In this document: positions 1 to 64,000 of the stretch, one piece after another | How the letters are laid out: the number at the start of each line of letters is the position of its first letter | How positions within the stretch are numbered: the stretch's first letter is position 1 | Origin: Candidatus Onthoplasma sp. | GTDB taxonomy: Bacteria; Bacillota; Clostridia; Christensenellales; UBA1242 | Assembly: GCA_045578345.1 (NCBI GenBank) | Contig: JAZNKB010000006.1 | Location: forward strand, 102,911 to 166,910 | Reading direction: 5' to 3' | Length of the DNA stretch: 64,000 nucleotides | Notes under the pieces: model-generated | The model's database searches: none | The model's input: the letters and a program-made list of their open reading frames with translations, nothing else | Told to the model about the DNA's origin: nothing | Position numbers and translations under genes: made by a program

Positions 1-57
1 TGTTTCGACATTAAGTTGAAATTTATTTGATTTTTTATAAAAAATTTAAAATCGCTA

Positions 58-86
58 TTGACAACTGCTAATAATTAAGTTAAATT
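58..86 (+). promoter_or_regulatory. sigma-A-type promoter
   Basis: TTGACA 58-63, 17-nt spacer, TAAATT 81-86, upstream of AAGGAG RBS and ATG 105. Confidence 0.5.
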
Positions 87-104
87 AAGTATAAGGAGTG
101 AATT

Positions 105-539
105 ATGAGTAAGAATATAAAAGAAATCACAACAAAAGACGAATTTACAACTATTTTATCAGTTGCAATGCTTGACTTGGAAGAATATGTGGAAATTTTA
201 AACACTTTTGATGAAAAGATGCAACAACCCAAGATAATGCTTAATTTAATGATGAAAACAGCAAATTATGATGAAGCAAGTCGTAGTGTTGTTAACCAAT
301 GTTTTGATGAATTTAATGCTTTAAAAAAATGTATTGCAAAAATTGAAACAAAAAGAGACAAAATTAAAGCTCAAATAACTTTTGCTTATTTTAAAAAGTT
401 TTATCTTGATTCACATGATTTTAATGTGAAAGTAATTGAATTGAACGACTTAATTAACAAATATAAGGAAAAAGTTAACGAACAAATCATCAAATGCATT
501 GACTATTTTAATGATCATGACGTTAAAATAACATTATAA
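105..539 (+). CDS. hypothetical protein (144 aa, Lys/Glu-rich, helical-looking)
   Basis: ORF with AAGGAG RBS; no family recognised. Confidence 0.5.
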   Translation: MSKNIKEITTKDEFTTILSVAMLDLEEYVEILNTFDEKMQQPKIMLNLMMKTANYDEASRSVVNQCFDEFNALKKCIAKIETKRDKIKAQITFAYFKKFYLDSHDFNVKVIELNDLINKYKEKVNEQIIKCIDYFNDHDVKITL

Positions 540-550
540 TTGGAGCAGGT

Positions 551-1318
551 ATGGATTTAAAAAATTATTTGCTGATCAATTCAAAATTGGATAAATTTTC
601 TTTTGGCGATTTTATCCGTCAAAGAAGAGAAGAACTTGGATTAACAATTCGCACAATAGTAAAACAACTTGAAATTTCACCTGCGTATTGGTGTGATATA
701 GAAAAGGGTTCTAGGTTAGCACCTTGTAAATTGTTAAATGAAATGGTTAAAATTTTGAAAATTGATGAAAGCGACAGAAATGATTTCATCGATTTAGCAT
801 ATTTGTCACATGAAACTTGTGCTCCTGATTTAATTGAATATCTTATAGCAAACAAAAGTGCCAGAATTGCCCTAAGGGAAGAAATTAATGGTAATAAGCC
901 AAAAATTTCCAAAATATCAATGTCTAGTAGCGGTAATTTTAATCCAAACAATTTAACTTTTGGAAAATATGTTAGAGCAAGAAGAGAAGAATTAGGAATT
1001 AGTTTGCGTGAGTTATCGAAAAATATTGGAGTCTCAGCAGCTTATTTTCACGAAGTTGAAATTGGAGAAAAACATGCGACAATCAAATATTTACACAAAT
1101 TGGAGCAATATTTAGAAATTCCGGAAGAACATAAAAGGGATTTTGAAGATTTGGCATTTTTGGATTATGGTGATTGTGCTCAATACATAACCAACTATAT
1201 GCTTGAAAGCAGAGAAGCAAGGCTTGCAGTTCGTTATTTAATTGAAAATAATATATCAGGCGAACAATTATTCAATCTTGTTCAAAATAGAAAGGAGAGA
1301 ACTTATGACATTAACTGA
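551..1318 (+). CDS. tandem double XRE-family HTH protein
   Basis: Two HTH modules (FGDFIRQRREELGLTIRTIVKQLEISPAYWCDIEKG and FGKYVRARREELGISLRELSKNIGVSAAYFHEVEIG). Each is followed by a similar ~60-aa helical tail (DFIDLAYL.. / DFEDLAFL..). Confidence 0.75.
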   Translation: MDLKNYLLINSKLDKFSFGDFIRQRREELGLTIRTIVKQLEISPAYWCDIEKGSRLAPCKLLNEMVKILKIDESDRNDFIDLAYLSHETCAPDLIEYLIANKSARIALREEINGNKPKISKISMSSSGNFNPNNLTFGKYVRARREELGISLRELSKNIGVSAAYFHEVEIGEKHATIKYLHKLEQYLEIPEEHKRDFEDLAFLDYGDCAQYITNYMLESREARLAVRYLIENNISGEQLFNLVQNRKERTYDIN

Positions 1319-1707
1319 GTATTTAGAAAATTATCCAGCAACAAGCAAGTCATGCTTTTGGCAATTTTATTAAACACAAAAGAGAAGAAATGGGATTCTC
1401 TTGTCGTGGATTTGCTATAGAATTGGGTATTTCAGCGGTTTATTTAAGTGATATTGAAAACAATCATAGACCGGCCCAAAAACCTTATGAAAAAATTTAT
1501 GGAAAAACTTGGTGTTAAGAAGATGAAAAAGAAGCATTTAATGATTTGGTGAATTTAAAACGTGAAACTGTAGAACCAGAAATCATTCAATTTCTCATTG
1601 CAAATCCTGAAGCAAGAAAATCAATAAGACTTGCAATAAACAAGAACATATCTGGCAAAGAACTTCTAGTAATGGTGGAAGATCATGATGAAAACATGTC
1701 AATTTAA
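1305..1707 (+). pseudogene. frameshifted third copy of the XRE-HTH module
   Basis: Pieces in three frames match the upstream modules: FGNFIKHKREEMGFSCRGFAIELGISAVYLSDIENNHRP, then KNLMKKFMEKLGVK, then DEKEAFNDLVNLKRETVEPEIIQFLIANPEARKSIRLAINKNISGKELLVMVE. No intact ORF of 60 aa or more. Confidence 0.6.
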
Positions 1708-1721
1708 TTAATTAAATATGT

Positions 1722-1750
1722 TTGACAAAATTTTTAATTGGTGATAAATT
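1722..1750 (+). promoter_or_regulatory. sigma-A-type promoter (extended -10)
   Basis: TTGACA 1722-1727, 17 nt, TGa-TAAATT 1745-1750. Confidence 0.5.
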
Positions 1751-1779
1751 AAGGACAAATTAAAATCAAGGAGTAGCTA

Positions 1780-2973
1780 ATGAATAAGGAAAAGATTTAT
1801 TTAGATAACGCAGCAACAACAAACCTTAGCGCAGAGGTACTTAATGCAATGTTGCCTGTGATGACCAGCAACTTTGGAAATCCTTCATCAAGTCATTCAT
1901 ATGGTAGAGAAGCTTCAAATCTTGTTGAACAGGCAAGAGAAACAATAGCAGAATCAATAAATGCAAAATCAAATGAAATCTATTTCACAAGCAGTGGATG
2001 TGAAGCAAACAGTTGGGCATTAATAGGAATTGCAAATGCAAACAGAACAAAGGGTAATCATATTATTGTCAGTGCAATTGAACATTCTTCAGTTCTTGAA
2101 GCTTGTAAATCTTTGGAAAAAGAAGGTTTTGATGTAACTTATCTTGGTGTTGACAAACATGGTTTTATCAATTTTGCAGACTTGTTAAGAGCAATTAAGT
2201 CAAACACAATTTTGATTTCAATCATCGCGGCAAATAACGAGATTGGAACAATTCAAAACATTAAAGCAATCTCTCAAACGGCACATGAAAAGGGAATTGC
2301 TTTCCACACTGATGCAGTTCAACTTTATGGTAACATGGATCTTGACGTTGTAGATCTTGGCATTGATGCAATGACAATTTCAGCACATAAGATTTATGGA
2401 CCAAAAGGTGTTGGAGCATTGTATGTTTCAAACAAAATAAAAATTGACCCAATTGTGTTTGGTGGAAGTCAGGAAAGGCATAAACGTGGTGGAACATTAA
2501 ACACTGCCGGTCTTGTTGGCTTTGGAAAGGCTGTTGAAGTTGCAATGAGAGATATGAGAACAAACAATCACAAAATTCGTTCTCTTAGCGAGTATTTTGT
2601 GTCTAAATTAAGTGACAGTGTTGAAAATATCATATTTAATGCAAACACAAGGCAAAAACTCCCGCACATTATATCAGTTATGTTCGTTGGTGTTGATGGC
2701 GAAAGTTTGTTAACCAAACTTGATATGAATGGCATTGCTGTGTCAACAGTGTGTGCTTGTTCAATTGATAGTATGCCAGTATCTCATGTCTTGAAAGCAA
2801 TTGGAATGAACAATGATGATGCAAAATGTACAATTCGCTTCAGTCTTGGAAAAAATAATTCATATGAAGAGATTGATAAGGCGGTTGCAATCATTGCTCG
2901 TTCGGTCGAAGAATTGCGTGCATTCTCATCAACTTATGGAATGAAAACAAGAAAGAGAAAGGGGGATAAATAA
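1780..2973 (+). CDS. nifS: cysteine desulfurase, NifS/IscS family
   Basis: IYLDNAATT start, PLP-lysine region ISAHKIYGPKG, class V aminotransferase layout. Confidence 0.9.
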   Translation: MNKEKIYLDNAATTNLSAEVLNAMLPVMTSNFGNPSSSHSYGREASNLVEQARETIAESINAKSNEIYFTSSGCEANSWALIGIANANRTKGNHIIVSAIEHSSVLEACKSLEKEGFDVTYLGVDKHGFINFADLLRAIKSNTILISIIAANNEIGTIQNIKAISQTAHEKGIAFHTDAVQLYGNMDLDVVDLGIDAMTISAHKIYGPKGVGALYVSNKIKIDPIVFGGSQERHKRGGTLNTAGLVGFGKAVEVAMRDMRTNNHKIRSLSEYFVSKLSDSVENIIFNANTRQKLPHIISVMFVGVDGESLLTKLDMNGIAVSTVCACSIDSMPVSHVLKAIGMNNDDAKCTIRFSLGKNNSYEEIDKAVAIIARSVEELRAFSSTYGMKTRKRKGDK

Positions 2974-2975
2974 GA

Positions 2976-3482
2976 ATGTATTACAGCAAAACAGTTTTAA
3001 ACTTATTTAATAACCCTAAAAATATCGGAAGAATTTCAAAACCAGATGGAATTGCAGATTGCTACAATGAAGATAACACTGCACACGTTGAATTTTCATT
3101 CAGAATTGAAAGTGGAGTTATCACAAATTGTCAATTTAGAGCGCAAGCAAACCCATATGTTGTGGCTGTATGCTCAACAATAACTCAAATGTTGAAAGGA
3201 AAGATGGCATCAATGCTTTTCTTAGATCCATATTCTATCAAGAAAGAATTAGGTGATGAAAGCGCATATGATATTGGTTTCTGCATTGATTGCGTTAAAA
3301 TGGCAATTGATGACTATAAAGAGAGACTTGAAAAAGAAAACAAACAAAAAAAGAATGACACACAAGAAATAGTTGAAGAAGAAATTATTGTTGAATCTGT
3401 TGAGAAACCTGAAGAAGAACAACCAACAGATCCAGATGACGATTTTGCTGATTTCTTTGATGATATATTTGAAGAAGAGTAA
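2976..3482 (+). CDS. NifU/IscU-like protein, divergent, with acidic C-terminal tail
   Basis: Directly follows nifS. N-terminus is NifU-like (FNNPKNIGRI), but cysteines are not in the canonical CGD/GCG/HC contexts. Tail is EEEIIVESVEKPEEEQPTDPDDDFADFFDDIFEEE. Confidence 0.6.
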   Translation: MYYSKTVLNLFNNPKNIGRISKPDGIADCYNEDNTAHVEFSFRIESGVITNCQFRAQANPYVVAVCSTITQMLKGKMASMLFLDPYSIKKELGDESAYDIGFCIDCVKMAIDDYKERLEKENKQKKNDTQEIVEEEIIVESVEKPEEEQPTDPDDDFADFFDDIFEEE

Positions 3483-3498
3483 ATCTCTTCTTTTTTTT
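3474..3498 (+). terminator. rho-independent terminator
   Basis: GAAGAG/CTCTTC stem, loop TAAAT, T8 run. Confidence 0.7.
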
Positions 3499-3558
3499 AT
3501 TTATTTTACATATTTTGCAAGATTCAGCAGATAATACTACTAACTTAAAGGAGGAAAT

Positions 3559-3735
3559 GTGAAAGATTTACTAATTGGAATGGGACTTGGTTTCCTTGTG
3601 GGAGCTGTTGCTGTTAAAACCAATAAATGTCTGGCTGATAAAGTTGAAAAGGGAGTGGAAAAAGGAAAAGAAATTATTGAAGATATCAGCGATGAAATTA
3701 AGTCTCAAACAAAACAAAAAAAAGAAGAAGATTAA
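3559..3735 (+). CDS. small membrane protein (58 aa, YtxH-like layout), GTG start
   Basis: AAGGAGG RBS 6 nt before GTG. Product is VKDLLIGMGLGFLVGAVAVKTNK.. followed by a charged tail. A terminator follows immediately. Replaces the track ORF 3575-3811. Confidence 0.5.
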   Translation: MKDLLIGMGLGFLVGAVAVKTNKCLADKVEKGVEKGKEIIEDISDEIKSQTKQKKEED

Positions 3736-3740
3736 TTTAG

Positions 3741-3766
3741 GAATCTCGATGAGAGATTCTTTTTTT
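3741..3766 (+). terminator. rho-independent terminator
   Basis: GAATCTC/GAGATTC stem plus T7. Confidence 0.75.
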
Positions 3767-3807
3767 ATATTAACTTCAAATTTTGTTAAAAATATTAAAA
3801 ATGATCA

Positions 3808-3836
3808 TTGACAAATTGTCGATTATGGTATATTCT
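3808..3836 (+). promoter_or_regulatory. sigma-A-type promoter
   Basis: TTGACA 3808-3813, then TATATT/TATTCT at 3829-3836. Confidence 0.45.
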
Positions 3837-3855
3837 TAGCAAAAGGAAGGGTTTT

Positions 3856-4611
3856 ATGAAATTAAAAGAAGAAGATGTTACGTTGCCAATTTTTACGAAC
3901 GATAAAATTCTTCGTGAACATCGAAAACAAAAGTATATTGAAATTGGTAATTCTGTCTATCAAAATGCTCCAGATATAACAGAAAAAGAATATAAAGAGA
4001 TTTGCGATCGTTTTAAGCATGGTGATAAAACAGTTTTAACTCGATTGATAGAATTAACAATTAAACCAATGAATAATGTTTTGGCTGATATTTTTGCTCG
4101 TTATGACATAGAAGAAGTGATTCCATACGATGAAACATTGTCATATTGTTTGGAACGTTTGAACAAATATTTGTTAAACTATACAGAACTTCCAGATCAA
4201 TTCACATACTATGCAAGCAGTATGTTGAATTTTTATGCGATTAAATTTGTTAACAGAATGTATTCACACGCATATGTCGGACAGCAACTGGTGGAAACAA
4301 TGCCACAAAGTAGTGTAACATGGAAGAAAGATCAAATAGAATCATGTGAACTAGATACTATTGAATTAAACAGAGAAGATGTTAGAAGATTATTAATAAG
4401 AGTAGGACATAGATTATCGTCAAAACAAAAAGAAGCTATAGGTTTAAAATTCGGATTTAAAACAGGTGAAGAGGTCAGTTTCGGAGATATTGCACGTATA
4501 TATAATGTTTCAAGAAGCAGAGTTGCAGATCTCGTTAATTCTGGACTAGATCGTTTGAGAAGAAATGGTACAACATTAAGAAAATTGCTTGATAATAATT
4601 TGGAAGTTTAG
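3856..4611 (+). CDS. sigma-70 family RNA polymerase sigma factor, divergent region 2
   Basis: AAGGAAGG RBS before ATG 3856. Region 4.2-like HTH: SKQKEAIGLKFGFKTGEEVSFGDIARIYNVSRSRVADLVNSGLDRLRR. Confidence 0.6.
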   Translation: MKLKEEDVTLPIFTNDKILREHRKQKYIEIGNSVYQNAPDITEKEYKEICDRFKHGDKTVLTRLIELTIKPMNNVLADIFARYDIEEVIPYDETLSYCLERLNKYLLNYTELPDQFTYYASSMLNFYAIKFVNRMYSHAYVGQQLVETMPQSSVTWKKDQIESCELDTIELNREDVRRLLIRVGHRLSSKQKEAIGLKFGFKTGEEVSFGDIARIYNVSRSRVADLVNSGLDRLRRNGTTLRKLLDNNLEV

Positions 4612-4615
4612 AAAG

Positions 4616-4638
4616 ACTCAACAATGTTGAGTTTTTTT
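4616..4638 (+). terminator. rho-independent terminator
   Basis: ACTCAAC/GTTGAGT stem plus T7. Confidence 0.7.
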
Positions 4639-4659
4639 ATTTAATTTAACGAAAATAAT

Positions 4660-4687
4660 TTGATTTTTCATTTAAATGTGGTATCAT
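4660..4687 (+). promoter_or_regulatory. sigma-A promoter placing the TSS at the ruvX ATG (leaderless candidate)
   Basis: TTGATT 4660-4665, 16 nt, TGg-TATCAT 4682-4687, 6 nt, ATG 4694. No SD. Confidence 0.5.
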
Positions 4688-4693
4688 ATAAAT

Positions 4694-5104
4694 ATGAAAG
4701 CAATGGGAATTGATTTTGGGCTTGCTCGCATTGGCATAGCCCTCAGTGATGATACAAAGTTCTTGGCATCACCTTTTGAGACATATGGAAGAAAAGGCGA
4801 TGATCTTGATATTCAGCATTTAATTAATATCATAAAAACAAAGAATGTTGATGAAATTGTGTGTGGACTTCCAATGAACATGGCAGGAGAGGAACAAGAA
4901 ATTGCCAAAAAAACTCGTGAATTTATGGCAAAATTGGCCGAAAATGTTGATATTAAAATCGAGTTTGTTGACGAGCGTCTTTCATCACTTATGGCAGAAG
5001 AAATGTTAAAGGAAACGGAGCGCGATTGGAAGAAGAGAAAAGAAAAACTAGATGCGGTGGCGGCTTCAATCATATTGCAGGATTATCTTGATGTAGCTCG
5101 TTAG
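4694..5104 (+). CDS. ruvX: Holliday junction resolvase-like protein RuvX/YqgF
   Basis: MKAMGIDFGLARIGIALSD.. motif. Sits upstream of a DUF1292 gene as in Bacilli. Track ORF starts 18 nt earlier (4676). Confidence 0.85.
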   Translation: MKAMGIDFGLARIGIALSDDTKFLASPFETYGRKGDDLDIQHLINIIKTKNVDEIVCGLPMNMAGEEQEIAKKTREFMAKLAENVDIKIEFVDERLSSLMAEEMLKETERDWKKRKEKLDAVAASIILQDYLDVAR

Positions 5105-5499
5105 TTGCCACTCATTAAACGCGCTCATTTTGGCATACTTTGGCGCAAAGTAACCAAAATTCTCGCTAAGTCGTTCAGGCAAACAAACTTCGCTTTAAAT
5201 AAAATTTGGTGTAAGTCACAATCTAATCTTCAAACAATTAAACTTTGCATTACAAAAGAGAGTTTTATCTAAGTGTTGTTAGATTTGTCTTAATTCGTTG
5301 TTATCCTGAGCGTAGTCGAAGGATCTGTATAACAAAACCTTATGAATAATTGGCAAAAACTTCAACTTCACTGAGTTTCGTTTAGAATGACAGAATGGGA
5401 TAATGAATCAAAAAAGAAATACTTTAAGATTTATAACTTACTTAAATAGCTTGATTTTCACAAACTGTTTATGTTAAAATAAAGTTTAGGAGAATTAAA

Positions 5500-5829
5500 A
5501 TGGCAGATAAAAATAATAAATTAACAGCAAAAAATCCAATTGAACAAATTTTGGATGAAAAAAATATGGATAATATTATCCTTTATGATGCAGAAAACAA
5601 ACCAATTGAGTTTGAACAAGTGGCAGTGATTCCGCTTGAGAGAACAGGACTTCTTTATGCAATCATGATTCCAGTTACCCCAATGCAAGGTGTTGGAGAA
5701 GGTGAAGGTGTACTTTTTGTTATTGATGAACTCAAAGGCACAATCGACATTGAAAGAGACGACGCAACAATTGATGAGGTGCTAACAATCTACAAAACAC
5801 TTATCGGTGATGATGCAGGAAATAAATAA
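5500..5829 (+). CDS. DUF1292 family protein (YrzB-like)
   Basis: Typical DUF1292 pattern (ILYDAENKPIEFEQVAVIPLE..LYAIM); position after ruvX. Confidence 0.8.
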   Translation: MADKNNKLTAKNPIEQILDEKNMDNIILYDAENKPIEFEQVAVIPLERTGLLYAIMIPVTPMQGVGEGEGVLFVIDELKGTIDIERDDATIDEVLTIYKTLIGDDAGNK

Positions 5830-5847
5830 TTAACAAAGGAGAAAAAT

Positions 5848-6312
5848 ATGGCAGTTGAAAAAATTGATGAAGAAAAGCAAATTGCTCAGTGTAAAGCAAC
5901 TCTAATGAAAGAATTAAAGGCAGTTTATAAAGAATTGCAAAAAGATAAAGATTGGGAAAAATTTGGAAAACAAGTTAAAAACATCTATTTATCTTACACA
6001 ACATGTGACAATGAAGTGTATCACAAAGCAATGCGAGATGTTTTGGCTGGAGCAATAAGAGAAGAGTTGCCAGCAGATTTAATTGAAGGTAACTATGGTT
6101 TGAGAACGCAAGCTGGAATATGCGCTTGTGATGATATTAAAATGCTTCAAGATATGAAAGAAAGATATGGAATTCATGTCATGAAAAGACATATGGAATC
6201 ATTCAATGAATGTCAAGCATATGCACTTTTAATGACAATTGAAGAAAAGAAACAAGTTAGAAAAATGTATGACGATTTAGTTAAAACAATGGTTAACATA
6301 TCAAATGTTTAA
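5848..6312 (+). CDS. hypothetical protein (154 aa)
   Basis: AAGGAG RBS; no family recognised. Confidence 0.5.
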   Translation: MAVEKIDEEKQIAQCKATLMKELKAVYKELQKDKDWEKFGKQVKNIYLSYTTCDNEVYHKAMRDVLAGAIREELPADLIEGNYGLRTQAGICACDDIKMLQDMKERYGIHVMKRHMESFNECQAYALLMTIEEKKQVRKMYDDLVKTMVNISNV

Positions 6313-6313
6313 A

Positions 6314-6345
6314 ATAAAAAACAACTCATTTCGAGTTGTTTTTTC
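6314..6345. terminator. bidirectional rho-independent terminator
   Basis: A-run, ACAACTC/GAGTTGT stem, T-run, between convergent genes. Confidence 0.75.
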
Positions 6346-6348
6346 ATG

Positions 6349-6858
6349 TTAAAATTTAAATTCTTCTTTAAGTTGGTCATATTTATCAAAAGTTTCTTTA
6401 TTTGCCTCTAAATATGCTTGTTTTTCTTCTTCAATTTGTTTTCTTCTTTCTTTAATGTAATCACCAACATAAACCACCAAATGTTTATTTGCTTGATTTA
6501 AATTTGAAAGTAATTCTTGCATTGCCACGTCGTTAGTAATTAAAGAATCTGGAATATTATCTAAAAAGTCGGTTTCAAGGCTTTCTTCATTAAAACGTCT
6601 CATCCATCCATATCTTGAAGAGTTAACAATAAATGCAATGCCTTGAACGATATTATAATCTCTGAACTTATGTTCAAGTTCTTTGTATTTAGTCAAGGTT
6701 TTGAACAATCCTTTACTTGCAAACGCGTAGGTAAAGATAACATCTTCATTTGATTGTTCATTTGCATAATGCAAGTCTAAGTGACGCATTCCATGTGTTT
6801 CTCTTGATGTGTCATACAAATAAAATCCATATTTGTCAGCTTTGATTTTGTTTTTCAT
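6349..6858 (-). CDS. hypothetical protein (169 aa)
   Basis: AAGGAGAG RBS precedes ATG 6858 (MKNKIKADKYGFYLYD..). Track ORF start 6879 includes the RBS. Confidence 0.55.
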   Translation of the reverse strand: MKNKIKADKYGFYLYDTSRETHGMRHLDLHYANEQSNEDVIFTYAFASKGLFKTLTKYKELEHKFRDYNIVQGIAFIVNSSRYGWMRRFNEESLETDFLDNIPDSLITNDVAMQELLSNLNQANKHLVVYVGDYIKERRKQIEEEKQAYLEANKETFDKYDQLKEEFKF

Positions 6859-6868
6859 AATTCTCTCC

Positions 6869-7342
6869 TTATATGTCAAAATTATTGTTATAATTTTCGA
6901 TTAGTTTTTTATAATTACTTTTACTTGATTTGGGACTTCTTTCACTAACCACATAATTTGCGATCATAATTTGTTTTTCATTGTCTTTAATTGTTTCAAA
7001 AATTTCCATCATTTGTTCTTGGTTTGCAAAAACGCATAGTGGCAGACTTTCTAAAACGTTTTGTGTTAATTCAGGATATTTTTTTAATAATTTTTTAGCG
7101 CATTCAATTAATTCTAAGTGTTCAAATTCCATTTCTAAGTTAACTCTAAATGAAATTGTATTAAATTCTTTTTGTGAAATAGGAATGGAAAACAACGCAA
7201 ACCTTTCTAAATTTTTTGTAGCATATTGTATACAAAACAACATATTATCATCAGGGCTATTGTCATCAGGCCAATATTCTATTTTTCTAAATTTAAATTC
7301 TTGATGTTTATACAAATCGCTTTCACTATTAAGATTAAGCAT
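6869..7342 (-). CDS. hypothetical protein (157 aa)
   Basis: AAGGAGA RBS. Its stop overlaps the RBS of the downstream ORF, making a two-gene operon divergent from rpsB. Confidence 0.55.
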   Translation of the reverse strand: MLNLNSESDLYKHQEFKFRKIEYWPDDNSPDDNMLFCIQYATKNLERFALFSIPISQKEFNTISFRVNLEMEFEHLELIECAKKLLKKYPELTQNVLESLPLCVFANQEQMMEIFETIKDNEKQIMIANYVVSERSPKSSKSNYKKLIENYNNNFDI

Positions 7343-7438
7343 TTAAAATCTCCTTGCAATAACTTTATTGTAATATATCACGATTTTGCTTGTTTGTCAA
7401 CAACTATTATGTTAAGCTAAGAAACTTGACAAAAGTGG

Positions 7439-7467
7439 TTGACATTTAGTTTTTAATATGTTATATT
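7439..7467 (+). promoter_or_regulatory. rpsB promoter (extended -10)
   Basis: TTGACA 7439-7444, 17 nt, TGt-TATATT 7462-7467. Leaves a ~155-nt leader. Confidence 0.6.
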
Positions 7468-7628
7468 ATATACGTTCAATGAATAAGCACCTATTATGAT
7501 TGCTTGTCTGTTGCCGAACGTGGGATTGCAAAATTAAGATAAGTCGAACAATGTCTTGTTGTAATTTAGCGTTTTGGTTCATAGCAAATTGATTAATAGG
7601 GAAGACGTAAACAGGAGGAAAAATAAAT

Positions 7629-8468
7629 ATGTCAGTAATTTCAATGAAACAATTATTGGAAGCCGGATGTCACTTCGGTCATCCAACTAGGAAATGGAAT
7701 CCTAAAATGAAGAAGTATATCTTCACAGCAAGAAATGATATTCATATCTTGAACCTTGAAGACACTTCAAAACAAATCGATGAAGCTTATGTTTTCATCA
7801 AAGAAAAAGTGCTTGCAGGTGCTAACGTTCTTTACGTTGGAACTAAGAAAGGCGAAATCGTTAAACAAGAAGCTGAAAGAGCAAATATGTTCTATGTAAG
7901 TTCTCGTTGGTTGGGTGGAACACTCACTAACTTCTCAACAATCAGAAAGAGAATTGACAGAATGAACAAACTTAACCAAATGGAAACATTGGGTGACTTT
8001 GATCTTCTTCCAAAGAAAGAAGTTATCAAATTAAAACAAGAAAGAGATAAACTTGCTGCTAACTTAAGCGGTATTAAGGATATGACATCTCTTCCAGGTC
8101 TTATGATTATCGTAGACCCATCAACAGAACACATTGCAATTCAAGAAGCAAAACGTCTTGGCATCCCAACAGTTGGTATTGTTGACACAAACAGCAATCC
8201 AGATGATGTTGATGTTTGCATTCCAGCAAATGATGATGCAAGCGGTTCAGTTAAACTTATTTTAAGTGCTTTAACAGATGCAATCTTGGAAGCTAAAGGT
8301 GGAGTTGTTCTTCACGATTTAACAGCAAGTGATGAAGAAGTTTCTATGGAAGCTATGGTAACTGGTGATGTTGTAAAAGAAGAAGCTCAAAAAGCTGAAA
8401 AGAAAGTTTCTAAAAAACGTGCTCCAGCTAAAAAAGAAAAAGCTGAAGAAACTCAAGAAAACGCATAA
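7629..8468 (+). CDS. rpsB: 30S ribosomal protein S2
   Basis: MKQLLEAGCHFGHPTRKWNPKM signature; Lys/Glu-rich C-terminal extension. Confidence 0.97.
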   Translation: MSVISMKQLLEAGCHFGHPTRKWNPKMKKYIFTARNDIHILNLEDTSKQIDEAYVFIKEKVLAGANVLYVGTKKGEIVKQEAERANMFYVSSRWLGGTLTNFSTIRKRIDRMNKLNQMETLGDFDLLPKKEVIKLKQERDKLAANLSGIKDMTSLPGLMIIVDPSTEHIAIQEAKRLGIPTVGIVDTNSNPDDVDVCIPANDDASGSVKLILSALTDAILEAKGGVVLHDLTASDEEVSMEAMVTGDVVKEEAQKAEKKVSKKRAPAKKEKAEETQENA

Positions 8469-8492
8469 TTTAAAAAGGGGAGGAAAAATTTT

Positions 8493-9152
8493 ATGCCAAT
8501 AACAGCAAAAATGGTAGCTGAATTAAGAGAAATGACTGGTGCAGGTATGATGGACTGCAAAAAGGCTTTGGTTGAAGCTAATGGAAATATGGACAAAGCC
8601 GTTGAAATTCTTCGTGAAAGCGGAGCTGCAAAAGCTGCTAAAAAACAAAGCAGAATTGCTGCAGAAGGAACAATTGAATGTTACATCCACGGTGGTGGTG
8701 CATTTGCAGCTTTAGTTGAAGGTAACTGTGAAACTGACTTCGTTGCTAAAAACCCAGAATTTAAAGAATTTTTGCACAATGTTGCAATGCAAGTTGTTGC
8801 AAATCGTCCACTTTGTGTTAACATTGAAGAACTTCCAGCTGAAAAAGAACAAGAAGAAAGAAAAATCTATCGTGCTCAACTTTTGAATGAAGGAAAACCT
8901 GAAGCAATGGTTGATAAAATCGTTGATGGAAAAATCAAAAAATACTATGATGAAGTTGTTCTTATGGAACAAGTTTACATCAAAGATCCAGATGGTAAGA
9001 AGAAAGTTAAAGACGTTTTAGCTGAACTTACTGCAAAAATCGGTGAAAAACTTACAATCAGAAGATTCCACCTTATGGTTATGGGTGAAGGTCTTGAAAA
9101 GAGAAATGACGACTTTGCAGCCGAAGTAGCAGCACAATCAAAGAAAAACTAA
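8493..9152 (+). CDS. tsf: elongation factor Ts (short form)
   Basis: [19 protein letters not shown] signature; follows rpsB. Confidence 0.95.
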
Positions 9153-9170
9153 TATCTTAGTTTGAAAGGA

Positions 9171-9201
9171 ATAGCAAGTTAAATTACTTGCTATTTTTTT
9201 T
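9171..9201 (+). terminator. rho-independent terminator
   Basis: ATAGCAAGT/ACTTGCTAT 9-bp stem plus T8. Confidence 0.8.
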
Positions 9202-9449
9202 AAAATAAGGTATTATAGATAACGATATGTGCTGAATTGATTTAAACAATCAATTCTTTTAATTCATAAAAATATATAATATTTTTAATTATGGGAGGAA
9301 TGTTCTTGTAAAAAACAAGATATATAACTCCTTACAAGCAAATCAATCAAATTAAAGGAGAAATTATATTGATTTAATTTAAACCATATATTATCTCTTT
9401 TAAATCTTGTCTATTTACAAGTAAAAAACAATAGTAAAAAGGAGAAATT

Positions 9450-10016
9450 ATGAACGAAATGACAGAAATGGCTCTTATGGAGTATGAAGAAAATTTAGAT
9501 AAGGTATACAACAGATTTTTGGATAATCTTTTAATGATTCGTGTTGGAAGAGCAAATCCAAAACTCATTGAAAATATTAAGGTTGACTATTATGGAACAA
9601 AAGCTCCAATAATTCAAACAAGTAACATCATGGTTCAAGATGCAAGAATGTTGGTTGTAGCCCCATATGATGCAAGCACTTTGCGTGACATTAAAATCGG
9701 AATTGAAGCAGCAAACTTGGGTGTTTCAGTTAGTGACGATGGAAAAATTATTCGTGTTGGCTTCCCAATGCTTACCGAAGAAAGACGTAAGGAATACACT
9801 AAAGATGCAAAACGCTTGTTGGAAGAATGTAAGGTTGCAATGAGAAATGCACGTCGTGATTGCCTTGATGTTTTCAAAGACGCAAAAAAGAATAGTGAAA
9901 TCAGTGAAGATGAGTATGCAACACTTGATAAAGAGGTTCAAAAGAAATTGGACGCATTCACCGAAAAAGCAGACATAAGTTGTGACAAGAAAATTGCAGA
10001 AATTATGGAGGTTTAG
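9450..10016 (+). CDS. frr: ribosome recycling factor
   Basis: LLMIRVGRANPKLIENIKVDYYG signature. Confidence 0.95.
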   Translation: MNEMTEMALMEYEENLDKVYNRFLDNLLMIRVGRANPKLIENIKVDYYGTKAPIIQTSNIMVQDARMLVVAPYDASTLRDIKIGIEAANLGVSVSDDGKIIRVGFPMLTEERRKEYTKDAKRLLEECKVAMRNARRDCLDVFKDAKKNSEISEDEYATLDKEVQKKLDAFTEKADISCDKKIAEIMEV

Positions 10017-10017
10017 T

Positions 10018-10737
10018 TTGAATATCGAAAAGATAAAAAACGATCCTCGTATGCCAAAGCACATTGCTCTCATTATTGATGGCAATGGGCGTTGGGCAAA
10101 ACAACGTGGTTTGCCAAGGAGTGCTGGTCACAAAGTTGGTTTTGAAAACCTAAAAAAACATATTGAGTATTGTCAAGAATTAGGAATTAAAAACCTGTCA
10201 ATATATTGTTTTTCAAAGCAAAACTGGAATAGACCAGAACAAGAAGTTAAATATTTAATGGACACATTTAACCAAGTTCTAGATGAATATAAAAAAGAGT
10301 ATGCAGATAAAGACGTAAGAATTATAATCTGCGGTGACATGGAAGATCCTCGTCTTAGTGAAGAAGTTAGACGAAAAGCAAAAGAACTTATGAAAATGAC
10401 CAAGGATAGAACTGGTTTTGTTCTTAATGCTTGCATTAACTATGGTGGAAGAGAAGAAATCTTAAATGCTGTTAACAAAATTATCGAGTCAGGTGAAAAA
10501 GATATTGACGCAAAAACTTTCGAAAAGTATTTATACACCGCAGATTTGTTGCCTGTTGACTTTATCATAAGAACTTCTGGCGAACAAAGAACAAGCAACT
10601 TTTTGCCTTGGCAGGCAACATACAGCGAATGGTATTTTCCAAAAACATACTGGCCAAGTTTCTCAAAGAAAGACTTAATTAAAGCATTACAAAGTTACAT
10701 GAAGAGAAATCGTAGATTTGGCGCAATAAAAGGGTAG
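10018..10737 (+). CDS. uppS: undecaprenyl diphosphate synthase
   Basis: HIALIIDGNGRWA and RTSGEQRTSNFLPWQ motifs. TTG 10018 has a GGAGG RBS; the track alternative is GTG 9982. Confidence 0.92.
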   Translation: MNIEKIKNDPRMPKHIALIIDGNGRWAKQRGLPRSAGHKVGFENLKKHIEYCQELGIKNLSIYCFSKQNWNRPEQEVKYLMDTFNQVLDEYKKEYADKDVRIIICGDMEDPRLSEEVRRKAKELMKMTKDRTGFVLNACINYGGREEILNAVNKIIESGEKDIDAKTFEKYLYTADLLPVDFIIRTSGEQRTSNFLPWQATYSEWYFPKTYWPSFSKKDLIKALQSYMKRNRRFGAIKG

Positions 10738-10739
10738 AA

Positions 10740-11645
10740 ATGAAACAAAGATCTATAACTAGCATTTACATAGTTTTGGCTTCAGTCCTTGCGATTTTAA
10801 GCAAACTTTTGCCACATCAAATTGGTGATTATATTTTTGATATATTCATTTTGGGTGTGACAATTGTTGCAGGCTTTGAAATTTGCAATATGCTTGAAGC
10901 AAACAAGAGAAAAGTAAATAAACTAATGGCATCAATGTATTGTGTCGTTAATTACATAACATTGTTAATTTGTCAGAACAAAGTTAAATTCTATGAAATC
11001 TTGCTCATTGAAGTTGTTGTGTTGTTTGCATACTGGCTTGTTTCTTTGCTTATTGAATTTTTTAAAGACAAAAACATCCCAGCGAAGCAACATCTGGTTA
11101 CAAGCTTAAACACACTTCTTGCGTGCATATATCCAAGCTTTTTCTTCTGCTTGCTGTTGAACTTTAATCATGCAGATAGATTTTATGCAGGTGTTGAATA
11201 CTTCTCATTTGTTTTCATTATCATGTTGTTTGCAATAACATGGTTAACTGACACGTTCGCATATCTAGTTGGTAGAACACTAAAGGGTCCAAAACTTGCT
11301 CCAAAAATTAGTCCAAATAAGACAATTAGTGGAGCAATTGGCGGTCTTATTGGTGGTATTGTAGGCGCAATGCTTGTGTATTTGTTAACATATAACGTGT
11401 CAGCATTATCTGGAGTTTTGTCTAAATTCGATTTAACTTGGTGGCATTTCTTACTTATCGGTTTGTTTGGCTCAGTTTTAGGACAAATAGGTGATTTGTT
11501 TGAAAGCAAACTTAAACGTAATGCCGGAGTGAAAGATAGTGGGAATATTTTTCCTGGTCACGGCGGTATGTTAGACAGAATTGATGCAATGATATTTATA
11601 TCAACTTTTGTCTATATTGTTATATTTTTCATTTTATTGCAATAA
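10740..11645 (+). CDS. cdsA: phosphatidate cytidylyltransferase
   Basis: Multi-TM protein with C-terminal PGHGGMLDRIDA signature. Confidence 0.9.
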   Translation: MKQRSITSIYIVLASVLAILSKLLPHQIGDYIFDIFILGVTIVAGFEICNMLEANKRKVNKLMASMYCVVNYITLLICQNKVKFYEILLIEVVVLFAYWLVSLLIEFFKDKNIPAKQHLVTSLNTLLACIYPSFFFCLLLNFNHADRFYAGVEYFSFVFIIMLFAITWLTDTFAYLVGRTLKGPKLAPKISPNKTISGAIGGLIGGIVGAMLVYLLTYNVSALSGVLSKFDLTWWHFLLIGLFGSVLGQIGDLFESKLKRNAGVKDSGNIFPGHGGMLDRIDAMIFISTFVYIVIFFILLQ

Positions 11646-11657
11646 TTAATTCTATAT

Positions 11658-12824
11658 ATGATTTCAACATTATTAAGCGCATCATCAACATTCAAGTATA
11701 TTGGCTATATTCTTATAGCCATTCTTGTTTTATTGTTTATGGTGCTTATTCACGAACTGGGACATTATATTGCTGGAAAAATATTGAAGTTCAAAATAAA
11801 TGAATTTAGTATTGGTTTTGGCCCAAAAATTTTTCAAAGAAAAAATAAACAAGGTGAATTGGTTTCACTTAGAGCATTTCCTTTAGGTGGTTATTGCGCT
11901 TTTGAAGGTGAAACTGAAGAGAATAAGGACAACCCTCAAGCATTCAATAATCAAAAACCTTGGAAACGCTTAATTGTTTTGTTTTGTGGGGCTTTCTTTA
12001 ACTTCTTAAGTGGTATTATTTTCTCTTTCATTTTGCTTATTTCATCAGGTTATGATTTGGTTCAAGTGAAAAACGTTGATGCAACATCAATTAATTATAA
12101 TTGCTTGCAGTCTGGTGATGTTATTTACGGAATTGAAAATAGACAAATTGATTTCGTTGATGATGAATATTTCTCATCATTGATATCAAGATATCTTACT
12201 ATTTATCATTCTGATTATAATGGTGATGTTACACTAGAAATAAATAGCTTCACTGAAGATGGTAAAACATATTTCTTAGTTAAAACTCCAATAACTTTCA
12301 ACGTTAAGCGTGACGGAAAAAAAATAGAAGTTGAGGGATATGTTAACACAATATACGATTCAAATGGAGTATATTCGGGTTGGACATTACTTGCGTCTGA
12401 AGATGAAAACAGCAAAGAATTTGGACTTCGAACTTATAAATATTCTTTCTTTGAAGCATTAACGGAGGCAGTTCCATTTACTTGTAAATGGGCATGGAAA
12501 GTTCTTGTGATATTTGGTCAATTGTTAACTGGTCAATTATCAATCACTTCGCTAGGAGGCCCTGTTACAACCGTTAAAATGATTGCAAATTATACACAAC
12601 AAAATATGCTATTATTATTATTACCATTGATTGCTGTTAATCTTGCAGTTTTCAATTTGCTTCCAATTCCAGCGTTAGATGGATTCCAAATGATATTTGT
12701 TGCGATTGAGTGGATAAGGAAAAAACCTGTAAAACGTGAAATTGTCAATATGGTTAATAACATCGGTTTGATTGCTTTGTTTGGCTTTGTGATAGTGGTT
12801 GATATATTGCAATTTATACTATAA
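11658..12824 (+). CDS. rseP: RIP site-2 metalloprotease RseP/RasP
   Basis: HELGHY zinc motif and NLLPIPALDG motif. Confidence 0.88.
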   Translation: MISTLLSASSTFKYIGYILIAILVLLFMVLIHELGHYIAGKILKFKINEFSIGFGPKIFQRKNKQGELVSLRAFPLGGYCAFEGETEENKDNPQAFNNQKPWKRLIVLFCGAFFNFLSGIIFSFILLISSGYDLVQVKNVDATSINYNCLQSGDVIYGIENRQIDFVDDEYFSSLISRYLTIYHSDYNGDVTLEINSFTEDGKTYFLVKTPITFNVKRDGKKIEVEGYVNTIYDSNGVYSGWTLLASEDENSKEFGLRTYKYSFFEALTEAVPFTCKWAWKVLVIFGQLLTGQLSITSLGGPVTTVKMIANYTQQNMLLLLLPLIAVNLAVFNLLPIPALDGFQMIFVAIEWIRKKPVKREIVNMVNNIGLIALFGFVIVVDILQFIL

Positions 12825-12840
12825 ATAAGCATAATTATGA

Positions 12841-12872
12841 TTGGGAGTGTGTTGACACTCTCAATTTTTTTT
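12841..12872 (+). terminator. rho-independent terminator
   Basis: 10-bp stem TTGGGAGTGT/ACACTCTCAA plus T8. Confidence 0.8.
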
Positions 12873-12880
12873 GCTATAAT
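12852..12880 (+). promoter_or_regulatory. consensus sigma-A promoter embedded in the rseP terminator; TSS at ATG 12887 (leaderless candidate)
   Basis: TTGACA 12852-12857, 17 nt, TGc-TATAAT 12875-12880, 6 nt, ATG. No SD. Confidence 0.6.
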
Positions 12881-12886
12881 CCAAGT

Positions 12887-14416
12887 ATGAGAGAAGGAAT
12901 TGAAATCTTAGATTTGATTTACCAAGGACTAAAATTTAAAGATGCTGTTTACACGGAAAAAACGAACACTTGTGTAATTAATTTTTTATATAATCCTGAA
13001 AATTTCACACCAAATGAAGAAAATAAAACAACAATCATCACAAAGGTTAAGGAACTAATCGGGGATTTTATCCGTTTTGAGTTGGTGTTTAAGAGTTGTC
13101 CGTTAGATAAACGTGCCATTGCGAATCATACATACACAACAATTATTAATAACTTTCCATCGATTTCCAAAAGTTTTACATACGATGATGTTTCTGTTGA
13201 AATAGAGAATTTAAAAGTAACAATTAAGTTAAAACTAACGCCATCTAGTTATGATCATGCCAAAAGCCTTAACAGAGAATCAATAATTGAAGATAAACTT
13301 AAAGATAGTTTCTTTGCGGATTTCGTTGTTTCTTTTGATAAAAAGGATGATGAAATTGAATCTTCAAATCAAATTGAAAAGAATATGGAGCTCATGGCAA
13401 GCATCAAGGAAGCAGAAGAAAAAACAGTATATGAACTATCAAATATCGCCGATATCATAGGCAAAAATGAATATTCTCTTGCAATTGATTACACAAAAGT
13501 TAAAACCGCAATTGAAAACGTTGTTATCTGCGGTGAAGTTACAACTATTCAAAAGAAAACTTATAAGCGCAAAATAACTAAAAACAAGGAAGAAACTGAA
13601 ATTGAGCGCACGTTCTATAACTTTTCAATTAAGAATGATAATAAAGTGCTTTATTGCTCAGTTTTCCCAAAACAGCATGATGAAATCAAAGGTGATTTAA
13701 TTGAAGTTGGAATGAAAATTTGTTGTTTTGGTTCTTTCCGTGAGTTTAATGGAAAACTTAATTTTACAGCGAACTCCATTGCACGTTGCGACTATAAAAG
13801 AGAAGAGATAAAATCTGGTTTTAAGCACGTAAACGAAGATTATCACACTATATTACCTGAAAAATATATTGACTATGAGCAAGCGGGGCTTTTTGATGAC
13901 GACTCTAAAACTTTTGATGGTACATATGTTGTTTTCGACGTTGAAACAACCGGGTTGGATCCACTTAAAGAAGAGATAATTGAAATTGGAGCATGTAAGG
14001 TTGTTAATGGCAGAATTGATGAAGTATTTTCAACTTTTATAAAACCATCAAAACATATTCCAAGAGAAATCACAGAGCTAACAAGCATTAATGATGACAT
14101 GGTTAAAGATGCTCCAACAATAAATTATGTGATGCCAGACTTCTATAAATTTTGTGACGGAGCAACAATTGTGGCACAAAATACAGCGTTTGACATGTCT
14201 TTCATACACAATATCTCGAAGAAGTTGTCATATAATTTTAATCATCCAACAATGGATACATTGGTAATGGCAAGACAGAAACTTCCAGGGCTTAAAAACT
14301 ATAAACTTGGAACAATAGTCGAAAAATTGAATATAAGTTTGGAAAACGCGCATAGAGCAATTGATGACGCAACAGCAACCGCCAAAGCATTTATTAAACT
14401 TATGAATATGGCATAA
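12887..14416 (+). CDS. PolC-like protein: PolC N-terminal region, OB fold and DnaQ-type 3'-5' exonuclease, with no PHP or polymerase domains
   Basis: YVVFDVETTGL, IVAQNTAFDMSFI and HRAIDDATATAKAF (Exo I-III) closely resemble the PolC exonuclease. An OB-like segment lies upstream. The gene occupies the polC position between rseP and rimP. Confidence 0.75.
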   Translation: MREGIEILDLIYQGLKFKDAVYTEKTNTCVINFLYNPENFTPNEENKTTIITKVKELIGDFIRFELVFKSCPLDKRAIANHTYTTIINNFPSISKSFTYDDVSVEIENLKVTIKLKLTPSSYDHAKSLNRESIIEDKLKDSFFADFVVSFDKKDDEIESSNQIEKNMELMASIKEAEEKTVYELSNIADIIGKNEYSLAIDYTKVKTAIENVVICGEVTTIQKKTYKRKITKNKEETEIERTFYNFSIKNDNKVLYCSVFPKQHDEIKGDLIEVGMKICCFGSFREFNGKLNFTANSIARCDYKREEIKSGFKHVNEDYHTILPEKYIDYEQAGLFDDDSKTFDGTYVVFDVETTGLDPLKEEIIEIGACKVVNGRIDEVFSTFIKPSKHIPREITELTSINDDMVKDAPTINYVMPDFYKFCDGATIVAQNTAFDMSFIHNISKKLSYNFNHPTMDTLVMARQKLPGLKNYKLGTIVEKLNISLENAHRAIDDATATAKAFIKLMNMA

Positions 14417-14570
14417 GGGACCTTCGTTCTTTAAACTTGCCAAGATGGAAGTTTTGTATTTCCCTCTCACTAAGAAGCAAGCATAATCGTTCAAGGAAAA
14501 CACAAAACTCCTATAAATGCATAAGTTCAAACAAATTCAAAAAAATTATATGAAAATATTATAAAAACTA

Positions 14571-14599
14571 TTGATTTATTAGAAGTTGTATGTTATAAT
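14571..14599 (+). promoter_or_regulatory. rimP-nusA-infB operon promoter
   Basis: TTGATT 14571-14576, 17 nt, TGt-TATAAT 14594-14599. Confidence 0.6.
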
Positions 14600-14611
14600 A
14601 CAAATAACTAC

Positions 14612-14646
14612 TAGGAGTGGCCGGCGCCACTCCTAATTGATTTTTA
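14612..14646 (+). promoter_or_regulatory. GC-rich leader hairpin with interrupted U-tract (candidate attenuator)
   Basis: TAGGAGTGGC-CGGC-GCCACTCCTA 10-bp stem, then ATTGATTTTTA, about 12 nt after the predicted TSS. Confidence 0.5.
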
Positions 14647-14708
14647 TAGGGTGTGACCAAATGTTTTGGAAAACCTATTATGAAAAAATCTATATTTGGG
14701 GAGTAAAA

Positions 14709-15161
14709 ATGAAAGTTGCAGATTTAGTTTATGAAAAAATTAATCCACTTTTCACTGGTGATATTCAACTTGTTGAAGTGGAATATGCAAAAAAAAATGA
14801 CGGAATGCATTTAATAATTTACATTGAAAAGGAAACTGGTGTAACAGTTGATGATTGCGTGGAAGTGAGTCGCCTTATTGATGAACCATTGGAAGAGTTG
14901 AATCCAACTGGAGACGCACCATATTATTTGGATATTTCATCATATGGATTAGATAAACCACTTAAATATGATTGGCAATTTAAGAAATACGAAAATAAAC
15001 AAGTTAATGTGAAATTGTATGCAAAAATTGATGGAAGAAAGGAATTTGTTGCAACATTAAAACAAAAAACTGAAGATAGTGTTATTTTAAGTGTTGATGA
15101 TGAAAACATAAAAATAAACCTTAAAGACATTGCATATATTACACCATATATAGAGTTTTAA
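14709..15161 (+). CDS. rimP: ribosome maturation factor RimP
   Basis: Position upstream of nusA. GGGGAG RBS before ATG 14709; track ORF starts at TTG 14637. Confidence 0.9.
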   Translation: MKVADLVYEKINPLFTGDIQLVEVEYAKKNDGMHLIIYIEKETGVTVDDCVEVSRLIDEPLEELNPTGDAPYYLDISSYGLDKPLKYDWQFKKYENKQVNVKLYAKIDGRKEFVATLKQKTEDSVILSVDDENIKINLKDIAYITPYIEF

Positions 15162-15182
15162 AAGAAGGAGTTTTAATTTAAT

Positions 15183-16307
15183 ATGACTAGTAAAGATTTT
15201 TTTGAAGCATTAAAAGATTTAGAAGCAGAAAGGGGTATTCCTGAAGGAACATTCATCCCAATGTTGGAAAGAGCGTTAACAGCTGCACTTAAAAGACAAA
15301 GTGGTGCGGCACCAAACACAATGGTGAAACTTAATCCAGAAAAGTTCACAATTAAAGCATATTCATATAGAACAGTTGTTGATACAGTTGAAGATGAAGA
15401 AAAAGAAATTAGTTTAGAAGAAGCAAAACAAATTAAAAAGTCTTACAAAGTTGGCGACATGATTATGAAAGAAGAATCAACAAAAGACTTTAACAGAATT
15501 GCTGTTCAAACTGCAAAACAAGTTATCACTCAAGGCATTAAAGAAATTGAAAAACAATCAATTTATAAAGATATTGCTGAAAAAGAAGGCAAAATCATTG
15601 TCGCAAATGTTAAACGTCTTGATGTTGACAATGTTTATCTTGAAATTGGTGGAACAACTTTGGAAGGACTTCTTACAAAACGTGATATGTTGTCAACTGA
15701 TAACTTTAAGCCAGGCGATAGAGCAAAAGTTTATGTTCGTCACATTAAAGATGACTTCCGTGGAACAGTAGTTCAAGTGAGTAGAACTCATCCAAACTTT
15801 GTTAAAATGTTGCTTGAAATGGAAGTTCCTGAATTAAACAATGGTGAAGTCTCAATTGTTGGCTTGGTTCGTGAAGCAGGATTACGTACAAAAATCGCAG
15901 TGTCAACAAGCGTTCAAAATCTTGATGCTGTTGGCGCTTGTATTGGTAATAAAGGCGCAAGAATTAATTCAGTTATCAATGAACTTAATGGAGAAAAGAT
16001 TGACATCATTAATTATAGCGAAAATCCAGCAGATTACATTGTTGCAGCATTAAGTCCAGCAGAAGTTAGTGAAATCACTGTTGACACAGCCGCAGGTGTT
16101 GCAAATGTGCTTGTTCCAGAAAACAAGTTGTCTCTAGCTATTGGTAAAGGCGGACACAACGTTCGTTTGGCAGCAAAACTTACAGGTTATAAAATAGATG
16201 TTAAACCAACTTCAGCATTGGAAGCTCCAAAATCTAATGATGTTTTGAGCACAAGCAGTGCAAACATAATTTTAGATGACGATTTCTTTGATGATATTGA
16301 TGAATAG
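15183..16307 (+). CDS. nusA: transcription termination/antitermination factor NusA
   Basis: S1 and two KH regions (GACIGNKGARINSV, LAIGKGGHNVRLAAKLTG). Confidence 0.97.
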   Translation: MTSKDFFEALKDLEAERGIPEGTFIPMLERALTAALKRQSGAAPNTMVKLNPEKFTIKAYSYRTVVDTVEDEEKEISLEEAKQIKKSYKVGDMIMKEESTKDFNRIAVQTAKQVITQGIKEIEKQSIYKDIAEKEGKIIVANVKRLDVDNVYLEIGGTTLEGLLTKRDMLSTDNFKPGDRAKVYVRHIKDDFRGTVVQVSRTHPNFVKMLLEMEVPELNNGEVSIVGLVREAGLRTKIAVSTSVQNLDAVGACIGNKGARINSVINELNGEKIDIINYSENPADYIVAALSPAEVSEITVDTAAGVANVLVPENKLSLAIGKGGHNVRLAAKLTGYKIDVKPTSALEAPKSNDVLSTSSANIILDDDFFDDIDE

Positions 16308-16316
16308 GAGAAAGTT

Positions 16317-16574
16317 GTGCATATTAAACAAGAACGAAGATGTGTTGCTTGCAAATTAAACAAACATCAAAATGATATGCTAAGAATAGCACGAATTAAT
16401 GACGAATATGTAATTGACGAAAAAAATAATCTTGGTGGTCGCGGTGCATATGTGTGCCGAGACATTAAATGTGTTGAATTAACTATAAAGAAAAGACTTT
16501 TAAATAGGTCTTTTAAAACAAACTTAGATGTAAAAATCTATGAGATGTTAGGAGAGTATGAACAAAATAATTAG
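16317..16574 (+). CDS. ylxR: YlxR/DUF448 RNA-binding protein
   Basis: RRCVACK...GRGAYVC motif; position after nusA. Confidence 0.85.
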   Translation: MHIKQERRCVACKLNKHQNDMLRIARINDEYVIDEKNNLGGRGAYVCRDIKCVELTIKKRLLNRSFKTNLDVKIYEMLGEYEQNN

Positions 16575-16851
16575 TTATTTGGGTTTTGCTCAAAAATCAA
16601 ACAACTGCATTATGGGGCAAACTGCATTGAAAAAAACAATGAAACAGTTGCATCTGATCATTGTTTGTAATTCCGCAAGTCAAAACCTTAAAGATCTTGC
16701 AAAAAACATAGCGAACAAACATAAATGTAAATTTATTGTTTCAAATGTTCCTCTGTCAGATTTAATAAAGTTTGATGATGTTAAAATTGTCGGACTAACA
16801 GAAGAGAATTTAAGTAAAGCAATTATAAAGGAGAAAAACAGTATTGGCTAA
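16558..16851 (+). CDS. ylxQ: L7Ae-family protein YlxQ
   Basis: Size and position between ylxR and infB. Confidence 0.75.
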   Translation: MNKIISYLGFAQKSNNCIMGQTALKKTMKQLHLIIVCNSASQNLKDLAKNIANKHKCKFIVSNVPLSDLIKFDDVKIVGLTEENLSKAIIKEKNSIG

Positions 16852-19384
16852 CGAAGTAAAGAATCAAGAATATAGATCAATAAAGCAACTTCAAGCAATG
16901 GTGGGAGAAAAGCAAATCATCAACCTTGCTGAAAAGTTTTACACTCTTAAAGGTGAAATGACTGCCTTGTTGAGAACTATAAAGGAAAAAGAGAACACGC
17001 TTATATTAAGCGAAGCAAAAACTCTATCTGAAAAACCAGAACCAAAAGTAGAAATTAAAACAGAAGAAAAACCTTCTGAAGTTTTTGCTGAATCAAAAGT
17101 AGAAGTTAAGGTTCAACCTCAACCTCAACAAAAGCAACAAAATTCTCAACCAAAACAAAGAGATGACAGAAACAATAACTATCAAAATCGCAATTCTTCT
17201 GACATAAACAATAGATTCAATCAACAAAATTCTAATAATAGATATCAAGGGCAAAATAGAAATAACCAAAATGGAACAAGACCGTTTAACCCTAATTATA
17301 AACCTGGTCAAAATCCTCGCCCAATGGGTAATGGAACAAGACCTTTTAATCCTAACTTTAAACCTGGTCAAAAACCAATGCAAAATAAGGACGTAATGAA
17401 TAAACGTCCGTCAATTAATTATGCTCAACCAGTCATAACAGCATCTCCAGCAAGAACCTTTGTAAATAAGAAGAAGGATAATGAAAGATTCGAAGAAAAA
17501 AGAGCATATTCAAAACGCGATTTGTTAAAACGTGGTATGCTTGATACTGGTGATGAAGATAGAGTAATTAATCGTAAAGTTAAAACTAAGAAAAAGGATG
17601 TTGAAACAAGTGAAGTTGTTAAACCTCAAGGTCCAGCAGTAATCACAACTGATAACATCACAGTAAAACTCCTTAGTGAAGTGAGCGGAAAACCGGTAAG
17701 CGAAATCATCAAGAAATTTATGATTTTGGGTATGATGGTTACAATCAATTCAACAATAGACTTTGCAACAGCTGAACTTATTTTATCTGATATGGGCATT
17801 GAACTCATACAAAAACTAGATAAAACAAGTGAAGAAAAACTTCTTGATTTGCAAAATACAATGCGTTCATATAACGAAGATGAAGCAGTCGAACGTGCTC
17901 CAATTGTAACAGTTATGGGTCACGTTGACCATGGTAAAACAAGCTTGCTTGACTATATCAGAAAATCAAAAGTAACATTAAGCGAAGCTGGAGGAATCAC
18001 TCAAGCAATCGGTGCTTACAGAGTGAATGTAAACGATAAATATATAACATTTATTGACACTCCAGGTCACGAAGCATTTACTGCAATGCGTGCTCGTGGT
18101 GCGTCAGTAACTGATATTGCAATTTTAATTGTTGCGGCAGATGATGGAATTATGCCACAAACAGTCGAAGCAATTAATCACATTAAATCTGCAAACATTC
18201 CAATGATTGTTGCAATTAACAAAATGGATAAACCTCAAGCCCAACCAGATAGAATAATGCAACAGTTGGCTGAACATAATGTTTTGCCAGAAGCATGGGG
18301 TGGTGACGCAATTATTTGTAAGATTTCAGCAAAAACTGGTGAAGGAATTGACAAACTCCTTGAAACAATCTTGCTTGTTGCAGACGTTCAAGGATTAAAA
18401 GCAAATCCAAATATTCCGGCAATGGGAACTGTTATGGAAGCACGTCTTGACAAGGGCCGTGGTCCAATTGCATCATTAATTGTTAGAGATGGTTCTCTTA
18501 AGGTTGGTGATACAATTGTTTGTGGAACAACATTGTGTAAGGTTAAAGCAATGATTGATGAGAACAACAAACAAGTTAAAGTTGCAACTCCTTCTATGCC
18601 AGTAACTGTTTTGGGCTTTAATGAAGTGCCACCAGCAGGTGAAACATTTACAGTTGTTGATGAAAAATTATCTAAACAAATTGTTGAAGAAAGAAAAGCA
18701 AAACAAAAAGAAGAACTTATTAAAGGTAGTGGTGGAAACACTCTTGAAGACTTGTTACAAAAAACAAGTGAAAAAGATATGAAGATTTTGAATATTGTTC
18801 TTAAGACTGATGTTCATGGCTCACTTGAAGCAATCAAAGGTTCTGTGATGAAACTTGTTAATGACGAAGTTAAAATTAACATTCTTCACAGTGGTGTGGG
18901 TGCAGTGAGTGAAAGTGATTTAATTCTTGCAGGGGCATCAAATGCAATGGTGATTGCATTTAATATTGGTCAAGATAGTAAAGTCAAAACTCTTGCTGAA
19001 AGAATGAAAATTAAGATATATTCTTATAAAATCATATATGAATTGCTCGAAGAGTTAGAACGTGTAATTAAAGGTATGAAAGAACCTAAATATGAAGAAG
19101 TCTACCTTGGAAAAGCAGAAGTTATGATGGTGTTTAAACTTTCAAATGCGGGAATTGTTGCTGGATCAATGGTTAGAGATGGTAAAATTGTTCGTAATGA
19201 ACACGCAAAGATATATCGTAATGGTGAATTAATCACAACAACTGACATTAAATCAGTTAAAGTGGTTAAAGACGACGTGAAAGAAGTTGGCAAAGACCGT
19301 GAATGTGGTATTAAAACTAACTATGATGACGTTGCAGTTGGTGATATTATTGAATGTTATACTCTTAAAAGGATTGATGATTAA
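16844..19384 (+). CDS. infB: translation initiation factor IF-2
   Basis: [17 protein letters not shown]-domain. TTG start after AAAGGAG. Q/N/P-rich N-terminal region. Confidence 0.97.
17270..17389 (+). repeat. 60-bp tandem duplication inside infB
   Basis: [20 protein letters not shown] / [20 protein letters not shown]; the DNA copies start at 17270 and 17330. Confidence 0.85.
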
Positions 19385-19755
19385 TGAAAAGTGTTAGAAT
19401 TGAAAGAATCAACAGTGAAATCCAAAAAGCAATTTCTCACATTATCGACAATGAAGTTAGAGATCCGCAAATTGACGCAATAATTAGTGTGAGTAACGTT
19501 GAAACCACACCAGATTTGTCATATTGTAGGGTTTTCATAACATCAATTGGTTCAACACCGTCAAATGAAGTTTTAAATCGAATTAAAGGTGCGGCAGGTT
19601 TTATTCGTGGAAGATTAAGCAAGATGATAAAACTTAGAATAACTCCAAGATTAGAATTTTTAAAGGATGAATCAGTTGAATATGCTTCAAACATTGAAAA
19701 TATCTTAAAAAACATCACTTATTCAACCGAAGATGATAATGATGATGAAGAATAG
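19384..19755 (+). CDS. rbfA: ribosome-binding factor A
   Basis: Typical RbfA N-terminus (RINSEIQKAISHII); follows infB. Confidence 0.93.
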   Translation: MKSVRIERINSEIQKAISHIIDNEVRDPQIDAIISVSNVETTPDLSYCRVFITSIGSTPSNEVLNRIKGAAGFIRGRLSKMIKLRITPRLEFLKDESVEYASNIENILKNITYSTEDDNDDEE

Positions 19756-20590
19756 AGGAATAATTCCAATAAATAAACCTAAAGACTGGACTAGTTTTGA
19801 TGTGGTAAACAAGCTGAAATACAAGCTGAAACCACTCAAAGCTGGTCATTTAGGTACACTCGATCCAATGGCAACAGGCGTTTTGCTTGTGACTGTTGGA
19901 AAAGCAACAAAATTATTTGATTTAATGCAAGAAAAAACAAAAACATATGTTGCAACTTTTCAGTTTGGCTATGTTACCGACACTTTAGATGCAACTGGTA
20001 AAATAGAACTGAGTTGTAATACTATACCAACAGAGGATGAAATTTTAAATGTTTTGCCTAAGTTTGTTGGAAAAATTAGTCAAGTTCCACCCAAATATAG
20101 TGCGAAATCAATAAATGGTCAAAGAGCCTATGATTTAGCAAGAACAGGTGTGGAATTTAAATTAAAACCTAAAGTGGTTGAAATTTTCAATATTAAACTA
20201 TTATCTTATTTGAATGGTAGTTTAACATTGGAAATTGAATGTGGTAGTGGAACATATATTCGCTCAATCGGACGAGATATTGCATATGAACTAAATACAT
20301 TAGCAACCATGACTGAACTTGTCCGAACTAAAGTTGGGAATTTTGATTTAAATAGTTGTATAGACATTCAAGAAATTGATGATGTTCAAAATTCAATTAT
20401 TCCAATTAAAGCAATTTTAACCTTTGAAAAGTTGAATTTAAACGAAAATGAAGTGTTTAAACTTTTAAACGGACAAAGACTTAATCTCACTAAACCTAAT
20501 GGCATTTATTCAATAGAAGACGAAATTGATACCATTGCTTTGGTGGATATTAAAGAAAATATAGCAAAAATGTCACTTTTCTTAGGTTAA
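19733..20590 (+). CDS. truB: tRNA pseudouridine-55 synthase
   Basis: GHLGTLDPMATGVL catalytic motif. Several in-frame ATGs lie between 19733 and 19745. Confidence 0.93.
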   Translation: MIMMMKNRGIIPINKPKDWTSFDVVNKLKYKLKPLKAGHLGTLDPMATGVLLVTVGKATKLFDLMQEKTKTYVATFQFGYVTDTLDATGKIELSCNTIPTEDEILNVLPKFVGKISQVPPKYSAKSINGQRAYDLARTGVEFKLKPKVVEIFNIKLLSYLNGSLTLEIECGSGTYIRSIGRDIAYELNTLATMTELVRTKVGNFDLNSCIDIQEIDDVQNSIIPIKAILTFEKLNLNENEVFKLLNGQRLNLTKPNGIYSIEDEIDTIALVDIKENIAKMSLFLG

Positions 20591-20593
20591 AAG

Positions 20594-20622
20594 TTGGCAT
20601 AACTTAATAAATATGCTATAAT
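20594..20622 (+). promoter_or_regulatory. efp promoter (extended -10)
   Basis: TTGGCA, 17 nt, TGc-TATAAT. Confidence 0.55.
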
Positions 20623-20658
20623 GAAATAGATAAATTATAATTAAAGGAGAAAATTTAA

Positions 20659-21237
20659 ATGATTACAGCAGGAGATATTAGAAAAGGCGTGATTTTTGAT
20701 GATGGTTCATCAACTGATCCTAAAAAACCAAGTTTGTTTTTAGTTGTTGACTTTCAACACGTTAAACCAGGAAAGGGAGCAGCATTTGTTAGAACAACAA
20801 TTAAAAATGTTTTAACTGGCAAAGTTTTGGAAAGAACTTATAATCCAAGTGAAAAAATCAACGACATTTCAATTGAAAGAAAAGAAATGATGTATTTGTA
20901 TAATGAAGGTGGATTATACTATTTCATGGATAATGAAACATATGATCAAATTCCTTTCAACTATGATAGTGTTAAAGAAGCTTTGAACTTTATCGTTGAA
21001 AATACAAACTGTCAAGTTCAATTCTATAATGGTCAACCAATCAATGTTGAACCACCTATGTTTGTTGAATTAACAATCACTAAGGCAGAACCAGGTGTTA
21101 GAGGTGACACAGTTAAAACTGGTGGTAAACCAGCAACTTTAGAAACAGGATATGTAATTCAAGTTCCATTGTTTGTTAACGAAGGTGAAAGAGTTCGTGT
21201 TGACACAAGAACTGGTGAATACATGGAAAGAGTGTAG
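20659..21237 (+). CDS. efp: elongation factor P
   Basis: [13 protein letters not shown] loop and three-domain length. Confidence 0.96.
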
Positions 21238-21295
21238 GATTTTGTCTAATTAAAAATGCAAAATTTTAACTAATATTAAATAAAAGAACGAAAAA

Positions 21296-21324
21296 CCGAT
21301 ACTATTGCAGTATTGGTTTTTTTT
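21296..21324 (+). terminator. rho-independent terminator
   Basis: CCGATACT/AGTATTGG stem plus T8. Overlaps the track start 21313 of the next ORF. Confidence 0.7.
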
Positions 21325-21360
21325 CTGCATGAAAAACGGCATTTTTTAATATTTTTAAAT

Positions 21361-22266
21361 ATGTTAAAAGATTATTTGGACAGAGATATTTATAATTTAA
21401 TTATCAAAAATTTTAGTTTTAATGACATCACTGAAATTAGAATGAGAGTCAATGAAAAAATCATTATAGTGATTAAGAATAAAAAGTATTTTTTAAAGAG
21501 TGACAATGGCGAATTCATTGTAATAAATCGATTTATTCTAGACAATTTCATTAAAAAAATAAGCGAAAATTCACTTTATGCATTCAATGAAAGCATAATT
21601 AATGGTTATATTACCTTAAATAAAGGCATAAGAGTTGGGCTATGTGGGACAGTTGTTATGGATGAAAACAAGGTTGTAACAATAAAAGATTTTCAATCTG
21701 TTAACATACGAATTCCACATACAATTAGAAATTGCAGTGTTCCGGCTTATGATTTTTTGGTTGATGAAAATGTGAAAAACACGCTGATTATTTCATCACC
21801 AGGATGCGGTAAGACCACATTTTTAAGAGATTTCATTTTTCAACTTAATGAGAAGAACTTGCCGATAAATATTCTAATTGCTGATGAACGAAATGAAATT
21901 TGTTCTGTTTCTAATGGTGAGATTAATCAATATTTAGGCGGTTTTTGTGATATATACACAAATTGTAGTAAAACATTTGCTTTCAAAAATGGTATAAGGA
22001 GCATGAGCCCAGACGTTATTGTGACTGATGAAATTGATTTGGATTATGACCTTAATTCACTTCTTGAAGCAATGAATTGTGGGGTTAATGTTATTGCAAC
22101 AATTCATGCAAAGGACTTAAATCAGCTGAAAAGGAAAAAGGGTTTTGATGAGATTATTGATAATAAGATTTTTTCACGTTTTGTTGTTTTGACAAATGAA
22201 GATGGCCCTGGGACATTGGCGCAAATTTATGATGAAAAACTGAATTGTTTGTTTTGCAGAATTTAG
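21361..22266 (+). CDS. spoIIIAA: stage III sporulation protein AA (ATPase)
   Basis: Walker A SSPGCGKTT; EIRMRVNE N-terminal motif; first gene of an eight-gene block. Confidence 0.85.
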   Translation: MLKDYLDRDIYNLIIKNFSFNDITEIRMRVNEKIIIVIKNKKYFLKSDNGEFIVINRFILDNFIKKISENSLYAFNESIINGYITLNKGIRVGLCGTVVMDENKVVTIKDFQSVNIRIPHTIRNCSVPAYDFLVDENVKNTLIISSPGCGKTTFLRDFIFQLNEKNLPINILIADERNEICSVSNGEINQYLGGFCDIYTNCSKTFAFKNGIRSMSPDVIVTDEIDLDYDLNSLLEAMNCGVNVIATIHAKDLNQLKRKKGFDEIIDNKIFSRFVVLTNEDGPGTLAQIYDEKLNCLFCRI

Positions 22267-22277
22267 TGGAGTGAGTC

Positions 22278-22751
22278 ATGAAATGGATTTTAATTGTTGT
22301 TTTAATTTGTGTGATTATGTTGATTGCACATTCATTAAGTGAACAATATAAAGAAAAATATGATTTTTATAATAACTTAAAAATGTTTTTGAATCAATTT
22401 AAGCTGAATCTATCGTTTAGACAAGAAAAAATTATTGACTTTTTAGAAAAAGTGAAAGCAAAAAAACAGTTCAATTTATTTATTAATTCATATAAAAACT
22501 ATTTAAAAACTAACAACTTAGATTTTAGCGAAATAAAAATACTGGACCATGAAGAAAAAAATCAAATGGAAACAATTGTAACAAACATTGGAAAACTTGA
22601 TGCAAAAAATGAAATTAATCAAATCGAAACATTCATTGTTGAAATTGACGAAAAGTTATCAAAGGCACAAAACGATAAGAATAAGTTGTGTCCAATGATT
22701 TTAAAATTATCACTTTTATTTGCAATTGGACTTGCTGTTATTTTGATTTAA
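22278..22751 (+). CDS. spoIIIAB: stage III sporulation protein AB
   Basis: Size, terminal TM segments and operon position. Confidence 0.7.
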   Translation: MKWILIVVLICVIMLIAHSLSEQYKEKYDFYNNLKMFLNQFKLNLSFRQEKIIDFLEKVKAKKQFNLFINSYKNYLKTNNLDFSEIKILDHEEKNQMETIVTNIGKLDAKNEINQIETFIVEIDEKLSKAQNDKNKLCPMILKLSLLFAIGLAVILI

Positions 22752-22767
22752 CAAAAAAGGAGAGTGT

Positions 22768-22956
22768 ATGGAAATTATTTTCAAATTAGCTGGAATTGGA
22801 CTTATAACGTCAATTGTAAACCAAATTTTAAAATATTGCGGAAAAGAAGAGATTGCACATATAACAACACTTGCAGGGTTAATTATTAGTCTTTTAATTA
22901 TGGTAGACTTGGTTGAAGATTTGTTTGTTACAGTTAAGAATTTGTTCGTGTTTTAG
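22768..22956 (+). CDS. spoIIIAC: stage III sporulation protein AC
   Basis: 62-aa two-TM protein; operon position. Confidence 0.8.
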   Translation: MEIIFKLAGIGLITSIVNQILKYCGKEEIAHITTLAGLIISLLIMVDLVEDLFVTVKNLFVF

Positions 22957-22961
22957 GTGTT

Positions 22962-23348
22962 ATGATTGAATTATTAAAAATTTTAGCAGTGGCATTGGTC
23001 ACGGTTTTTGCACATATGCTTATAAAGCAAACAAGGCCAGAAATTGCCATGTTGATTACAATTGTTGGAAGTATATTAATTATCGTTATGGCAGTTAATG
23101 TGTTAAACTCTGTCATAGTTTCTTTTTATCAAATTTTTCATAAAACAGGTGTTGAAAGTACATTATTAACCCCACTACTTAAAATTGTTGCAATTGGATA
23201 CATTGCGGAATTTGGAGCAAACATATGTTTAGATGCTGGAGCGAGCAGCGTTGCAGATAAAATTTTGTTTTCAGCAAAACTGATTATTCTTGTTATTGCA
23301 ATGCCAATTATAACAACAGTCATTGACATGGTGGTGGCCCTTTTATGA
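22962..23348 (+). CDS. spoIIIAD: stage III sporulation protein AD
   Basis: 128-aa polytopic protein; operon position. Confidence 0.8.
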   Translation: MIELLKILAVALVTVFAHMLIKQTRPEIAMLITIVGSILIIVMAVNVLNSVIVSFYQIFHKTGVESTLLTPLLKIVAIGYIAEFGANICLDAGASSVADKILFSAKLIILVIAMPIITTVIDMVVALL

Positions 23349-24577
23349 TAAGAATGAAAAGAAAACATTTTATTGAACAACGTAGTAACAATGTAATAAT
23401 AATACTCATGATTGTTTTAGTTTCTTTGTTCTCAATTATATCACCACTTGAAACCTTTTGTGCATCTGAAAAACTTTATTCGCTAAACGAAGATCTAAAT
23501 AGTGCAGTTGTTGATGAATTAAAAGAAATCGATTTTTCCGGTTTCAACGATGTTATTTACGACTTTAATTCAAAGGATACCAATATATTTTCAATTGAAA
23601 GCGTAAAAGCTAAAGTATATTCCATTATTTCAGGTGAAAGTGCGGTTGATTATTCAAATTTTTTCGCAAGTTTATGTTCAAATCTTGTTGAGATGGTTGT
23701 AAAATATTTACCGATCATTTCGATCATCATTGGAATAGGTGTGATAAGCAATTTGTTAAACGGAATTAAAAGTAAATTTAATGAAAAATCAACAAGTAAT
23801 TTAATTAGCTTAGTTTGTTTCTTATCAGTTTGTGTATTGGTTATCGGAATTGTAACAAACTTGTCAAAATCAACAGGTAAAGCAATAGACACCATGGTGT
23901 CGCAAATGAACACGTTGTTTCCAATTTTGTTAACACTTATGATAGGTCTTGGAGCAAATGCCAGTGCAGGAGCTTTTAAACCAATTGTGGCAATAATTTC
24001 AACATATGTTGCAGATTTTTTTAATTTCTTTATTTTGCCATTGTTTATGATAAGTTTTGTGTTTGGAATTATTTCTAATTTGTCAGACAACATTAAAATT
24101 GATAAGTTTAGCTCATTCATTTCAAGTTTATTTAAATGGAGCGTTGGACTTGTTTTTACTTTATTTTTTGCTATTTTTTCATTGCAAGGAATTGCGGTCG
24201 GAAGTTTTGATAGCCTTAGCATAAGAACAACCAAATATACAATAAAAAGTTACGTTCCAGTGATGGGAGGTTTTTTGTCTGATGGAATGGATTTAATAAT
24301 GTCAAGCACATTACTGATTAAAAATGCTGTTGGCTTAGTTGGAGTTTTAATGATTATTTCAACGATAATTTCGCCTTTATTGGAAATTGTTGTTTTCAGT
24401 TTAATGTTAAAACTCGTTTCGGCAGTTTTGCAACCACTTGGCAACAGCAAAACTTCAAATTTCTTGTCATCAACTTCAAAATCAATAACAATGCTTTCAA
24501 GTGCAATAATAGCAATTGGATTTATGTATTTAATTTCAATAGGTTTGGTGATGACAACTTCTAATGTGGTGGTGTGA
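23345..24577 (+). CDS. spoIIIAE: stage III sporulation protein AE
   Basis: 410-aa polytopic protein with signal-like N-terminus; operon position. Confidence 0.85.
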   Translation: MIRMKRKHFIEQRSNNVIIILMIVLVSLFSIISPLETFCASEKLYSLNEDLNSAVVDELKEIDFSGFNDVIYDFNSKDTNIFSIESVKAKVYSIISGESAVDYSNFFASLCSNLVEMVVKYLPIISIIIGIGVISNLLNGIKSKFNEKSTSNLISLVCFLSVCVLVIGIVTNLSKSTGKAIDTMVSQMNTLFPILLTLMIGLGANASAGAFKPIVAIISTYVADFFNFFILPLFMISFVFGIISNLSDNIKIDKFSSFISSLFKWSVGLVFTLFFAIFSLQGIAVGSFDSLSIRTTKYTIKSYVPVMGGFLSDGMDLIMSSTLLIKNAVGLVGVLMIISTIISPLLEIVVFSLMLKLVSAVLQPLGNSKTSNFLSSTSKSITMLSSAIIAIGFMYLISIGLVMTTSNVVV

Positions 24578-25050
24578 TGGCAGGTTATATATTAAGTATT
24601 TTAGGAATTGTGATTGCAGGTGTTTTTATTGATATTATTGTTCCAAGTGGGAGTATAAGCAAATATATAAAGGGAATATATTCTATTTTCGTTGTAGCAG
24701 TGATAATAAGCCCTGTGATCAAATTTTTAAACAAATCACACGACTTCACAATCAAATATGAAGAATATAATATCAATGATAATTTGCTTAAATATATTTA
24801 TACTATGCGAGCAACATCACTAGAAACAAATATTGAAAAAGTCTTAAATGAAGAAGGATTTTCCGGAGTCGACATAATAATCAAGTTTTCGATTGAAAAT
24901 AACGAATTAAAATATAATTCATGTTATGCAAATTTAAAAAATTTGGAAATTAGCGCGGACAAGCAGCATATAAATAAGTATGAATTCATTATGGAAATCA
25001 TTAAGGAGAATACAAACTTAACCGAAGAGGAGATAATCATTGATGAGTGA
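24574..25050 (+). CDS. spoIIIAF: stage III sporulation protein AF
   Basis: Two N-terminal TM segments (..IIVPSGSISKYIKGIYSIFVV..); operon position. Confidence 0.7.
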   Translation: MMAGYILSILGIVIAGVFIDIIVPSGSISKYIKGIYSIFVVAVIISPVIKFLNKSHDFTIKYEEYNINDNLLKYIYTMRATSLETNIEKVLNEEGFSGVDIIIKFSIENNELKYNSCYANLKNLEISADKQHINKYEFIMEIIKENTNLTEEEIIIDE

Positions 25051-25489
25051 TAAAGAAAAACAGCCAACAGTAACTTGGCTCAGTAAACTAAAGAACATAA
25101 AACACATTGAAATTTATATTGCTATAATTTTTATTGTGATAATAGTACTGATTTATATGTCTACAAACAAATCAAAAGAAAAAACTCAATTGAATTTATC
25201 AAATGATATGTCCATCACAAGCTATATTGAAAGAATTGAACAAAACCTCGAAGAAAGTTTGTCAAACATTGCTGGTGTTAGTAACGTCAGAGTTATGATA
25301 ACCCTAAATTTAAACGACATGGAAGTTGTTGATGATAAAATAAGCATTACAACATTCCCAGAAATTAAAGGTGTTTTAGTTACAGCAAAAGGTGTAAATA
25401 ACACTGCCAATAAAATGAAAGTTCTTCATGCAATTCAAGCTGTGGTTGATGTGACAAATGGAAACATTGAAATTTTATCAAGTGAATAG
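25040..25489 (+). CDS. spoIIIAG: stage III sporulation protein AG
   Basis: N-terminal TM; C-terminal GVSNVRVMITLN...IKGVLVTAKG pattern. Confidence 0.75.
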   Translation: MMSDKEKQPTVTWLSKLKNIKHIEIYIAIIFIVIIVLIYMSTNKSKEKTQLNLSNDMSITSYIERIEQNLEESLSNIAGVSNVRVMITLNLNDMEVVDDKISITTFPEIKGVLVTAKGVNNTANKMKVLHAIQAVVDVTNGNIEILSSE

Positions 25490-25497
25490 GAGGATTT

Positions 25498-25986
25498 ATG
25501 AAAACATTATCAAAAAAGAAAAAAATTATTATTTTATCTGCTATGGTAGCATTATTATTAGTAACAGGTTATGTTAATGTGGCGCTTAATAGTTCGTTAT
25601 CAAGCGGAGCAACTCAAACAAGTGCCAGCACAACGTCAGCGAACTTCTACACAAACTATAGATCTGAACGTGAAGCAACAAGAACACAAGAAATTCAATT
25701 TTATGATTCAATAATTGCCAGCGCAACATCAAGCGAAGAAGCAAAAGTTGAAGCAGAAGCTAACAAAATAGCTCTCATTACGCAAATGGAAAAAGAATTA
25801 GTAACTGAAGGAATTATTCGTGGAAAGGGCTTTTCAGATGCAATTGTAACATCATCTTCATCAAATGTTAATGTCTTTGTTAAATCAGCAGAATTGACTT
25901 CTGCCGAAGTTGCTCAAATCACAACAGTTGTAACAGAACAATTGAACGTTGAACTCGACAAAATTATTATCATCCCTTCAGAATAA
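25498..25986 (+). CDS. spoIIIAH: stage III sporulation protein AH
   Basis: N-terminal TM, YRSEREATR segment and C-terminal GFSDAIV..VNVFVKS pattern. Confidence 0.7.
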   Translation: MKTLSKKKKIIILSAMVALLLVTGYVNVALNSSLSSGATQTSASTTSANFYTNYRSEREATRTQEIQFYDSIIASATSSEEAKVEAEANKIALITQMEKELVTEGIIRGKGFSDAIVTSSSSNVNVFVKSAELTSAEVAQITTVVTEQLNVELDKIIIIPSE

Positions 25987-26023
25987 TGAATTGAAAGATT
26001 TACAATTTATTTATTTCAAATCA

Positions 26024-26052
26024 TTGCAAAAAACAGAAACTTGTGGTATAAT
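26024..26052 (+). promoter_or_regulatory. sigma-A promoter (extended -10)
   Basis: TTGCAA, 17 nt, TGg-TATAAT. Confidence 0.55.
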
Positions 26053-26073
26053 ACACTAAAGAGGGAATAAATT

Positions 26074-26430
26074 ATGGCACAAATTAAAAATTTAAATGGT
26101 GAACATAATACTTACATGAATCAAAACATGATTTTGTCAATTGTAAGTTTGGCAACCAAAGAAATTAAAGGTGTTGTTGACGTATATCAACCTAAGAAAT
26201 TAACATTCAAACGTTTGTTTACCAAAAATGTTGGTAAAGGTGTTAGAATTAAAAACACTCAAAATGGTGTTGTTATTGATATTTACGTTGTTGTTTCAAC
26301 TGACTGCGAAGTAAACGATATTGTGTATAGAATTCAACAAAACGTTAAGAATAGTTTAACATCATTGTTGCCATTGAAAATTAAGGCAATTAACGTTAAC
26401 ATTAAAGATGCAGAAAAAATTTCTCTCTAA
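26074..26430 (+). CDS. Asp23/Gls24 family alkaline-shock protein
   Basis: ILSIVSLATKEIKGVV pattern; sits before nusB as yqhY does in Bacillus. Confidence 0.85.
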   Translation: MAQIKNLNGEHNTYMNQNMILSIVSLATKEIKGVVDVYQPKKLTFKRLFTKNVGKGVRIKNTQNGVVIDIYVVVSTDCEVNDIVYRIQQNVKNSLTSLLPLKIKAINVNIKDAEKISL

Positions 26431-26447
26431 AATTAGAGAGAATTTTT
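26421..26447 (+). terminator. rho-independent terminator
   Basis: TTCTCTCTA/TAGAGAGAA stem plus T5. Confidence 0.65.
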
Positions 26448-26488
26448 CTCTTTTGTGATAAAATTTAAAACAATTTAGGAGAAAACAC

Positions 26489-26860
26489 ATGAAAAGAACA
26501 AGTGCAAGAGAACTTGCTTTTAAAACAATATACTCAAAGTTTTTTAATGCTGAAGAGTCGGATGAATTAGAGCAAGCAGACAAAGAAGGCTTAGAATTTA
26601 CATCTAAAATCTTGAAAGCTTTTGCAAGTAATTATTCAGAAATCAATGAAATCATTTCATCTCATTTGAAAGGTTACACAATTGAAAGATTATTTAAAAT
26701 TGACCTTGCAATAATCACATTGGCGGTTATTGAACTTAAATTCATTAATGAAAACCCGAAAGAAGTGGTAATTAATGAAGCTGTTGAACTTGCAAAAAAA
26801 TATTCAACAGACAAAAGTCCAAGATTTATTAACGGAGTGCTTGCTGACATAGTTAAATAA
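26489..26860 (+). CDS. nusB: transcription antitermination factor NusB
   Basis: RELAFKTIY N-terminus; ends ..FINGVLADI. Confidence 0.9.
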   Translation: MKRTSARELAFKTIYSKFFNAEESDELEQADKEGLEFTSKILKAFASNYSEINEIISSHLKGYTIERLFKIDLAIITLAVIELKFINENPKEVVINEAVELAKKYSTDKSPRFINGVLADIVK

Positions 26861-28035
26861 TGAAAATTTTTAGTGTTTCTGAATTAAATAGAATAATAAA
26901 AAATATCATAGACAATGAAGTTGTTTGGGAAGACATAACTGTGACTGGTGAGTTGTCTAGTTTTTCGATTACAAGAAACATTGCATATTTCACCTTAAAA
27001 GATAATGATAATTTATTAAGTTGTGTTCAATTTGGTTGCAAAAATGACTATAAAATTGGAGATATGGTTCAATGTCGTGGAAATATTAAATATTATCCAA
27101 AAGGTGGGAAATTAACTTTTAATGCACTAACGATTGAACCTTGCGGACAAGGTGAGTTATATAAGCAATTCTTAGAGCTCAAAGATAAACTAGAGAAAGA
27201 AGGATTGTTTAGTACCGAAAATAAAATTCCAATTCCAAAATTTGTAAATTCAATTGGAGTGGTAACAAGTAAAACTGGTGCAGTTTTGCAAGATATCAAG
27301 AATGTCACAAGCAGAAGAAATCCAAACCTTGATATTTACGTTTATGATGCACAAGTGCAAGGAAAGTTTGCAGTTTCTGACGTTATTCAGGGCATAACTT
27401 ACTTTGATAATATGACAGACGTTGATGTTATCATTGTTGCGCGTGGTGGCGGAAGCATTGAAGACTTAATGCCTTTCAACGACGAAGAACTTGCAAGAAT
27501 TGCTTATATTTGTAACAAACCGATTATAAGTGCTGTGGGGCATGAAACAGACTTTTCAATTCTTGATTTTGTTTCAGACCTAAGAGCTCCAACACCAAGC
27601 GCTGCAGCCGAGTTGGTAACTTTTGATTGTACTGAATTAAAGAGATATGTAAAAGATGTTGCAACTAATATTCAAAATTTGGTTTTAAACCAATTTAACG
27701 AACTAAACACAAATGTTATGACCAATATAAATGACATTGAAAGAAATGTAACGTCAATGACAAATGATCAGATTCTTAATATTAATGATTTGTTAAACAG
27801 AGTTGAAAAATCAACTGAAAACAAAATTGAAAATTCAATATATAGAGTTAATATATCATTAAACACACTAGATAAGTTAAACCCCAGCAAGTTGTTGATG
27901 TCTGGTTATTCATATGCAACAAACAAAAATGAACCAATTAACTTTGAAAATACGCAGGTTGGCGATAATATTGAAATACGAACCCTTAACTTAAAATTCA
28001 ATGCAAAAGTAACTAATAAGGAGAAAATATGTTAG
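26860..28035 (+). CDS. xseA: exodeoxyribonuclease VII large subunit
   Basis: OB-fold N-terminus, ARGGGSIEDL motif, coiled C-terminus. Confidence 0.92.
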   Translation: MKIFSVSELNRIIKNIIDNEVVWEDITVTGELSSFSITRNIAYFTLKDNDNLLSCVQFGCKNDYKIGDMVQCRGNIKYYPKGGKLTFNALTIEPCGQGELYKQFLELKDKLEKEGLFSTENKIPIPKFVNSIGVVTSKTGAVLQDIKNVTSRRNPNLDIYVYDAQVQGKFAVSDVIQGITYFDNMTDVDVIIVARGGGSIEDLMPFNDEELARIAYICNKPIISAVGHETDFSILDFVSDLRAPTPSAAAELVTFDCTELKRYVKDVATNIQNLVLNQFNELNTNVMTNINDIERNVTSMTNDQILNINDLLNRVEKSTENKIENSIYRVNISLNTLDKLNPSKLLMSGYSYATNKNEPINFENTQVGDNIEIRTLNLKFNAKVTNKEKIC

Positions 28036-28229
28036 AACAAAATATTAAAAGGTTAGAAGAAATAGCAAAATTGCTTGAACAAGGAACTAATCTTGACGAA
28101 AGTTTAAAGCTATATGAAGAAGGCTGTAAACTGGCAAAAAGTTGCCTAAAAGAGTTGGAAAAAGCAAAAGGAAAGATTATAATGATAAAGAAAGAATTTA
28201 ACGAAAAGGATGAAAACGATGGAGAATAA
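28029..28229 (+). CDS. xseB: exodeoxyribonuclease VII small subunit
   Basis: 66-aa helical protein (LEEIAKLLEQG..SLKLYEEG) overlapping the xseA stop. Confidence 0.85.
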   Translation: MLEQNIKRLEEIAKLLEQGTNLDESLKLYEEGCKLAKSCLKELEKAKGKIIMIKKEFNEKDENDGE

Positions 28230-29646
28230 ACAATTTGTAACAGATATTGCAGATATTAATACAGATTTTGCACAATGGTATACTGACGTTGTGTTAAAGA
28301 CTGACATGGTTGATTATGGACCAGTTAAAGGAACAATGGTTATTAAACCATATGGCTATGCAATATGGGAAAACATTCAAAACTATTTAAATAAGGAATT
28401 TAGAAAACAAGGAGTTGAAAATGCATATTTTCCAATGCTAATTCCTGAAAGTTTTTTAATGAAAGAAGCAGAACATGTTGAAGGTTTTGCTCCAGAAGTT
28501 GCAGTTGTAACTCATGCTGGTGGTGAAGAATTAAATGAAAAACTAATAATTCGCCCAACAAGTGAAACAATTATATGCGACATGTATTCAAAATGGATTA
28601 AATCTTATCGTGATTTACCTGTTAAAATGAATCAATGGTGTAATGTATTAAGATGGGAAAAAACAACTAGACCTTTCTTAAGAACAAGTGAATTCTTATG
28701 GCAAGAAGGACATACTGTTCAATCGTGTCCAGAAGATGCAGAAAATGATGCGAAAACAATGTTAAAGGTTTACACAGATTGTTTAAAAAATCTTTTAGCC
28801 ATTCCAACCCTCACAGGAAGAAAAACAGAGAATGAAAAATTTGCTGGCGCATTAGTAACATATAGCATGGAAGCAATCATGAAAGACGGAAAGTGTTTGC
28901 AATCTGGAACAACTCATGATTTGGGTCAAAATTTTGCTAAAGCAAGCAATATTAAGTTCTTAAATAAAGAAGGTCAACTTGAATATGGATATTCAACAAG
29001 TTGGGGTGTTAGCACAAGACTTATTGGTGCTTTGGTTATGGTTCATGGTGATGAACGTGGCCTTAGAATGCCGCCAAATGTTGCTCCAATTCAAACGGTT
29101 ATAATTCCAATTGCAAGCAAAAAAGAAGGTGTTATTGAAAAGTGTGAAGAAGTTAAAAACATTCTTGAAACTGCAGATTTAAGAGTTAAACTTGACAATT
29201 CAAATAACACTCCAGGTTGGAAATTTAATGAATATGAAATGAAAGGAGTGCCACTTCGTCTTGAAATTGGCCCAAGAGATATTGAAAACGGTGTTGCAAC
29301 AGCTGTAAGACGCGACACTCATGAAAAAGTACAATTAAATTTAAGTAACATAAAAGAAGAGGTTGAAAACTTACTTAAAGATATCCAAGAAAACATGTAT
29401 AATCAAGCAGTTGAAAATTTCAATTCTGCAATCGTAGAAACTGAAAATTATGATGATATGGTAAATGCTGTAAACAACAAAAAGGTTGTTTTGTCATATC
29501 ATTGCGGAAATTCAAACTGTGAAGAAAAAATTCGTCAAAATACAACAATTAAAACTCGAGTTATACATTCTATGGATAACGCTCATAAATGTGTTTATTG
29601 TGGTAAAGAGAGTAAATATAGAGTGTACTTTGGGAAACAATATTAA
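28210..29646 (+). CDS. proS: proline--tRNA ligase, archaeal/eukaryotic-like type
   Basis: FAQWYTDVVLKTDMVDYGPVKGTMVIKPYG N-terminus; class II motifs; C-terminal Cys cluster; 478 aa with no bacterial insertion domain. Confidence 0.92.
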   Translation: MKTMENKQFVTDIADINTDFAQWYTDVVLKTDMVDYGPVKGTMVIKPYGYAIWENIQNYLNKEFRKQGVENAYFPMLIPESFLMKEAEHVEGFAPEVAVVTHAGGEELNEKLIIRPTSETIICDMYSKWIKSYRDLPVKMNQWCNVLRWEKTTRPFLRTSEFLWQEGHTVQSCPEDAENDAKTMLKVYTDCLKNLLAIPTLTGRKTENEKFAGALVTYSMEAIMKDGKCLQSGTTHDLGQNFAKASNIKFLNKEGQLEYGYSTSWGVSTRLIGALVMVHGDERGLRMPPNVAPIQTVIIPIASKKEGVIEKCEEVKNILETADLRVKLDNSNNTPGWKFNEYEMKGVPLRLEIGPRDIENGVATAVRRDTHEKVQLNLSNIKEEVENLLKDIQENMYNQAVENFNSAIVETENYDDMVNAVNNKKVVLSYHCGNSNCEEKIRQNTTIKTRVIHSMDNAHKCVYCGKESKYRVYFGKQY

Positions 29647-29647
29647 A

Positions 29648-29672
29648 AGCAAGAAATAATTCTTGCTTTTTT
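29648..29672 (+). terminator. rho-independent terminator
   Basis: AGCAAGAA/TTCTTGCT stem plus T6. Confidence 0.8.
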
Positions 29673-29743
29673 AATTCTTTAATTATATTTTGATTAATTC
29701 CAACATAAATTATAAAAAGTTTAAATTTCTCTTGTAAATTATA

Positions 29744-29771
29744 TTGAAAATTAAATTAAATATGGTATAAT
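29744..29771 (+). promoter_or_regulatory. sigma-A promoter leaving at most a 2-3-nt leader
   Basis: TTGAAA, 16 nt, TGg-TATAAT 29766-29771, 9 nt, ATG 29781. No SD. Confidence 0.5.
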
Positions 29772-29780
29772 TATTTAAAG

Positions 29781-30467
29781 ATGAAAGATTTGTTTCGAAC
29801 ATTTCAACGAATTCCGGAAAAGAACAGGACAATAGCATATGGAATTATGGCGTTGCTTAAAAACCTGTGTTATTTTGCATTTAAAATCATTGTTGGTATT
29901 GTATTTAAAACACCTTTGCTTATCGCCGTTGCTATATACAACCTATTAATTGGACTTGTTAAAGCAAACTGTTCAAGAGGTTTATGGAAAAATAAAGATG
30001 ATTTAAAAGATCTCAAGACATACATACGCGGTGGAGCAATATTGTTAATTTCAAGTATCTTTTATATTATTTATACTGCAAATCTAGTTGGAAATCCATA
30101 TGGTATTGAATACAACATGGTTATTGCAATTATGATTGCCTCATTTGCAACTTATAGTATGACAGTCTCAATTATGGGGTTATTTAACACACGAGGCAAA
30201 ACAATGTTAATTAAAGAATATAAGTTTACAAACTTTGCAACAGCATTGAATAACATTGTTTTAACACAAATGGCGCTTTTATCTTTGTTTCCTGTAAAAA
30301 ACATGCACTTTTACAATGCATTAGTTGGAATTATTAATGGTGTTGTAATTTTAGGCTTTGGATTATACCTTGTAATTAATGGATTGATTCAATTACGAGT
30401 TTACACAACAGGGATAACCAATAAGAAATCAAACAAAACTCAAGTTGAAAACAATCAACAGCAATAA
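29781..30467 (+). CDS. polytopic membrane protein, unknown function (228 aa)
   Basis: Five or six hydrophobic segments; no family recognised. Confidence 0.5.
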   Translation: MKDLFRTFQRIPEKNRTIAYGIMALLKNLCYFAFKIIVGIVFKTPLLIAVAIYNLLIGLVKANCSRGLWKNKDDLKDLKTYIRGGAILLISSIFYIIYTANLVGNPYGIEYNMVIAIMIASFATYSMTVSIMGLFNTRGKTMLIKEYKFTNFATALNNIVLTQMALLSLFPVKNMHFYNALVGIINGVVILGFGLYLVINGLIQLRVYTTGITNKKSNKTQVENNQQQ

Positions 30468-30496
30468 AAAACGAACAATAATCCGTTCGTTTTTTC
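30466..30496 (+). terminator. rho-independent terminator
   Basis: ACGAAC/GTTCGT stem plus T5. Confidence 0.7.
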
Positions 30497-30665
30497 ATTG
30501 TACCCACATAAAATAATCAGAATCCCAATATAAGATTTAAACAAACATATCTTATTTCTTATACACAATACTTGAATATTGACAATTGAACATATAATAT
30601 AAAAAACATATTTCAATTAGAATTTTTTTACTACAAGTAGAGATTAATTATAATTTTTCAATCAA

Positions 30666-30688
30666 TAAAAAAGCCCAACCCGTTGGGG
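30666..30688 (-). terminator. terminator after tRNA-Glu
   Basis: CCCAA/TTGGG stem with a U-run on the minus strand. Confidence 0.5.
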
Positions 30689-30705
30689 TTCGACTCTTTC
30701 TACTA

Positions 30706-30780
30706 TGGTAGCCTTACGGAGAATTGAACTCCGGTCTCAGCCTTGAGAGGGCCGTGTCCTAACCTCTAGACTATAAGGCC
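30706..30780 (-). tRNA. tRNA-Glu (anticodon CUC), CCA encoded
   Basis: Minus strand reads GGCCTTATAGTCTAGAGGTTAGGACACGGCCCTCTCAAGGCTGAGACCGGAGTTCAATTCTCCGTAAGGCTACCA. Cloverleaf folds by hand; anticodon loop is CT-CTC-AA. Confidence 0.85.
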
Positions 30781-30799
30781 ATATCTAGATTACTTAGTT

Positions 30800-30828
30800 A
30801 TCATATCATATTAGAAAAAAATTTTCAA
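30800..30828 (-). promoter_or_regulatory. tRNA-Glu promoter
   Basis: On the minus strand: TTGAAA, 17 nt, TATGAT, about 19 nt before the tRNA 5' end. Confidence 0.5.
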
Positions 30829-30875
30829 GTGCTTGCATTAAATTTTTGAAATTTATAGTAAGATTTTATTTTTTA

Positions 30876-30884
30876 TGATATAAT
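30876..30884 (+). promoter_or_regulatory. extended -10 element placing the TSS at the comEC ATG (leaderless candidate)
   Basis: TGa-TATAAT 30879-30884, 7 nt, ATG 30892. No SD. Confidence 0.45.
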
Positions 30885-30891
30885 GGAATAA

Positions 30892-32406
30892 ATGAAAGAG
30901 AGATGGTTTAATTATCGACCGTTATGTTTGGTGTTTGGATTCCTTCTTTTAGGAAGTGTTTTTTCATTCTATGCGCCTAAAAACACCGTTCTCACAATAA
31001 TTACAACTATATCAATTGCTGTTGCATTAACGATTATTGCAATATTAAAAAAGAAACCTCAATATGTGCTTGTTCCTGTTATTGCCTTTGGAGTTGGTTT
31101 GGGATTATATAATCTTGCAGTATTTAATTTTAATAAATCCGTAGATTACACACCTTCAAGCATACAAGCAAGAATTTACAATATTGTTGACGAATATGAT
31201 GGAATGATAAAAGTTGAAGCTGATAGTTTAAAATTTGACGATAAAAAAATTAATGATAACATAATAATATACATCTATGACAATGACGGACTTTTTGAAA
31301 ACATTGAAATTGGAAGCTTAATTGAATTTGAACCATACAGATTTTATAAAAGTGATTTATTCTATTACGACACACCTAGTTCAAGTTTATATGAAGACGA
31401 TTTAAAATATACAACGAGTGCTTTCATGATTAATGTTAAACATATATCGACAGATAAAACATTTGCAGAAGCAATAAGGGAGAGAGTTAAAGATAATCTT
31501 GAGCTTGGACTAACAAATGAGAATGCCGAAATTGCCTATTCAGCATTGTTTGGAGATAAGGATTTATTATCAGATAAGCAATATTCAGTGTATAAACTTT
31601 CTGGTGTTGCGCATCTGCTTGCTGTATCTGGTTTGCACGTTGGAATTATTGTTGGAATTCTAAATCTTATTTTTAAGAAATTAAAGGTAAAAGGTTGGCT
31701 TAAATTTTTTGTCACTGCAGTTTTCTTAATGCTTTATATGTACATTTGTGATTATTCAGTTTCAATAATAAGAGCAACAATCATGTCTTTAATTCTATTG
31801 TTATCTCAAATTCTTCATAAGCAATATGATAGTTTTAATTCAATATCTGTGGCGGGAATTGTGATATTTTTAATTAATCCGTTCTGTGTGTTTGATGTTG
31901 CGTTCTTGCTAAGTTTTTCATGCGTGATTGGAATAACAATGCTTTACCGCCCAATAAGAAGGGCTTTAGCAAAAACTCATATGAATGCAAAAATTAGAGA
32001 CGCTGCTGCAATAAGCTTGGCAACAAGCATTGCAATTGTTATGATTATGGCTTTCTATTTTAGAACACTCAACGTGATATCTTTGATTGCAAATGTGATT
32101 TTAATTCCAATTTTCACGGTTGCATTTAGTATCGTTTTTGTGGTTTCAATTGTATCAATACCGTTTTCAATTGTTTCATATGTGTTGATGCCAGTTGATT
32201 ACATATTCAATTTAATTAACTTGATTGCAACAACTCTTGGCAATCTTTCAATTTCTAACTTTAATACAATTGAATTTAACTATATTGCAATTATAATATA
32301 TTTTGTTCTTTTGTTATTTATAAGTCGTTTTTGCACCGCAAAATATCAATATAAAATCGTTTCAGCATTGCCAATTGTTGCTTTGTTGTTTTATTGTCTG
32401 ATATAA
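30892..32406 (+). CDS. comEC: competence protein ComEC/Rec2 (membrane channel domain only)
   Basis: LSGVAHLLAVSGLHVG motif; polytopic; upstream of holA as in Bacillus. Confidence 0.85.
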   Translation: MKERWFNYRPLCLVFGFLLLGSVFSFYAPKNTVLTIITTISIAVALTIIAILKKKPQYVLVPVIAFGVGLGLYNLAVFNFNKSVDYTPSSIQARIYNIVDEYDGMIKVEADSLKFDDKKINDNIIIYIYDNDGLFENIEIGSLIEFEPYRFYKSDLFYYDTPSSSLYEDDLKYTTSAFMINVKHISTDKTFAEAIRERVKDNLELGLTNENAEIAYSALFGDKDLLSDKQYSVYKLSGVAHLLAVSGLHVGIIVGILNLIFKKLKVKGWLKFFVTAVFLMLYMYICDYSVSIIRATIMSLILLLSQILHKQYDSFNSISVAGIVIFLINPFCVFDVAFLLSFSCVIGITMLYRPIRRALAKTHMNAKIRDAAAISLATSIAIVMIMAFYFRTLNVISLIANVILIPIFTVAFSIVFVVSIVSIPFSIVSYVLMPVDYIFNLINLIATTLGNLSISNFNTIEFNYIAIIIYFVLLLFISRFCTAKYQYKIVSALPIVALLFYCLI

Positions 32407-32417
32407 TAGGAGAGAAT

Positions 32418-33332
32418 ATGAAATTTATCGAATTAAACAAAAACATTAAAGAAATGGTTAAGCCTTTATATAATCTAAAAGGTGATGATTTTTACTTGGT
32501 TAAGCAAGCTCTATCAAACATTAAATCATATCTTATTAAGGATTTAGAAGAATTCAACTTTGTTAATGTAGATGCCGATAAAATGAAAAAAGAGCAAGCT
32601 TACGAGCAAATTGCAACACTCCCAATGGTAAATGACTATAGATTAGTTGTTTTCAATAATCCTAATCAGGAAATTGTGAAATTTCTTAATAAATTTGATT
32701 TTGAAAATGAATCAACGGTTGTGGTGTGTATCCAAGCTGAAGGTTTAACTGTTGGTGAGGTTGTTGATTGTTCAAAACTTGATAGAAATGATTTAACTAA
32801 ATATATTTTAAATTATCTTTCTAAATGTAATTTATCAATTGAGGAACAGGCTTTGGACTACATTATTGATGCCACAAATGGCAATATGACAAAAATAGTT
32901 AACGAATTAAACAAAATCTCATCATATTGTGTGGATTTGGAAACTGTAACAATGAATATTGTTACAAACCTGGTTGCAAATTCTCAAGAATATGCAATTT
33001 ATAACCTTACAAATGCTATTGATACGAAAAACTTTTCAAACTATCAAAAAATTTTAAATGATTTAATAAAATCGCAATCTCAGTCTGAAATTTTTGCATA
33101 TATGGGTAAATATTTCAAAAGAATGCAATATATTGCTTTGAGTAAGGATGATGATGAACTGTCTAAAATTTTAAATATAAAACCATATGCAGTTGCAATG
33201 TCGAGAAAAAGCGTTGCAAGTAATGGTGTGAAATATTATATCGGCTTATATGAAAAGTATATCGAATTGGATCATAAAATTAAATCTGGTGAGATAACAG
33301 CCACAAATGCTTTATATGAACTCATTTTTTAG
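32418..33332 (+). CDS. holA: DNA polymerase III delta subunit
   Basis: TAGGAGAG RBS before ATG 32418. Length and comEC-holA-rpsT synteny. Confidence 0.8.
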   Translation: MKFIELNKNIKEMVKPLYNLKGDDFYLVKQALSNIKSYLIKDLEEFNFVNVDADKMKKEQAYEQIATLPMVNDYRLVVFNNPNQEIVKFLNKFDFENESTVVVCIQAEGLTVGEVVDCSKLDRNDLTKYILNYLSKCNLSIEEQALDYIIDATNGNMTKIVNELNKISSYCVDLETVTMNIVTNLVANSQEYAIYNLTNAIDTKNFSNYQKILNDLIKSQSQSEIFAYMGKYFKRMQYIALSKDDDELSKILNIKPYAVAMSRKSVASNGVKYYIGLYEKYIELDHKIKSGEITATNALYELIF

Positions 33333-33340
33333 GAGATAAA

Positions 33341-34009
33341 ATGAACGAACTGGAATTACTCAAACCAACCCAAATAATTAGATCAAAACGAAAATCAATT
33401 TCATTGATTGTTAAAAGTAATGGGGATTTCATCATTAGAGCACCATTAAAATGCAAAGAAGTAGACATTAGTAATTTTGTTAATCAAAAATCGCAATGGA
33501 TAATTTCAAAAAGAAGAGAGCAATTAATCAACACTTTTAAACCATTATCATTTAATGGTAATGAAGAATTGACGTTGTTGGGGCAGAAATATGACATTAT
33601 TTATTCAAACGTTTCAAGAGTAGAAGTGATAAACAATAAAATCAACGTGCCAGAAACTAAATCGAAAGAAAAACTGATTGTTTTTTTAAAAAAACTTGCA
33701 AAACAACATATATTTGAGCGAACAAAGATATTAGCAGATACATTTGATTTTAACTATAATTCAATTTCTATATCATCAGCTAAGTCATGCTGGGGTTCAT
33801 GTGGGCCTAAAAATCGTTTACATTTTACGTATAAGCTGATCTTATGCCCTGAAAGTGTTGTTGATTATGTTATAATTCATGAACTAGCTCACACGAAAGT
33901 AAAAAACCACAGCACTCAATTTTGGTCGTTAGTGGGAAGATGTTGCTCTAATCATAAGGTGTATGAAAAATGGCTAAAGAAGAATAGAGCAATAGTAGAA
34001 TTAATATAG
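33341..34009 (+). CDS. YgjP-like (DUF45) metallohydrolase
   Basis: C-terminal HELAHTKVKNHS zinc motif. Confidence 0.8.
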   Translation: MNELELLKPTQIIRSKRKSISLIVKSNGDFIIRAPLKCKEVDISNFVNQKSQWIISKRREQLINTFKPLSFNGNEELTLLGQKYDIIYSNVSRVEVINNKINVPETKSKEKLIVFLKKLAKQHIFERTKILADTFDFNYNSISISSAKSCWGSCGPKNRLHFTYKLILCPESVVDYVIIHELAHTKVKNHSTQFWSLVGRCCSNHKVYEKWLKKNRAIVELI

Positions 34010-34020
34010 GTGAAAAAACA

Positions 34021-34053
34021 AAAAAAAGAACTCACGATTTAGAGTTCTTTTTT
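34021..34053. terminator. bidirectional rho-independent terminator
   Basis: A7, AGAACTC/GAGTTCT stem, T6, between convergent genes. Confidence 0.8.
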
Positions 34054-34055
34054 AA

Positions 34056-34316
34056 TTACTTGTTGTTAGCATAAGAGCTTAATCTTGATTTCTTTCTGTT
34101 AGCAGTTGCTTTTTGCAAAGTGCCCTTAGAAACAGCAGTGTCAATTAATGAAAAAGTTTCGCTCAATAATTTTGCAGCAGTTTCTTTTTCAGCGTTATCA
34201 ACAGCAACTTTATATTTTTTAACATAAGTTGCAATCTTTGTTTTTAATGATTTGTTTTCCAAAGTTTGTCTATCGATAACTTTAATGCGTTTCTTAGCTG
34301 ATTTAATATTAGCCAT
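34056..34316 (-). CDS. rpsT: 30S ribosomal protein S20
   Basis: MANIKSAKKRIK start after a GGAGG RBS; the track ORF extends 11 codons further upstream. Confidence 0.93.
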   Translation of the reverse strand: MANIKSAKKRIKVIDRQTLENKSLKTKIATYVKKYKVAVDNAEKETAAKLLSETFSLIDTAVSKGTLQKATANRKKSRLSSYANNK

Positions 34317-34440
34317 TACAAACCTCCAATTCGATATCAAGTATAACAAAGTTTGTTTTAAAAATCAAGTGCTTTGACAATATTTTCTCTAAATTGTGCT
34401 ACTTTTTGTCAACTTGCGGGTTGAAAGCATAAACTATATT

Positions 34441-35112
34441 ATGTTAAATTGTGAAAATCAAACAATAGCAATCATAGATAGTGGAATTGGTGGAGTTTCA
34501 ATTTTACGGAAATTGATTGATGAATACAAAAATGGAAATTATATTTACTTTGCAGATAATCTATATATGCCATATGGTAATAAAACACATAAATGGCTAA
34601 ACAATAGGATAAGTCAGATTATCACCACTTTAAAGATAAACTATCATGTTACACAGGTAATTATTGCTTGCAACACAGCGTCCGCGTGTTTAGACTTTGA
34701 AATTCCTAATGTAACCAAAATGAAGTTTGATGACTCAAAAGTGTATTTCGCAACAAAACTAACCAAAAAGAACTTACCAAACGTTGAAGTTATTGCAGAC
34801 GGAACTTTGGCAAAGCAAATTGAATTAAACATATTTAATCATAAAAAGATTGATAAGATAATAAAAAAGCATGTAAAGGTACATAAACTATATAATTTTC
34901 AAGAATTTATGCTTGGTTGCACTCATTATGAACTGGTAAAAGACTATTTTGAAAGATATTGTCCTTCAACAACGATTATTAACAACAGTGAATTAATTAT
35001 TGACTTAATAAATATTAAACCCACAATAGTGGATGAACTTAATGTGGTTATAATCCTTTCACAAAAAAATAAAGATTTAGAAGATAAAATTTACAAACTT
35101 ATAAGGAGATAA
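34441..35112 (+). CDS. murI: glutamate racemase
   Basis: IAIIDSGIGGVS, IIACNTASA and LGCTHYELV motifs; start taken at ATG 34441. Confidence 0.85.
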   Translation: MLNCENQTIAIIDSGIGGVSILRKLIDEYKNGNYIYFADNLYMPYGNKTHKWLNNRISQIITTLKINYHVTQVIIACNTASACLDFEIPNVTKMKFDDSKVYFATKLTKKNLPNVEVIADGTLAKQIELNIFNHKKIDKIIKKHVKVHKLYNFQEFMLGCTHYELVKDYFERYCPSTTIINNSELIIDLINIKPTIVDELNVVIILSQKNKDLEDKIYKLIRR

Positions 35113-35114
35113 TT

Positions 35115-36797
35115 ATGTGTGGAATTTTTGCTTGCATTGGAGATAATGCTTATGAAAAAGTTATGGATGGATTAAGGTTATTACAATATAGGGGATATGA
35201 CTCGTGTGGTATTGCTTATTATAATGATGGTTTCATTGTAAATAAAGCAGTTGGCATATTAGATAACATTCCCCAAACCGAAATCAAAACAAATTTAGCT
35301 TTTGGTCATACAAGATGGGCAACAAATGGTGTGGTTAACACAGTTAATGCTCATCCTCATACTTCATATGACAAAACAATAACTATAGTACATAATGGTA
35401 TAATCAAGAATGCAGATATAATAAAAGGAAAACTAATTGATAAAGGTATAATGTTTTATTCAGAAACAGACACAGAAGTTATTGCAAACTACTTGGCATA
35501 TAAAACAAGAGAAGAAAGCATAGACGAAGCTTTAAAATCAATGTTTGTTGACCTTGAAGGAACATTCTCACTAGTTATTGGAACAAATAAAGGTGTTTTA
35601 TATTTGGTTAAGAAGTTTAGTCCACTTAATCTATTAATATCAAAAAATAACGAAATATATATATCAAGTGATATATCAAGTTTAAAAGATGGTAAACTAT
35701 ACTCACTTAAAGATAATGATATTATAAAGATAGAGAATATGATAATAACAAAACTAGACGGAAGAGGTATGGAGTTTATAGAACACACAAATAAATTAAA
35801 AGAACTAACATTATCTTCGCATAAGCATTATATGGAAAAAGAAATATTTGAAACACCTAAGGCAATAAATAATACATATATGGCAATTTCTAATAATAGT
35901 ATTATAAACATATTAAATGACTATACCAAGATAACATTAATTGGGTGTGGAACGGCATATCATTCATGTTTAATCGGTGAATATCTATTTAAGAAAGAAC
36001 TTCATAAGAATGTTGAGACTTTCCTTGCATCTAATTATGAAATAACAAACAAGGTAAATAATAAGCATTTACACATTATTGTTAGTCAAAGTGGTGAAAC
36101 AGCAGATTGTATTAAGGTGGCTGAACAAATAAAACGCTTTAACGGAAAGTTTTTAATTATCACAAATGAACCCAATAGCACAATTTCCAAGATGGCAGAT
36201 TATCATTTTTTTACCAATGCAGAAAAGGAAATTGCTGTTGCCAGCACAAAAACATATTGTTGCCAAGTGTTTGTTTTTGTTTATATGTGTAATAAACTAA
36301 AGAATAAGTCTTATAACATAGATATAGATAACTTCATTAATGGTTTAGATAATTATATTAAAAATTTGGATATCTCTGAGGTGGCGGAACAACTGAAGGA
36401 CTGTGACAAACTTATATTAATCGCAAAAGATATAGACTATCTAATATTACTTGAAGCAAGCTTAAAAATAAGAGAAATTGATTATATTTATACCTTACCA
36501 ATGTTCTCTGGAGAATTGAAACATGGGACTTTATCTTTGATTGATAAAGAAAGCTTTGTTTTGACGTTAAACACAGATCTTGATTCAACTAAACTTCAAA
36601 ATGCAATTAACGAAATAAAGTCAAGAGAAGGTAAAGTTATAGATATGAGTAAGTTTATTAAACCTTTGGATGACAAATATTATAACACAATTTATTCAAT
36701 AATCCCTTTTCAGTTGCTAAGTTATCAAATTGCCATTTTAAACGGAAGGAATCCAGATATGCCACGCAATCTTGCAAAAAGTGTTACCGTGGAGTGA
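35115..36797 (+). CDS. glmS: glutamine--fructose-6-phosphate aminotransferase
   Basis: MCGIFA N-terminal nucleophile; two SIS regions; C-terminal LAKSVTVE. Confidence 0.93.
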   Translation: MCGIFACIGDNAYEKVMDGLRLLQYRGYDSCGIAYYNDGFIVNKAVGILDNIPQTEIKTNLAFGHTRWATNGVVNTVNAHPHTSYDKTITIVHNGIIKNADIIKGKLIDKGIMFYSETDTEVIANYLAYKTREESIDEALKSMFVDLEGTFSLVIGTNKGVLYLVKKFSPLNLLISKNNEIYISSDISSLKDGKLYSLKDNDIIKIENMIITKLDGRGMEFIEHTNKLKELTLSSHKHYMEKEIFETPKAINNTYMAISNNSIINILNDYTKITLIGCGTAYHSCLIGEYLFKKELHKNVETFLASNYEITNKVNNKHLHIIVSQSGETADCIKVAEQIKRFNGKFLIITNEPNSTISKMADYHFFTNAEKEIAVASTKTYCCQVFVFVYMCNKLKNKSYNIDIDNFINGLDNYIKNLDISEVAEQLKDCDKLILIAKDIDYLILLEASLKIREIDYIYTLPMFSGELKHGTLSLIDKESFVLTLNTDLDSTKLQNAINEIKSREGKVIDMSKFIKPLDDKYYNTIYSIIPFQLLSYQIAILNGRNPDMPRNLAKSVTVE

Positions 36798-39093
36798 TAC
36801 TGACCAACCATTTCTTTTTGTTTAAAACAATTTCGTTATTTAAAAGTGTTATTAAATAGTCTTTTGGTTTGATTTTCTTGATATCACTAATGATAATATC
36901 ATCTTGATTCGTTATGTAATATTCAATTGTATCAAAATTGAAAACGTCACTATCTTTCACAACTATATTGTCATTTTTATTTTTTATTGTTTCCAATTTC
37001 GATAATCCTTTTGATGTTTGTTTATAGACATTATATTCTTGATTTCTCTTAGTATGAAAACTTAAAATTACACCATATTTGTTTATTTCAATATCTAACT
37101 TAAAATTTTCATCATTAGAAGAAATTTTAGGAATGTTATCACTTTTAAAATAATCATAAGATATATATCTTTCAACGGAGTGGTTTGGTTGCAAAAGAAC
37201 TTGCTGATTTTCAAGTTCAACAACATCATAACCAACTTTTTGAACTCCTAAAGGAATTTCAAAATCGTTCGGTGGTTTGCTTGTGTATAAATAAGCACAT
37301 ATTTGCTTATTGATTTCAGTTGGTTGACCAGAGCTTAACAAACTTGAATGTAAGGTTTTGTTGTTAACATCAGCAATCCATGTTAAAATAGAATGCTCAG
37401 ATGTGTATGAAATATTATATAGGTCAGTGTTTGCATTTTCAACACTTGCAGTTCCTGTTTTGCTGGCAATTGGCAAATTTAATGAATTAAATTTTTTAGC
37501 AGTCCCTGTCTTTGCACAGTCTTTTAATATATCTGTCAACAAAAAGCAACTTTCAGCGCTCACAACCTGTGTTGAATAATTTTCGTGAGAGTAGATTACA
37601 TTTCCTTTCTCATCCAAAATCTTATTAACAAAACACAAACTTGTATAACGTCCTTGATTGGCAATTGTGTTGTAAGCAGCAAGCAAATCCAACATATTGA
37701 CACCATTTTTAACGGATCCCAAAGCTAAGCTTAAATTTAAATCACTATTTGATATATTGATGCCAAGGTTACTTAACATTTCTTTTGATTTTCTAACTCC
37801 GAGATAGTCTAATGCTTTAACAGCTGGGATGTTAAGTGAATTTGAAAGAGAATCTCTAACTGAAACATAGCCACGATATGTGTTATCTGCATTTTTAGGA
37901 CAAAATCCTGCATAATTTATTTCTTCATCAAGAATTACTGATGCAGGGGACAATATGTTGTGTTCAAAACATGGCAAATACACTGCAAGTGGTTTTAAGG
38001 TGGATGCTGGCTGTCTAGTTAAATTATGTAAATTAAAGCAAGAATTGGCATAATATGCCAAAACATGACCATCTGTGTTGCAAACAACAGACATACTATC
38101 TAAAGTTGAATTTGTTAAATTTTCAGCTGTGTTTAAAACTTCAGAATTTATTTCCTGAATTTGATTTTGAAGATCATCTTGTTTGAATGTTATAATTTGA
38201 TAGTTTTTATTAATTAAATCTCTTTCGGTTATATTTAACAGTCTGCAAGCCTCAAAAATTGCCTCTTTTTCATAATTATTATTTTCTTTTGATTTTGATA
38301 GTTGTATGTCTTGTTTAACTATATCTGCGTATTCATTTTTTGATATATTTCCATTTTGAAACATACTCCTGGCAACAATATTTTTTCTTTTGATTGCATT
38401 TTCGTAATTTGATAGGGGAGAATATAATCCAGGAGATTTGATTAACCCTGCCAAACAGCAAGCCTCATTTAATGTTAAATCTTTGGCAGATTTATCAAAA
38501 TAAATTTTGCTTGCATTTTCAATCCCATAAGCATTTGAACCAAAGTAAATTGTGTTTAAATACATTTCTAAAATCTCATCTTTTGAGAACTTTTTTTCCA
38601 TTTTAACCGATAAAACAACTTCTTTAATTTTTCGAGAATATGTTTTTTCATTCGATAAAAGAGCGTTTTTTACTAGTTGTTGACTAATTGTTGATGCTCC
38701 TTGAGATTTTGATTTCGTGTTTAAATTTACCATTGCTGACTTTAAAATTCTTTTTAAATCAAAACCATTGTGAGAGTAGAAACGTTTATCTTCTATATCA
38801 ATAAAAGCATCCTTAACATATTCTGGAAGTTCATCAATGTCAATAATTGACCTATTAGTGTTGTATAAAGTATTGTCGCTTCCTGTTGCAGAATAGACCT
38901 TAATACCATTGTTTAAGCTGGTTAATTTTTCTATATTCAAGTTATATTTATTGTAAAATACAGTAACAGTACAAACTAAAGAAAGAAACATTATTCCTAT
39001 AATAATTGATAGGACAAGACATATCTTTCTTATTTTTTGGCCAACATTCATCACAATATTATTTGCAAAATTAAATAAATAATTAATAATCAA
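36784..39093 (-). CDS. bifunctional class A penicillin-binding protein (glycosyltransferase/transpeptidase)
   Basis: EDKRFYSHNGFD and RKIKE GT51 motifs; STLKP transpeptidase motif; N-terminal TM. Start uncertain (TTG 39093 or ATG 39051). Confidence 0.9.
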   Translation of the reverse strand: MIINYLFNFANNIVMNVGQKIRKICLVLSIIIGIMFLSLVCTVTVFYNKYNLNIEKLTSLNNGIKVYSATGSDNTLYNTNRSIIDIDELPEYVKDAFIDIEDKRFYSHNGFDLKRILKSAMVNLNTKSKSQGASTISQQLVKNALLSNEKTYSRKIKEVVLSVKMEKKFSKDEILEMYLNTIYFGSNAYGIENASKIYFDKSAKDLTLNEACCLAGLIKSPGLYSPLSNYENAIKRKNIVARSMFQNGNISKNEYADIVKQDIQLSKSKENNNYEKEAIFEACRLLNITERDLINKNYQIITFKQDDLQNQIQEINSEVLNTAENLTNSTLDSMSVVCNTDGHVLAYYANSCFNLHNLTRQPASTLKPLAVYLPCFEHNILSPASVILDEEINYAGFCPKNADNTYRGYVSVRDSLSNSLNIPAVKALDYLGVRKSKEMLSNLGINISNSDLNLSLALGSVKNGVNMLDLLAAYNTIANQGRYTSLCFVNKILDEKGNVIYSHENYSTQVVSAESCFLLTDILKDCAKTGTAKKFNSLNLPIASKTGTASVENANTDLYNISYTSEHSILTWIADVNNKTLHSSLLSSGQPTEINKQICAYLYTSKPPNDFEIPLGVQKVGYDVVELENQQVLLQPNHSVERYISYDYFKSDNIPKISSNDENFKLDIEINKYGVILSFHTKRNQEYNVYKQTSKGLSKLETIKNKNDNIVVKDSDVFNFDTIEYYITNQDDIIISDIKKIKPKDYLITLLNNEIVLNKKKWLVSITPR

Positions 39094-39137
39094 TCAAGTT
39101 CGTATAATCATTTTGATTTTTTTGTGGCGAAAAATAG

Positions 39138-39166
39138 TTGAAAATTATAGGATTTTATATTATAAT
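39138..39166 (+). promoter_or_regulatory. consensus sigma-A promoter placing the TSS at the miaB ATG (leaderless candidate)
   Basis: TTGAAA 39138-39143, 17 nt, TATAAT 39161-39166, 7 nt, ATG 39174. No SD. Confidence 0.55.
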
Positions 39167-39173
39167 ATAAAAC

Positions 39174-40505
39174 ATGAGTAATTATAATGGTAAATTGTAT
39201 CACGTGGTAACATATGGTTGCCAAATGAATGTCCATGAAAGCGAAAAAATTCGTGGCATCTTATATTCATTAGGGATGAATGAAACGGAAGACATTGAAA
39301 AGGCAAATGTCGTTGTTTTTAACACTTGTTGCATTAGAGAAGGAGCGGAAGACCGAGCATACAATAACATTATGGCATTAAGAAAATGGAAAGAAAAAAA
39401 TCCGAATAATGTCATTGTTTTGTGTGGTTGTATGCCACAACAAAAAGATGGAAAATACAACATGAAAAACAAGCTTCCATTTGTTGATATCATTGTTGGA
39501 ACACATAACATCAATTCAATTGGAAAACATCTTCTTGATTTTAGCAAAAACAAACAACGAATTCTTGAAATTTTGGATTCACCAAATGCTTCAATGGATA
39601 TTGAAGGCTGCATAAGAGATGACAAAACTAATGCCTATGTTAACATAATTTATGGTTGCAATAAATTCTGCACATATTGCATTGTTCCATATGTCCGCGG
39701 TAGAGAAAAAAGCAGACCAATTGATGAAATATACAAGGAAGTTAAGGATTTAGTTCAAAATCGAAATTATAAATATATAACATTACTTGGACAGAATGTT
39801 AATTCATATGGTAAAGATTTGGAAGAAAAAACATCCTTTAGTGAATTATTAAGTTATCTTTGCCAAATTGAGGGAGACTTTAAAATTAAGTTTATGACTT
39901 CACATCCAATGGACTTTGGTGATGATTTGATTAAAGTTATGAAAACGGAAACAAAAGTTGCAAAAGCACTTCATTTGCCAGTTCAGTCAGGTAGTAGCGC
40001 AATCTTGAAGAAAATGAACAGACATTATGATTCAAAGCATTACATGAAATTAATTAAAAAAGTTAAACGGGCAATTCCAAACATTTCACTTTCAACTGAT
40101 ATTATCGTAGGCTTTCCTGGAGAAACTGAAAATGATTTTAATAAAACAATGAAACTAATTAAAAAAGTTAAATATGATCAAGTATTTGCTTTTATGTATT
40201 CAAAACGTTCGGGAACTCCAGCAGCAACTTTTGATGACCAAATTGATGAAGAAGTTAAAAACGAAAGAGTTAATAAATTGTTAAGACTCCAAAAAATCAT
40301 TTCTAAAGATATGTTAAACAAGAACATTGGAAAAACATATAACTGTTTAATTAAACATATCAATGGAGTTGCGGTCGGATTAACTGATGGTGGAAAAGAA
40401 ATTTACATTCCAACTTATAAATTTAAAAACCAAAACTATTTTATTGATGTGAAAGTTGAAGAAATCAGAAACCACAAACTTTCAGGAGTTATTGATGAGC
40501 GTTAA
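39174..40505 (+). CDS. miaB: tRNA (i6A37) methylthiotransferase
   Basis: Radical-SAM motif CNKFCTYCIVP; UPF0004 N-terminus; TRAM C-terminus. Confidence 0.93.
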   Translation: MSNYNGKLYHVVTYGCQMNVHESEKIRGILYSLGMNETEDIEKANVVVFNTCCIREGAEDRAYNNIMALRKWKEKNPNNVIVLCGCMPQQKDGKYNMKNKLPFVDIIVGTHNINSIGKHLLDFSKNKQRILEILDSPNASMDIEGCIRDDKTNAYVNIIYGCNKFCTYCIVPYVRGREKSRPIDEIYKEVKDLVQNRNYKYITLLGQNVNSYGKDLEEKTSFSELLSYLCQIEGDFKIKFMTSHPMDFGDDLIKVMKTETKVAKALHLPVQSGSSAILKKMNRHYDSKHYMKLIKKVKRAIPNISLSTDIIVGFPGETENDFNKTMKLIKKVKYDQVFAFMYSKRSGTPAATFDDQIDEEVKNERVNKLLRLQKIISKDMLNKNIGKTYNCLIKHINGVAVGLTDGGKEIYIPTYKFKNQNYFIDVKVEEIRNHKLSGVIDER

Positions 40506-43047
40506 AAAATTATCACCTATGATGACACAATACTTAGCAACTAAAGAGCAATATAAAGATTGCATACTTTTTTATCGCTTAGGTGACTTTTATGAAATGT
40601 TTAATGAAGATGCAGTTGTTGCAAGCAAAGAACTTGATTTAACTTTAACAGGAAAAGATTGTGGAGTGGAAGAACGTGCTCCAATGTGCGGAATTCCTCA
40701 TCACGCATATGAAGGGTATGTTCAAAAACTTCTTGAAAAAGGTTATAAAGTTGCAATATGTGAACAAACTGACAAAATTATTGATAAAGTTATGCAACGT
40801 GAAGTTGTTAGAATCATAACACCAGGTACAGTTGTTGACACAATTATGTTGAATGAAAGCATTAACACATACATTATGTGTGTATTTAAAAACAACAATA
40901 CTATATCTTACGCTTATAGTGACATATCAACTGGCGAAGTATATGTTTCTGAATATACTGGAAAGAATTTAGTTGGTTATATTAACGACCAAATAATTCG
41001 TGTGATGCCAAGCGAAATCATTTGTAATGATGAAGCAAAACTTATTGAAAATGAAATTCCTTGTGTTCAAATTAATGATAGATATAGATTTAATACTTAC
41101 TATAATTGGGCATTTAGCAAAAGCACTGCAGAAAAAAATATAATGCAACAATATAACCTTACTAGTTTAAAAGGTTTTGATTTTGATAAAAAGAATTGTA
41201 TAGCTTCTGTTGGTGCATTGCTGGAATACTTTAAAGAAACTCAAAAAAGAGAGTTAAAGCATTTAAAAATGCCAAAGATTCTACAAGACGAACAATTTAT
41301 GTATGTTGACACCAACACACGACGAAATCTCGAAATTGAACAAACTATGCATGATGGTTCAAAACAAGGTAGTTTACTATGGGTTTTAGATAAAACTGAA
41401 ACAAGTGGTGGTGCAAGAATGTTGCGTTCATGGTTAAGACAACCTCTGCAAAATAAGGCTGCAATCAATTCTCGTTTAAATATGGTGAAAACATTATATT
41501 CAGACGCAATAACAAGAACCAATCTTAAAGATCATTTGTCTAACATACAAGACATTGAAAGACTTGTTGGAAAGATTTCATATGGAATTATAACGCCAAA
41601 GGACTGCTTGGCACTTGCAAATTCTTTGTCTTATGTTCCTTATGTTAAAAATGAGATTTTAAACACAAAGAATTCTCAATTTGCAGAATTAGCAAACAAA
41701 CTTGTTGATGTCAGTGATATTGTTAACTTAATTAATGCAACAATTGATAAAGACGCACCTGCAATTTTAAAAGATGGTGGATATATTAAAAAAGGTTTCA
41801 ACAAATCTTTAGATGTTTTAAGAAGTATGAAACAAGATGCGGAAGACATCATTTTATCAATTCAGGCAAAGGAAAGAGAATTAACTGGAATTAAGAATTT
41901 AAAAGTTGGTTATAATCGCGTTTTTGGATACTATATTGAAGTGAACAAACAATTTAGTGAGCAAGTTCCTTTTCATTATATAAGAAAGCAAACAATTTCA
42001 AATAACGAAAGATATATCACTGAAGAACTTAAAAAGTTTGAAGAGCAAGTTTTAAGCAGTCATGAAAATTCAATCGCTTTGGAACAAGAAATTTTTAATA
42101 AATTAAAAGCTCAATTATTAATGAACTCTCAGATTATGCAAGAAGTTGCCAGCGCTATTTCAACTGTTGACTGTTTATATTCATTAAGTTGTGTGGCTGT
42201 CGCAAATAATTATGTTTGTCCAAATATCACAGAAGATAGAACAATCAATATTGTTGCTGGACGTCATCCAATAATTGAAAAGATTAATAAAAATGATTTT
42301 ATATCCAATGATTGTACACTTAACGATAACAGCCAAAAAACAATAATTTTAACCGGTCCAAACATGGCAGGTAAATCAACATATATGCGACAAGTTGCGT
42401 TGATAACATACATGGCACATATTGGTAGTTTTGTTCCAGCAGAAAGTGCAGATATTTGTTTGGTCGATAGAATTTTCACACGTATAGGAGCGAGTGATGA
42501 TTTAGCAGTTGGACAATCAACATTCATGGTTGAAATGATTGAAGTTGCAAATATTATAAATTTCTGCACAAATAATAGTTTAATCATTTTGGATGAGGTT
42601 GGAAGAGGAACTTCAACTTTTGACGGATTGTCAATTGCTTGGGCTGTGGTTGAATATTTATCTAAAAATTTGAGTGCAAAAACATTATTTGCAACACATT
42701 ATCACGAATTAATGCAATTAGAGAGCCAATACGATGGTGTTAAGAACTATTGCATATCAATTAAGGAAATAGGTGGAAAGCTCGTTTTCTTGCGTAAAAT
42801 AATGCGTGGTAGCGCGACAAAGAGTTATGGCATTGAAGTTGCAAATCTTGCTGGCCTTCCAGCTCAAATAATCAATCGAGCAAAAGAACTCATAAAGGAG
42901 TTTGAAAACGAAAAAGTTGCGCAAAATGATGCAAGTAAAAAAGATAGCGAACTTGTTAATATATTGCAAGAAATAGACATGAACAAAATGTCTCCAATGG
43001 TTGCATTCGACACATTAGCTCACCTTGTTGAAATGGTGAAAAAATAA
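40495..43047 (+). CDS. mutS: DNA mismatch repair protein MutS
   Basis: LSPMMTQYL N-terminus; Walker A GPNMAGKST. ATG 40495 overlaps the miaB stop. Confidence 0.96.
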   Translation: MSVKKLSPMMTQYLATKEQYKDCILFYRLGDFYEMFNEDAVVASKELDLTLTGKDCGVEERAPMCGIPHHAYEGYVQKLLEKGYKVAICEQTDKIIDKVMQREVVRIITPGTVVDTIMLNESINTYIMCVFKNNNTISYAYSDISTGEVYVSEYTGKNLVGYINDQIIRVMPSEIICNDEAKLIENEIPCVQINDRYRFNTYYNWAFSKSTAEKNIMQQYNLTSLKGFDFDKKNCIASVGALLEYFKETQKRELKHLKMPKILQDEQFMYVDTNTRRNLEIEQTMHDGSKQGSLLWVLDKTETSGGARMLRSWLRQPLQNKAAINSRLNMVKTLYSDAITRTNLKDHLSNIQDIERLVGKISYGIITPKDCLALANSLSYVPYVKNEILNTKNSQFAELANKLVDVSDIVNLINATIDKDAPAILKDGGYIKKGFNKSLDVLRSMKQDAEDIILSIQAKERELTGIKNLKVGYNRVFGYYIEVNKQFSEQVPFHYIRKQTISNNERYITEELKKFEEQVLSSHENSIALEQEIFNKLKAQLLMNSQIMQEVASAISTVDCLYSLSCVAVANNYVCPNITEDRTINIVAGRHPIIEKINKNDFISNDCTLNDNSQKTIILTGPNMAGKSTYMRQVALITYMAHIGSFVPAESADICLVDRIFTRIGASDDLAVGQSTFMVEMIEVANIINFCTNNSLIILDEVGRGTSTFDGLSIAWAVVEYLSKNLSAKTLFATHYHELMQLESQYDGVKNYCISIKEIGGKLVFLRKIMRGSATKSYGIEVANLAGLPAQIINRAKELIKEFENEKVAQNDASKKDSELVNILQEIDMNKMSPMVAFDTLAHLVEMVKK

Positions 43048-43058
43048 AAAGAGGAAAA

Positions 43059-44915
43059 ATGGCAATTAATGTTTTAGATAGCATGATAATTAATAGGATT
43101 TCTGCAGGAGAAGTTGTGGAAAGCCCTTTTTCCATTGTTAAAGAACTGATTGATAACTCAATAGATGCAAATTCAACTAAAATCACTGTTGAAATTAGAA
43201 ATGGCGGAATTGATTATATTTGTGTTAAAGACAATGGTAAAGGAATTGATTATGATGATATAATTAAAGCTTTTTTACCTCATGCAACGAGTAAAATTAA
43301 AAATATTGAAGACCTAGAAGAAATCTTAACACTTGGTTTCAGAGGCGAAGCTTTGGCAAGTATTTCAAATGTAAGCCAAACAAACCTTACAACGAAAACA
43401 AAAATTTCAGATTGCGCGTATTCACTTGAGGTTAATGGTGGTGATTTTGGTGAAATTGAAGCAACAATTAGTGAAGATGGCACAAAAATTGAAGTTAACA
43501 ACTTGTTTTTTAACACTCCAGCAAGAAGAAAATTCTTGAAAAAACCAAAACAAGAAGAAAGCCAAATAACAAATATCATTACTCGATATATTCTTGCAAA
43601 TCCAACAATATCTTTTAAATACATTGTAGATGGAAAATTCATCTATCAAACCAATGGCAATTCTTTATTGGATGCAGTATGTTGTGTGTATGGAAGTGAT
43701 ATTACACAAAATCTAACATATATTGAGCGAGAAATTGACAATATTAAACTAAGCGGATATGTGTCAAAAATTGGTTATAGCAAGCCAAACACAACTTATC
43801 AAACATTAATATTAAACAATCGTTATATCATTGATGAAATTGTTTCAAAAGCTGCATATATGGCAAACGAAGAATATTTAATGCCAAGACAATTTCCTAT
43901 GTATATACTAAATTTAAGCATGCCGGCAGTTGATGTTGATGTAAATGTTCATCCAAGCAAAATGAATGTCAAGTTCTCAAATCCAAGCAAAATTTATGAT
44001 TTAGTATATCAAACAATTAGGTCGTCAATATACAATCAGTTAAACCCACAGGAAAAGGTTTTTGACAGCGTTGAAGAAAAACCAGTGGAAGAGAGTTTGA
44101 TTAAAACAGACTTGAGTTCACTGCAAGAAATTGAAATTGAGCCTTTGAAAACAATATTTCCAACTATTTCAAGCAATGTATCACTGAAGCAAGAAAGTTA
44201 TTCACCAGTAACGATCTTTGATTTACCAAAACAAAATAAAGACAGCATAATTGAGTCACAAAAACAAGATGAAAAAGATTTAGAATTAGAGAAAGAACAT
44301 GATACTAAACAAACAAAGCAATATCAAGACATTGATAAACTTCCTGATTTTAAGATTGTGGGTGAAATTTTCAATGAATTTATAATTTTAGAAAAAGGTG
44401 ACAATATGTTCTTGCTCGATTTTCATGCTGGTCATGAACGTTTGAATTATGATAAATTTACCGCAATAGTTGAATCTCGTGGCGTTGTAATCCAAGATTT
44501 ACTTGTTCCATACACACAAGAACTCACAGAAAATGAAATAACATACATTATGAGTCTTAAAGAGAATTTAAACGAATTAGGTTTTGAAATTGACAGATTT
44601 AGTGACAAAAAAGTCATAATTCATTCTATTCCTATGCAACTTAAAGACATAAATCTTAAGAATTTTGTTGATGACTTATTACATGATATGAAGAATATTA
44701 AACCTAGCATTAACAATGAAATAAAGCATTATTTAATGCAAAAAGCATGCAAGAGTAGTGTGAAATCAGGAATGATGCTATCTACTTTTGAAATTCAAGA
44801 ATTACTCAAAAATTTGGATGAAAAACATCCCGTTTTATTGTGTCCGCATGGTAGACCAGTAATCACCGCAGTTTCAAAGAAACAAATTGAAAAATGGTTT
44901 AAGAGGATTGTATGA
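43059..44915 (+). CDS. mutL: DNA mismatch repair protein MutL
   Basis: VVESPFSIVKELIDNSIDA and GFRGEALASI GHKL motifs. Confidence 0.95.
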   Translation: MAINVLDSMIINRISAGEVVESPFSIVKELIDNSIDANSTKITVEIRNGGIDYICVKDNGKGIDYDDIIKAFLPHATSKIKNIEDLEEILTLGFRGEALASISNVSQTNLTTKTKISDCAYSLEVNGGDFGEIEATISEDGTKIEVNNLFFNTPARRKFLKKPKQEESQITNIITRYILANPTISFKYIVDGKFIYQTNGNSLLDAVCCVYGSDITQNLTYIEREIDNIKLSGYVSKIGYSKPNTTYQTLILNNRYIIDEIVSKAAYMANEEYLMPRQFPMYILNLSMPAVDVDVNVHPSKMNVKFSNPSKIYDLVYQTIRSSIYNQLNPQEKVFDSVEEKPVEESLIKTDLSSLQEIEIEPLKTIFPTISSNVSLKQESYSPVTIFDLPKQNKDSIIESQKQDEKDLELEKEHDTKQTKQYQDIDKLPDFKIVGEIFNEFIILEKGDNMFLLDFHAGHERLNYDKFTAIVESRGVVIQDLLVPYTQELTENEITYIMSLKENLNELGFEIDRFSDKKVIIHSIPMQLKDINLKNFVDDLLHDMKNIKPSINNEIKHYLMQKACKSSVKSGMMLSTFEIQELLKNLDEKHPVLLCPHGRPVITAVSKKQIEKWFKRIV

Positions 44916-45805
44916 CAAAAGTTGTTATAATAACAGGTTTAACTGGTTCAGGAAAAAGTGGTTTGGCAATTAAGATTGCTAAGGAATTAAATGGAGAAAT
45001 TATTTCTGCTGACAGTGTTCAAATTTATAAAGGATTAGACATTGGCAGTGCAAAGGAAGATAAAGCAACAATGGATAAAATTCCTCATCATTTAATTGAT
45101 ATAAAAGAGTTTAACGAAACATATAACGTTGGAGAATTTATCTTAGACACGGAAAAAGCTCTAAAATCAATCATTTCAAGGGGCAAAACGCCAATTATTG
45201 TTGGTGGCACAGGAATGTATGTAAAAGCTTTAATTGAAGGCTTTTCTTTAGGTGGGACAAATGCAAATCCAATACTGCGTGATACATATCAAAAATTGGC
45301 TCAAAATGAAGGAAATATTGCTGTTTGGAATGTTTTAAATTCAATGAATTCTGAACTCGCCAAAACTGTTCATCCAAACAATTTAAAAAGAGTTATTAGA
45401 TATATTGAAATTGAAACCAACCAAGAAACGCTCACTAAAACAGATAGCATTTTAAAAGATTATGACGTATTAAGTGTTGGTATTGTTGCTGATAGAGAAC
45501 AAATATATCAAAAAATAAATGAACGTGTGGACAAGATGATTGATTTGGGACTAGAAAATGAAATCAAAAATCTAATAAATCTTGGTGCAACACGAGATAT
45601 GCAAGCTTTCCATTCAATTGGATATCAAGAGTGGTTTGATTATTTTGAAGGAAAAACGGACAAGCAAACAACCATAGATTTAATTAAACAGCATACAAGA
45701 AATTATTGTAAACGACAATTAACATTCTTAAAAACGATTAAACAACTAGATTTGTGTGATTTATCACAAGCAGAAGAAAAAATAAGGAGTTTTTTAAATG
45801 ATTAG
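44912..45805 (+). CDS. miaA: tRNA dimethylallyltransferase
   Basis: P-loop GLTGSGKS; VQIYKGLDIGSAK. Confidence 0.94.
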   Translation: MTKVVIITGLTGSGKSGLAIKIAKELNGEIISADSVQIYKGLDIGSAKEDKATMDKIPHHLIDIKEFNETYNVGEFILDTEKALKSIISRGKTPIIVGGTGMYVKALIEGFSLGGTNANPILRDTYQKLAQNEGNIAVWNVLNSMNSELAKTVHPNNLKRVIRYIEIETNQETLTKTDSILKDYDVLSVGIVADREQIYQKINERVDKMIDLGLENEIKNLINLGATRDMQAFHSIGYQEWFDYFEGKTDKQTTIDLIKQHTRNYCKRQLTFLKTIKQLDLCDLSQAEEKIRSFLND

Positions 45806-47036
45806 CATTGATAAAACAGCACTTGAAATTATCAATTCAAGCGAAAATTTATGTGTAGAAAAATTTAAAGAAATTGAAGAAATTGAATTCTATAATCAAT
45901 TAAAAGTTTTAAATGCTTTCAACAAACATGAAATTCAATCATATCATTTCATAGGAAGTACTGGATATGGTCATAATGATATAGGGAAAGATAAAATTTC
46001 TCAAGTTTTTGCAACCATTTTTAACACTGAAGATGCTTTTGTGAGCCCACTCATTAGTTGCGGAACTGAAGCAATTAGCCAATCATTGTTTGGAATTTTG
46101 CGACCAAACGACACAATGCTATGCATCTCAGGAACACCATATGACACCTTGAAAAATATCATATATGGAGTGGAGGGGAAAGACATTGGTTCACTTAAGG
46201 ATTACAACATTCATTATGACGAAGTTGAATTAGTGAATAATGATTTTGACATTCCTGAAATATTACAAAAAATTAAAGAATTAAACCCTAAAATGTTGTA
46301 TATTCAACGTTCACGTGGCTATTCGTTGAGAAATGCACTAAATATAGCACAAATTGAACGCGTTATCAAAGCAGTTAGAGAAGTTACTAACGCATATATT
46401 GTTGTTGACAATTGCTATGGTGAATTCACTGAAAAATTGGAACCAACAGATGTTGGAGCAGATTTAGTCATTGGTTCGCTACTAAAAAACATGGGCGGTG
46501 GAATTGCGCCAACTGGTGGCTATATTGCAGGGAAAAGTGAATTAGTTGAGCTTATTTCTTACAAGATGATGAGCCCTGCGCTTGGAGTAGATAATGGTTC
46601 TTATGAACCAGGCTATAAAGCCTTTTTTGAGGGAGTTTTTGTGTCACCGCACGTGGTTGCTCAAGCAAAAAAATTAGTTGTGCTCACAAGCGCCGTTATG
46701 CAAAATTTAGGCTATAAAACAGTTCCAAACCTTAATGAAACTTTATCAGATATCGTTTGTTGCATTAAGTTTAATGATAAAGATAAATTGGTGGAATTTA
46801 CACGCGCAATACAATATTCAAGCGCAATTGATAGCAACACAACATTAGTTGCTGGTGAAATGGACGGTTACGAAGATAAAATCATTATGGCAAGTGGAAG
46901 CTTCAATCAGGGAAGTTCAATTGAACTAAGTTGTGACGGACCTATGAGAGAACCATATGCAGGTTTCTTACAAGGTTGCTTAAGCTATCAACATGGAAAG
47001 ATTGGACTAATGAATGCAATAAAAACATTATTATAA
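45798..47036 (+). CDS. ynbB: YnbB-type PLP-dependent protein (aluminium-resistance family)
   Basis: STGYGHNDIGKD and VDNCYGEF segments match B. subtilis YnbB as I recall it. Confidence 0.8.
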   Translation: MISIDKTALEIINSSENLCVEKFKEIEEIEFYNQLKVLNAFNKHEIQSYHFIGSTGYGHNDIGKDKISQVFATIFNTEDAFVSPLISCGTEAISQSLFGILRPNDTMLCISGTPYDTLKNIIYGVEGKDIGSLKDYNIHYDEVELVNNDFDIPEILQKIKELNPKMLYIQRSRGYSLRNALNIAQIERVIKAVREVTNAYIVVDNCYGEFTEKLEPTDVGADLVIGSLLKNMGGGIAPTGGYIAGKSELVELISYKMMSPALGVDNGSYEPGYKAFFEGVFVSPHVVAQAKKLVVLTSAVMQNLGYKTVPNLNETLSDIVCCIKFNDKDKLVEFTRAIQYSSAIDSNTTLVAGEMDGYEDKIIMASGSFNQGSSIELSCDGPMREPYAGFLQGCLSYQHGKIGLMNAIKTLL

Positions 47037-47040
47037 TTAA

Positions 47041-47064
47041 AGGTGTCTTTTGACATCTTTTTTC
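47041..47064 (+). terminator. rho-independent terminator
   Basis: AGGTGTC/GACATCT stem plus T6. Confidence 0.65.
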
Positions 47065-47151
47065 TTGTGTTGACGACTAAATTGATAGGGTGGATTAGAA
47101 AAGATAAAGCAAATTTATAAGAAAATGCTTATAAGTTTATTAATATTTATA

Positions 47152-47335
47152 TGTGGACAAAAATGGAGCGGTGAAAAAGTTTATATTCATATCTTTGCGC
47201 AAAACTCTTCTTTTGCGCAAAGAATAATCGATTTTGAGAAAAAATCCTGTGGATATCGCTTCATTTGTCCACATTCTTGATTTTATTTGCTATATATTTT
47301 TATAATTCGACATCAAACCTACAATATTGTCCACA
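47152..47335. promoter_or_regulatory. cluster of four DnaA-box-like 9-mers
   Basis: TGTGGACAA 47152-47160, TGTGGATAT 47248-47256, TTGTCCACA 47265-47273, TTGTCCACA 47327-47335. Each is one mismatch from TTATCCACA. Confidence 0.55.
47192..47223. repeat. perfect 13-6-13 inverted repeat (candidate recombinase core site or operator)
   Basis: TCTTTGCGCAAAA CTCTTC TTTTGCGCAAAGA. Confidence 0.9.
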
Positions 47336-47362
47336 ACTATAATTTTACCTATTTTTCTTATT

Positions 47363-47889
47363 CTAAATCTGCGCTCACACGCATTTTGATTATTTTAAAT
47401 GAGTATTCTATCATTTAGTTTTATAATTTTTTTGTTTAACAAATATTGTAAAAAATCAAATTTAGTTTTGTATAATTTAAATGAACAATTTATCGTTTAA
47501 ATTTGTGTGAATGCGTCTCACAGCAGATTTCAAATTATTCATTAGATTTTTTTGATTTTAAATTCAAAGATTTGTAACACATCAAAATTTTATAAAATTT
47601 CAAATGAGGAATTGTTCATCTAAAAATTTTCCAATGCGTCTCAGCGCATTTTAGAATTTGATAATTTTTTTAAATTTTTCAAATGACATATCATTCATTT
47701 ATTTTAATAAGAATTCGTCTGAGAACGTTTCTAAAAAATAAGATATATCATATGTTTTTAGTTTTTTTGAAAGTTTAATTCTAAATGATGAATCCGTCAT
47801 CTTTTTTATTCAAAATCGCTCTGAGAGCATTTTTGCAAATGAACAATTCCTCATCTATTTTTAAGTCATTTTGTCTCAGCGCATTTTAA
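47363..47889. repeat. six copies of a 53-bp bipartite module (one inverted)
   Basis: Copies at 47363-47416 (inverted), 47479-47531, 47602-47654, 47681-47733, 47783-47835 and 47837-47889. Pattern: AAATGA-N8-TCATYT, 10-11 nt, AATGCGTCTCAGCGCATTTT-like hairpin. Confidence 0.85.
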
Positions 47890-48044
47890 GTTAATTGAAA
47901 AATTATGCTTAATTTTACATATTTATAATTTCCTTATCAAATTATTATCCTTTTGTTGTGATATAAGTTATTCAAATTAAAATTATGAAATTATATATGG
48001 ATTTGTAATATATAGTCGTATATCTGCTCATTTAAAAGAATTTA

Positions 48045-48067
48045 CATCTTTGCGTAAAAAACCAAAT
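48045..48067. repeat. left copy of a 22/23-bp inverted repeat
   Basis: CATCTTTGCGTAAAAAACCAAAT; its reverse complement, one A shorter, is at 51828-51849. Confidence 0.9.
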
Positions 48068-48121
48068 TCATATTATCATTCTAAACAAAGCCACAGAATC
48101 TCTCTTTAGTTTTAAGTTATA

Positions 48122-48154
48122 CAAAAAAATCCAACATTGTTGTGTTGGACTTTT
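48122..48154. terminator. bidirectional terminator-like hairpin
   Basis: A7, TCCAACA/TGTTGGA stem, CT5. Confidence 0.6.
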
Positions 48155-48182
48155 TATTTTCTAATTAGAATGCAATAGAAAT

Positions 48183-48211
48183 AAAACTCCAACTATTTTA
48201 GTTGGAGTTTT
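48183..48211. terminator. terminator hairpin after the 251-aa minus-strand gene
   Basis: 12-bp stem AAAACTCCAACT/AGTTGGAGTTTT. Confidence 0.75.
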
Positions 48212-48214
48212 ATT

Positions 48215-48970
48215 CTAATTATCAAATGTTTCACCCTTAAATTCTTCATTGAATTCTTGGCAATTTTTAAGTGCTTGCTTCATATAATCAATACTTTGCT
48301 CTGCCCTTTTGCCTGATTCCGTTATGGTTTTATTATCAGCATTTTCTTGCAACATTTCTTGTTCTTGCTTTAATTGGTTTAGCCTACGCATAAGTAAATT
48401 TTCTTCACTTTTTAACAATTCAGCAACATATTCTTGAGTATATTTAGATGTTTGTTCTTCACCGGTATTTTCTTTTTCTCTTTCTTTAATTAATTCTAAT
48501 TCAGAAAGTAAATTTGTTTTTTTAGTTTCATTTTCACTGATTTCTTCTTTAATTTCAACTTCCCTTTCTACTAAATCATCAAGATAAGATTTGTTTGATT
48601 GTTCGTATAATTTAACAAGTTTATCAAGATCTTTTAATCTTCTAGATTTCTTTAATTCCTTCCACTCTTTTCTTGTTAGTCCTAAACTTTTTAAAGATGG
48701 TTCCATTGTATATATCATCCCACCTAATAACAATCCTGTGGAAGCTCCCAAAATTGTTGTTACTGGTAAATATTGAATAAAGCTTGTTGCTAATGGATAT
48801 GCTAAAGCCAAAGGAACTATAAGACCCATAAATGGTGCCATAATTGATATAAACCAAAAGTTAAATTTCGCCCTTTTTTTCCTTAGTAAAGAATAAATAT
48901 AATCTACCTCATCTTTATTTAATTCATGTGCTTGCTTATTATATAAAACATTTCTAGTTTCTTGTGTCAT
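48215..48970 (-). CDS. membrane protein with long C-terminal coiled coil (251 aa)
   Basis: GGAGAAG RBS before ATG 48970 (MTQETRNV). Two TM segments, then a Glu/Lys-rich heptad-like region. Confidence 0.55.
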   Translation of the reverse strand: MTQETRNVLYNKQAHELNKDEVDYIYSLLRKKRAKFNFWFISIMAPFMGLIVPLALAYPLATSFIQYLPVTTILGASTGLLLGGMIYTMEPSLKSLGLTRKEWKELKKSRRLKDLDKLVKLYEQSNKSYLDDLVEREVEIKEEISENETKKTNLLSELELIKEREKENTGEEQTSKYTQEYVAELLKSEENLLMRRLNQLKQEQEMLQENADNKTITESGKRAEQSIDYMKQALKNCQEFNEEFKGETFDN

Positions 48971-48991
48971 ATTTTCTTCTCCGTTAAGCGA

Positions 48992-49020
48992 ATAATAGCA
49001 TACAATTGCTATTTTGTCAA
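48992..49020 (-). promoter_or_regulatory. sigma-A promoter for the 251-aa gene
   Basis: On the minus strand: TTGACA, 17 nt, TGc-TATTAT. Confidence 0.55.
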
Positions 49021-49051
49021 TAAAAAAGGTAATCAAAAAATTTAATTACCT
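49021..49051 (-). terminator. serS terminator
   Basis: AGGTAAT/ATTACCT stem with a U-run on the minus strand. Confidence 0.65.
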
Positions 49052-49060
49052 ATTTTAACA

Positions 49061-50347
49061 CTACTTCTTGGGTAATATTTTAGTTTTTCCACCCATATAT
49101 GGTTGTAACACCTTTGGAATATTGATAGAGCCATCAGGGTTATAGTTATTTTCTAAAAGTGCAATTAATCCACGAGGGCTTGCCAAAACTGTGTTATTTA
49201 AAGTGTGAGGATAGTATGTTCCATTCTCCCCTTTCACTCTAATTCCAAGACGACGTGATTGAGCGTCACCCAATGTTGAACAAGAACCAACTTCAAAGAA
49301 TTTTTGTTGACGTGGGCTCCAAGCTTCAATGTCACAAGATTTAACCTTCAAATCAGCCAAATCACCTGTGCAACAATCAAGCTGACGAACTGGTATATCT
49401 AAATTTCTGAACACTTCAACTGTGTATTGCCACATTTTATTGTACCAATCCATGCTATCTTCAGGTTTACAAAGAACAATCATTTCTTGTTTTTCAAATT
49501 GATGGACTCTGTAAATTCCTCTTTCTTCCAAGCCATGAGCACCACCTTCTTTTCTAAAGCAAGGGCTATAAGATGTTAATCTAATTGGAAGTTCAGTTTC
49601 TTTAATCATTTGGTCTTTAAATCTTCCAATCATTGAGTGTTCACTTGTTCCAATAAGATATAAGTCTTCACCTTCAATTTTATACATCATCGCATCCATT
49701 TCGGCAAAGCTCATAACACCTGTTACGACATCACTTCTAATCATAAATGGTGGAATTGCGTAAATAAAACCTTTTTCAATCATATAGTCTCTTGCATAGG
49801 CAATCATTGCTTCGTGAATTCTTGCTGCATCACCTAGCAAATAATAGAAACCTGCACCACTTGTTCTTCCTGCACTGTCTTTATCTAAACCGTTAATTCT
49901 TTCTAAAATGTCAGCATTATATGGAATTTCATATTTTGGCACAATAGCTTCACCAAAACGCTGAACTTCCACGTTTTCACTATCATCACGGCCTACAGGA
50001 ACACTGTCATCAACAATGTTAGGAATTGTCATCATAATTTGTTTGATTTTTGCTTCTAATTCTTCAACTTGTTTTTCAATTTCAGAAATACGTTCATTGT
50101 TTGCAACAACTTGAGCTTTAATAAGCTGAGCTTCATCAATTTTCTTTTCTTTCATTAAGGCACCAACTTGGTTAGAAAGAGTTTTTCTCATTGCACGCAA
50201 ATCATCACCTTCTTGCTTAATTAAACGCACTTGTTTATCTAATTCAAAAACCTCATCAACCAAAGGTAATTTATTGTCTTGGAATTTCTTTTTAATGTTT
50301 TCTTTAACCAACTCTCTGTTAGTTCTAATTAAATTAATATCTATCAT
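49061..50347 (-). CDS. serS: serine--tRNA ligase
   Basis: N-terminal coiled-coil arm; class II core (FRKEGGAHG.., GSCSTLGDAQSRRLGIR). Confidence 0.96.
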   Translation of the reverse strand: MIDINLIRTNRELVKENIKKKFQDNKLPLVDEVFELDKQVRLIKQEGDDLRAMRKTLSNQVGALMKEKKIDEAQLIKAQVVANNERISEIEKQVEELEAKIKQIMMTIPNIVDDSVPVGRDDSENVEVQRFGEAIVPKYEIPYNADILERINGLDKDSAGRTSGAGFYYLLGDAARIHEAMIAYARDYMIEKGFIYAIPPFMIRSDVVTGVMSFAEMDAMMYKIEGEDLYLIGTSEHSMIGRFKDQMIKETELPIRLTSYSPCFRKEGGAHGLEERGIYRVHQFEKQEMIVLCKPEDSMDWYNKMWQYTVEVFRNLDIPVRQLDCCTGDLADLKVKSCDIEAWSPRQQKFFEVGSCSTLGDAQSRRLGIRVKGENGTYYPHTLNNTVLASPRGLIALLENNYNPDGSINIPKVLQPYMGGKTKILPKK

Positions 50348-50357
50348 AATTTTCTCC

Positions 50358-50678
50358 TTATATTTCTTTTTCTTCTAAGCCTTCAAGATATATTCTATCT
50401 TTAAAAGCACCACGTTTTTTAACTTTTTCAAGTCTTATACTTTCAAATTCTTCGTACGACACGCCTTTACAATCTAATATTGCCCTCAAAACCTCTTCTA
50501 AATCAGCAAGTTCTTCAATTTCGCCACTTTCTAAATATTCTGCCAATTCTTCTTGAATTTTCATATTTAATTCAACAAGATATTCATCATCATTTAATTT
50601 TCTTGTTATACAGGATCGCCCTTCATTTTGTTCAATAATTTGCGGAATTTTATCTCTAACTAACTTATGATAACTCAT
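50358..50678 (-). CDS. MazG-like / PRA-PH-like nucleoside triphosphate pyrophosphohydrolase (106 aa)
   Basis: KLVRDKIPQII...EELAEYLE...EELADLEEVL...KKRGAF pattern. Confidence 0.7.
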   Translation of the reverse strand: MSYHKLVRDKIPQIIEQNEGRSCITRKLNDDEYLVELNMKIQEELAEYLESGEIEELADLEEVLRAILDCKGVSYEEFESIRLEKVKKRGAFKDRIYLEGLEEKEI

Positions 50679-51054
50679 TTTTTCCTCCTATAGTTTTGTA
50701 CTCATCTTTATCAGATTCCCATTGTCTCCATTGAGATTTCTCAAACTTTTTAATTGCATCTTTAAGATTTAATGCTTCTATAACCTTTGTCCATAAATGT
50801 GTGCTTATTTGAATTTCAGAAAAGGACTTATTTACCAAAATCACTTCGTTAACTTTTTCTGACAAATAACTTCCTTTATAAATACAATAAGCAATCAAAT
50901 TGGTATCTAAATATTTTTCACTTGAATAATACCCGCAAAAATATCCTTCTGCTGTGGTTTCACACTGTGAAAATAAGCCAACATAATATTCACCTTCTTT
51001 TAAAGGTTTTAGTCCATTAAGAGTTTGTTTTATTTGATTAACATAGAATTTCAT
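50665..51054 (-). CDS. hypothetical protein (129 aa)
   Basis: AAGGAGA RBS. First ORF after the T-box terminator. No family recognised. Confidence 0.5.
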   Translation of the reverse strand: MKFYVNQIKQTLNGLKPLKEGEYYVGLFSQCETTAEGYFCGYYSSEKYLDTNLIAYCIYKGSYLSEKVNEVILVNKSFSEIQISTHLWTKVIEALNLKDAIKKFEKSQWRQWESDKDEYKTIGGKNELS

Positions 51055-51061
51055 ATTTCTC

Positions 51062-51322
51062 CTTAAATAAAAAAAACACCTCTAAAAATTAATTTAGAGG
51101 TGATATTTAACCACTGTGCCACTCTATTTGAACATCTATATATTGTGTAATATATAAACATCCCACTCATTATGTTGCAAATTGTGCCATGCAATCGGCT
51201 CTGCATTACCAGATATCTCAAGAGGTAGACGCACAATGATTCAACAATTTGCTTTCACCAACCGCAAACTCTCTGATGCTTTCAACAATGTGCTAGTCTC
51301 TTTACAAACGATATATTTAACT
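51062..51322 (-). promoter_or_regulatory. T-box riboswitch leader, serine-specific
   Basis: On the minus strand: AGAGAG, distal-loop GGTTGGTGAAAG, GAA-UCA (UCU also nearby), T-box-like AAATAGAGTGGCACAGTGG. Terminator is CACCTCTAAA/TTTAGAGGTG plus U8 (51068-51102). Confidence 0.8.
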
Positions 51323-51328
51323 ATTTAA

Positions 51329-51357
51329 ATTTTAACAAATATTTTTCTTAATGTCAA
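51329..51357 (-). promoter_or_regulatory. promoter of the T-box operon
   Basis: On the minus strand: TTGACA, 17 nt, TAAAAT. Confidence 0.55.
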
Positions 51358-51380
51358 TAATTTTTTTTAATTTTGTTAAT

Positions 51381-51740
51381 TTAATATTCTGAATTTTGAA
51401 TTTGCAAAACTTCTGCGTTAGTTAAATCTTCAAAAGTTTCATAAGAAACCAATTCTTCTTTTGTTGACACGTCGTGCAAATTATAAGTTATATTTGATTC
51501 TTTATCACTTTTGATTCTAAGGAACAATTCATTCCCACTCAAATATTCCTCAATTTCTTTATTAAGGTCTGAAACATCAATTCCTAAGTATTTCATGAAA
51601 GTTTCAAAACTTGAATTTGCATACATATTTTCGCTAACAGCATTTCCATTTTCATCAATTTTGCCAATTTCAACGTAAACTTTTCCATTTTCCTTAATAT
51701 ATACATCTATATAATCATTCATAAATAATCTTATTGTCAT
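51381..51740 (-). CDS. hypothetical acidic protein (119 aa)
   Basis: AAAGGAGAAG RBS; own promoter; no family recognised. Confidence 0.5.
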   Translation of the reverse strand: MTIRLFMNDYIDVYIKENGKVYVEIGKIDENGNAVSENMYANSSFETFMKYLGIDVSDLNKEIEEYLSGNELFLRIKSDKESNITYNLHDVSTKEELVSYETFEDLTNAEVLQIQNSEY

Positions 51741-51768
51741 ATCTTCTCCTTTATTCCAATTGGTTGGT

Positions 51769-51796
51769 ATTATAACACAAAAATGTAATTTGTCAA
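51769..51796 (-). promoter_or_regulatory. sigma-A promoter (extended -10)
   Basis: On the minus strand: TTGACA, 16 nt, TGt-TATAAT. Confidence 0.55.
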
Positions 51797-51827
51797 TACC
51801 AAATATTTTTAAGTTAGTGCTTGAAAC

Positions 51828-51849
51828 ATTTGGTTTTTACGCAAAGATG
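51828..51849. repeat. right copy of the 22/23-bp inverted repeat
   Basis: ATTTGGTTTTTACGCAAAGATG; overlaps the -35 and spacer of the recombinase promoter. Confidence 0.9.
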
Positions 51850-51858
51850 AGTTATAAT
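51830..51858 (+). promoter_or_regulatory. promoter of the tyrosine recombinase gene
   Basis: TTGGTT 51830-51835, 17 nt, TATAAT 51853-51858. Confidence 0.55.
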
Positions 51859-51886
51859 TATCATAAGATAAATTTTCGGGGGTTTT

Positions 51887-52927
51887 ATGAGCAACAATTA
51901 TTATTTAGATAGAAATCGTAAGAACATGAGAAAACTTAATGAGATGCTTGCTGAATTGCCACCATTTTGCAGTGTGTTTTTCATTGGAATTCAAGACACA
52001 ACAACTCCGTTAACCCGATTAAATTATGCTGTTGATTTGAAGTTGTTCTTCAATTATTTGGTGACATATGAAACTCAATTTTTCAATCGTCAAATTCAGT
52101 CAATAACTATTGCTGATATTGACGAAATTGACTCCCAACTTATTGAAAGATTTATGGCTTATATTGCATATTACGATAAAGATGATGGCACTGTTTTAAC
52201 TAATGGCGAACGTGGAAAATTGCGCAAATTATCAAGTTTGAGAGCATTTTTTAAATATTTTTTCTGTAAGGATATGCTTAGAGCTAATGTTGCAAGCAAA
52301 GTTCGGTCTCCTAAACTTCACGAAAAACCAATTATTCGATTGGAAGAAAGTGAAACTGCAGAACTGATGTATTCATGCGACACACTATCTGGTTTTAGTG
52401 AACATCAAAAGAAGTATAATGAAAACTTTAAAACACGTGACAATGCTATTATTTCCCTATTTTTAACAACAGGGATACGTGTTAGTGAATGCGTTGGGCT
52501 CAATGTTGATGATATCAATTTCAACCTTAATTCGTTTAGAGTTACAAGAAAAGGAGGAAATCAAGTTATTCTATACTTTGGTGAAGAAACTGCTGAAATT
52601 TTAAAAAATTATCTTCTCTATCGCGACACACTTCAAATTCCAAAAGAAGAACAAGCTTTATTTATTTCAAGCCAAAAGAAACGCATGTCCGTTCGTTCAA
52701 TGGAATATTTGGTGAAAAAATATGCACGTGTGGCAACTCCACTTAAAAAAATTACACCACACAAACTTCGCTCCACTTATGGCACAAACCTTTATCGCGA
52801 AACCAAGGACATTTATATTGTTGCAGAGGTTTTAGGACATAAGGATGTTAACACAACAAAAAAACACTATGCAGCAATAACTGATGATGTAAGACGTTCT
52901 GTTGCAGGTGTTGTTAAATTGAAATAG
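51887..52927 (+). CDS. tyrosine recombinase, Xer family, long form (346 aa, XerS-like layout)
   Basis: Catalytic signature TGIRVSE (Arg), TRKGGN (Lys), HKLRST (HxxR), LGHKDVNTTKKHY (His..Tyr). Confidence 0.85.
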   Translation: MSNNYYLDRNRKNMRKLNEMLAELPPFCSVFFIGIQDTTTPLTRLNYAVDLKLFFNYLVTYETQFFNRQIQSITIADIDEIDSQLIERFMAYIAYYDKDDGTVLTNGERGKLRKLSSLRAFFKYFFCKDMLRANVASKVRSPKLHEKPIIRLEESETAELMYSCDTLSGFSEHQKKYNENFKTRDNAIISLFLTTGIRVSECVGLNVDDINFNLNSFRVTRKGGNQVILYFGEETAEILKNYLLYRDTLQIPKEEQALFISSQKKRMSVRSMEYLVKKYARVATPLKKITPHKLRSTYGTNLYRETKDIYIVAEVLGHKDVNTTKKHYAAITDDVRRSVAGVVKLK

Positions 52928-53071
52928 ATATAGTTGTTTCAACTATTGAAATACCATATATATTGTTAATAATTATTTAGTTTGAAATAAAATTATATGA
53001 TTATTAACTTTTTTTAAAAATAATTTACACCAAAATTTTTTAGCTATAAAATAAATAATTTTAAAATTTAT

Positions 53072-53085
53072 CGAACAAATGTTTG
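53072..53085 (+). promoter_or_regulatory. LexA (Cheo) box
   Basis: CGAACAAATGTTTG versus consensus CGAACATATGTTCG; overlaps the -35 of the lexA promoter. Confidence 0.7.
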
Positions 53086-53111
53086 ACAATCTTATACTTT
53101 TGTGTTATTCT
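53083..53111 (+). promoter_or_regulatory. lexA promoter
   Basis: TTGACA 53083-53088, 17 nt, TGt-TATTCT 53106-53111. Confidence 0.55.
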
Positions 53112-53155
53112 TTTTTTGATAATTGAGCAAAATTGCCAAAATTTTAGGAGAAAGC

Positions 53156-53743
53156 ATGGATAAAACTCAAGAAGTTTATGAATTTATTGAAGAATACATT
53201 TTTAAGAACAATTACCCACCAACAATAAGAGAAATTGGTGAAAGATTAAAACTTGACTCAACATCAAGTGTTGTTTATCACCTTAAAAAACTTGAAAATA
53301 TGGGTAAAATTACGCGTGGCGAAAATAAAAATCGTGCCATTGAATTAGCGGATAAACCAATGGTCAGCAGTGTCTCTCTTCCCGTAGTTGGCACAATTGC
53401 TGCAGGTCAACCAATCCTAGCAGAAGAAAATTGGACTGACAGAATTGTTATTAACGAAAATTTCTTTATGGGATCTAATTTGTTTGTTCTTAAAATTAAA
53501 GGTGATAGCATGATTGAAGCAGGAATTTTCGATGGAGATTATGTTGTTATCTCAAAGCAATCTGTTGCAAGAAATGGTGAAATTATGGCTTGTTTAATTG
53601 ATAATGAAGCAACAGTTAAAAGATTTTATAAAGAAAATGGTTTTTTTAGACTTCAACCTGAAAACTCTTCAATGAGTCCTATATACACCGATCATGTTGA
53701 AATCTTGGGTAAGGTTGTGGGTTTAATTAGAAATCATATTTAG
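53156..53743 (+). CDS. lexA: LexA repressor
   Basis: TAGGAG RBS before ATG 53156. wHTH N-terminus; VAAGQP cleavage region; KGDSM serine and ..ATVKRF lysine. Confidence 0.93.
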   Translation: MDKTQEVYEFIEEYIFKNNYPPTIREIGERLKLDSTSSVVYHLKKLENMGKITRGENKNRAIELADKPMVSSVSLPVVGTIAAGQPILAEENWTDRIVINENFFMGSNLFVLKIKGDSMIEAGIFDGDYVVISKQSVARNGEIMACLIDNEATVKRFYKENGFFRLQPENSSMSPIYTDHVEILGKVVGLIRNHI

Positions 53744-53767
53744 AGCAATTTATTTTGCTCTTTTTTA
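53742..53767 (+). terminator. rho-independent terminator
   Basis: AGAGCAA/TTGCTCT stem plus T6. Confidence 0.75.
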
Positions 53768-53780
53768 TACTAAATTTGCA

Positions 53781-53803
53781 GTGTAAAATACAATTAATTA
53801 CAC
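53781..53803. promoter_or_regulatory. inverted repeat upstream of the PadR operon (candidate operator)
   Basis: GTGTAA-N11-TTACAC, 18 nt before the -35. Confidence 0.35.
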
Positions 53804-53820
53804 CAAAATGTAAATTTCTA

Positions 53821-53849
53821 TTGACTAGCATAAATTTTTAATGTATAAT
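53821..53849 (+). promoter_or_regulatory. sigma-A promoter
   Basis: TTGACT, 17 nt, TATAAT. Confidence 0.55.
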
Positions 53850-53901
53850 TTATTTATAAAATAAATAAAAAATGAGCGTTTTTTTGCTCAAAAGGGGTGT
53901 T

Positions 53902-55059
53902 ATGAAAACTGCTGATTTAATTCCTTTTATTCTTCTGGAACTAAATGAATGTGATAAATACGGTTTTGAATTAACAAAAGCGATAGAAACAAAATCTAAT
54001 GGTAAAATTATCATTAAACAACCAACTCTCTACACTCTACTTAAAAAACTTGAAAAATCAAAGTTTATTGCTTCTTATTGGGAAGATAGCGAAATTGGCG
54101 GAAAACGTCACTACTATAAGTTAACTGAAAATGGAAGGTTGCAAGTTTCAACTCTGCCTCCTTATGATTTTTTGTTGAAAAATGCTCTTAATGAAGATGT
54201 AGCATCTGATGAAACAATGGTAGAAATAAAACAATCTGAAACTTCTGAAAAAAGAGTTTCAATTATGGATCAACTACTCCCAACAAATGTGGAACCATCA
54301 GAAAGTATTTTACCAACAGAAGAAGTCTTTTCTGATAATAACATTGATAATTCAACTGAATTGGATATTAATGTTGCAAACACCGAGATTCTTAAAAATT
54401 CAAACACCGCTATTGATGAAGAGTTTGCAACAAGTGACGTTGTTTCGAAATTTACCGAAAAAGTTGAACCATCTCAAATAATTCACGAAACAAATCAAAC
54501 AAATGAAGCACATCAACCTTATAATTCCATTCTTGATGTTGATTTCACTATTCCAAAAAATGAAGCCGAAATTAAATTTGTTGACTATGTTGATTTTAAA
54601 AACTCTGATAACTACAAAAAATCTAAGAATATATCATATGCTATGCTTATTCAATCATTATCAACCAGTGCGAGTTTAATCCTTGTTGTTCTTTTAAGCG
54701 CTATTATTTCTTCATTTACAGGAAGAACCTCTTTATATTATGCGTTTTTTATCCCTTCAATTTTAATTACACTGTTCTACCCTATTGTGGTTGCAGTTAA
54801 TTTACATAAGATGAGACTAAAATATCAGGCAGTTCAATTTAATACAAAAATTAAACAACGTTTATACATAGGAATTTGTTTATTCTTAATGGTCTTAGTA
54901 GTCTGTATAATTGTTAATATTAAAATGAAGAACAACACTTTAATTCTTATATTAGAATTTCAAAATTTCGAGAGTTTTTATGCTCCACTGATGATGACTT
55001 CTGTATACTTTATCGATTTATTATTTAAACATTTGTTTATGTCAAAATTTAACAAATAG
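53902..55059 (+). CDS. PadR-family wHTH regulator fused to a low-complexity linker and C-terminal multi-TM domain
   Basis: GFELTKAIE...KQPTLYTLLKKLEKSKFIASYWED..GGKRHYYKLTENG PadR core. An acidic/Asn-rich linker follows, then 4-5 hydrophobic segments. Confidence 0.75.
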   Translation: MKTADLIPFILLELNECDKYGFELTKAIETKSNGKIIIKQPTLYTLLKKLEKSKFIASYWEDSEIGGKRHYYKLTENGRLQVSTLPPYDFLLKNALNEDVASDETMVEIKQSETSEKRVSIMDQLLPTNVEPSESILPTEEVFSDNNIDNSTELDINVANTEILKNSNTAIDEEFATSDVVSKFTEKVEPSQIIHETNQTNEAHQPYNSILDVDFTIPKNEAEIKFVDYVDFKNSDNYKKSKNISYAMLIQSLSTSASLILVVLLSAIISSFTGRTSLYYAFFIPSILITLFYPIVVAVNLHKMRLKYQAVQFNTKIKQRLYIGICLFLMVLVVCIIVNIKMKNNTLILILEFQNFESFYAPLMMTSVYFIDLLFKHLFMSKFNK

Positions 55060-55067
55060 GAAGTGTT

Positions 55068-56000
55068 ATGATACCAGTTTTAACCGTTCAAAACTTAACA
55101 AAAGAATATGGAAACAAAAGAGTTGTTGACAATGTCAACTTCTCTGTTTTTGCTGGTCAAATTTTTGGATTTGTTGGTCCTAATGGCGCTGGAAAATCAA
55201 CAACAATAAGAATGATAACAGGACTTACCCCTATAACAAACGGAGATGTGCGAATTTGTGGGTATAGCATTAAATATGCTTATAAAAAAGCAATAGAGAA
55301 TATTGGCGGAATAATTGAAATGCCTCAACTCTACCCTTACCTTAGTGGCATGAAAAACTTAAAAATTCTTGCAAGTTTTTATGGGAAAGCTGCAAGCACA
55401 CGAATTAATCAAATTGTTAAACTTGTTGGAATGGAAAATCGAATTCACGACAAAGTTTCAACCTACTCTTTAGGAATGAAACAACGCCTAGGAATTGCAC
55501 AAGCATTGCTTGGAAAACCAAAACTATTAATTTTGGATGAACCAACAAATGGTCTTGACCCAAATGGTATTGTTGAAATGCGTCATATATTAAGAACTCT
55601 TGCAGAAAAAGAAAATATGGCAATCATAATTTCAAGTCATAATTTGGCAGAATTGGAACAAATGTGTGATGTAATTGGATTAATTAATAATGGCCGCATA
55701 ATTGAACACAAAACCATGCGTGAAATTGATGCAATGCTTCAATCAAAACAACACGTTCAATTGCTGTGTAACTATCCTAATTATGCTGCCCTTCTCTTAA
55801 AAGAAAAATATAACATCCATGCAAAAGTTATTGGTAGTTCTATTGTTTTGAATATTAAAGATGAAAATGTTGCAATAATTGTTTCATATTTAGTTAATAA
55901 AAAAATTAAGATTTACAACATCAAGAAAATTCAAAAGTCTTTGGAAGAGTTATACTTTGAATTATTGAACAATGAACGACCTTCATCAAGCGTTTTATAG
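55068..56000 (+). CDS. ABC transporter ATP-binding protein
   Basis: GPNGAGKST, LGMKQRLGIAQAL, LILDEPTNGLD. Confidence 0.92.
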   Translation: MIPVLTVQNLTKEYGNKRVVDNVNFSVFAGQIFGFVGPNGAGKSTTIRMITGLTPITNGDVRICGYSIKYAYKKAIENIGGIIEMPQLYPYLSGMKNLKILASFYGKAASTRINQIVKLVGMENRIHDKVSTYSLGMKQRLGIAQALLGKPKLLILDEPTNGLDPNGIVEMRHILRTLAEKENMAIIISSHNLAELEQMCDVIGLINNGRIIEHKTMREIDAMLQSKQHVQLLCNYPNYAALLLKEKYNIHAKVIGSSIVLNIKDENVAIIVSYLVNKKIKIYNIKKIQKSLEELYFELLNNERPSSSVL

Positions 56001-56008
56001 GAGTTAAA

Positions 56009-57760
56009 ATGTTTAAAATTATTTCAACTGAAATAAAAAAGACAGTTTCAAAACAGGGAATTTATATTCTCTCTGTTTTGCTTGCAATAATTTTGGTTCT
56101 TGGAGTTTTAATTTATAAACCAACCATTTATAAAAATTCAGCTTTTGAACTTGAAGGTGTAACTTTTATTGATAAATATACAGATTTTACAAAATCTGAT
56201 ACTGCTGGTAAAAGAGCTGAAAATCAAGCCAAAATTTCAGGCACAATAAAATCCATTGAAAACTACACCATCACAATTAACAACGAAACTCTTTCACATA
56301 AAGAATACATCTATTCGTTGATCGAAAAGTATGAAGAAATTTATGGTGCATATCAAGATTGTGCCTCTGACAGTTCTTTTCAGTCGCATATTGACTCTGT
56401 TAGGGCCAACTTTGTTAACTCACTTGAAAATTTAAATACTGCAATTGAAACCGCATTTTTAACTTCACAAGAAGGTTCATATCCTATTCTTACTAGTAAA
56501 TCAAATTATTATGCTTATAAAGATGCTTACACTAAGGTTAAAAATTGGGCAAATGTTTCGATTGAAAAAGAAAATTTAACCGATCACTTCATTGAATATG
56601 AAAGCAAATATAAAGCAGATTTGTTTGAAAGTATTTCCAAATTTAAATATATAACTCTTAAATCCTCTTTTGTAAATGATTATACTCAAGAAACTGAAAA
56701 TAGCAAATTATCTATTCTCAACCAACGTTTAGATAATATTTCTACCGAAATTGAAGAAAAACTTTTGAATGCAAAAAATGATGAAAGTTATAACACAAAG
56801 TATGCAAGCGAAATGGATAAATTGGCAAACAAATATGCCTATACTGTTGACACTTTTGTTAACCTTGTTAAATATGAATTAATTGTAAATGCTTTTGATA
56901 AAGTATCTTCAACACAAGAAGAACTTAAAATATTACACTTATCAAACTACTCTAACTATAATGCAAAATCATTGCTAGAAAGATATGAGTACTTGTTTGA
57001 AAATAACAGATCAGAATCCGATTTTGCAAAGCCTTTAACCATTGGTGTTACTTCTAACAACGACATAAACGCATTTGACTATTCTTACTTTATTTTAAAA
57101 GTTTTCGCATTTGTAATTATTATTTATGCCATTATGTCTGCTTGTCACTCAATTGCAGGTGAAGTTAAAGAAGGCTCAATGAGATATTTGGCAATTAGAC
57201 CAGTGTCACGAACCAGTATGTTCTTTGGAAAATGGCTTTCAATCTTGATTATGTCATCAATTTTGATGTTGTTTAGTTTGATTATTTCATTGTGTGTTGG
57301 CGGAGCTGTTTATGGATTTGCATCAAATCCAATTTTGGCAATATTCAATGGTGGAATTGCCTTCACCACTCACCCAATTGGAATGATTGCAATTTACATT
57401 GTGAGTATGCTATTTGAACTTATTATATATTCATTAATAGCAATGTTGTTATCAGTTTTATTTAAATCGGATTTAATGTCAATGACTATATTGATTGTGA
57501 TTTATTTAATTAACATATTCTTACCAATATTTGTGCAAGGAGCAAACACTTGGCTTGCATATTATCCATTCTCTCACATCTCACTCTATTCTTTATTTGG
57601 CAGTGCAGTATATGGTGTTTCACAAAACTTCTTTAATCTTATTTTTGGTTCAAAAATTTACGCAGGAACTCACATAGCCTTAACAATTAGTGTTATTCTA
57701 TTAATTTCCACTATTGTTGGCGCGTTGGCAGTTAAATTCTTTAAAAACAAAGAATTATAA
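56009..57760 (+). CDS. ABC-2-type permease with a ~330-aa extracytoplasmic insertion
   Basis: N-terminal TM, long polar region, then about five TM segments. Translationally adjacent to the ATPase. Confidence 0.7.
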   Translation: MFKIISTEIKKTVSKQGIYILSVLLAIILVLGVLIYKPTIYKNSAFELEGVTFIDKYTDFTKSDTAGKRAENQAKISGTIKSIENYTITINNETLSHKEYIYSLIEKYEEIYGAYQDCASDSSFQSHIDSVRANFVNSLENLNTAIETAFLTSQEGSYPILTSKSNYYAYKDAYTKVKNWANVSIEKENLTDHFIEYESKYKADLFESISKFKYITLKSSFVNDYTQETENSKLSILNQRLDNISTEIEEKLLNAKNDESYNTKYASEMDKLANKYAYTVDTFVNLVKYELIVNAFDKVSSTQEELKILHLSNYSNYNAKSLLERYEYLFENNRSESDFAKPLTIGVTSNNDINAFDYSYFILKVFAFVIIIYAIMSACHSIAGEVKEGSMRYLAIRPVSRTSMFFGKWLSILIMSSILMLFSLIISLCVGGAVYGFASNPILAIFNGGIAFTTHPIGMIAIYIVSMLFELIIYSLIAMLLSVLFKSDLMSMTILIVIYLINIFLPIFVQGANTWLAYYPFSHISLYSLFGSAVYGVSQNFFNLIFGSKIYAGTHIALTISVILLISTIVGALAVKFFKNKEL

Positions 57761-57765
57761 GAAAA

Positions 57766-57796
57766 CAAAAAAAGGACTAAATTTAGTCCTTTTTTA
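57766..57796. terminator. bidirectional rho-independent terminator
   Basis: A-run, AGGACTAA/TTAGTCCT stem, T6, between convergent genes. Confidence 0.8.
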
Positions 57797-58801
57797 TTGA
57801 TGTTTTGCAATTTCTCCTGTTGCAAGTTCGTCACAACGATTATTATACTTATTGTCTGCATGGCCTTTAACTTTAATCCATTTTATTTTGTGCGTATTAT
57901 TAAATTCAATCAATTTTTGCCACAATTCAACATTCGCAACTGGTTTTTTGTTCGCATTTTTAAATCCATTCATTTGCCAACTTGTTATCCAATCCTCATT
58001 AAAAGCATTAATTAAATATGCACTATCACTATATAAGTCAACTTCGCAAGGAACTTTAAGTTTATCTAGCGCCATAATTGCAGCGGTCAATTCCATTTGA
58101 TTGTTTGTTGTGTTTTCTTGATAACCACTGATTTCTTTCATTGTTTCACCATGGAATAACACTGCTCCCCATCCACCAACACCAGGATTGCCACTGCACG
58201 CGCCGTCTGTGTATATAACAACCTTATCTGGTTTAGTTTCACTTGGATTATCTTCCAAATCAATTTCTTCATATAAAATTGAATACACAACCACATCATG
58301 CCTTGAATGAAGATTATTTTTTCCTGCTTTACGCATTGTCCCTTCATAGGTCATTCCAGCACGTTTCATAACATTACCACTTTTTTCATTCAATGTGTCG
58401 TGCATACAAACAATTCTCTTTGCGATGTTGTTTGCTTTAATATATTTAAAAGCTCCTTTAAGGGTTTCAGTCATATAACCATAACCTTGATATTTTGGAT
58501 TTAAAACATAACCAATTTCTAGGATTCCGTCATTTTTTTGTTTGTAATCCATAAGACCAATTGCACCAATAACCTTGTTTTCAGCTTTCAGATGAATTGC
58601 ATATTCATGTTCTACTTTATCTTGTTTGTATTCGTCCAATAAATAGTCAATTCTAGCAATGGCAGTTTGTATATCTTTATAAGTTGGCCAACTCAAAAAT
58701 TTAGTCACTTCATCATTACTTGCATATTCATACAAATCCAAATAATCTTTTTCTTCCCATTGTCTAATTATTAGTCTTTCAGTTTCATAAACAATTTTCA
58801 T
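57794..58801 (-). CDS. fusion protein: RimJ/RimL-type GNAT N-acetyltransferase plus RNase HI
   Basis: N-terminal ERLIIRQWEEKDY...QGYGYMTE GNAT. C-terminal IYTDGACSGNPGVGGWG...NNQMEL...DSAYL...GHADNKYNNRCDELA RNase H. Confidence 0.85.
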   Translation of the reverse strand: MKIVYETERLIIRQWEEKDYLDLYEYASNDEVTKFLSWPTYKDIQTAIARIDYLLDEYKQDKVEHEYAIHLKAENKVIGAIGLMDYKQKNDGILEIGYVLNPKYQGYGYMTETLKGAFKYIKANNIAKRIVCMHDTLNEKSGNVMKRAGMTYEGTMRKAGKNNLHSRHDVVVYSILYEEIDLEDNPSETKPDKVVIYTDGACSGNPGVGGWGAVLFHGETMKEISGYQENTTNNQMELTAAIMALDKLKVPCEVDLYSDSAYLINAFNEDWITSWQMNGFKNANKKPVANVELWQKLIEFNNTHKIKWIKVKGHADNKYNNRCDELATGEIAKHQ

Positions 58802-58898
58802 ATCTTCTCCTAATTAAATTATAGCATATTTAATCATAATTTCAAATAATAAACTATTTTTCTTTGCTTTTGCTAGTAAAATCAGTTTGTTGTTAACA

Positions 58899-58922
58899 CA
58901 AAAAAAGCACTTATTAAGTGCT
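58899..58922 (-). terminator. terminator after tRNA-Trp
   Basis: AGCACTT/AAGTGCT stem with a U-run on the minus strand. Confidence 0.6.
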
Positions 58923-58927
58923 ATATA

Positions 58928-59002
58928 TGGCAGGGGAGACGCGATTCGAACACGCAACCAATGGTTTTGGAGAGCACTATTCTACCGTTGAGCCACTCCC
59001 CT
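58928..59002 (-). tRNA. tRNA-Trp (anticodon CCA), CCA encoded
   Basis: Minus strand reads AGGGGAGTGGCTCAACGGTAGAATAGTGCTCTCCAAAACCATTGGTTGCGTGTTCGAATCGCGTCTCCCCTGCCA. Close to B. subtilis tRNA-Trp, but with C11-A24 and C30-C40 mispairs when folded by hand. Confidence 0.8.
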
Positions 59003-59012
59003 ATACTTTACT

Positions 59013-59041
59013 AGTATATAATATTAAGAACTTAATGTCAA
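59013..59041 (-). promoter_or_regulatory. tRNA-Trp promoter
   Basis: On the minus strand: TTGACA, 17 nt, TATACT, 10 nt before the tRNA. Confidence 0.55.
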
Positions 59042-59111
59042 CTAAAAAATTAAATTTAATTGTTATTGACAAGTTTTTATTTGTTTAATAATATTGTTAT
59101 AAGGAGGAACT

Positions 59112-59739
59112 ATGGAAAATAAATTAAAATCTATTAATCTTAATGTTAAAAGAGATGAAGTTTTGCTTGAAGACACAATCTTCTATCCAATTAAAAACAA
59201 AACTTCCGATAATGTAATACGATTAAAAACAGGAACTGCTGTAAGCGCCATATACAACGTTTTCTCAGAGGTTACCACAAAGAAAGATATTTCTAATCAA
59301 CAAAAGAAAAATATAGGTAATGCTATTAAAGCATTCTTTATTCTTAAAGGTCACGAAGCAGTTCATGAAAAAAAGTTGGCTAAATTTATTAAACAAGAAA
59401 CAGGTGTTTCTGTAAGTATTAAATTTATTTCTGTGGGAAAACAATTTCAAACAGTTTTTAGACCAGGCATAAAAGTTGAATCAGAAGTTATTACATTATA
59501 TGTTTTAGATAGTAATATCACAATTGATTAAGAGCGAAATAATCCCTCTCTTTTTTGAAATTGATTTCTTGTTTTGTGAAATGCAAAGAATTATTTCTCC
59601 AAGCGGAAAAATTGTATTACTCATGGGAAATATTGAAGAATTTGAACAATCACTAAGCAAAGTTAAATTACTTTGTGAAAACAAATATAACATTCTGGTT
59701 AACGGCAAAAAAGCAAATATTTATGTATTAAAAAAGTAG
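59112..59739 (+). pseudogene. remnant of a THUMP-domain RNA methyltransferase (YpsC/RlmL-like) lacking the SAM-binding core
   Basis: ORF 59112-59531 ends like a THUMP domain (..EVITLYVLDSNITID). ORF 59524-59739, in another frame, resembles the methyltransferase C-terminal tail (LFCEMQRIISPSGKIVLLMG..FEQSL..NILVNGKKANIYVL). Confidence 0.5.
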
Positions 59740-59760
59740 GATTTAACTCCTACTTTTTTT
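59735..59760. terminator. bidirectional rho-independent terminator
   Basis: A5, AGTAGGA/TCCTACT stem, T7. Confidence 0.75.
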
Positions 59761-59763
59761 ATT

Positions 59764-59787
59764 TTACTTAGCAGTATCGCTAAATCT
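59764..59787. repeat. 24-bp direct duplicate of the rny 3' end
   Basis: TTACTTAGCAGTATCGCTAAATCT is identical to 59846-59869 (last seven codons plus stop of rny). Confidence 0.9.
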
Positions 59788-59845
59788 TTTTCGTAATAAG
59801 AATATGTCAAGCATATTTATCTTATTTGCTTCAGCGCTTTATCGA

Positions 59846-61438
59846 TTACTTAGCAGTATCGCTAAATCTGCTTTCGCGAATGACATTAACCTTAATGTGA
59901 CCAGGATATTCAAGTTTAGATTCAATTTCTTTTGCAATGTCATGAGCCAAAACTTGAGCTTCGTCATCACTGATTTGTTCTGGTTTAACCATAACTCTGA
60001 TTTCACGTCCAGCTTGAATTGCATAAGTTTTATCAACTCCAGCATGTGAATTTGCTATTTCTTCAAGTTCTTGAAGACGTTTGATGTAGTTTTCAATGCT
60101 TTCACGTCTTGCACCAGGTCTTGCACTTGAAATTGCATCTGCTGCTTGAACAATAACAGCTTCAAGTGTTTTTGGTTCAACGTCGTTATGGTGTGCTTCA
60201 ATACAGTGAATCACAGCTTCGCTTTCTTTATATTTACGAGCCAACTCAACACCAATTGAAACGTGTGTTCCTTCAACTTCATGGTCAACTGCTTTTCCTA
60301 AGTCATGCAACAAACCTGCACGACGCGCAACTTTAACGTTTGCGCCGATTTCACTTGCCAACATTCCAGCAATGAATGAAACTTCAAGTGAGTGATTCAA
60401 AACGTTTTGACCATAACTAGTTCTATATTTATTTCTTCCCAAAACTTTAACAATTTCAGGGTGAACGTTGTGAACGTCTGCATCAAAACAAGCATTATCA
60501 CCTGCTTCTTTTATTGTTTCTTCAACATCCCTTTGCACTTTTTGAACAAGTTCTTCAATTCTTGCTGGGTGAATTCTTCCGTCAAGAATGAGTTTCTCAA
60601 GCGCAATACGAGCAACTTCACGTCTTACTGGGTCAAAACCAGAAAGTGTGATTGCTTCAGGAGTGTCATCAACAATGAAGTCGATTCCTGTTGCAGCTTC
60701 AAGAGCTCTGATGTTTCTTCCTTCACGACCAATGATTCTACCCTTCATTTCTTCACTTGGAAGTGTTACAACACTTGTTGTCACTTCACTTGTGTGGTCA
60801 GCAGCACATTTTTGAATTGCAAGAGTTATGATGTTTCTTGCTTTCTTTTCAGCTTCTTCTTTAGCCTTATCTTCAATGTCTTTCGCAATTTTAACAGCGT
60901 CAATTTTTGCTTCTTCAGTGTAACGATCAATAATAACTTGTTTTGCTTGTTCAGTTGTCATTTGACTAACTTTTTCAAGTTCTTTGATGATACTAGCTTG
61001 AAGTTCATCTAAAGCTTCTTCCTTGCTGTTTAAAGCTTCAATTTGGTTGTGAACACGTTCTTTTGATTGTTCCAACTCTTCCATTTTTTTGTCTAGCGCT
61101 GTTTCACGTTTAGTAAGCAAGTCTTCACGCGCATATAAGCGATCCTCTGCTCTTTTATTTTCTTCTCTTCTTTCTTTGTTTTCTGCTTCGAAGGTTGATT
61201 TCAAAAGATTAATTTCTTTATTTGTTAATTCGACTTGCTCTTTTTTAATTTTTTCTGCCTCTGCATGAGCATCTGCAAGTATTTTATCTGCTTTAATACT
61301 ATTTAGTTTAGTTTTTTTATTCATAACAACAGCAAAAGCGCCAACACCGACGCCCCCACCAATTGCTAACATAACAATTGATAAAATAATTGTTACAGGA
61401 GTACTCACACATAGCAAACTTAAATTTACTATGTCCAT
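59846..61438 (-). CDS. rny: ribonuclease Y
   Basis: N-terminal TM, coiled coil, KH ([15 protein letters not shown]), HD (GLLHDLGK). Confidence 0.95.
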
Positions 61439-61595
61439 AGTTTACCTACCTTTCATGTTGTAAAACTATTACAACATTATGATTATACAACATAATCACT
61501 TCAATTGTCAAGGAAGTTAAAAAATTATATCATCCAAATTTGAAATAAACAAAACAAAAAAGTGTATGTATATAAAAACATACACTATATATAGA

Positions 61596-61859
61596 CTATT
61601 TATTTTTTCTAAACACAATTGCGCATACAAGAATTATTACACAGAAAGATAATTCCAAACAAGTTTCGAAAATTAACATCACACTATCAGTGCACAAAAC
61701 TGCATACATTGTGTAAGCAACTGAACTAATCACCCACAAAACCCATGAGCCAATGCTTAAATCTTGCGCCTGTTTAGTTTTTAAACTTTTAACAATTTGA
61801 GGAAAATATGATACGAATGTACAAATTGAAACAATTCCTAATAAAATATTGCCCAACAT
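61596..61859 (-). CDS. SemiSWEET / PQ-loop family small transporter (87 aa)
   Basis: Three TM segments with an FPQIVKSLKTK PQ motif. GGAGG RBS before ATG 61859; track start 61880 overlaps thiI. Confidence 0.7.
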   Translation of the reverse strand: MLGNILLGIVSICTFVSYFPQIVKSLKTKQAQDLSIGSWVLWVISSVAYTMYAVLCTDSVMLIFETCLELSFCVIILVCAIVFRKNK

Positions 61860-61869
61860 ATATCCTCCA

Positions 61870-63018
61870 CTAATCATCAAGTTTTATAACTTCAATGTTT
61901 TCAATAACTGCTGAAAGCAATTCATTAAGATTGATTTTTTCTTCTTCTCTTTCAGCATCTTTCACTCTTGGCTTAATGATTGGATTTCTTGGCAAGAACA
62001 CTGTACAACAATCTTCATAAGGAAGAACACTTGTTTCATATGTGTCAATATCTTTTGCAATATTGATGATTTCATCTTTATTAAAGCTAATTAATGGGCG
62101 CAAAACAGGATATTTAGCAACTGAGTTAGTTGAAGTTAAACTTTCGATTGTTTGGCTTGCAACTTGGCCTAAACTTTCACCTGTTATGATTGTTTTATAA
62201 CGATATTTCTCACAAAGAGCATTTGCAACCCTAATCATTGCCCTGCGAAGCAGGTTGATTGCATATTCTTCTTGGCATTTGATATGGAATTCTTCTTGGA
62301 GTTTTGTCATTGAGCACACATACATAAATCTTGCACCAATAAACTTCTTTATTTTCTTTGCAAGGTCTATAACCTTTTCTTTTGCCTGTGGGCTTGTGTA
62401 TGGGAAGCTGTCAAAATGCAAAATGTCTTGTCTAAGTCCGCGCTTTGCCATGCAGAAACCCGCCACCGGACTATCAATACCTCCACTAAGAAGAAGTAAT
62501 CCGTCCCTATTTTCCCCAAGTGGTAATCCAGAATACGCGTATATTATCTTATCAAATATAAATGTTTTTCCGTTTTCTCTAATGTCAACGTGGACAACGA
62601 TATCTGGATTATGAATGTCAACGCTCGCTTTAGGGTTGTTTTCTAATATTATTCCGCCAAGTTCTGCTGCAAAATCATTCGATTTAATTGGGAATGACTT
62701 TTCTGCCCTGTTAACATCACATTTGAATGTTTTATTAATCTTTAATGTTCTAATGTGGTTTTTTATTGCTTCTACTTGTGTTTCAAGCTCAACTGCTACT
62801 GAAATTGAATGAACTCCAAAAACTGCTTTAAGATTTGTTATTATTTCATCTTCATCCGTGTAGTCTCTAACCAACAATCTATTTTGAATATTCTCTATTT
62901 TACATTCAATACCTTTTAATGCACTTTTAATGTTATTATGCAATAGCTTTATAAAATACTTTTTGTTTCCACCCTTTAGGTGTATTTCATTAAACCTAAT
63001 TAATATTACCTTATTCAT
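61870..63018 (-). CDS. thiI: tRNA 4-thiouridine synthase ThiI
   Basis: THUMP N-terminus; PP-loop LSGGIDSPVA. Confidence 0.93.
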   Translation of the reverse strand: MNKVILIRFNEIHLKGGNKKYFIKLLHNNIKSALKGIECKIENIQNRLLVRDYTDEDEIITNLKAVFGVHSISVAVELETQVEAIKNHIRTLKINKTFKCDVNRAEKSFPIKSNDFAAELGGIILENNPKASVDIHNPDIVVHVDIRENGKTFIFDKIIYAYSGLPLGENRDGLLLLSGGIDSPVAGFCMAKRGLRQDILHFDSFPYTSPQAKEKVIDLAKKIKKFIGARFMYVCSMTKLQEEFHIKCQEEYAINLLRRAMIRVANALCEKYRYKTIITGESLGQVASQTIESLTSTNSVAKYPVLRPLISFNKDEIINIAKDIDTYETSVLPYEDCCTVFLPRNPIIKPRVKDAEREEEKINLNELLSAVIENIEVIKLDD

Positions 63019-64000
63019 TTATTTATCCTTTCTTTATATAATTTAACTGCTTGTGTTAACTCTTTACCTAATTGGGCACAATCTTCTATAGTTATCTCTT
63101 CTCCAAAGCTTATTCTTATTGCTCCTTCTATATAGTCATTTCCTACTATTGTTGAAAGAACTCTGTTATGACCTGCCTTACTATTACATGCTGAACCTGT
63201 TCCTACTAAATATCCTTTTGCTTCAAGCATATGAAGAATTGTCTCTCCCCTTACTCCTTTAAAGCAAATTGATATTATGTTATTAACACATTCATTGTCT
63301 GATACCAACACATAGTCACCTTGTAGGTTATCTAATATTGCTTTCTTGTGTTTAGAATAATCTTTAATACATAAATCTTCAACTGCTTTTTTAAAAGCGC
63401 ATATGGCTGGGATGTTTTCCGTTCCAGACCTCAAATTCATTTCTTGACCGCCACCAATGATGAATGGTTTAAACTTGTTTGGTTCAGCAATATATAAAGC
63501 GCCTATTCCTTTTGGTCCATTGATTTTGTGAGAAGACATTGTGAAATAATCAACTCCTAAATCTTTCAGATTAATATCAACTTTTCCTAAGGCTTGAACC
63601 CCATCAGTGTGAACTATAATGTTTTTATTGTAATCTTTAATTTGAGTTGTTATCTCCTTAATGTCGTTAATTGCACCCGTTTCATTGCTTACATATATAA
63701 TTGAAACTAATGCAACTGTTTTATCTAATTCGCTTATTAATTTGTAAATGTCAACACTTCCGTTTTTATTTAACGGAATAAATACAATATTATAACCCAG
63801 CTCTTGATACTTTTTTGCTGTAACGTAAACTGAACTATGCTCACCAGCACTAAATATATATTTCTTGTCCTTTCGTGTGATATGTGCATTTAATACTGCA
63901 TTATTGCTTTCTGTTGCGCCACCGGTAAAAATAAGAGTTGATTTTTGTTTACCTTTAAATTGTTTTAAAATATAATTTCTACTTTCTTCAATCATTGCTT
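63015..64000 (-). CDS. cysteine desulfurase (NifZ/IscS-like), 5' end beyond the window
   Basis: FTGGATESNN, SSHKINGPKG and GTGSACNS motifs. The reading frame is open to the window edge. Overlaps the thiI start, as in nifZ-thiI pairs. Confidence 0.9.
   Translation of the reverse strand, partial: AMIEESRNYILKQFKGKQKSTLIFTGGATESNNAVLNAHITRKDKKYIFSAGEHSSVYVTAKKYQELGYNIVFIPLNKNGSVDIYKLISELDKTVALVSIIYVSNETGAINDIKEITTQIKDYNKNIIVHTDGVQALGKVDINLKDLGVDYFTMSSHKINGPKGIGALYIAEPNKFKPFIIGGGQEMNLRSGTENIPAICAFKKAVEDLCIKDYSKHKKAILDNLQGDYVLVSDNECVNNIISICFKGVRGETILHMLEAKGYLVGTGSACNSKAGHNRVLSTIVGNDYIEGAIRISFGEEITIEDCAQLGKELTQAVKLYKERINK

Follow-up and report, generated by a model that had tools for sequence, protein, structure and literature searches.

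Do some genes of this Clostridia lineage produce mRNAs that begin at the start codon itself? The question is raised by a 64,000-nt stretch of DNA (the window) from contig JAZNKB010000006.1 (GCA_045578345.1, positions 102,911-166,910, forward strand), in which a sequence-only reading had pointed out five genes with a -10 box ending 6-9 nt before the ATG. The source is Candidatus Onthoplasma sp. (Bacillota; Clostridia; Christensenellales; UBA1242), a gut lineage with a small genome and a G+C content of 30%. For comparison, Candidatus Onthoplasma and related MAGs from Christensenellales were used (up to 11 genomes, with loci labelled L001, L002 etc.). About one quarter of the operons in this lineage appear to begin transcription at the start codon, and leaderless mRNAs are predicted from them; in the window, ~7-8 of ~30 transcription units have this appearance. 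As a whole, the leaderless model is the best explanation for the candidate genes, with a probability of roughly 80%. It builds on directly observed properties, namely the promoter geometry, the absence of Shine-Dalgarno (SD) sites, the correctness of the start codons, a statistical excess and the conservation of spacing.

The window is dominated by SD-led genes. After refinement of the gene starts, 51 of 63 were found to have an anti-SD duplex with dG <=-5 kcal/mol, mostly with GGAG cores, which leaves 12 SD-less starts. GGAG cores were found at internal operon genes, for which the sequence-only reading had noted AGGAGG-type sites. Seven apparently SD-less starts were rejected during refinement, as an SD site was present at the refined position (3808 moved to 3856, 9982 to TTG 10018, 14637 to 14709, 40456 to 40495, 49036 to 48970, 53123 to 53156, and 53872 to 53902). 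The features of the five genes first noticed, together with the neighbouring holA start, are as follows.

4609..4639, + strand: intrinsic terminator of the upstream sigma-factor-like gene, with a 14-pair stem and a T run behind it
4660..4687, + strand: ruvX promoter, -35 TTGATT (4660-65), 16-nt spacer, TG (4679-80), -10 TATCAT (4682-87)
4694..5104, + strand: ruvX, 136 aa, ATG 6 nt past the -10 box, no SD, matches the Pfam RuvX profile
12839..12866, + strand: terminator hairpin of the uppS-cdsA-rseP operon, overlapping the next -35 box, with its T tract serving as the promoter spacer
12852..12880, + strand: exonuclease-gene promoter, TTGACA (12852-57), 17-nt spacer, TG (12872-73), TATAAT (12875-80)
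12887..14416, + strand: DEDDh exonuclease gene, 509 aa, ATG 6 nt past the -10 box, no SD
29645..29670, + strand: terminator after proS
29744..29771, + strand: membrane-protein gene promoter, TTGAAA (29744-49), 16-nt spacer, TG (29763-64), TATAAT (29766-71), 11/12 match plus TG
29781..30467, + strand: membrane protein, 228 aa, ATG 9 nt past the -10 box, no SD
30876..30884, + strand: comEC extended -10, TGaTATAAT (TG 30876-77, TATAAT 30879-84), weak -35
30892..32406, + strand: comEC, 504 aa, ATG 7 nt past the -10 box, no SD
32399..32420, + strand: holA start in hybrid form, TGaTATAAT (32399-32407), AGGAGAG (32408-14), ATG 32418
39138..39166, + strand: miaB promoter, TTGAAA (39138-43), 17-nt spacer, TATAAT (39161-66)
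39174..40505, + strand: miaB, ATG 7 nt past the -10 box, no SD, first gene of the run miaB-mutS-mutL onward

Every coordinate given for the five genes was re-verified. Their -10 boxes had been described as mostly TGn-extended, and TGn was found in four of the five; the reported lack of SD sites was borne out by anti-SD duplex dG values of -3.3 to +2.7 kcal/mol. The gene at 12887 had been called PolC-like. This label fits the C-terminal DEDDh exonuclease domain, which resembles PolC, and does not fit the rest of the 509-aa protein. The label of membrane protein for the gene at 29781 is appropriate, given at least four hydrophobic segments.

Of all these genes, ruvX is the best candidate for an mRNA without any leader, judging from its sequence and that of its relatives. 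Only 54 nt separate the end of the upstream terminator from the ATG. In all eight genomes compared, TGn-TATNAT is followed by exactly 6 nt and then ATG. In alignment A1, invariance upstream of the gene is limited to TTT in the -35 box, the TG, and TA...T in the -10 box; the sequence around these elements differs among relatives, as does the 6-nt discriminator. The promoter of the exonuclease gene, TTGACA-17-TGcTATAAT, is the sole 12/12 match among the promoter-like sites listed for the first 20 kb. The terminator which overlaps it shows compensatory changes in its arms among relatives (alignment A2). Spacing from the -10 box to the ATG is 6-8 nt in eight of nine genomes, the exception being L167, where a 24-nt leader contains AAAGGA. 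A metagenome scan with the exonuclease protein returned one true orthologue (L081); the 79 other loci were rejected as unrelated proteins in which only the DEDDh domain matched.

The remaining three genes are more variable. Three relatives have the membrane-protein gene, with spacings of 7-10 nt, and the window transcript would probably have a leader of 2-3 nt rather than none. comEC has an in-frame stop directly before its ATG and keeps a spacing of 6-8 nt in six of eight genomes, the other two (L008 and L009) having an SD site and a TTG start. Two features count against it: its -35 box is weak, and position -1 is an A. For miaB, TTGAAAA, a spacer of 16-17 nt and TATAAT are followed by 6-10/11 nt and ATG in 11/11 genomes of the family, where the upper value depends on the TATAAT register chosen in L011; in outgroups the gene is SD-led. 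The spacings of 9-11 nt (29781, and miaB in L001-L004, L008 and L009) probably correspond to leaders of 2-4 nt, and strict recognition of a 5'-terminal AUG may not be applicable to these sites. The window holA was rejected as a leaderless gene: TGaTATAAT lies 10 nt before its ATG, but AGGAGAG is present. In L001, L002, L004 and L011, holA has TGgTATAAT, 6 nt and ATG with no SD. Both holA and an integrase-family gene are leaderless candidates in some relatives.

Three further window genes, missed by the sequence-only reading, were added to the candidates.

34406..34435, + strand: murI-like gene promoter, TTGTCA, 18-nt spacer, TAAACT
34441..35112, + strand: glutamate-racemase-like (murI-like) gene, first of a pair with glmS, ATG 5 nt past the -10 box, no SD
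39049..39063, - strand: class A PBP start, -10-like AATAAT (39063-39058), 6 nt, ATG 39051, no SD
21348..21363, + strand: spoIIIAA start region, ATG 21361, no SD, AATATT/AATAAT-like box 7 nt upstream

The murI-like product contains racemase motifs, and in all eight genomes its gene has TAAAYT or TACATT followed by 5 nt and ATG. The PBP gene was found in nine genomes with a conserved (G/A)ATAAT box (TTGCAAATAAT in most, TATACT in L007); the start codon comes 6 nt later as ATG in eight of them, and 7 nt later as GTG in L006. The spoIIIAA ATG lies ~36 nt past the T tract of the efp terminator, and no SD was found in 8/8 genomes. The boxes of the PBP gene and spoIIIAA differ from TATAAT; spoIIIAA, which may be transcribed with a sporulation sigma factor, is the weaker candidate. 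Across the full set of candidates, anti-SD duplex dG values lie between -3.3 and +2.9. All window candidates start with ATG; among relatives, GTG is used twice, by the L164 exonuclease gene and the L006 PBP gene. Six of the eight window candidates have 5-7 nt between the -10 hexamer and the ATG.

These distances are meaningful only if the start codons are right. True starts could instead lie at downstream in-frame codons with SD sites, or further upstream. Automatic gene callers do disagree on some orthologues (527 aa for P0014, 517-533 aa in other calls), and ruvX has an in-frame ATG at 4676. This latter start was rejected, as it lies inside the promoter and as position 1 of the Pfam profile and all orthologues support 4694. 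Positions 1-133 of the RuvX profile match residues 1-133 of the 4694 ORF, and the UPF0004 domain of MiaB starts at residue 9. Moreover, orthologue N-termini align from residue 1, with synonymous changes in the DNA, and those of the five genes are conserved from residue 1-2; downstream SD-led starts are thereby excluded. No SD precedes the next in-frame start candidates, and upstream extensions would traverse the promoter itself. Misplaced starts are therefore a very improbable source of the pattern.

Could the pattern arise by chance, with TATAAT-like hexamers falling near ATGs in AT-rich DNA and the striking cases being picked? Several observations favour this view. Hexamers with at least a 5/6 match occupy ~1% of positions. 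A strict promoter (a -10 box plus TGn, or plus a -35 box matching at least 5/6) is paired with an ATG 24 times in the window, and 18 of these pairs are not gene starts (16 trivial ORFs and two internal in-frame ATGs). A loose promoter scan also gave counts close to those of shuffled sequence (99 vs 90±7; 158 vs 120±12), so the signal lies in the position relative to the ATG and not in the number of promoters. With respect to position, the result is different. A -10 box (>=5/6 match) was found 5-10 nt upstream of 6/12 SD-less starts and 3/51 SD-led starts (Fisher p = 8.6e-4). Strict promoters were found at this distance for 5 of the 12 SD-less starts, against a mean of 0.16 expected from dinucleotide shuffles (maximum 3 in 5000 runs).

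Position +1 canonically lies 6 nt from the -10 box. Long ORFs were surveyed family-wide for the distance between a strict promoter and their first ATG, and a sharp peak was found at 6 nt (17 cases), followed by 7 nt (6 cases) and 8 nt (4 cases); beyond 12 nt the histogram is flat, with 0-3 per bin and an average of ~1. Spacing is also kept across 8-11 genomes, in which the proteins are only 50-80% identical. Chance was consequently judged to be extremely improbable, the least probable of the explanations considered. The conservation of spacing in up to 11 genomes and the histogram peak at 6-8 nt support, at the level of sequence, the earlier proposal that this lineage uses leaderless translation routinely.

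Where transcription starts and how translation is initiated are both inferred from the consensus geometry. In the proposed model, the candidate genes would be driven by sigma-A-type promoters, usually with an extended -10 box, whose hexamer ends 5-7 nt before the ATG. RNA polymerase would begin on the first base of the start codon, or no more than 1-3 nt away, and the resulting mRNAs would have no SD and a 5' leader that is absent or at most ~4 nt long. Such an mRNA would have to be translated by leaderless initiation, with the ribosome and initiator tRNA recognising the 5'-terminal AUG. Leaderless initiation would thus coexist with SD-led initiation as a regular feature of the lineage. SD sites are found at genes inside operons and at the first genes rpsB, frr, efp and rimP-nusA-infB, which are described as highly expressed; the leaderless candidates are assumed to be mostly low-expressed genes of DNA metabolism, the cell envelope and tRNA modification. 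That the promoters are functional is suggested by the presence of consensus elements, which coincide with the conserved columns of alignments A1 and A2.

It is also conceivable that these mRNAs have leaders but no SD, being produced from upstream starts or by read-through, and that ribosomes enter at an internal AUG where the mRNA is A/U-rich and unstructured. In that case, the conserved TATAAT-like element would either act as a promoter unrelated to these genes or simply belong to the A/U-rich context. A few internal genes (rseP, 11658; xseA, 26860; truB, 19733) have no SD, so some SD-independent initiation on leadered mRNA must occur in this genome. Furthermore, termination at the hairpin preceding the exonuclease gene could be leaky, and read-through from upstream operons could add leadered transcripts. 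However, what is conserved is precisely the set of sigma-70 promoter elements (-35, 16-18 nt spacer, TGn and -10) rather than general A/U richness, and the ATG keeps a constant spacing equal to the canonical -10-to-+1 distance. Where orthologues do have leaders, these carry an SD. Read-through also cannot serve four of the candidates (comEC, miaB, the PBP gene and the murI-like gene), in which the upstream neighbour is close by on the opposite strand and each gene therefore needs its own promoter. Terminators directly upstream or opposite-strand neighbours mean that own promoters are needed and that little room is left for another. The geometry around ruvX, the exonuclease gene and the opposite-strand cases thus argues against upstream transcription starts. 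Leadered SD-less mRNAs are an unlikely explanation, although a less improbable one than misplaced starts.

Further support for the leaderless model comes from genes which alternate between SD-led and leaderless forms among close relatives. SD-led versions of candidate genes in L008 and L009 have a TTG start. The integrase-family gene has one conserved promoter, TTTTTACGCAAAGATnTGnTATAAT, which in L010 is separated from the ATG by 6 nt. The window and three relatives have a leader of 20-41 nt with an SD instead. Across these genomes the leader of this gene always comes with an SD (the weakest being AAGGA in L003, dG -5.1), and the form lacking a leader also lacks the SD. It was hypothesized that the reduced-genome family UBA1242, to which Candidatus Onthoplasma belongs, independently evolved an actinobacterium-like dual initiation, with about one quarter of units leaderless and frequent flips through indels in the segment between promoter and ATG; we give this scenario even odds. 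If so, dual initiation may have emerged as a side effect when intergenic regions became compacted in the course of genome reduction.

The classical leaderless mRNAs are lambda cI and Tn1721 tetR, where a 5'-terminal AUG is the sole initiation signal and AUG is strongly preferred. These are isolated cases in SD-dominated genomes, whereas the window candidates would form a recurrent, evolutionarily maintained housekeeping class. The combination of TGnTATAAT ~6-8 nt from the start of first genes and RBS on internal genes is the signature of predicted leaderless transcription elsewhere (PMC3160421, PMC6028130). In the GeneMarkS-2 classification, group C comprises Actinobacteria, Deinococcus-Thermus and 3.4% of Firmicutes; a Pribnow box lies ~6-8 nt from the starts of first genes, SD-type RBS are found on internal and leadered first genes, and an estimated 25-50% of operons are leaderless (PMC6028130). 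The window lineage is similar in that its box peaks 6-8 nt from the start and its internal genes carry GGAG sites. It differs in being a low-G+C Clostridia lineage, unlike the high-G+C actinobacteria of group C, and in having a full TGnTATAAT rather than the TAnnnT box. Set against the share of 25-50%, the window gives ~7-8 of ~30 units in a 64-kb sample, yet among gene clusters of related loci without a window homologue the signature was found in 1/19, so the genome-wide leaderless fraction is uncertain.

Leaderless genes were also predicted in Lactococcus/Streptococcus and Mycoplasma, where TAtAAT preceded by TG peaks near the start; they made up 2.4-16.6% of genes, with SD use dominant (Zheng et al., 2011; PMC3160421). 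The window lineage resembles these low-G+C bacteria in its TG-preceded TAtAAT near the start and in having a minority class beside SD-led genes. Unlike that set it belongs to the Clostridia (Christensenellales), a class not reported there, and the evidence here is conserved orthologue spacing and switching of form rather than a genome-wide motif. In Clostridioides difficile, which shares the class Clostridia, 6 of 1,646 TSSs (~0.4%) were found to be leaderless, defined as a 5' UTR <10 nt (PMC8237595). Those TSSs are experimental while the window ones are predicted from sequence, and the share suggested by the window is far above ~0.4%. The sequence-only reading had regarded leaderless mRNAs as uncommon in Firmicutes, in agreement with these three sources (PMC6028130, PMC3160421, PMC8237595).

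The leaderless mechanism is already known and rare in the phylum, and no new mechanism is proposed here. If a share of ~20-25% leaderless operons is true, heavy leaderless use can arise within an SD-dominated phylum. Orthologue pairs with SD-led and leaderless forms would be natural material for studying how the switch occurs and what it costs in expression. There is also a practical consequence, as gene callers which assume an SD misplace starts in the leaderless class. The exonuclease orthologue in L162 was called at 527 aa, reading through its own promoter, and in L164, which has a GTG start, the called start was put on an ATG abutting the -10 box. A dual start model would better annotate the abundant uncultured gut MAGs of this lineage.

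Two minor points concern other parts of the window. A bearing of leaderless initiation on the micro-ORFs at 47.4-47.9 kb had been suggested, but that region was found to hold no ATG suitably spaced from a strict promoter; Rfam gave nothing credible at 46.9-48.3 kb and, over the whole window, two tRNAs only. At rseP, TGcAATAAT is found 11 nt upstream of the start, with the box located within the conserved 3' coding end of cdsA. This arrangement is ambiguous, and in some relatives an SD site is present at rseP.

The sequence-only reading had proposed leaderless mRNAs for five genes, and when their coordinates were re-checked all five promoter-ATG sites were found to be correctly placed. The gap is the distance between the end of the -10 box and the start codon.

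Promoter-to-ATG geometry of the five genes
ruvX: TG 4679-80, TATCAT 4682-87; ATG 4694; gap 6 nt
Exonuclease gene: TTGACA 12852-57, 17 nt, TGcTATAAT ending 12880; ATG 12887; gap 6 nt
Membrane protein gene: TTGAAA 29744-49, 16 nt, TGgTATAAT ending 29771; ATG 29781; gap 9 nt
comEC: TGaTATAAT ending 30884; ATG 30892; gap 7 nt
miaB: TTGAAA 39138-43, 17 nt, TATAAT 39161-66; ATG 39174; gap 7 nt

The window has ~30% G+C, the standard bacterial code, and few overlapping reading frames. The promoter at 12852-12880 is the sole 12/12 match among those listed in the first 20 kb, and those at 29744-71 and 39138-66 belong to the five 11/12 matches of the 20-40 kb scan. An anti-Shine-Dalgarno (anti-SD) duplex of -5 kcal/mol or lower, mostly with a GGAG core, was found at 51 of 63 refined gene starts, whereas the five genes gave only -3.3 to +2.7 kcal/mol. 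These energies uphold the claimed contrast with internal genes carrying AGGAGG-type SD sites.

The exonuclease gene (12887-14416) had been labeled PolC-like. This holds for residues ~340-508 of 509, which match PolC/DnaQ exonuclease domains, but for those only; the N-terminal ~340 residues gave no Pfam or PDB sequence match. Sources name the gene either '3'-5' exoribonuclease' or 'PolC-type DNA polymerase III'. It is flanked by rseP and rimP-nusA, the position of polC in Bacillus subtilis. A stretch of 62 nt accommodates stop codon, terminator, promoter, and ATG. Terminator and promoter are interleaved at 12839-12880, where the -35 box (TTGACA) of the exonuclease promoter lies within the hairpin that terminates the uppS-cdsA-rseP operon, and the T tract of this hairpin doubles as the 17-nt promoter spacer. 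Among relatives, the two arms of the hairpin differ by compensatory changes (GAGAGTG/CACTCTC vs GAATTGT/ACAATTC).

Position 1 of the Pfam RuvX profile is residue 1 of the ORF from 4694, and the in-frame ATG at 4676 falls within the promoter. The UPF0004 domain of MiaB starts at residue 9, and the comEC ATG is directly preceded by a stop codon. All five proteins are conserved from residue 1-2 in relatives, with synonymous DNA differences, and no SD site was found at the nearest downstream in-frame start candidates. Wrong start codons are thus contradicted by Pfam and N-terminal conservation, and the case named at the outset as fatal to the proposal, downstream starts with SD sites, fails on the same evidence and on the SD-less downstream candidates. 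Automatic gene callers misplace starts of this type: the call at L162 10001-11584 (P0014, 527 aa) extends upstream through its own promoter, and at L164 10001 the called start is an ATG abutting the -10 box, with a GTG 6 nt later that matches the family N-terminus. Several cluster representatives of the exonuclease protein are 517-533 aa long, compared with the usual 505-509.

In this AT-rich DNA loose consensus promoter matches are hardly more frequent than in shuffles, so promoter counts prove nothing and position is the informative feature. A -10 box (at least 5/6) was found 5-10 nt upstream of 6/12 SD-less starts vs 3/51 SD-led starts (Fisher p = 8.6e-4). Under a strict criterion, a -10 box with TGn or with a -35 box matching at least 5/6, the geometry occurs at 5 of 12 SD-less starts; dinucleotide shuffles averaged 0.16, with 0/5000 reaching 5. 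Across all family loci, the first ATG of a long ORF lies most often 6 nt past a strict promoter (17 cases), with 6 cases at 7 nt, 4 at 8 nt, and 7 at 10 nt, and the counts are flat beyond 12 nt (0-3 per bin, ~1 on average); this histogram includes non-independent orthologues and gives the shape of the distribution, not a p-value.

By a MiaB scan of species-representative genomes, the window groups with Candidatus Onthoplasma and uncultured Clostridia MAGs; its MiaB is 68-79% identical to those of the related loci L001-L011. Homologues of the exonuclease protein added seven syntenic loci (L161-L167, 65-88% identity) and L081, and gene order is conserved among related loci. NCBI taxonomy lists Onthoplasma under Christensenellales; a 2025 paper assigns it to GTDB family UBA1242, to which gut bacteria with <1 Mb genomes belong (PMC12306168).

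The spacing is conserved among these relatives. For ruvX, TGn, TAT(A/C)AT (TAAACT in L165), exactly 6 nt, and ATG are found in 8/8 genomes. In the gap-free alignment the sole invariant upstream columns are the -35 TTT, the TG, the -10 TA...T, and two A's of the gap, one of which directly follows the -10 box; the remaining four positions of the gap are variable. The exonuclease gene has TTGACA, 17 nt, TATAAT/TATATT, 6-8 nt, and ATG in seven genomes, 6 nt and then GTG in L164, and a 24-nt leader with AAAGGA in L167, the most distant. comEC has TGnTATAAT, 6-8 nt, and ATG in 6 of 8 genomes; in L008 and L009 (34-37% identity) it starts with TTG behind a ~30-nt leader that carries an SD site. Spacing is 7-10 nt in 4/4 genomes for the membrane protein gene. 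In all 11 genomes miaB has TTGAAAA, 16-17 nt, TATAAT, 6-10/11 nt, and ATG, the upper value depending on the TATAAT register chosen in L011; ordinary SD sites are found in the outgroups L012, L014, L015, and L023. Since protein identity is only 50-80%, intergenic DNA under no constraint should be mostly randomized. That promoter elements and gap length are kept while gap sequence is not is as expected if the A of AUG must be +1. Chance is contradicted by the shuffles and by this conserved spacing.

Three more SD-less genes of the window have a like conserved geometry.

Further candidates
34441: glutamate-racemase-like (murI-like) gene; TTGTCA, 18 nt, TAAACT, 5 nt; 5 nt in 8/8 genomes
39051, minus strand: class A PBP gene; AATAAT and 6 nt; kept in 8 genomes; 7 nt and GTG in L006
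21361: spoIIIAA; no SD in 8/8 genomes; ATG ~36 nt past the efp terminator

The 34441-35112 protein has the glutamate racemase motifs DSGIGG, ACNTAS, and GCTHYE, and gave no Pfam match at E <= 0.001; its gene precedes glmS, probably in a cell-wall precursor operon. The 122-bp intergenic region 39052-39173 holds back-to-back promoters for the PBP gene and miaB (plus strand), each abutting its own ATG, so that the spacer is nearly all promoter. The spoIIIAA promoter may depend on a sporulation sigma factor. The spoIIIA operon (21361-26000; AA, AB, AC, AD, AE onward) is conserved in relatives, so sporulation genes appear to be retained in these small-genome gut bacteria.

With the -10 hexamer at -12 to -7, a 6-nt gap would set the A of ATG at +1. 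The ruvX, exonuclease, comEC, miaB, murI-like, and PBP mRNAs would then be truly leaderless or have no more than 1 nt ahead of the AUG, and the gene at 29781 (9 nt) and miaB of several relatives (9-10 nt) would have 2-4 nt leaders. A terminator immediately precedes each of ruvX, the exonuclease gene, and 29781, and the gene just upstream of comEC, miaB, the murI-like gene, and the PBP gene is in each case on the opposite strand; all seven therefore require promoters of their own. The rival to be taken seriously is SD-independent initiation on mRNAs that carry a leader or arise by read-through, and some internal genes (11658, 19733, 26860) do lack an SD; however, it leaves the conserved promoter elements and canonical spacing unexplained, and we consider it improbable, at roughly one chance in ten. 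Both transcription start and translation route of the candidates are what we infer from sequence, and on that basis leaderless initiation is a strong prediction for a class that exceeds the five genes first listed.

Orthologues also switch form. The holA gene is found in three forms among relatives (including L008 and L009): leaderless (TGgTATAAT, 6 nt, ATG; L001, L002, L004, L011), plain SD-led, and the hybrid of the window (32399-32420), in which TGaTATAAT is directly followed by AGGAGAG and ATG. An integrase-family gene (Phage_integrase domain) has a conserved promoter, TTTTTACGCAAAGATnTGnTATAAT, in the region 51830-51890 of the window. In L010 its ATG lies 6 nt past the promoter, leader and SD both being absent; the window, L001, L002, and L003 have a 20-41 nt leader with SD. 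This pairing, leader plus SD or neither, fits two alternative initiation modes. A conserved block upstream of this promoter, TTTTTACGCAAAGAT, could be an operator.

By our own count, 7-8 of ~30 transcription units in the window have a promoter abutting the ATG. In related loci the strict criterion selects 31 of 266 called genes (12%), but only one of 19 gene clusters without a window homologue shows the geometry, leaving the genome-wide share uncertain.

The signature of the candidates is that used for predicting leaderless genes elsewhere. A TG-preceded TAtAAT near starts was described for 2.4-16.6% of genes in some Firmicutes (Lactococcus/Streptococcus, Mycoplasma) (Zheng et al., PMC3160421). 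GeneMarkS-2 'group C', in which the operon's first gene has a Pribnow box 6-8 nt away and an RBS is used elsewhere, covers 3.4% of Firmicutes (PMC6028130), and its model was assigned to 717/4930 human-gut species-level genome bins (PMC8153819). In C. difficile, leaderless mRNAs came from only 6 of 1,646 mapped TSSs (PMC8237595). Leaderless initiation itself is thus already known, and what is new is its predicted occurrence in the Onthoplasma lineage; it was not found treated in the part of the literature mentioning Onthoplasma that was text-searched for 'leaderless'. Interest is moderate and lies in the place of the lineage in the phylogeny, in how frequent the arrangement appears to be, and in the clear switching of forms among orthologues.

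The suggested bearing on the micro-ORFs at 47.4-47.9 kb is unsupported, as no strict promoter-plus-ATG geometry was found in the ~1.2-kb gap 47037-48214, which holds micro-ORFs only. Within this gap, a non-coding block (47152-47312) is conserved in seven relatives at 73-77% DNA identity and matched no Rfam family. The palindrome TTTGCGCAAA occurs twice within the block (47195-47204 and 47212-47221).

Follow-up and report, generated by a model that had tools for sequence, protein, structure and literature searches.

A PolC-derived protein without polymerase domains at the polC locus of Candidatus Onthoplasma and related gut Clostridia

The gene that occupies the polC slot in a 64-kb stretch of DNA from Candidatus Onthoplasma (hereafter "the window", meaning the whole stretch that was analysed) codes for a protein of 509 amino acids which combines an N-terminal domain (NTD), an OB-fold domain and a DEDDh exonuclease domain. 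According to profile and structure comparisons, all three domains are homologous to and collinear with those of PolC, which identifies the protein as PolC-derived. Its host group is a large, deep and uncultured clade of spore-forming gut Clostridia that includes Candidatus Onthoplasma. In this protein family, judging from the aligned sequences, a clamp-binding-type motif is relocated from the PolC C-terminus to the linker between the OB and exonuclease domains. Since the polC slot thus holds the front end and the nuclease of PolC together with a displaced clamp motif, the protein is most likely a separate proofreading subunit whose polymerase is encoded elsewhere. An earlier reading of the window, made from the sequence only, had recognized the unusual architecture but missed the relocated motif and did not reveal how large and deep the family is.

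Genomic context of the gene

The open reading frame starts with ATG and encodes 509 amino acids, exactly as the sequence-only reading had described (Table 1). Its assignment to the polC slot was confirmed by the flanking genes: the order in the window is rseP, the 509-aa gene and rimP-nusA-infB, and full-length polC genes in the comparison loci had rseP upstream in 61 of 70 cases and nusA downstream in 34 of 70. The order of rseP, family gene and rimP-nusA-infB was found in the window and at the family loci L001, L004–L012, L014, L084, L085, L087 and L089. At a further locus (L088) the side with rseP and the family gene is kept, and an island with integrase, LexA-like and CD-NTase genes replaces the expected rimP-nusA. 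The clade that keeps the slot spans NusA proteins of only 46–53% identity. Judged by position, the family gene is orthologous to polC at every locus examined, and the synteny of the window and the family loci supports the previous suggestion that the ancestral polC locus holds a stand-alone proofreading/OB module. Apparently present in one copy, the gene has a fixed housekeeping position and a promoter of the constitutive type.

Two details of the earlier description were correct in part. Of the order rseP-proS-polC-rimP-nusA, which had been quoted for the Bacilli, the rseP and rimP-nusA flanks hold in the window, but proS lies outside the slot at positions 28210–29646. The distance of 220 bp to rimP holds as far as the mechanically assigned TTG start of that open reading frame at 14637, but the likely start is the ATG at 14709 (MKVADLV..., preceded by GGGGAG), which extends the spacer to 292 bp.

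Table 1. Coordinates of the polC slot and of the features of the PolC-derived protein in the window (amino acid positions refer to the 509-aa protein).
Feature	Position	Strand	Evidence or remark
rseP (M50 site-2 protease), upstream flank of ancestral polC slot	11658..12824	+	ORF; PF02163 in orthologous loci
Terminator-like hairpin with T-run, 3' of rseP	12839..12866	+	12 pairs, 4 GC pairs
Sigma-70 promoter TTGACA-17-TATAAT with TG extension	12852..12880	+	12/12 consensus match
PolC-derived protein, CDS including stop	12887..14416	+	ORF list, Pfam/NCBIfam matches, relatives
N-terminal domain (NTD), aa 1–178	12887..13420	+	hhalign to PolC NTD; AF2 secondary structure; dN/dS
OB-fold domain, aa 179–306	13421..13804	+	hhalign to PolC OB; PF01336; Foldseek
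Linker element Y319-x-x-[VI]322-x-P324-x-x-Y327	13841..13867	+	extended, confidently placed, pLDDT ~94
Putative beta-clamp-binding motif Q332-A-G-L335-F336	13880..13894	+	in register in 131/138 representatives
DEDDh (DnaQ-type) 3'-5' exonuclease domain, aa 341–509	13907..14413	+	PF00929, catalytic residues, structure matches
Non-coding spacer before rimP	14417..14708	+	promoter-like site 14571–14599, then GC-rich hairpin with T-run 14612–14635
rimP (probable start 14709) and nusA, downstream flank of ancestral polC slot	14709..16307	+	ORFs, synteny

The next promoter has its –35 hexamer within the loop and stem of the terminator-like hairpin behind rseP. Because this promoter ends 6 nt before the ATG at 12887 and a Shine-Dalgarno sequence is absent, the mRNA of the 509-aa gene is predicted to be leaderless; the promoter layout recurs at L004–L007, L009, L010, L012 and L085. 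In the spacer downstream of the gene, tblastn gave chance-level matches only and thus no PolC coding relics. The spacers matched no Rfam families, and a search for a dif site of the B. subtilis type found none. One PolC-bearing locus (L013) had been considered as a close relative and was discarded on account of its G + C content of 49.5% and the lack of common synteny.

Homology to PolC and absence of the polymerase parts

HMM annotation and structure prediction, both suggested by the sequence-only reading, identified an RNase_T domain and no polymerase domain and yielded an AF2 model of high confidence (pLDDT 93.8). RNase_T (PF00929) matched amino acids 348–502 with an E-value of 1.6e-38 and 133.3 bits (cut-off 24), and TIGR00573 scored 105.7, exceeding its cut-off of 71.5. 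The best NCBIfam match was the PolC model NF001688, with amino acids 338–508 aligned to positions 416–587 of 1445; the whole-protein scores for NF001688 (183.7 bits) and TIGR01405 (166.6) are below the respective cut-offs of 873 and 1043. The catalytic DEDDh residues D351, E353, D436, H489 and D494 are invariant in all 138 family representatives. In a comparison of the family profile with solved structures, the PolC exonuclease domains 2p1j (1e-62) and 9qpc (2e-52) ranked on top, followed at lower scores by DinG (4e-39) and epsilon (4e-26). The likeness of the DnaQ-type exonuclease motifs to those of PolC, noted previously from the bare sequence, is thus well founded.

Detection of the other two domains required more sensitive methods, as BLASTP and Pfam revealed homology to PolC for the exonuclease and none for the NTD or OB. 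The negative Pfam result for the NTD is uninformative, because the Pfam families of the PolC N-terminus were also missed in the control PolCs of Christensenella and L013. Profile–profile comparison by hhalign of the N-terminal half of the family (138 representatives, exonuclease removed) with that of 33 diverse real PolCs gave a probability of 99.5% (E 8e-23) over 284 collinear columns. When compared separately, the NTD reached 96.2% (E 2e-9, collinear) and the OB domain 99.0% (E 4e-18). The OB-fold family PF01336 is sub-threshold in the 509-aa protein (E 0.005) and significant in 76 of 90 family members, and the top Foldseek match was the full-length PolC of E. faecium (9qpc), with 378–386 columns covering the OB and exonuclease domains. 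The secondary structure of the model divides the NTD into two alpha/beta subdomains, the second of which (amino acids 75–152) has the order alpha-beta-beta-alpha-alpha-beta and is type II KH-like. The PolC-like N-terminal region and the OB-like segment proposed earlier are therefore borne out by hhalign, although BLASTP and Pfam are blind to the N-terminal likeness, and the possibility of a generic DnaQ exonuclease lacking homology to the PolC NTD and OB is ruled out by the profile–profile comparison.

In the AF2 model the protein ends with the final helix of its exonuclease domain, which is a clean domain boundary. PF07733, PF17657 and PF14579 are present in control PolCs and absent from the 509-aa protein, in which Pfam found no PHP domain either. 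In the control PolCs PF02811 is split around PF00929, in agreement with the earlier statement that the PolC exonuclease is inserted within the PHP domain; no PHP-N was found between the OB and exonuclease domains of the 509-aa protein, whose linker had no match in PolC. Searches by tblastn for PHP (PHP-N and the parts behind the exonuclease), Pol3 and HhH found nothing at E ≤ 1e-3 in the window or within 10 kb on either side of the gene at 16 family loci. No neighboring polymerase gene was present in the window or in any gene context of the family examined. These results uphold the previous observation that the protein ends after Exo III without PHP, palm/fingers or HhH sequence. Purine asymmetry, which can be used as a proxy for PolC (PMC4070872), was also tried: the purine excess tracks the coding strand, and the AT skew at four-fold sites is approximately zero.

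One could explain the missing parts by a split PolC. Following a duplication, a copy with NTD, OB and exonuclease would have remained at the ancestral locus and an exonuclease-less PHP-Pol3-HhH copy would reside elsewhere, and the two pieces would reassemble or cooperate on the clamp. This explanation draws on the existence of exonuclease-less PolC variants, nearly all of them from Clostridia and Negativicutes (PMC3919608), on the retention of every non-polymerase module of PolC in the family, and on the family's own clamp-type motif, which would permit sharing of the clamp with a polymerase. However, neither the window nor the surroundings of the 16 loci contained PHP or Pol3, no context examined had an adjoining polymerase gene, and the published exonuclease-less PolCs reportedly lack the exonuclease insertion only. 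Furthermore, because PHP-N is absent from the linker, a simple gene fission would not suffice, and duplication with complementary deletions would be needed. We consider a split PolC unlikely.

Linker elements, conservation and alternative functions

The putative clamp-binding motif in the OB–exonuclease linker follows the family consensus Q-x-[NDS]-[LFMI]-[FL], for which the chance expectation is 0.008 per 45-aa window; 7 of the 138 representatives lack it in register. With a pLDDT of 72, it is the least confidently modelled block of the C-terminal half. Full-length PolCs have the motif Q-[LMI]-S-[LF]-F at the C-terminus in 60 of 60 cases and upstream of Exo I in none of the 60, whereas no family representative (0/138) has a C-terminal clamp-binding motif. 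The linker contains a second conserved element, Y-x-x-V-x-P-x-x-Y, with Y319 retained in 132, V/I322 in 132 and P324 in 135 of 138 representatives and no counterpart in PolC in the linker comparison. The mechanism proposed below does not account for this element, which counts against it.

QxxLF motifs also occur in many repair and other non-replicative proteins, and therefore the motif is no proof of a role at the replication fork. The family could accordingly consist of clamp-associated repair nucleases that function, for example, in mismatch-repair excision or in 3'-end processing at stalled forks or Okazaki fragments, and an OB domain combined with a 3'-5' exonuclease would fit the processing of single-stranded DNA ends. 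Such a function is improbable given that the PolC-specific NTD is kept under strong purifying selection, that the gene shares its descent and position with the replicase gene, and that its apparently single copy has a constitutive-type promoter and a fixed place at a housekeeping locus.

Equally improbable, and disfavored for other reasons, is an accessory paralog, which would be an extra exonuclease with a specialised role next to a normal full-length PolC encoded elsewhere. Several stand-alone DnaQ homologues are common in bacteria (PMC12926913), but the protein fills the polC slot itself at all loci examined, so that the essential polC would have had to move first. In addition, a scan of GTDB keyed on the shared peptide INDDMVKD, which retrieved approximately 70 PolCs of other taxa, yielded no second PolC-type exonuclease locus from nine in-clade assemblies among the best 80 of 201 relatives; this evidence is weak because it depends on the peptide pattern and on those best 80 relatives.

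The survey of relatives and the exonuclease phylogeny that the sequence-only reading had recommended both revealed a coherent family. There are 447 database relatives, and at least 139 clusters (50% identity) of proteins of 497–547 amino acids match end to end; this length range holds for 139 of the best 150 representatives, and the slot is kept at every locus examined. The dN/dS ratio is 0.03–0.08 in the NTD, the OB domain, the linker and the exonuclease each, indicating strong purifying selection. In a neighbor-joining tree of exonuclease domains, calculated from a short alignment, the family was separated from the PolCs in 177 of 200 bootstraps, which suggests a single origin of the family exonuclease domains. 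Support for this split was 18 of 200 in a tree with three added sequences (P0137, P0241 and P0258), where P0241 joined the family and P0258 stayed with the PolCs. All three were set aside as outgroups, P0137 being a fragment of a family member and the others unrelated multi-DEDDh proteins. An apparent short variant of 399 amino acids at L014 was also discarded: its reading frame continues without a stop to the first base of the contig, so the gene is simply truncated at the contig edge. Searching the database again with a diverse family profile added no further organism names. Some members carry labels that do not fit, namely "PolC-type DNA polymerase III" (P0062) and "3'-5' exoribonuclease" (P0003, P0016).

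A polC truncated by mis-assembly or by a recent nonsense or deletion mutation, for which the truncated look alone would speak, is ruled out by the occurrence of equal-length members on hundreds of independent contigs of up to 474 kb, a dN/dS of approximately 0.04 and the lack of downstream relics.

Proposed role and significance

By analogy with E. coli epsilon, we propose that the family represents a PolC-derived, polymerase-less and clamp-tethered proofreading subunit acting in trans, a proposal to which we assign somewhat better than even chances. In the clade, polC has been cut down to the three modules NTD, OB and DEDDh exonuclease; its PHP, palm/thumb/fingers and HhH regions are missing from the gene, as is the clamp-binding tail at the C-terminus. 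The linker motif would recruit the protein to the beta sliding clamp, the NTD may add recruitment to the clamp loader, which the NTD of PolC has been proposed to touch (PMC3919608), and the OB domain may add contact with the single-stranded template. The protein would then excise misincorporated 3' nucleotides in trans, on behalf of a C-family polymerase whose gene lies elsewhere. To our knowledge, DnaE1 is present in every bacterium. It would most likely be the partner polymerase, on the assumption that the clade has DnaE1 only, and in that case the protein would correspond functionally to epsilon. In vitro, errors made by DnaE are corrected in trans by the exonuclease of B. subtilis PolC (PMC5627055), some Clostridia possess DnaE1 only, and clostridial DnaE1 retains a putative epsilon-binding surface (PMC3919608). 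A more far-reaching version, according to which the whole clade has dropped the PolC polymerase and turned polC into an epsilon-like subunit with tethering domains and an internal clamp motif that proofreads for DnaE1 as sole replicase, is more tentative and in our view falls a little short of an even chance.

In comparison with PolC of E. faecium (9qpc) and G. kaustophilus, the window protein shares homologous NTD, OB and DEDDh exonuclease domains in the same order, the same chromosomal slot (rseP ... rimP-nusA) and a QxxLF-type clamp motif, but it lacks both PHP halves, the palm/thumb/fingers, HhH and the C-terminal tail and cannot polymerise DNA. No PHP domain surrounds its exonuclease, and its clamp motif lies in the OB–exonuclease linker rather than at the C-terminus. 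The working analogy to E. coli epsilon (DnaQ) concerns a stand-alone DEDDh proofreading exonuclease with a clamp motif beside the catalytic domain; for optimal proofreading, epsilon depends on a canonical motif through which it contacts the clamp (PMC3642679). However, epsilon has no NTD or OB, carries its clamp motif behind the exonuclease, and binds the PHP domain of alpha with its C-terminal peptide. The window exonuclease is nearer in sequence to the PolC exonuclease domains than to epsilon, and its origin is independent.

The exonuclease-less PolCs (Timinskas et al. 2014, PMC3919608) stem from the same broad taxon and likewise display an uncoupling of exonuclease and polymerase in lineages with PolC and DnaE1, but their architecture is reciprocal, with the polymerase kept and the exonuclease lost. 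The non-canonical DnaQ of mycobacteria (Deng et al. 2024; PMC11348249) is a DEDDh exonuclease on a polypeptide of its own, which attaches to the beta clamp and shares in the proofreading for DnaE1, although it belongs to an unrelated lineage, has no PolC-derived NTD or OB and occurs in another genomic context. Its clamp motif is reported in that study to be dispensable for the antimutator function, which counts against our proposal. DinG of S. aureus (8zef) shares the DEDDh fold (Foldseek rmsd 1.1–1.3 Å over approximately 163 columns), but is fused to a helicase-like domain, lacks NTD and OB, and has a sequence score well behind that of the PolC exonuclease domains.

No earlier description of a polymerase-less PolC was found in the literature, and both large polymerase surveys examined dropped truncated or polymerase-less sequences. 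Timinskas et al. (2014; PMC3919608) asked whether DnaE1 is the main replicase, and why clostridial DnaE1 keeps a surface for binding epsilon although Clostridia have no known epsilon. The family looks like a natural experiment on the division of labor in clostridial replisomes with PolC and DnaE1. If its partner is DnaE1, a polC gene can be reduced to the single function of proofreading in trans by its exonuclease, and a separate proofreading subunit would have evolved more than once. Should DnaE1 indeed be the sole replicase, this would amount to an independent invention of a separate proofreader within the Firmicutes and to natural evidence that DnaE1 alone replicates a clostridial chromosome. 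With DnaE1 as partner, an abundant group of gut Firmicutes would also lack the enzyme against which PolC inhibitors such as ibezapolstat are directed.

Domain content and genomic position of the gene

The open reading frame of the 509-aa PolC-derived protein lies exactly where the sequence-only reading had placed it, in a window with a G + C content of about 30%. Pfam detected in its product a DEDDh exonuclease (RNase_T, aa 348–502, E 1.6e-38) and an OB-fold match (aa 212–298) under threshold. The top NCBIfam match was the PolC model NF001688 (aa 338–508 against model positions 416–587), with a score of 184 bits, far under the 873-bit cut-off. This match and the residues D351, E353, D436, H489, and D494, invariant in 138/138 representatives of the family (the stand-alone relatives), bear out the proposed PolC-like exonuclease. 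Since curated cut-offs are passed and the catalytic residues are intact, the protein is by sequence a member of the DEDDh/DnaQ superfamily. By the same kind of evidence it falls outside the PolC polymerases: the tests for PHP, Pol3, HhH, C-terminal tail, and curated score all fail. The PolC PHP-N and post-exonuclease parts had no tblastn match at E<=1e-3 in the window and 16 family loci, in agreement with the earlier claim that no PHP, polymerase, or HhH sequence follows the gene. No polymerase was found among the ORFs of the 64-kb window, the large ones encoding PBP1, MutS, MutL, GlmS, RNase Y, ComEC, ProRS, SerRS, MiaB, and an ABC permease.

The gene had also been assigned to the polC slot, the place between rseP and rimP-nusA where other Firmicutes hold polC, and this assignment stood. 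The downstream gene order in the window is rimP-nusA-ylxR-ylxQ-infB-rbfA-truB. Across the retrieved loci, rseP precedes the family gene in every one examined, and rimP-nusA-infB follows in L001, L004–L012, L014, L084, L085, L087, and L089. The slot is kept even in the very distant L084 and L014, whose NusA (46–53%), IF2 (about 46–47%), and family protein (31–37% identity) were compared with those of the window. Of 70 comparison loci with a genuine polC (1,400–1,660 aa stop-to-stop unless cut by the end of the contig), 61 have rseP upstream of it and 34 have nusA downstream. Having the same neighbors, the family is therefore the positional orthologue of polC. The spoIIIA operon occurs a few genes downstream in all hosts with enough flank, which thus are spore-formers.

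Insertions are tolerated at the junction 3' of the family gene: an alcohol dehydrogenase gene (11583–12662) separates it from rimP in L085, and in L088 (11724–14455) a LexA-like repressor, a phage integrase, and a CD-NTase (CBASS-like) gene stand in place of rimP-nusA. The classic arrangement is rseP-proS-polC; proS, dxr, and ispG are not in the polC slot of the window, and a ProRS of the archaeal/eukaryal type (ProRS-C_1 domain) is encoded about 14 kb downstream of it.

Positions of features in the window
Feature	Position	Strand	Remark
rseP	11658-12824		upstream neighbor of the 509-aa protein gene
Terminator-like hairpin of rseP and TTGACA-17-TATAAT promoter	12839-12889		promoter perfect, with TG extension; ends 6 nt 5' of the ATG
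509-aa PolC-derived protein CDS	12887..14416	+	ATG start
Y319-Y327 linker element	13841-13867		
Promoter-like site	14571-14599		before rimP
GC-rich hairpin with T-run	14612-14635		directly after promoter-like site
Tiny ORF	14680-14706		ahead of likely rimP start 14709
ProRS	28210-29646		
312-aa ORF	32394-33332		directly after comEC

The −35 hexamer of the promoter lies inside the terminator-like hairpin of rseP, a layout conserved in L004–L007, L009, L010, L012, and L085 and not in L001 or L084. No Shine-Dalgarno sequence precedes the 12887 ATG, and the gene appears to be leaderless. The region 14571–14708, which had no match to an Rfam family, looks like a transcription attenuator of the rimP-nusA-infB operon.

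Elsewhere in the window, replication polarity seems to switch in a terminus-like manner within 47000–58000. Cumulative GC skew has its maximum near 48 kb, the four-fold-site GC skew of plus-strand genes goes from +0.09 (1–47 kb) to −0.38 (52–58 kb), gene orientation turns mixed within 47000–58000, and 47.3–48.2 kb is devoid of any ORF >=50 aa. No B. subtilis-type dif site was found there within 3 mismatches.

Descent from PolC and extent of the family

BLASTP against the PolCs of Christensenella and of locus L013 aligned only the exonuclease (41–50% identity), and the Pfam PolC N-terminal families did not match the 509-aa protein. The same families were missed by two of three control PolCs, so that the Pfam negative means little. 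Profiles of 138 family representatives and of 33 non-redundant PolCs from the retrieved loci were therefore compared by hhalign with the exonuclease cut from both. Over 284 collinear columns the N-terminal halves matched (99.5% probability, E 8e-23). Both the PolC-like N-terminal region and the OB segment postulated before were recovered, the NTD alone at 96.2% (E 2e-9) and the OB alone at 99.0% (E 4e-18); PF01336 (OB) was significant in 76 of 90 family members. The 34-residue OB-Exo linker matched nothing in PolC, PHP-N segment included.

An AlphaFold2 model on a diverse alignment (pLDDT 93.8, pTM 0.68) has two N-terminal alpha/beta subdomains followed by an OB barrel and the exonuclease. Amino acids 75–152 are modeled in the alpha-beta-beta-alpha-alpha-beta order of the type II KH fold, which has been predicted for the PolC NTD (PMC3919608). 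The top Foldseek match in the PDB was the full-length PolC of E. faecium (9qpc), aligned over 378 columns at E 5e-20, exonuclease-only matches spanning about 165; since the NTD is unresolved in 9qpc (PMC12592400), this match corroborates only OB and exonuclease.

A search covering 5.8 billion proteins found 447 relatives. The best 120 of them have a query coverage of 98–100% and an identity of 64–89%, many on contigs of 100–290 kb, and measure 500–533 aa except for two longer entries, P0042 (891 aa) and P0117 (794 aa), in which the upstream RseP protease (PF02163) is fused to the family protein; a frameshift or faulty gene calling probably accounts for them, though they may be real fusions. 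An exhaustive profile search over 1.84 billion 50%-identity representatives yielded 139 proteins of 497–547 aa among the best 150, matching from about residue 10 to 505, and none of the 150 is a full-length PolC; the stand-alone proteins thus form a family that is both large and old. With 447 relatives and at least 139 representatives of like length, the possibility that the gene is an artefact is rejected. Another high-scoring exonuclease match, the unrelated P0241 (1045 aa), has three tandem DEDDh exonucleases and then a GIY-YIG/UvrC-like C-terminal region.

Members are almost all metagenomic; within the GTDB species genomes, Candidatus Onthoplasma (Christensenellales, NCBI taxonomy) and other Clostridia MAGs contain close relatives. 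The dN/dS ratio (Nei-Gojobori, three orthologues, dS near saturation) was 0.03–0.08 in each of NTD, OB, linker, and exonuclease. A neighbor-joining tree of 139 family and 33 PolC exonuclease domains separated the two in 177 of 200 bootstraps, which, on a short alignment, is consistent with one origin; adding unrelated DEDDh proteins destroyed support for this split. The earlier reading was upheld in part: the protein is a stand-alone module that descends from PolC and sits at the ancestral locus, its polymerase part having been either split off or lost. The alternative, a specialised paralog, is disfavored.

The linker and a putative clamp-binding motif

The linker contains a nearly invariant Y319-x-x-[VI]-x-P324-x-x-Y327 element, as conserved as the catalytic residues and lacking a PolC counterpart, which might serve either as a structural strap or as a peptide that binds a second partner. 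Five residues past Y327 begins Q332-x-[NDS]-[LFMI]-[FL]336, in register in 131 of 138 representatives; it has the form of a bacterial beta-clamp-binding motif, binding being putative. The chance expectation, from the pattern background elsewhere in the family, is 0.008 per 45-residue window. Each of the 60 full-length PolCs whose C-terminus is complete carries Q-[LMI]-S-[LF]-F there and none has a clamp-type motif <=130 residues upstream of Exo I, whereas no family member has one at the C-terminus. Upon loss of polymerase and tail, a clamp-type motif therefore arose, or was kept by selection, at a new site. Modeled pLDDT is about 94 for the Y...P...Y segment and 72, the lowest of the C-terminal half, for the QxxLF block, as expected of an exposed short linear motif. 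This relocation is taken as the strongest hint at function.

Possible function and partner polymerase

The protein keeps the NTD, the OB, an active-looking proofreader, and the putative clamp motif, the DNA-synthesis modules being gone. The PolC NTD has been proposed to contact the clamp loader (PMC3919608). Three precedents make proofreading in trans plausible: the epsilon subunit of E. coli attaches to the clamp via a canonical motif needed for optimal proofreading (PMC3642679); mycobacterial DnaQ, also a clamp binder, co-proofreads with DnaE1 (PMC11348249); and in B. subtilis, errors made by DnaE are corrected by the exonuclease of PolC within a complex of DnaE, PolC, and template (PMC5627055). 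Because of these precedents and the retained modules, we propose that the protein would be a proofreading subunit tethered to the clamp and acting in trans. Its mode of action would be closest to that of epsilon; unlike epsilon, it is of independent, PolC-derived origin and has two extra domains.

The main alternative for its partner is an exonuclease-less PolC encoded elsewhere, such variants being almost exclusive to Clostridia and Negativicutes (PMC3919608). We infer that the partner would rather be DnaE1, whose existence in the host is certain, since DnaE-type polymerases are present in all bacteria (PMC12926913). Some Clostridia carry DnaE1 only, and the clostridial enzyme retains a surface that putatively binds epsilon (PMC3919608). 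As a proxy for PolC, purine asymmetry (PMC4070872) was uninformative: the excess of purines runs with the coding strand, and the AT skew of four-fold sites is about 0.

The NTD-OB-Exo architecture is covered by no NCBIfam or Pfam model, and the names given to its members at source disagree ('3'-5' exoribonuclease', 'PolC-type DNA polymerase III', 'hypothetical protein'). Two systematic polymerase surveys dropped polymerase-less or truncated sequences before analysis, and a literature phrase search found no published description of the architecture. New here are the relocated clamp-type motif and the breadth of the family. The 312-aa ORF after comEC occupies the usual position of holA, the clamp-loader delta subunit gene; this candidate would be a useful handle for reconstructing the replisome of the lineage.

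Follow-up and report, generated by a model that had tools for sequence, protein, structure and literature searches.

The palindrome and its surroundings

The window analysed here is a stretch of DNA of 64 kb, in which positions count from the first letter (Table 1). Left of the site, the + strand carries a miaB-like gene, mutS, mutL, miaA and a gene of the methionine-gamma-lyase family that ends at 47036. This last gene is followed by an AT-rich non-coding stretch of 1.18 kb (47037-48214) and then, on the − strand (48215-51740), by a 273-aa gene, serS and three small genes; further right, and again on the + strand, there are the gene for a 346-aa tyrosine recombinase, lexA, a PadR-like gene and an ABC transporter. 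These limits bear out the switch in gene orientation that an initial annotation of the sequence had described near the site.

The non-coding stretch contains a palindrome of two 13-bp arms around a 6-bp centre, located between convergent genes and not at a promoter. On re-reading, the inverted repeat that had been claimed at this position proved to be exact. It is the sole perfect 13-6-13 inverted repeat in a scan of the whole 64-kb window, where 0.0055 such repeats are expected from the base composition and where 0 of 30 shuffles yielded one; moreover, each arm encloses a self-complementary 10-mer, TTTGCGCAAA. Single arms with one mismatch (both TCTTTGCGTAAAA) had been reported at two further positions, with no other good copies, and both were located there: one on the + strand in the same non-coding stretch, the other on the − strand upstream of the recombinase gene. 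Apart from these two, an arm search of the window returned nothing with fewer than two mismatches, and the two-mismatch matches (seven observed, 5.7 expected) occur at chance level. One of the latter, at 5139-5151, corresponds to the weak relative that had been pointed out at 5138-5152; it is an isolated short palindrome with two mismatches and, at this frequency, was set aside.

Table 1. Coordinates of the palindrome, the single arms and associated features in the 64-kb window
Feature	Position	Strand	Remarks
Probable dif-type core site	47192-47223	.	Perfect palindrome; conservation, prophage junctions at orthologous sites, skew maximum
Left arm of core	47192-47204		TCTTTGCGCAAAA
Centre of core (6 bp)	47205-47210		CTCTTC
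Right arm of core	47211-47223		TTTTGCGCAAAGA
DnaA-box-like motifs TGTGGA/TCCACA (four)	47152-47160, 47248-47256, 47265-47273, 47327-47335	.	Flank the core
Second single arm	48047-48059	+	TCTTTGCGTAAAA; equivalent position in L001, L003, L005 and L016
Putative recombinase promoter	51830-51858	+	−35 TTGGTT (51830-51835), 17-nt spacer, −10 TATAAT (51853-51858)
Single arm in recombinase promoter	51835-51847	−	Reads TTTTACGCAAAGA on the + strand; candidate autoregulatory operator
Tyrosine recombinase, XerS-like (346 aa)	51887-52927	+	Phage_integrase; XerS is the best profile
lexA	53123-53743	+	TIGR00498, 206 bits; frequent neighbour of the module, context rather than mechanism

The DnaA-box-like motifs around the core account for 4 of the window's 16 matches within only 184 bp, and their distances from the core (about −41, +24, +44 and +110) are fixed and kept in the window's clade. 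As a general feature of the site they were rejected: across the species loci described below, their density is 0.33/kb near the site versus 0.30/kb elsewhere. The cluster is confined to the window's clade, and its membership in the system is uncertain. To the right of the core, between 47370 and 47890, there are five or six degenerate copies of a module of ~55 nt (AAATGA-N8-TCATCTAAA ... AATGCGTCTCAGCGCA), which also has copies in relatives and for which there is no Rfam, phage or ORF match. At gathering thresholds, Rfam gave nothing in the region, and relaxed thresholds (46900-48300) gave sub-threshold noise only; additionally, the intergenic stretch 47037-48214 has neither a match in the phage collection nor a credible small ORF.

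The neighbouring recombinase and its linked site

No second tyrosine recombinase was found in the 64-kb window. Within the 346-aa protein, Pfam detects only the catalytic Phage_integrase domain, and NCBIfam places XerS at the top with 175 bits, followed by XerA, XerC and XerD. The alignment to the XerS model pairs residues 11-337 with model positions 4-350 of 360, and the catalytic residues Arg198, Lys222, His292, Arg295, His318 and Tyr328 are all present and invariant in 32 homologues. Of the solved structures, that of XerD is the best match for the C-terminal two thirds, whereas XerH (PDB code: 5jjv) alone aligns over the full length. The initial annotation had likened the layout of the protein to that of XerS; as to length, full-length alignment and best profile the likeness holds, but the score does not reach the curated equivalog cut-off of 267 bits (NCBIfam NF003462). 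The same is true of ten further family members (176-214 bits), for which XerS is always the top model and the cut-off is always missed. Since XerS is the best match with the same long layout, albeit at a sub-threshold score, we treat the enzyme as a relative of XerS; judged from its sequence, it looks like a relative rather than XerS itself.

Homologues are numerous in metagenomes (83-100% identity), and the few with named sources come from Clostridia or Clostridiales bins. At E <1e-30, the full library yielded 727 representative clusters; the top matches are mostly ~340-360 aa long and aligned end-to-end. A scan with one genome per species gave 80 loci, the contig titles of which name Christensenella and Christensenellaceae, Lachnospiraceae (among them Roseburia, Hungatella, Enterocloster and Blautia) and many unnamed Clostridia. 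A simple inverted-repeat filter recovered a 13-6-13 palindrome of the same type in 58 loci, and a weight matrix built from these 58 sites added eight more, giving 66 of the 80; no site was found within 8 kb in the remaining 14. Every locus scanned with the inverted-repeat filter has one site only, as does the 64-kb window, although no whole genome was available. The consensus of the arms is ACTATTCG[T/C]AAAA, and the window has a variant of it; perfect symmetry between the two arms is seen in 21 of the 66 species. The centre has the consensus [C/G]ACA[A/G][C/G] and is flipped relative to the gene in 30 of the 66.

In all 66 loci that have a site, it is located upstream of the orthologous recombinase gene, at a distance of no more than 400 bp in 36 of them, which supports the linkage between site and recombinase that had been proposed from the window alone. 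In the window itself, the full site is 4663 bp (4.66 kb) upstream of the gene, with serS and four other genes between. The conservation of the module across Clostridia fits a core function. Conservation is also evident among closer relatives, which the initial annotation had named as a check: in L001, L003 and L005, whose recombinases are, respectively, 93, 89 and 85% identical to that of the window, the 32-mer is retained as TCTTTGCGCAAAAC[T/C]CTTCTTTTGCGCAAAG[A/T] and both lone arms are kept at equivalent positions, while the surrounding intergenic DNA diverges.

The lone arm nearest to the recombinase gene covers the last base of the weak −35 element, TTGGTT, and 12 of the 17 spacer bases, and reading of the sequence thus upholds the overlap with the promoter that had been described. 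A consensus promoter scan gives TTTACG-17-TATCAT instead; on both readings, the promoter core encloses the arm. L001 and L003 share the arrangement arm-N5-TATAAT, while in L005 the place of TATAAT is taken by TAATAT. Moreover, in eight further species with the full site 0.8-4.1 kb from the gene, a lone arm is found 53-78 nt upstream of the start codon. Compared with the dif arm of its own species, this half-site has no mismatch in L092 and L093 (TTTTACGCATAGA), one in L095 and L108, and two in L089, L096, L099 and L128; we estimate the chance of a 13-mer match with at most one mismatch in 260 bp at ~3 × 10−4 per locus. The half-site was therefore observed to vary with the arms of each species, as expected if one protein reads both, and this covariation supports the autoregulation that had been suggested for the recombinase, repression itself being inferred. 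We propose that the lone promoter arm would let the recombinase repress its own gene, titrating the enzyme against its own synthesis. The half-site is a feature of one clade, because loci of the Lachnospiraceae type with a distal site lack it.

Single-recombinase systems have been recognized in streptococci and lactococci (XerS), Epsilonproteobacteria (XerH), archaea (XerA) and Legionellales (XerL) (PMC5357621, PMC9765430). The present module most resembles XerS/difSL (Le Bourgeois 2007, PMC1914069; reviewed in PMC5357621): there is a single long recombinase (346 aa, versus 356 aa for XerS), gene and site appear to form a module near the terminus, and the location of the site upstream of the gene, seen in 66 of 66 loci, is in keeping with the pairing of gene and site known from both XerS/difSL and XerH/difH (PMC5357621). 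The arms of difSL, TTTCCGAAAA and TTTTCTTGAAA (PMC5357621), are of the type that the initial annotation had named; their inner parts are T-rich and A-rich around a CG/CCG core, to be compared with ACTATTCGCAAAA and TTTTGCGAATAGT here and with CTTTGCGCAAAA in the window. The idea that the site forms part of the recombinase promoter has likewise been raised for difSL. There are, however, differences: difSL is 31 bp long, its arms are imperfect and unequal and its centre is given as 11 bp (PMC5357621), whereas the present site is a symmetric 13-6-13 repeat that is perfect both in the window and in 21 of the 66 species with a site; the recombinases score 175-214 bits against the XerS cut-off of 267, and their hosts are Clostridia; and, in the window's clade, the full site is 2-5 kb from the gene, with only a half-site at the promoter.

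XerH/difH of Helicobacter and Campylobacter (PDB codes: 5jjv, 5jk0) also comprises a single long recombinase and a site near its gene, but its sequence is only weakly related (the family profile scores it at 68 bits, and the catalytic part of XerD at 132 bits) and the hosts belong to another phylum. With the dif/XerL system of Legionellales, the module shares a single recombinase, long uninterrupted inverted-repeat arms, a position at the terminus and a dif recognized through an integrated mobile element (PMC9765430); in L. pneumophila, however, gene and site are >400 kb apart, and XerL has no detectable homology to XerC, XerD, XerS or XerH (PMC9765430). The Bacillus XerCD/dif system (ACTTCCTAGAATATATATTATGTAAACT) has the same presumed function, a terminus location and a 6-bp centre between inverted arms, but the arms are without sequence similarity to those described here, and two unlinked paralogues take the place of one linked recombinase gene. 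We found no description of an XerS-like or single-recombinase dif in Clostridia or Lachnospiraceae in the open-access literature, although an earlier one is not excluded.

Microvirus prophages at the site

Six different prophages of Microviridae, which are small phages with single-stranded DNA, adjoin the site or species variants of it. L005 and L006 encode an identical recombinase protein; the site is uninterrupted in L005, while in L006 an insertion of 5.3 kb falls exactly on the palindrome. The insertion is a Microviridae prophage, with genes for the capsid (Phage_F), the scaffold (Chlamy_scaf), Phage_ORF5, a rolling-circle Rep (REP_ORF2-G2P) and an HTH repressor. The only genes of at least 150 aa are those of the capsid (560 aa), Rep (350 aa) and the scaffold (167 aa), and none of the called genes of this prophage matches Phage_integrase. 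At its left junction, the host arm and a centre are followed by a degenerate phage arm (TCTTTGCGCAAAA CCCTTC CTTTACGCAAAAA); the right junction is a perfect dif.

The five other prophages (L016, L075, L010, L171 and L172 plus L173) have capsids 58-69% identical to that of L006. They adjoin either this site or a variant of it and have serS, the gamma-lyase gene or the xer gene as a neighbour; L016, L075, L171 and L173 share the gene set of the L006 prophage. The adjacent sites are ACTTTGCGTAAAA CAATAC TTTTACGCAAAGT in L016, TCTATTCGCAAAA GCATAG TTTTGCGAATAAA in L075 (where the recombinase is 52% identical to that of the window) and TCTATTCCAAAAA CCTGTG TTTTGCGAATAGT in L010. Both junctions are visible in three prophages (L006, L171 and L172/L173), and in each of these a hybrid on one side was observed together with a perfect site on the other: the hybrid junction of L171 ends in the arm AACTTACGCAAAA, while that of L172 and L173, which derive from the same sample, lacks a recognizable second arm. 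The phage arms thus differ between the three. Wherever both host flanks can be placed, the phage is on the gamma-lyase side and the perfect site on the serS/recombinase side. In the window's clade, the phage mimic of dif extends ~40 bp beyond the arm, up to a TGTGGA box, and the DnaA-box-like motif at −41 is present in the phage-derived left flanks too.

An exact search of IMG/VR for the arm plus centre returned only two unrelated, GC-richer contigs (L007 and L008), which we judge to be chance matches; the predicted attL/attP 30-mer has no exact match in the JGI metagenome contigs, and neither collection yielded a free, circular phage with that attP.

In Escherichia coli, gokushoviruses integrate next to dif only if XerC, XerD and the two halves of the dif mimic on the phage are available (PMC7062461). 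The junctions described above have the same anatomy, and this speaks for strand exchange by a host tyrosine recombinase in the centre of the palindrome. As in the gokushovirus prophages (PMC7062461) and CTX phage, there is no integrase gene, the dif mimic is partial with a degenerate arm on the phage side, and the bacterial dif is left intact on one side; the differences are that the exploited enzyme would be a single XerS-like recombinase and that the hosts are gut Clostridia. We suggest that temperate microviruses bring one good arm and a centre, and that the host enzyme may insert them on the methionine-gamma-lyase side: the degenerate second phage arm would then leave a poor hybrid site on that side, and a perfect dif would be regenerated on the serS/recombinase side.

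These junctions also bear on the main alternative of the initial annotation, an ordinary repressor operator. In this case LexA, the PadR-like protein or some other ordinary transcription factor would use the palindrome and the lone arms as operators, with nothing beyond regulation behind their closeness to the recombinase gene. Such a reading can draw on the self-complementary 10-mer in each arm, a common property of operators, on the overlap of one lone arm with a promoter and on the presence of lexA and the padR-like gene just downstream. However, it is contradicted by prophages that lack an integrase gene and nevertheless have recombinant, hybrid junctions exactly at the centre of the site; a 13-6-13 repeat with an asymmetric centre is, moreover, the core geometry of tyrosine recombinases, and the full site in the window is between convergent genes, not at a promoter. 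As for LexA, the Cheo box GAAC-N4-GTTC is absent from the palindrome and from the lone arms, and its sole match in 51700-53200, at 53073, is upstream of lexA itself. That gene is within 8 kb in 50 of the 80 species loci, but it is immediately downstream of the recombinase gene in only 15 of 72; the site follows the recombinase gene, not lexA. We regard the operator reading as very improbable.

It could also be supposed that the palindrome is a structural element, such as a bidirectional terminator, and that the prophages integrate by other means, for instance through a HUH Rep; the position between convergent genes and the rolling-circle Rep encoded by the microviruses are compatible with this. 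A terminator scan, though, omitted the palindrome, while it showed each of the two convergent genes to be followed by a terminator-like hairpin of its own, at 47039 and 48130. Besides, the arms are AT-rich except for GCGC, most species have the site upstream of their recombinase gene instead of between convergent genes, and arm and centre stay in register at the prophage junctions, as expected for exchange within the centre; the structural reading is thus scarcely credible.

In our view, then, the palindrome is quite probably a dif-type core recombination site of a single-recombinase Xer system with an XerS-like enzyme. That the neighbouring recombinase is the one acting there is very likely, notwithstanding the absence of binding or cleavage data; the support is indirect and consists of the linkage between gene and site, the covariation of half-site and arms, and the prophage junctions.

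The probable replication terminus and the proposed function

The cumulative G−C maximum of the window is at 47179, i.e. 13 bp before the palindrome. In Firmicutes, converging forks leave the top strand G-rich on the left and the bottom strand G-rich on the right. Gene orientation changes at the same place as the skew and accounts for some of the signal: left of the site, the + strand bears 41 of 44 genes, and right of it the − strand bears no more than 7 of 13. However, the mean top-strand GC skew of + strand genes falls from +0.160 on the left to +0.046 on the right, and that of − strand genes from −0.085 to −0.209; as genes on the same strand shift in skew across the site, a strand-independent component of the skew changes sign there.

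The analysis was extended to 47 loci with at least 3 kb on each side, for which local stretches of 17-64 kb, rather than whole chromosomes, were available. In 45 of them, the GC skew left of the site exceeds that right of it, and in 38 it is positive on the left and negative on the right; every locus was turned so that its recombinase gene is a + strand gene lying right of the site, a choice that constitutes a bias against a higher skew on the left. Furthermore, the local skew maximum falls no more than 500 bp from the site in 14 of 51 loci, a number that none of 2000 null trials reached (mean 4.4, maximum 12). Within the limits of such local stretches, the position at a terminus that had been inferred from the window is therefore supported. 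The motifs GAAGAAG and GAAAAGA are also polarized around the site in the window (20:2 on the left and 2:4 on the right for the former, 21:0 and 0:6 for the latter); they are compatible with FtsK-orienting motifs, but were discounted as evidence because they are confounded by gene orientation.

A position at the terminus does not by itself settle what resolves the dimers. The palindrome might be the target of the recombinase and a phage attachment site while XerC and XerD resolve dimers at a canonical dif elsewhere, in which case the module would be a relic, a domesticated integration module or a device for autoregulation only. A published survey (PMC8136486) reports that XerC and XerD are ancient and occur widely in Firmicutes, both XerCD and XerS are cited for Lactobacillus helveticus (PMC3025954), and some loci have loose matches to a Bacillus-type dif, e.g. 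L112 at 4576 and L160 at 4395. The L160 match is intragenic, however, and that of L112 overlaps a ribosome-binding site; in the window, the Bacillus-type 28-mer has no match in the intergenic regions, and the best loose match, at 34429, is again intragenic, so that no credible canonical dif is present there and these candidates were rejected. Also against XerC/XerD, the window and most species have their site where the skew switches, and the module is kept across many Clostridia contigs, which fits a core function. Canonical dif predictions in Clostridium botulinum are 137-175 degrees off the skew shift, and there is no prediction for Clostridium perfringens or Clostridium beijerinckii (PMC3025954 supplement); as carriage of the module by these three species has not been shown, this last argument is limited. 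We consider resolution by XerC/XerD elsewhere unlikely, though not negligible, and resolution of the organism's dimers at the palindrome likely, in the absence of both a whole genome and an experiment.

Under the dif-type reading, one monomer of the 346-aa recombinase would bind each of the two identical arms, and strands would be exchanged across the asymmetric 6-bp centre, which would give the site its polarity; neither binding nor cleavage has been demonstrated. Recombination between sister sites at the replication terminus would turn chromosome dimers into monomers, and, by analogy with XerS, an FtsK/SpoIIIE-type translocase presumably licenses the reaction; both dimer resolution and control by a translocase remain proposals, as does the repression discussed above. 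With a confidence only a little better than even, we favour the full scheme: an undescribed, XerS-related single-recombinase Xer/dif system that is widespread in Clostridia and truly resolves dimers there, serves as an integration site for microviruses and, in one clade, is subject to autorepression.

Chromosome dimer resolution is near-universal, yet much of the class Clostridia still lacks an identified site for it. The present module, in which recombinase and site accompany the skew switch in dozens of species, would close this gap; if the reading is correct, it would account for the canonical dif predictions that, in some clostridia, are missing or placed a long way from the terminus. The module would also serve as an exact marker of the terminus in fragmentary metagenome-assembled genomes. 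In addition, the perfect palindrome poses the question of how a single recombinase orders strand exchange when only the 6-bp centre is asymmetric. As regards the phages, the site points to the hosts and to the lysogeny mechanism of a clade of gut Microviridae: published searches for microvirus lysogeny used XerCD-type dif profiles, which are unlike the arms described here, and the palindrome, if correctly interpreted, would be the long-missing integration site that makes this clade temperate on Firmicutes. Finally, the lone promoter arm that covaries with the dif arms offers a directly testable case of self-regulation by a Xer recombinase, a possibility that has been voiced, and left open, for xerS.

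The lone arms allow one further observation. The region between the palindrome and the arm at 48047 was considered as a decayed integrated element, but this is not supported, as there is no second arm beyond the lone one. The arms at 48047 and 51835 themselves are alike over 22 of 23 nt (CATCTTTGCGTAAAAA[A]CCAAAT) and are inverted around the serS segment; together, they resemble the two halves of a split site.

Motifs around the palindrome and its 6-bp centre

The 184 bp around the palindrome, the perfect 13-6-13 inverted repeat that is probably a dif-type site, hold four of the 16 DnaA-box-like 9-mers in the window (see the table). Their spacing from the core, approximately −41, +24, +44 and +110, is kept in the close-relative contigs L001, L003 and L005, in L016 (a locus with a microvirus prophage) and in L089 (one of the Clostridia species loci with an orthologous recombinase), and the perfect box, TTATCCACA, is found in several relatives. 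The phage-derived flanks of L016 and of L006, a locus with a Microviridae prophage and a recombinase identical to that of L005, also contain the −41 box. No enrichment of DnaA-like boxes around the site was found in more distant species.

Across the 66 sites identified in the species loci L089–L168, the 6-bp centre has the consensus [C/G]ACA[A/G][C/G]. Although the arms are symmetric, the centre is reversed with respect to the recombinase gene in 30 of the 66 species.

The L075 microvirus prophage has, at its left end, a lone arm and after it another full 13-6-13 site, ACTATTTGCAAAA AAGGGC TTTTGCGGATAGG; GGAAGTTATAA is present as inverted copies at the two ends of the prophage. This arrangement is reminiscent of CTX phage, the single-stranded attP of which folds from paired inverted sites.

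Features noted, in window positions unless marked L075
Feature	Position	Strand	Remarks
DnaA-box-like 9-mers	47152-47160, 47248-47256, 47265-47273, 47327-47335		match to TTATCCACA, at most one mismatch
Inverted repeat holding both lone arms	48044-48066 and 51829-51850		22/23 nt, CATCTTTGCGTAAAAA[A]CCAAAT
Four extra genes between dif and recombinase gene	48215-49036 and 50358-51740		273, 106, 129 and 119 aa
lexA	53123-53743
395-aa protein	53872-55059	+	N-terminal PadR DNA-binding domain; long C-terminal part with hydrophobic stretches
335-aa ORF	57794-58801	−	C-terminal half RNase H-like
L075 prophage ends	L075 100-200 and 5030-5095

The serS segment and the intergenic repeats

The inverted repeat that holds the lone arms (single 13-nt copies of the palindrome arm, each with one mismatch) flanks a serS-containing segment on both sides; in relatives it has the same layout, but around serS alone. 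Judged on sequence, the pair has the look of a dif-type site that either borders the serS segment or has been split by it. The four extra genes of the window are missing from this position in L001, L003 and L005, where serS alone intervenes between dif and the recombinase gene. None of the four encoded proteins has a significant family match; the C-terminal half of the largest is rich in lysine and glutamate.

Between 47370 and 47890, a module of ~55 nt is repeated in five or six degenerate copies; in it, AAATGA-N8-TCATCTAAA is followed, after ~10 nt, by a small hairpin, AATGCG-TCTCAG-CGCATTTT. Within the window, the module is limited to this intergenic region, which is without an Rfam match, phage match or consistent ORF; L001, L003 and L005 have fewer copies. 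The first half of the module bears a loose likeness to the LexA box (GAAC-AATT-GTTC).

lexA and other neighbouring genes

The SOS repressor gene is habitually close to the terminus module in these Clostridia: 50 of 80 species have lexA no more than 8 kb from the recombinase gene, and in 15 of 72 it directly follows that gene. A LexA box, CGAACAAATGTTTG (at 53072), is found only 5′ of lexA.

The counterpart of the 335-aa ORF in L001 (333 aa) combines GNAT acetyltransferase and RNase H Pfam domains, and the same position in L003 and L005 is occupied by a 147-aa RNase H only. The gene for the PadR-domain protein is followed by an ABC transporter pair, an order that is kept in all close relatives.

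Follow-up and report, generated by a model that had tools for sequence, protein, structure and literature searches.

Six bipartite modules of about 53 bp are arrayed in a gene-free part of a Candidatus Onthoplasma sp. contig, and the question raised by this locus is what kind of element they represent. The stretch of DNA that was analysed, hereafter called the window, is 64 kb (64,000 nucleotides) in length. The first-pass annotation of its sequence had offered three readings: a tandem family of small RNAs, a set of leaderless micro-ORFs, or an array of binding sites for a dimeric protein, among them 'polar sites near a terminus'. These readings were examined by analysis of the array itself, by comparison with related genomes, and by reference to the setting of the array on the chromosome.

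Six modules in a gene-free region

All six modules of about 53 bp were recovered where the first-pass annotation had placed them and could be aligned without gaps. U1 (47363..47416, minus strand) is inverted, with its element 2 on the left and its element 1 on the right (47397-47416), and starts 27 bp past the last box of a DnaA-box cluster. The remaining five modules are direct and lie on the plus strand. They comprise U2 (47479..47531), with AAATGAACAATTTATCGTTT as element 1 and AATGCGTCTCACAGCA as element 2; U3 (47602..47654), the best conserved, with element 1 at 47602-47621 and element 2 at 47633-47652; U4 (47681..47733); U5 (47783..47835), which abuts U6 with a period of 54 bp; and U6 (47837..47889). 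The start-to-start spacings of the direct copies had been described as irregular (123, 79, 102 and 54 bp), which was correct. A 62-bp, AT-rich gap separates the opposed modules U1 and U2. Helical phasing of the distances between modules was inconsistent, except in the class of abutting copies with a period of 52-55 bp, which corresponds to approximately five helical turns. The setting was also as described, since the region from 47037 to 48214, which runs from ynbB to the next gene, carries no genes and has a G+C content of 24%, compared to 30.8% for the window.

Both parts of the module were specific to the array. The pattern AAATGA-N8-TCRTYT gave 8 strand matches in the 64-kb window, all of which were located within the six copies (0.33 expected; 0/100 shuffles). 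When the window was scanned for element 2, AATNCGTCTSAGNGCA, with no more than two mismatches allowed, the matches were again restricted to the six copies (0.41 expected). The form AAATGA-N8-TCATYT, which had been attributed to each copy, does not hold for U2, which has TCGTTT. As had been observed, the centres of U3 (GGAATTGT) and U6 (ACAATTCC) are reverse complements of each other; this 'swapped centre' is simply the result of an exchange between two half-site variants. U3 and U6 had been described as the best copies, with AATGCG...CGCATT in element 2, a description that does not apply to U6, in which element 2 reads ATTTTGTCTCAGCGCATTTT, has no inverted repeat and folds no second hairpin. 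The wider claim, that element 2 retains a short inverted repeat 'built from different bases', was not borne out; the registers shifted from copy to copy and there was no conserved helix across 36 copies.

Distribution and conservation of the modules in relatives

An exact look-up with the ynbB protein of the window itself matched no contig, and relatives were used for the comparison. Hundreds of relatives of the ynbB-like protein were found, at 77-94% identity, in uncultured gut Clostridia, and GTDB representatives are named Candidatus Onthoplasma or 'uncultured Clostridia'. Twenty genomes were compared (the window, L001, L002, L005, L006, L008-L017 and L025-L029). Gene order was identical in 20/20, with mutS-mutL-miaA-ynbB on one side of the non-coding region and serS, the Xer-like recombinase gene, lexA and padR on the other.

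The first-pass annotation had proposed a search of relatives for the module. A profile was built from the six window copies and run on the window and on the relatives with their 10-kb flanks. It matched every one of the 20 genomes, with 1 to approximately 10 copies in each, and these copies were confined to the ynbB-serS intergenic region. No module was detected by this profile search outside the array, either in the 64-kb window or in the 10-kb flanks, and modules were absent from six distant genomes in which ynbB has a different context. Across the genomes some copies abutted, with a period of 52-55 bp, and others were 80-140 bp apart.

Orthologous copies of U3 in the five closest genomes were 85% identical, compared to 49% identity at the four-fold degenerate sites of ynbB, a difference that shows purifying selection and not neutral local duplication. 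Element 2 of the U3 orthologues was almost invariant. Neutral local duplication, to which the array was to be reduced had relatives shown neither copies nor conservation, is excluded by the clade-wide copies and by the conservation of U3.

The orientation of the copies was also compared. At least one direct copy, with element 1 towards a dif-like core, was present in 20/20 genomes. Opposed copies were found in 7/20, and the remaining 13/20 had direct copies only. The inverted copies consisted of one beside the last DnaA box in six genomes and about five in L011; the orthologue of the inverted U1 occupied the same place in L001, L002, L005, L006 and L029. Inverted copies were invariably located to the left of direct copies, so that element 1 faces element 1. 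Since close relatives share the single inverted copy by orthology, this rule reflects only 2-3 independent events, namely the U1 lineage and L011. An invertible switch was considered and rejected, since the orientation was the same in all 20 assemblies. Within the region 47037..48214 the order of features was likewise fixed in 20/20 genomes: a terminator, DnaA boxes, the dif-like core, more DnaA boxes, the modules, an AT-rich spacer, a solitary recombinase arm and terminators.

Consensus of the module and its interpretation

The consensus of 38 copies was AaATGAnnAATTnnTCATyT - 11 nt - cAATtCGTCTsAGaGCAkwTT. Element 1 is a dyad of 16-20 bp, (A)ATGA-nn-AATT-nn-TCAT(yT), and the information in its two halves is mirror-symmetric (r = 0.94), also at the AATT in the centre. 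A homodimeric protein that binds double-stranded DNA has mirror-image information of this kind as its signature. No such symmetry was seen in element 2 (AATtCGTCTsAGaGCA; r = -0.05), and it is this asymmetric element that gives the site polarity. The distance between the two elements, centre to centre, is approximately 31 bp, or three helical turns. Judged by these patterns of conservation, the modules are probably polar protein-binding sites on double-stranded DNA and not genes. Element 1 would be bound by a dimeric DNA-binding protein, and element 2, three turns away on the helix, would set the direction.

It is decidedly unlikely that the modules function at the RNA level, either with the direct copies as protein-binding motifs in one long non-coding RNA or with some units as separate small RNAs. 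The long transcript would start at about 47306, at a promoter-like element among the DnaA boxes, and would end at a terminator at 48130-48149. In keeping with such a transcript, TTGATT-18-TATAAT is present upstream (with extended -10 variants in relatives), a plus-strand terminator follows the ORF-free stretch, and all of the direct modules share one orientation with the terminal arm. However, analysis with RNAalifold gave 0 consensus pairs and no covariation. The stem of helix 1 never covaries, and its loop is itself palindromic, with mirror-image information, a pattern that is expected of double-stranded DNA but not of the loop of a hairpin. The inverted copies would lie antisense, there was no Rfam match, and no antisense target was found in the window. 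The tandem two-hairpin small RNAs that had been suggested were not supported; the proposed structure paired 65.9% of cells, compared to 64.7% in shuffled sequences (83/500 of which reached the observed value), and helix 2 was broken in most copies, with 3/6 of its pairs disrupted in more than half of the 36 copies that were compared. No sense-strand terminator was detected within the array by a terminator scan. Furthermore, where copies abut, at 52-55 bp, there is no space in which each could have its own promoter, which argues against separate small RNAs.

The alternative that the modules encode leaderless 16-codon peptides (MxNCSFxxFxMRLSAF) is scarcely credible and has already been largely refuted. 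In its favour, a 16-codon frame that ends at the same stop has remained open in the U3 orthologues of the window, L001, L002 and L006. In contrast, third codon positions were as conserved as first and second positions, there was no codon periodicity, and approximately 15 of the 38 copies either lacked an ATG, GTG or TTG or had a stop before element 2, yet element 2 was kept. The module ORFs were confirmed to have no SD sequence, as had been noted. The -10-like hexamers that had been reported upstream of these ORFs were no different from the AT-rich background (14 promoter-like sites, compared to 11.7 expected). The accompanying suggestion that this genome uses leaderless starts does not hold in general; the XerS-like gene, for example, has GGGGG 5 nt before its ATG.

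Several known identities were tried and rejected. Searches of the Rfam families at gathering and at permissive thresholds returned two tRNAs elsewhere and sub-threshold noise on terminators. An exact-pattern scan of metagenome contigs gave only one unrelated, high-GC chance match, and neither a plasmid and phage BLAST search with the region nor a degenerate module scan of viral contigs returned anything. The earlier statement that no described element has such a pattern holds for the Rfam, plasmid, phage and viral collections, and in the libraries that were searched no description was found of either the module family or the composite region.

Element 1 was also compared with known operators. 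It is not a LexA box; the real box, CGAACAAATGTTTG, was located at 53072-85, no module has GAAC-N4-GTTC, and it is at the positions critical to LexA that element 1 varies. It differs from the palindrome upstream of the neighbouring PadR-like regulator gene, GTGTAAAATACAATTAATTACAC, and was rejected as an operator of that regulator. The ARG box was dismissed because the window-wide count of TGAATWWWWATTCA was equal to chance, and degenerate Xer arms because the arm-matrix scores of the modules were those of shuffled sequence. A Chi- or KOPS-like reading of element 2 k-mers was rejected, since their strand skews were those of purine-rich codons and were confounded by gene orientation. Purine-rich heptamers such as GAAGAAG were observed to point at the locus, an orientation that is confounded by the coding strand.

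The array is located at a replication terminus beside a dif-like site

To the left of the locus, 35/38 genes were on the plus strand and were directed towards it, and the nearest right-hand genes pointed back. GC3 skew was split into replication and coding terms by comparing plus-strand and minus-strand genes on each side. In the window the left-hand replication term was +0.08 and the right-hand term -0.07 to -0.08, and the left value exceeded the right in 8/8 genomes. Cumulative skew reached its maximum at the locus, where the genes converge. The gene convergence and the change of sign in GC3 skew identify the locus as a terminus and not an origin. The neighbouring genes are mutSL, miaA, ynbB, serS, the xerS-like gene and lexA; a neighbourhood of mutSL, miaA, ynbB and lexA also lies near the terminus in B. 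subtilis.

A difSL-like core was identified at 47191..47224, consisting of inverted 14-bp arms and an asymmetric 6-bp centre (ATCTTTGCGCAAAA / CTCTTC / TTTTGCGCAAAGAA). It is about 140-150 bp from U1, and the distance from the core to the first module was found to vary (179-271 bp). The centre differs in distant relatives, where a change in one arm is matched by the same change in the other (TTTGCGTAAA / TTTACGCAAA). The left arm matches the L. lactis difSL arm, ATCTTTCCGAAAA, at 12/14 aligned positions (PMC2965235). The minimal L. lactis difSL site is ATCTTTCCGAAAAACTGTAATTTTCTTGACA, and XerS prefers its left arm (PMC2965235).

Solitary copies of the recombinase-arm motif were also found. One, ATCTTTGCGTAAAA (48046..48059, plus strand), closes the region on the right and was present in every relative at the same relative position. 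Another (51835..51848, minus strand) is located in the spacer of TTGGTT-17-TATAAT, the promoter of the XerS-like gene, and further solitary arms occur just after ynbB in some species. The XerS-like gene itself (51887..52927, plus strand) encodes a tyrosine recombinase of 346 aa that is 83-97% identical across the clade. The best NCBIfam match of this protein was XerS, over its full length, with a score of 175 bits that is below the 267-bit cut-off.

The dif-like core is flanked by a DnaA-box cluster (47152..47335) that reaches towards the array. The boxes are TGTGGACAA (47152-60), TGTGGATAT (47248-56) and TTGTCCACA (47265-73 and 47327-35); the cluster also contains a Spo0A-like TTCGACA (47306-12) and the promoter-like TTGATT-18-TATAAT (47277-47306). 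Of the exact TTGTCCACA matches in the 64-kb window, 3/4 fall in this cluster. In relatives the cluster has perfect TTATCCACA boxes, and four to five boxes are conserved together with the Spo0A-like and promoter-like elements. The array is part of a non-coding stretch, here termed the 'terminus control region', that is conserved among Candidatus Onthoplasma-like Clostridia.

Taken with the dyad of element 1 and the asymmetry of element 2, the switch in skew and gene orientation beside the dif-like site favours one of the three readings offered by the first-pass annotation, that of sites for a dimeric protein or 'polar sites near a terminus', over the small RNAs and the micro-ORFs.

Possible roles of protein-bound modules at the terminus

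Consensus DnaA boxes, a Spo0A-like box, an AT-rich gap of 62 bp and repeated dyad sites are what might be expected if the modules were the iterons of an origin, whether a secondary origin, an oriC that has moved, or what is left of a replicon that integrated at dif. The region is also bracketed by Xer arms, as is the case with elements integrated at dif. This reading is very improbable. The genes converge on the locus, and the replication term of the GC3 skew has the sign of a terminus, with left greater than right in all eight genomes. There was no dnaA, dnaN or rep gene nearby and no similarity to plasmids, phages or viral contigs, and synteny was stable across the whole clade.

The same boxes could belong to a DnaA-control locus, comparable to E. 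coli datA and DARS2 or to the DnaA-box clusters of B. subtilis, with the modules as cofactor sites. Clusters of DnaA boxes outside oriC modulate initiation (PMC13220808). In a locus of this type the boxes and the module-bound protein would titrate or recharge DnaA, and its location at the terminus would time this activity to the end of replication. In every relative, four to five DnaA boxes of consensus type are conserved immediately next to the array, which is consistent with such a role. The role is nevertheless unlikely, as it leaves the polarity of the modules and their inverted-then-direct layout unexplained. Known DnaA-control loci, furthermore, use IHF or Fis sites and not long bipartite repeats.

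The proximity of the dif-like core raises a different alternative, in which the modules have an architectural or accessory function in XerS/dif recombination, or serve in the positioning or segregation of the terminus. A dimeric protein would coat the array and would impose synapse topology (as at cer and psi), act as a tether (as with F sopC or MatP-matS) or unload SMC. Relative to the dif-like core, neither the side nor the orientation of the array varied, and the distance was within about 180-270 bp; the region is closed by further recombinase arms. The tandem units, each with a 16-bp dyad, also bring to mind sopC, and abutting copies repeat every 52-55 bp, or approximately five helical turns. 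On the other hand, the distance from core to module (179-271 bp), the copy number (1-10) and the spacing all vary, which makes for a poor fit to a fixed synaptic geometry. Element 1 did not correspond to the ARG box TGAATWWWWATTCA (0/6 copies within two mismatches), the modules did not score with the Xer-arm matrix, no parA or parB gene was present in the flanks, and there was no plasmid similarity. On balance, an accessory or terminus-organising role is rather unlikely.

Variable copy number and spacing are consistent with sites that act independently. Polar protein-binding repeats beside dif at a terminus are, as a class, already known, and the best explanation of the present data, although a tentative one, is that the modules may be Ter-like polar barriers to replication forks. 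A fork that arrives at the element 1 side would be stopped by a protein on the module, whereas one that arrives at the element 2 side would pass. The direct copies, which are present in all of the genomes, would hold the left-replichore fork just after dif has been copied, and the inverted copies, present in 7/20 genomes, would hold the opposite fork. Fork fusion would thereby be confined to less than 1 kb from dif. Fork traps are known from few lineages and are of convergent origin (PMC13220808; PMC10331603). It is possible, with somewhat more reservation, that the array is the cis part of a third, independently evolved bacterial fork trap, after Tus-Ter and RTP-Ter.

Several results count against the fork-barrier reading. 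No RTP or Tus domain was detected among the 25 neighbouring proteins that were scanned, and no flanking gene had a module in its promoter, unlike rtp and tus. The dif-like core is located just outside the U1/U2 interval and not between opposed copies. With only direct copies in 13/20 genomes, a two-sided trap is not a general feature. In addition, the presence of DnaA boxes at the terminus is not accounted for by the barrier model.

The locus combines a dif-like core, a DnaA-box cluster and a polar array under strong purifying selection within one kb, and this combination is conserved across the clade. Should fork arrest or organisation of the terminus prove to be their function, the repeats would provide a compact model that could be tested in a heterologous host, and also a sequence tag for finding termini in metagenome-assembled genomes. 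If their role is instead in DnaA control or as Xer accessory sites, they would be the first such modules described for this lineage. Known fork traps belong to just two narrow groups of bacteria, and the locus bears on how most bacteria, Clostridia included, place termination near dif.

Comparison with known systems

The modules resemble the LhrC1-5, Qrr and csRNA families in that they are clustered, intergenic repeats of similar size. They differ from these small RNAs in that neither a terminator nor a structure is conserved, covariation is lacking, and abutting copies have no separate promoters.

With regard to XerS/difSL, the likeness lies in the recombinase, the best family for which is XerS, in the arm (ATCTTTGCGYAAAA, compared to ATCTTTCCGAAAA in difSL), in the presence of an arm directly upstream of the recombinase gene, and in the location at the terminus. 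In contrast to difSL, which is asymmetric and abuts xerS, the core described here is symmetric (14-6-14) and is 2.4-4.7 kb from the gene. The extra solitary arms and the XerS score below the family cut-off are further differences, and no Xer system described so far includes such modules. At cer and psi, the accessory sequences, which bind ArgR, PepA and ArcA, are similar in being protein-binding DNA on one side of a Xer core. The present array is longer, varies in distance and number, is located beside a dif-like site on the chromosome, and failed the ARG-box test.

F sopC, other repeat centromeres and iterons resemble the array in their variable copy number and in their tandem units, which measure tens of bp and each contain a 16-bp dyad as a site for a dimeric protein. 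The array differs from them in its irregular spacing, its added asymmetric element, the lack of partition or rep genes and its position at a chromosomal terminus.

In sequence, the modules do not appear to resemble either known type of ter site; the comparison with RTP-Ter is one of organisation. The module is 53 bp in length, compared to 32 bp for ter, and only its element 1 is a dyad. Modules are packed within less than 1 kb, whereas ter sites are spread over approximately 10% of the chromosome. Most of the genomes with modules have one orientation only, and there is no RTP-like gene nearby and no site within a promoter. In B. subtilis, terI and terII are opposed, approximately 0.1 kb apart and near dif (PMC13220808; PMC10331603), and the U1-U2 gap in the window is 62 bp. 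The B. subtilis ter site consists of A and B sub-sites and blocks a fork that arrives B-first (PMC13220808; PMC10331603); the module is likewise bipartite and polar, with a putative block to forks that arrive element-1-first. The two systems also have in common a non-coding location at the terminus close to dif, the presence of several redundant copies and a restriction to a narrow clade.

Array composition and the surrounding non-coding region

The number and orientation of the modules were found to vary between related genomes. In relative L011, the modules at offsets of about 640-1110 past ynbB comprised a single direct copy and approximately five inverted copies, the latter diverged; this inverted to direct ratio was the reverse of the 1:5 ratio of the window. 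Relative L017 carried about 7-10 direct modules, against a background of higher GC content.

A conserved cluster of four to five consensus DnaA boxes was identified at 47152-47335. Among these boxes were a Spo0A-like TTCGACA sequence (47306-12) and a promoter-like sequence, TTGATT-18-TATAAT (47277-47306). The location of the cluster is otherwise that of the replication terminus. To the right of the array, a terminator-like hairpin on the + strand (48130-48149) followed approximately 1 kb that lacked a + strand ORF; this hairpin could be the end point of a putative transcript that crosses the array. It adjoined a perfect 16-bp inverted repeat (48180-48214), which terminates a - strand gene.

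Variable genes around serS

The - strand gene at 48215-49036 belongs to a fast-evolving family (177-273 aa) without any Pfam match. A LYNK motif is conserved at the N terminus of its members, which also have a pair of hydrophobic helices, the motif LGLT(R/K)KEWKELKKS and a tail that is acidic and coiled-coil. The family was also present in five relatives (L005 and L026-L029), with two paralogues in L029. Where it occurs, it separates the array from serS; other genomes lack it. Three small - strand genes (106, 129 and 119 aa; 50358-51740) without a family match separated serS from the recombinase gene. Relatives L001 and L002 lacked these genes, which resemble an insertion into the terminus region that is specific to the strain.

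The recombinase gene, its neighbors and the dif-like site

A single tyrosine recombinase gene was located at 51887-52927. XerS was its best family, at 175 bits, which is under the 267-bit cut-off; its conservation across the clade (83-97%) was higher than that of ynbB. The lexA gene adjoined the recombinase gene in every case, and a canonical Firmicute LexA box, CGAACAAATGTTTG (53072-53085), was present upstream of lexA, overlapping its -35 region (TTGACA). The palindrome GTGTAAAATACAATTAATTACAC (53781-53803) was located upstream of a gene (53872-55059) encoding a 395-aa protein that has a PadR domain at its N terminus and whose C-terminal half is long and hydrophobic; this palindrome is probably the operator of the PadR-domain regulator itself. 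An ABC transporter gene pair then follows.

Across the 20 genomes, the window included, 75 arms were counted (consensus atATCTTTGCGtAAAAaac), with additional arms directly after ynbB in some species. In the window, solitary arms of the same motif as the core arms were present at 48046-48059 (+ strand) and 51835-51848 (- strand). The promoter of the XerS-like gene contains the latter arm in its spacer, a position suggestive of possible autoregulation of that gene. The core itself is a 14-6-14 inverted-arm site (47191-47224) that resembles the lactococcal difSL site.
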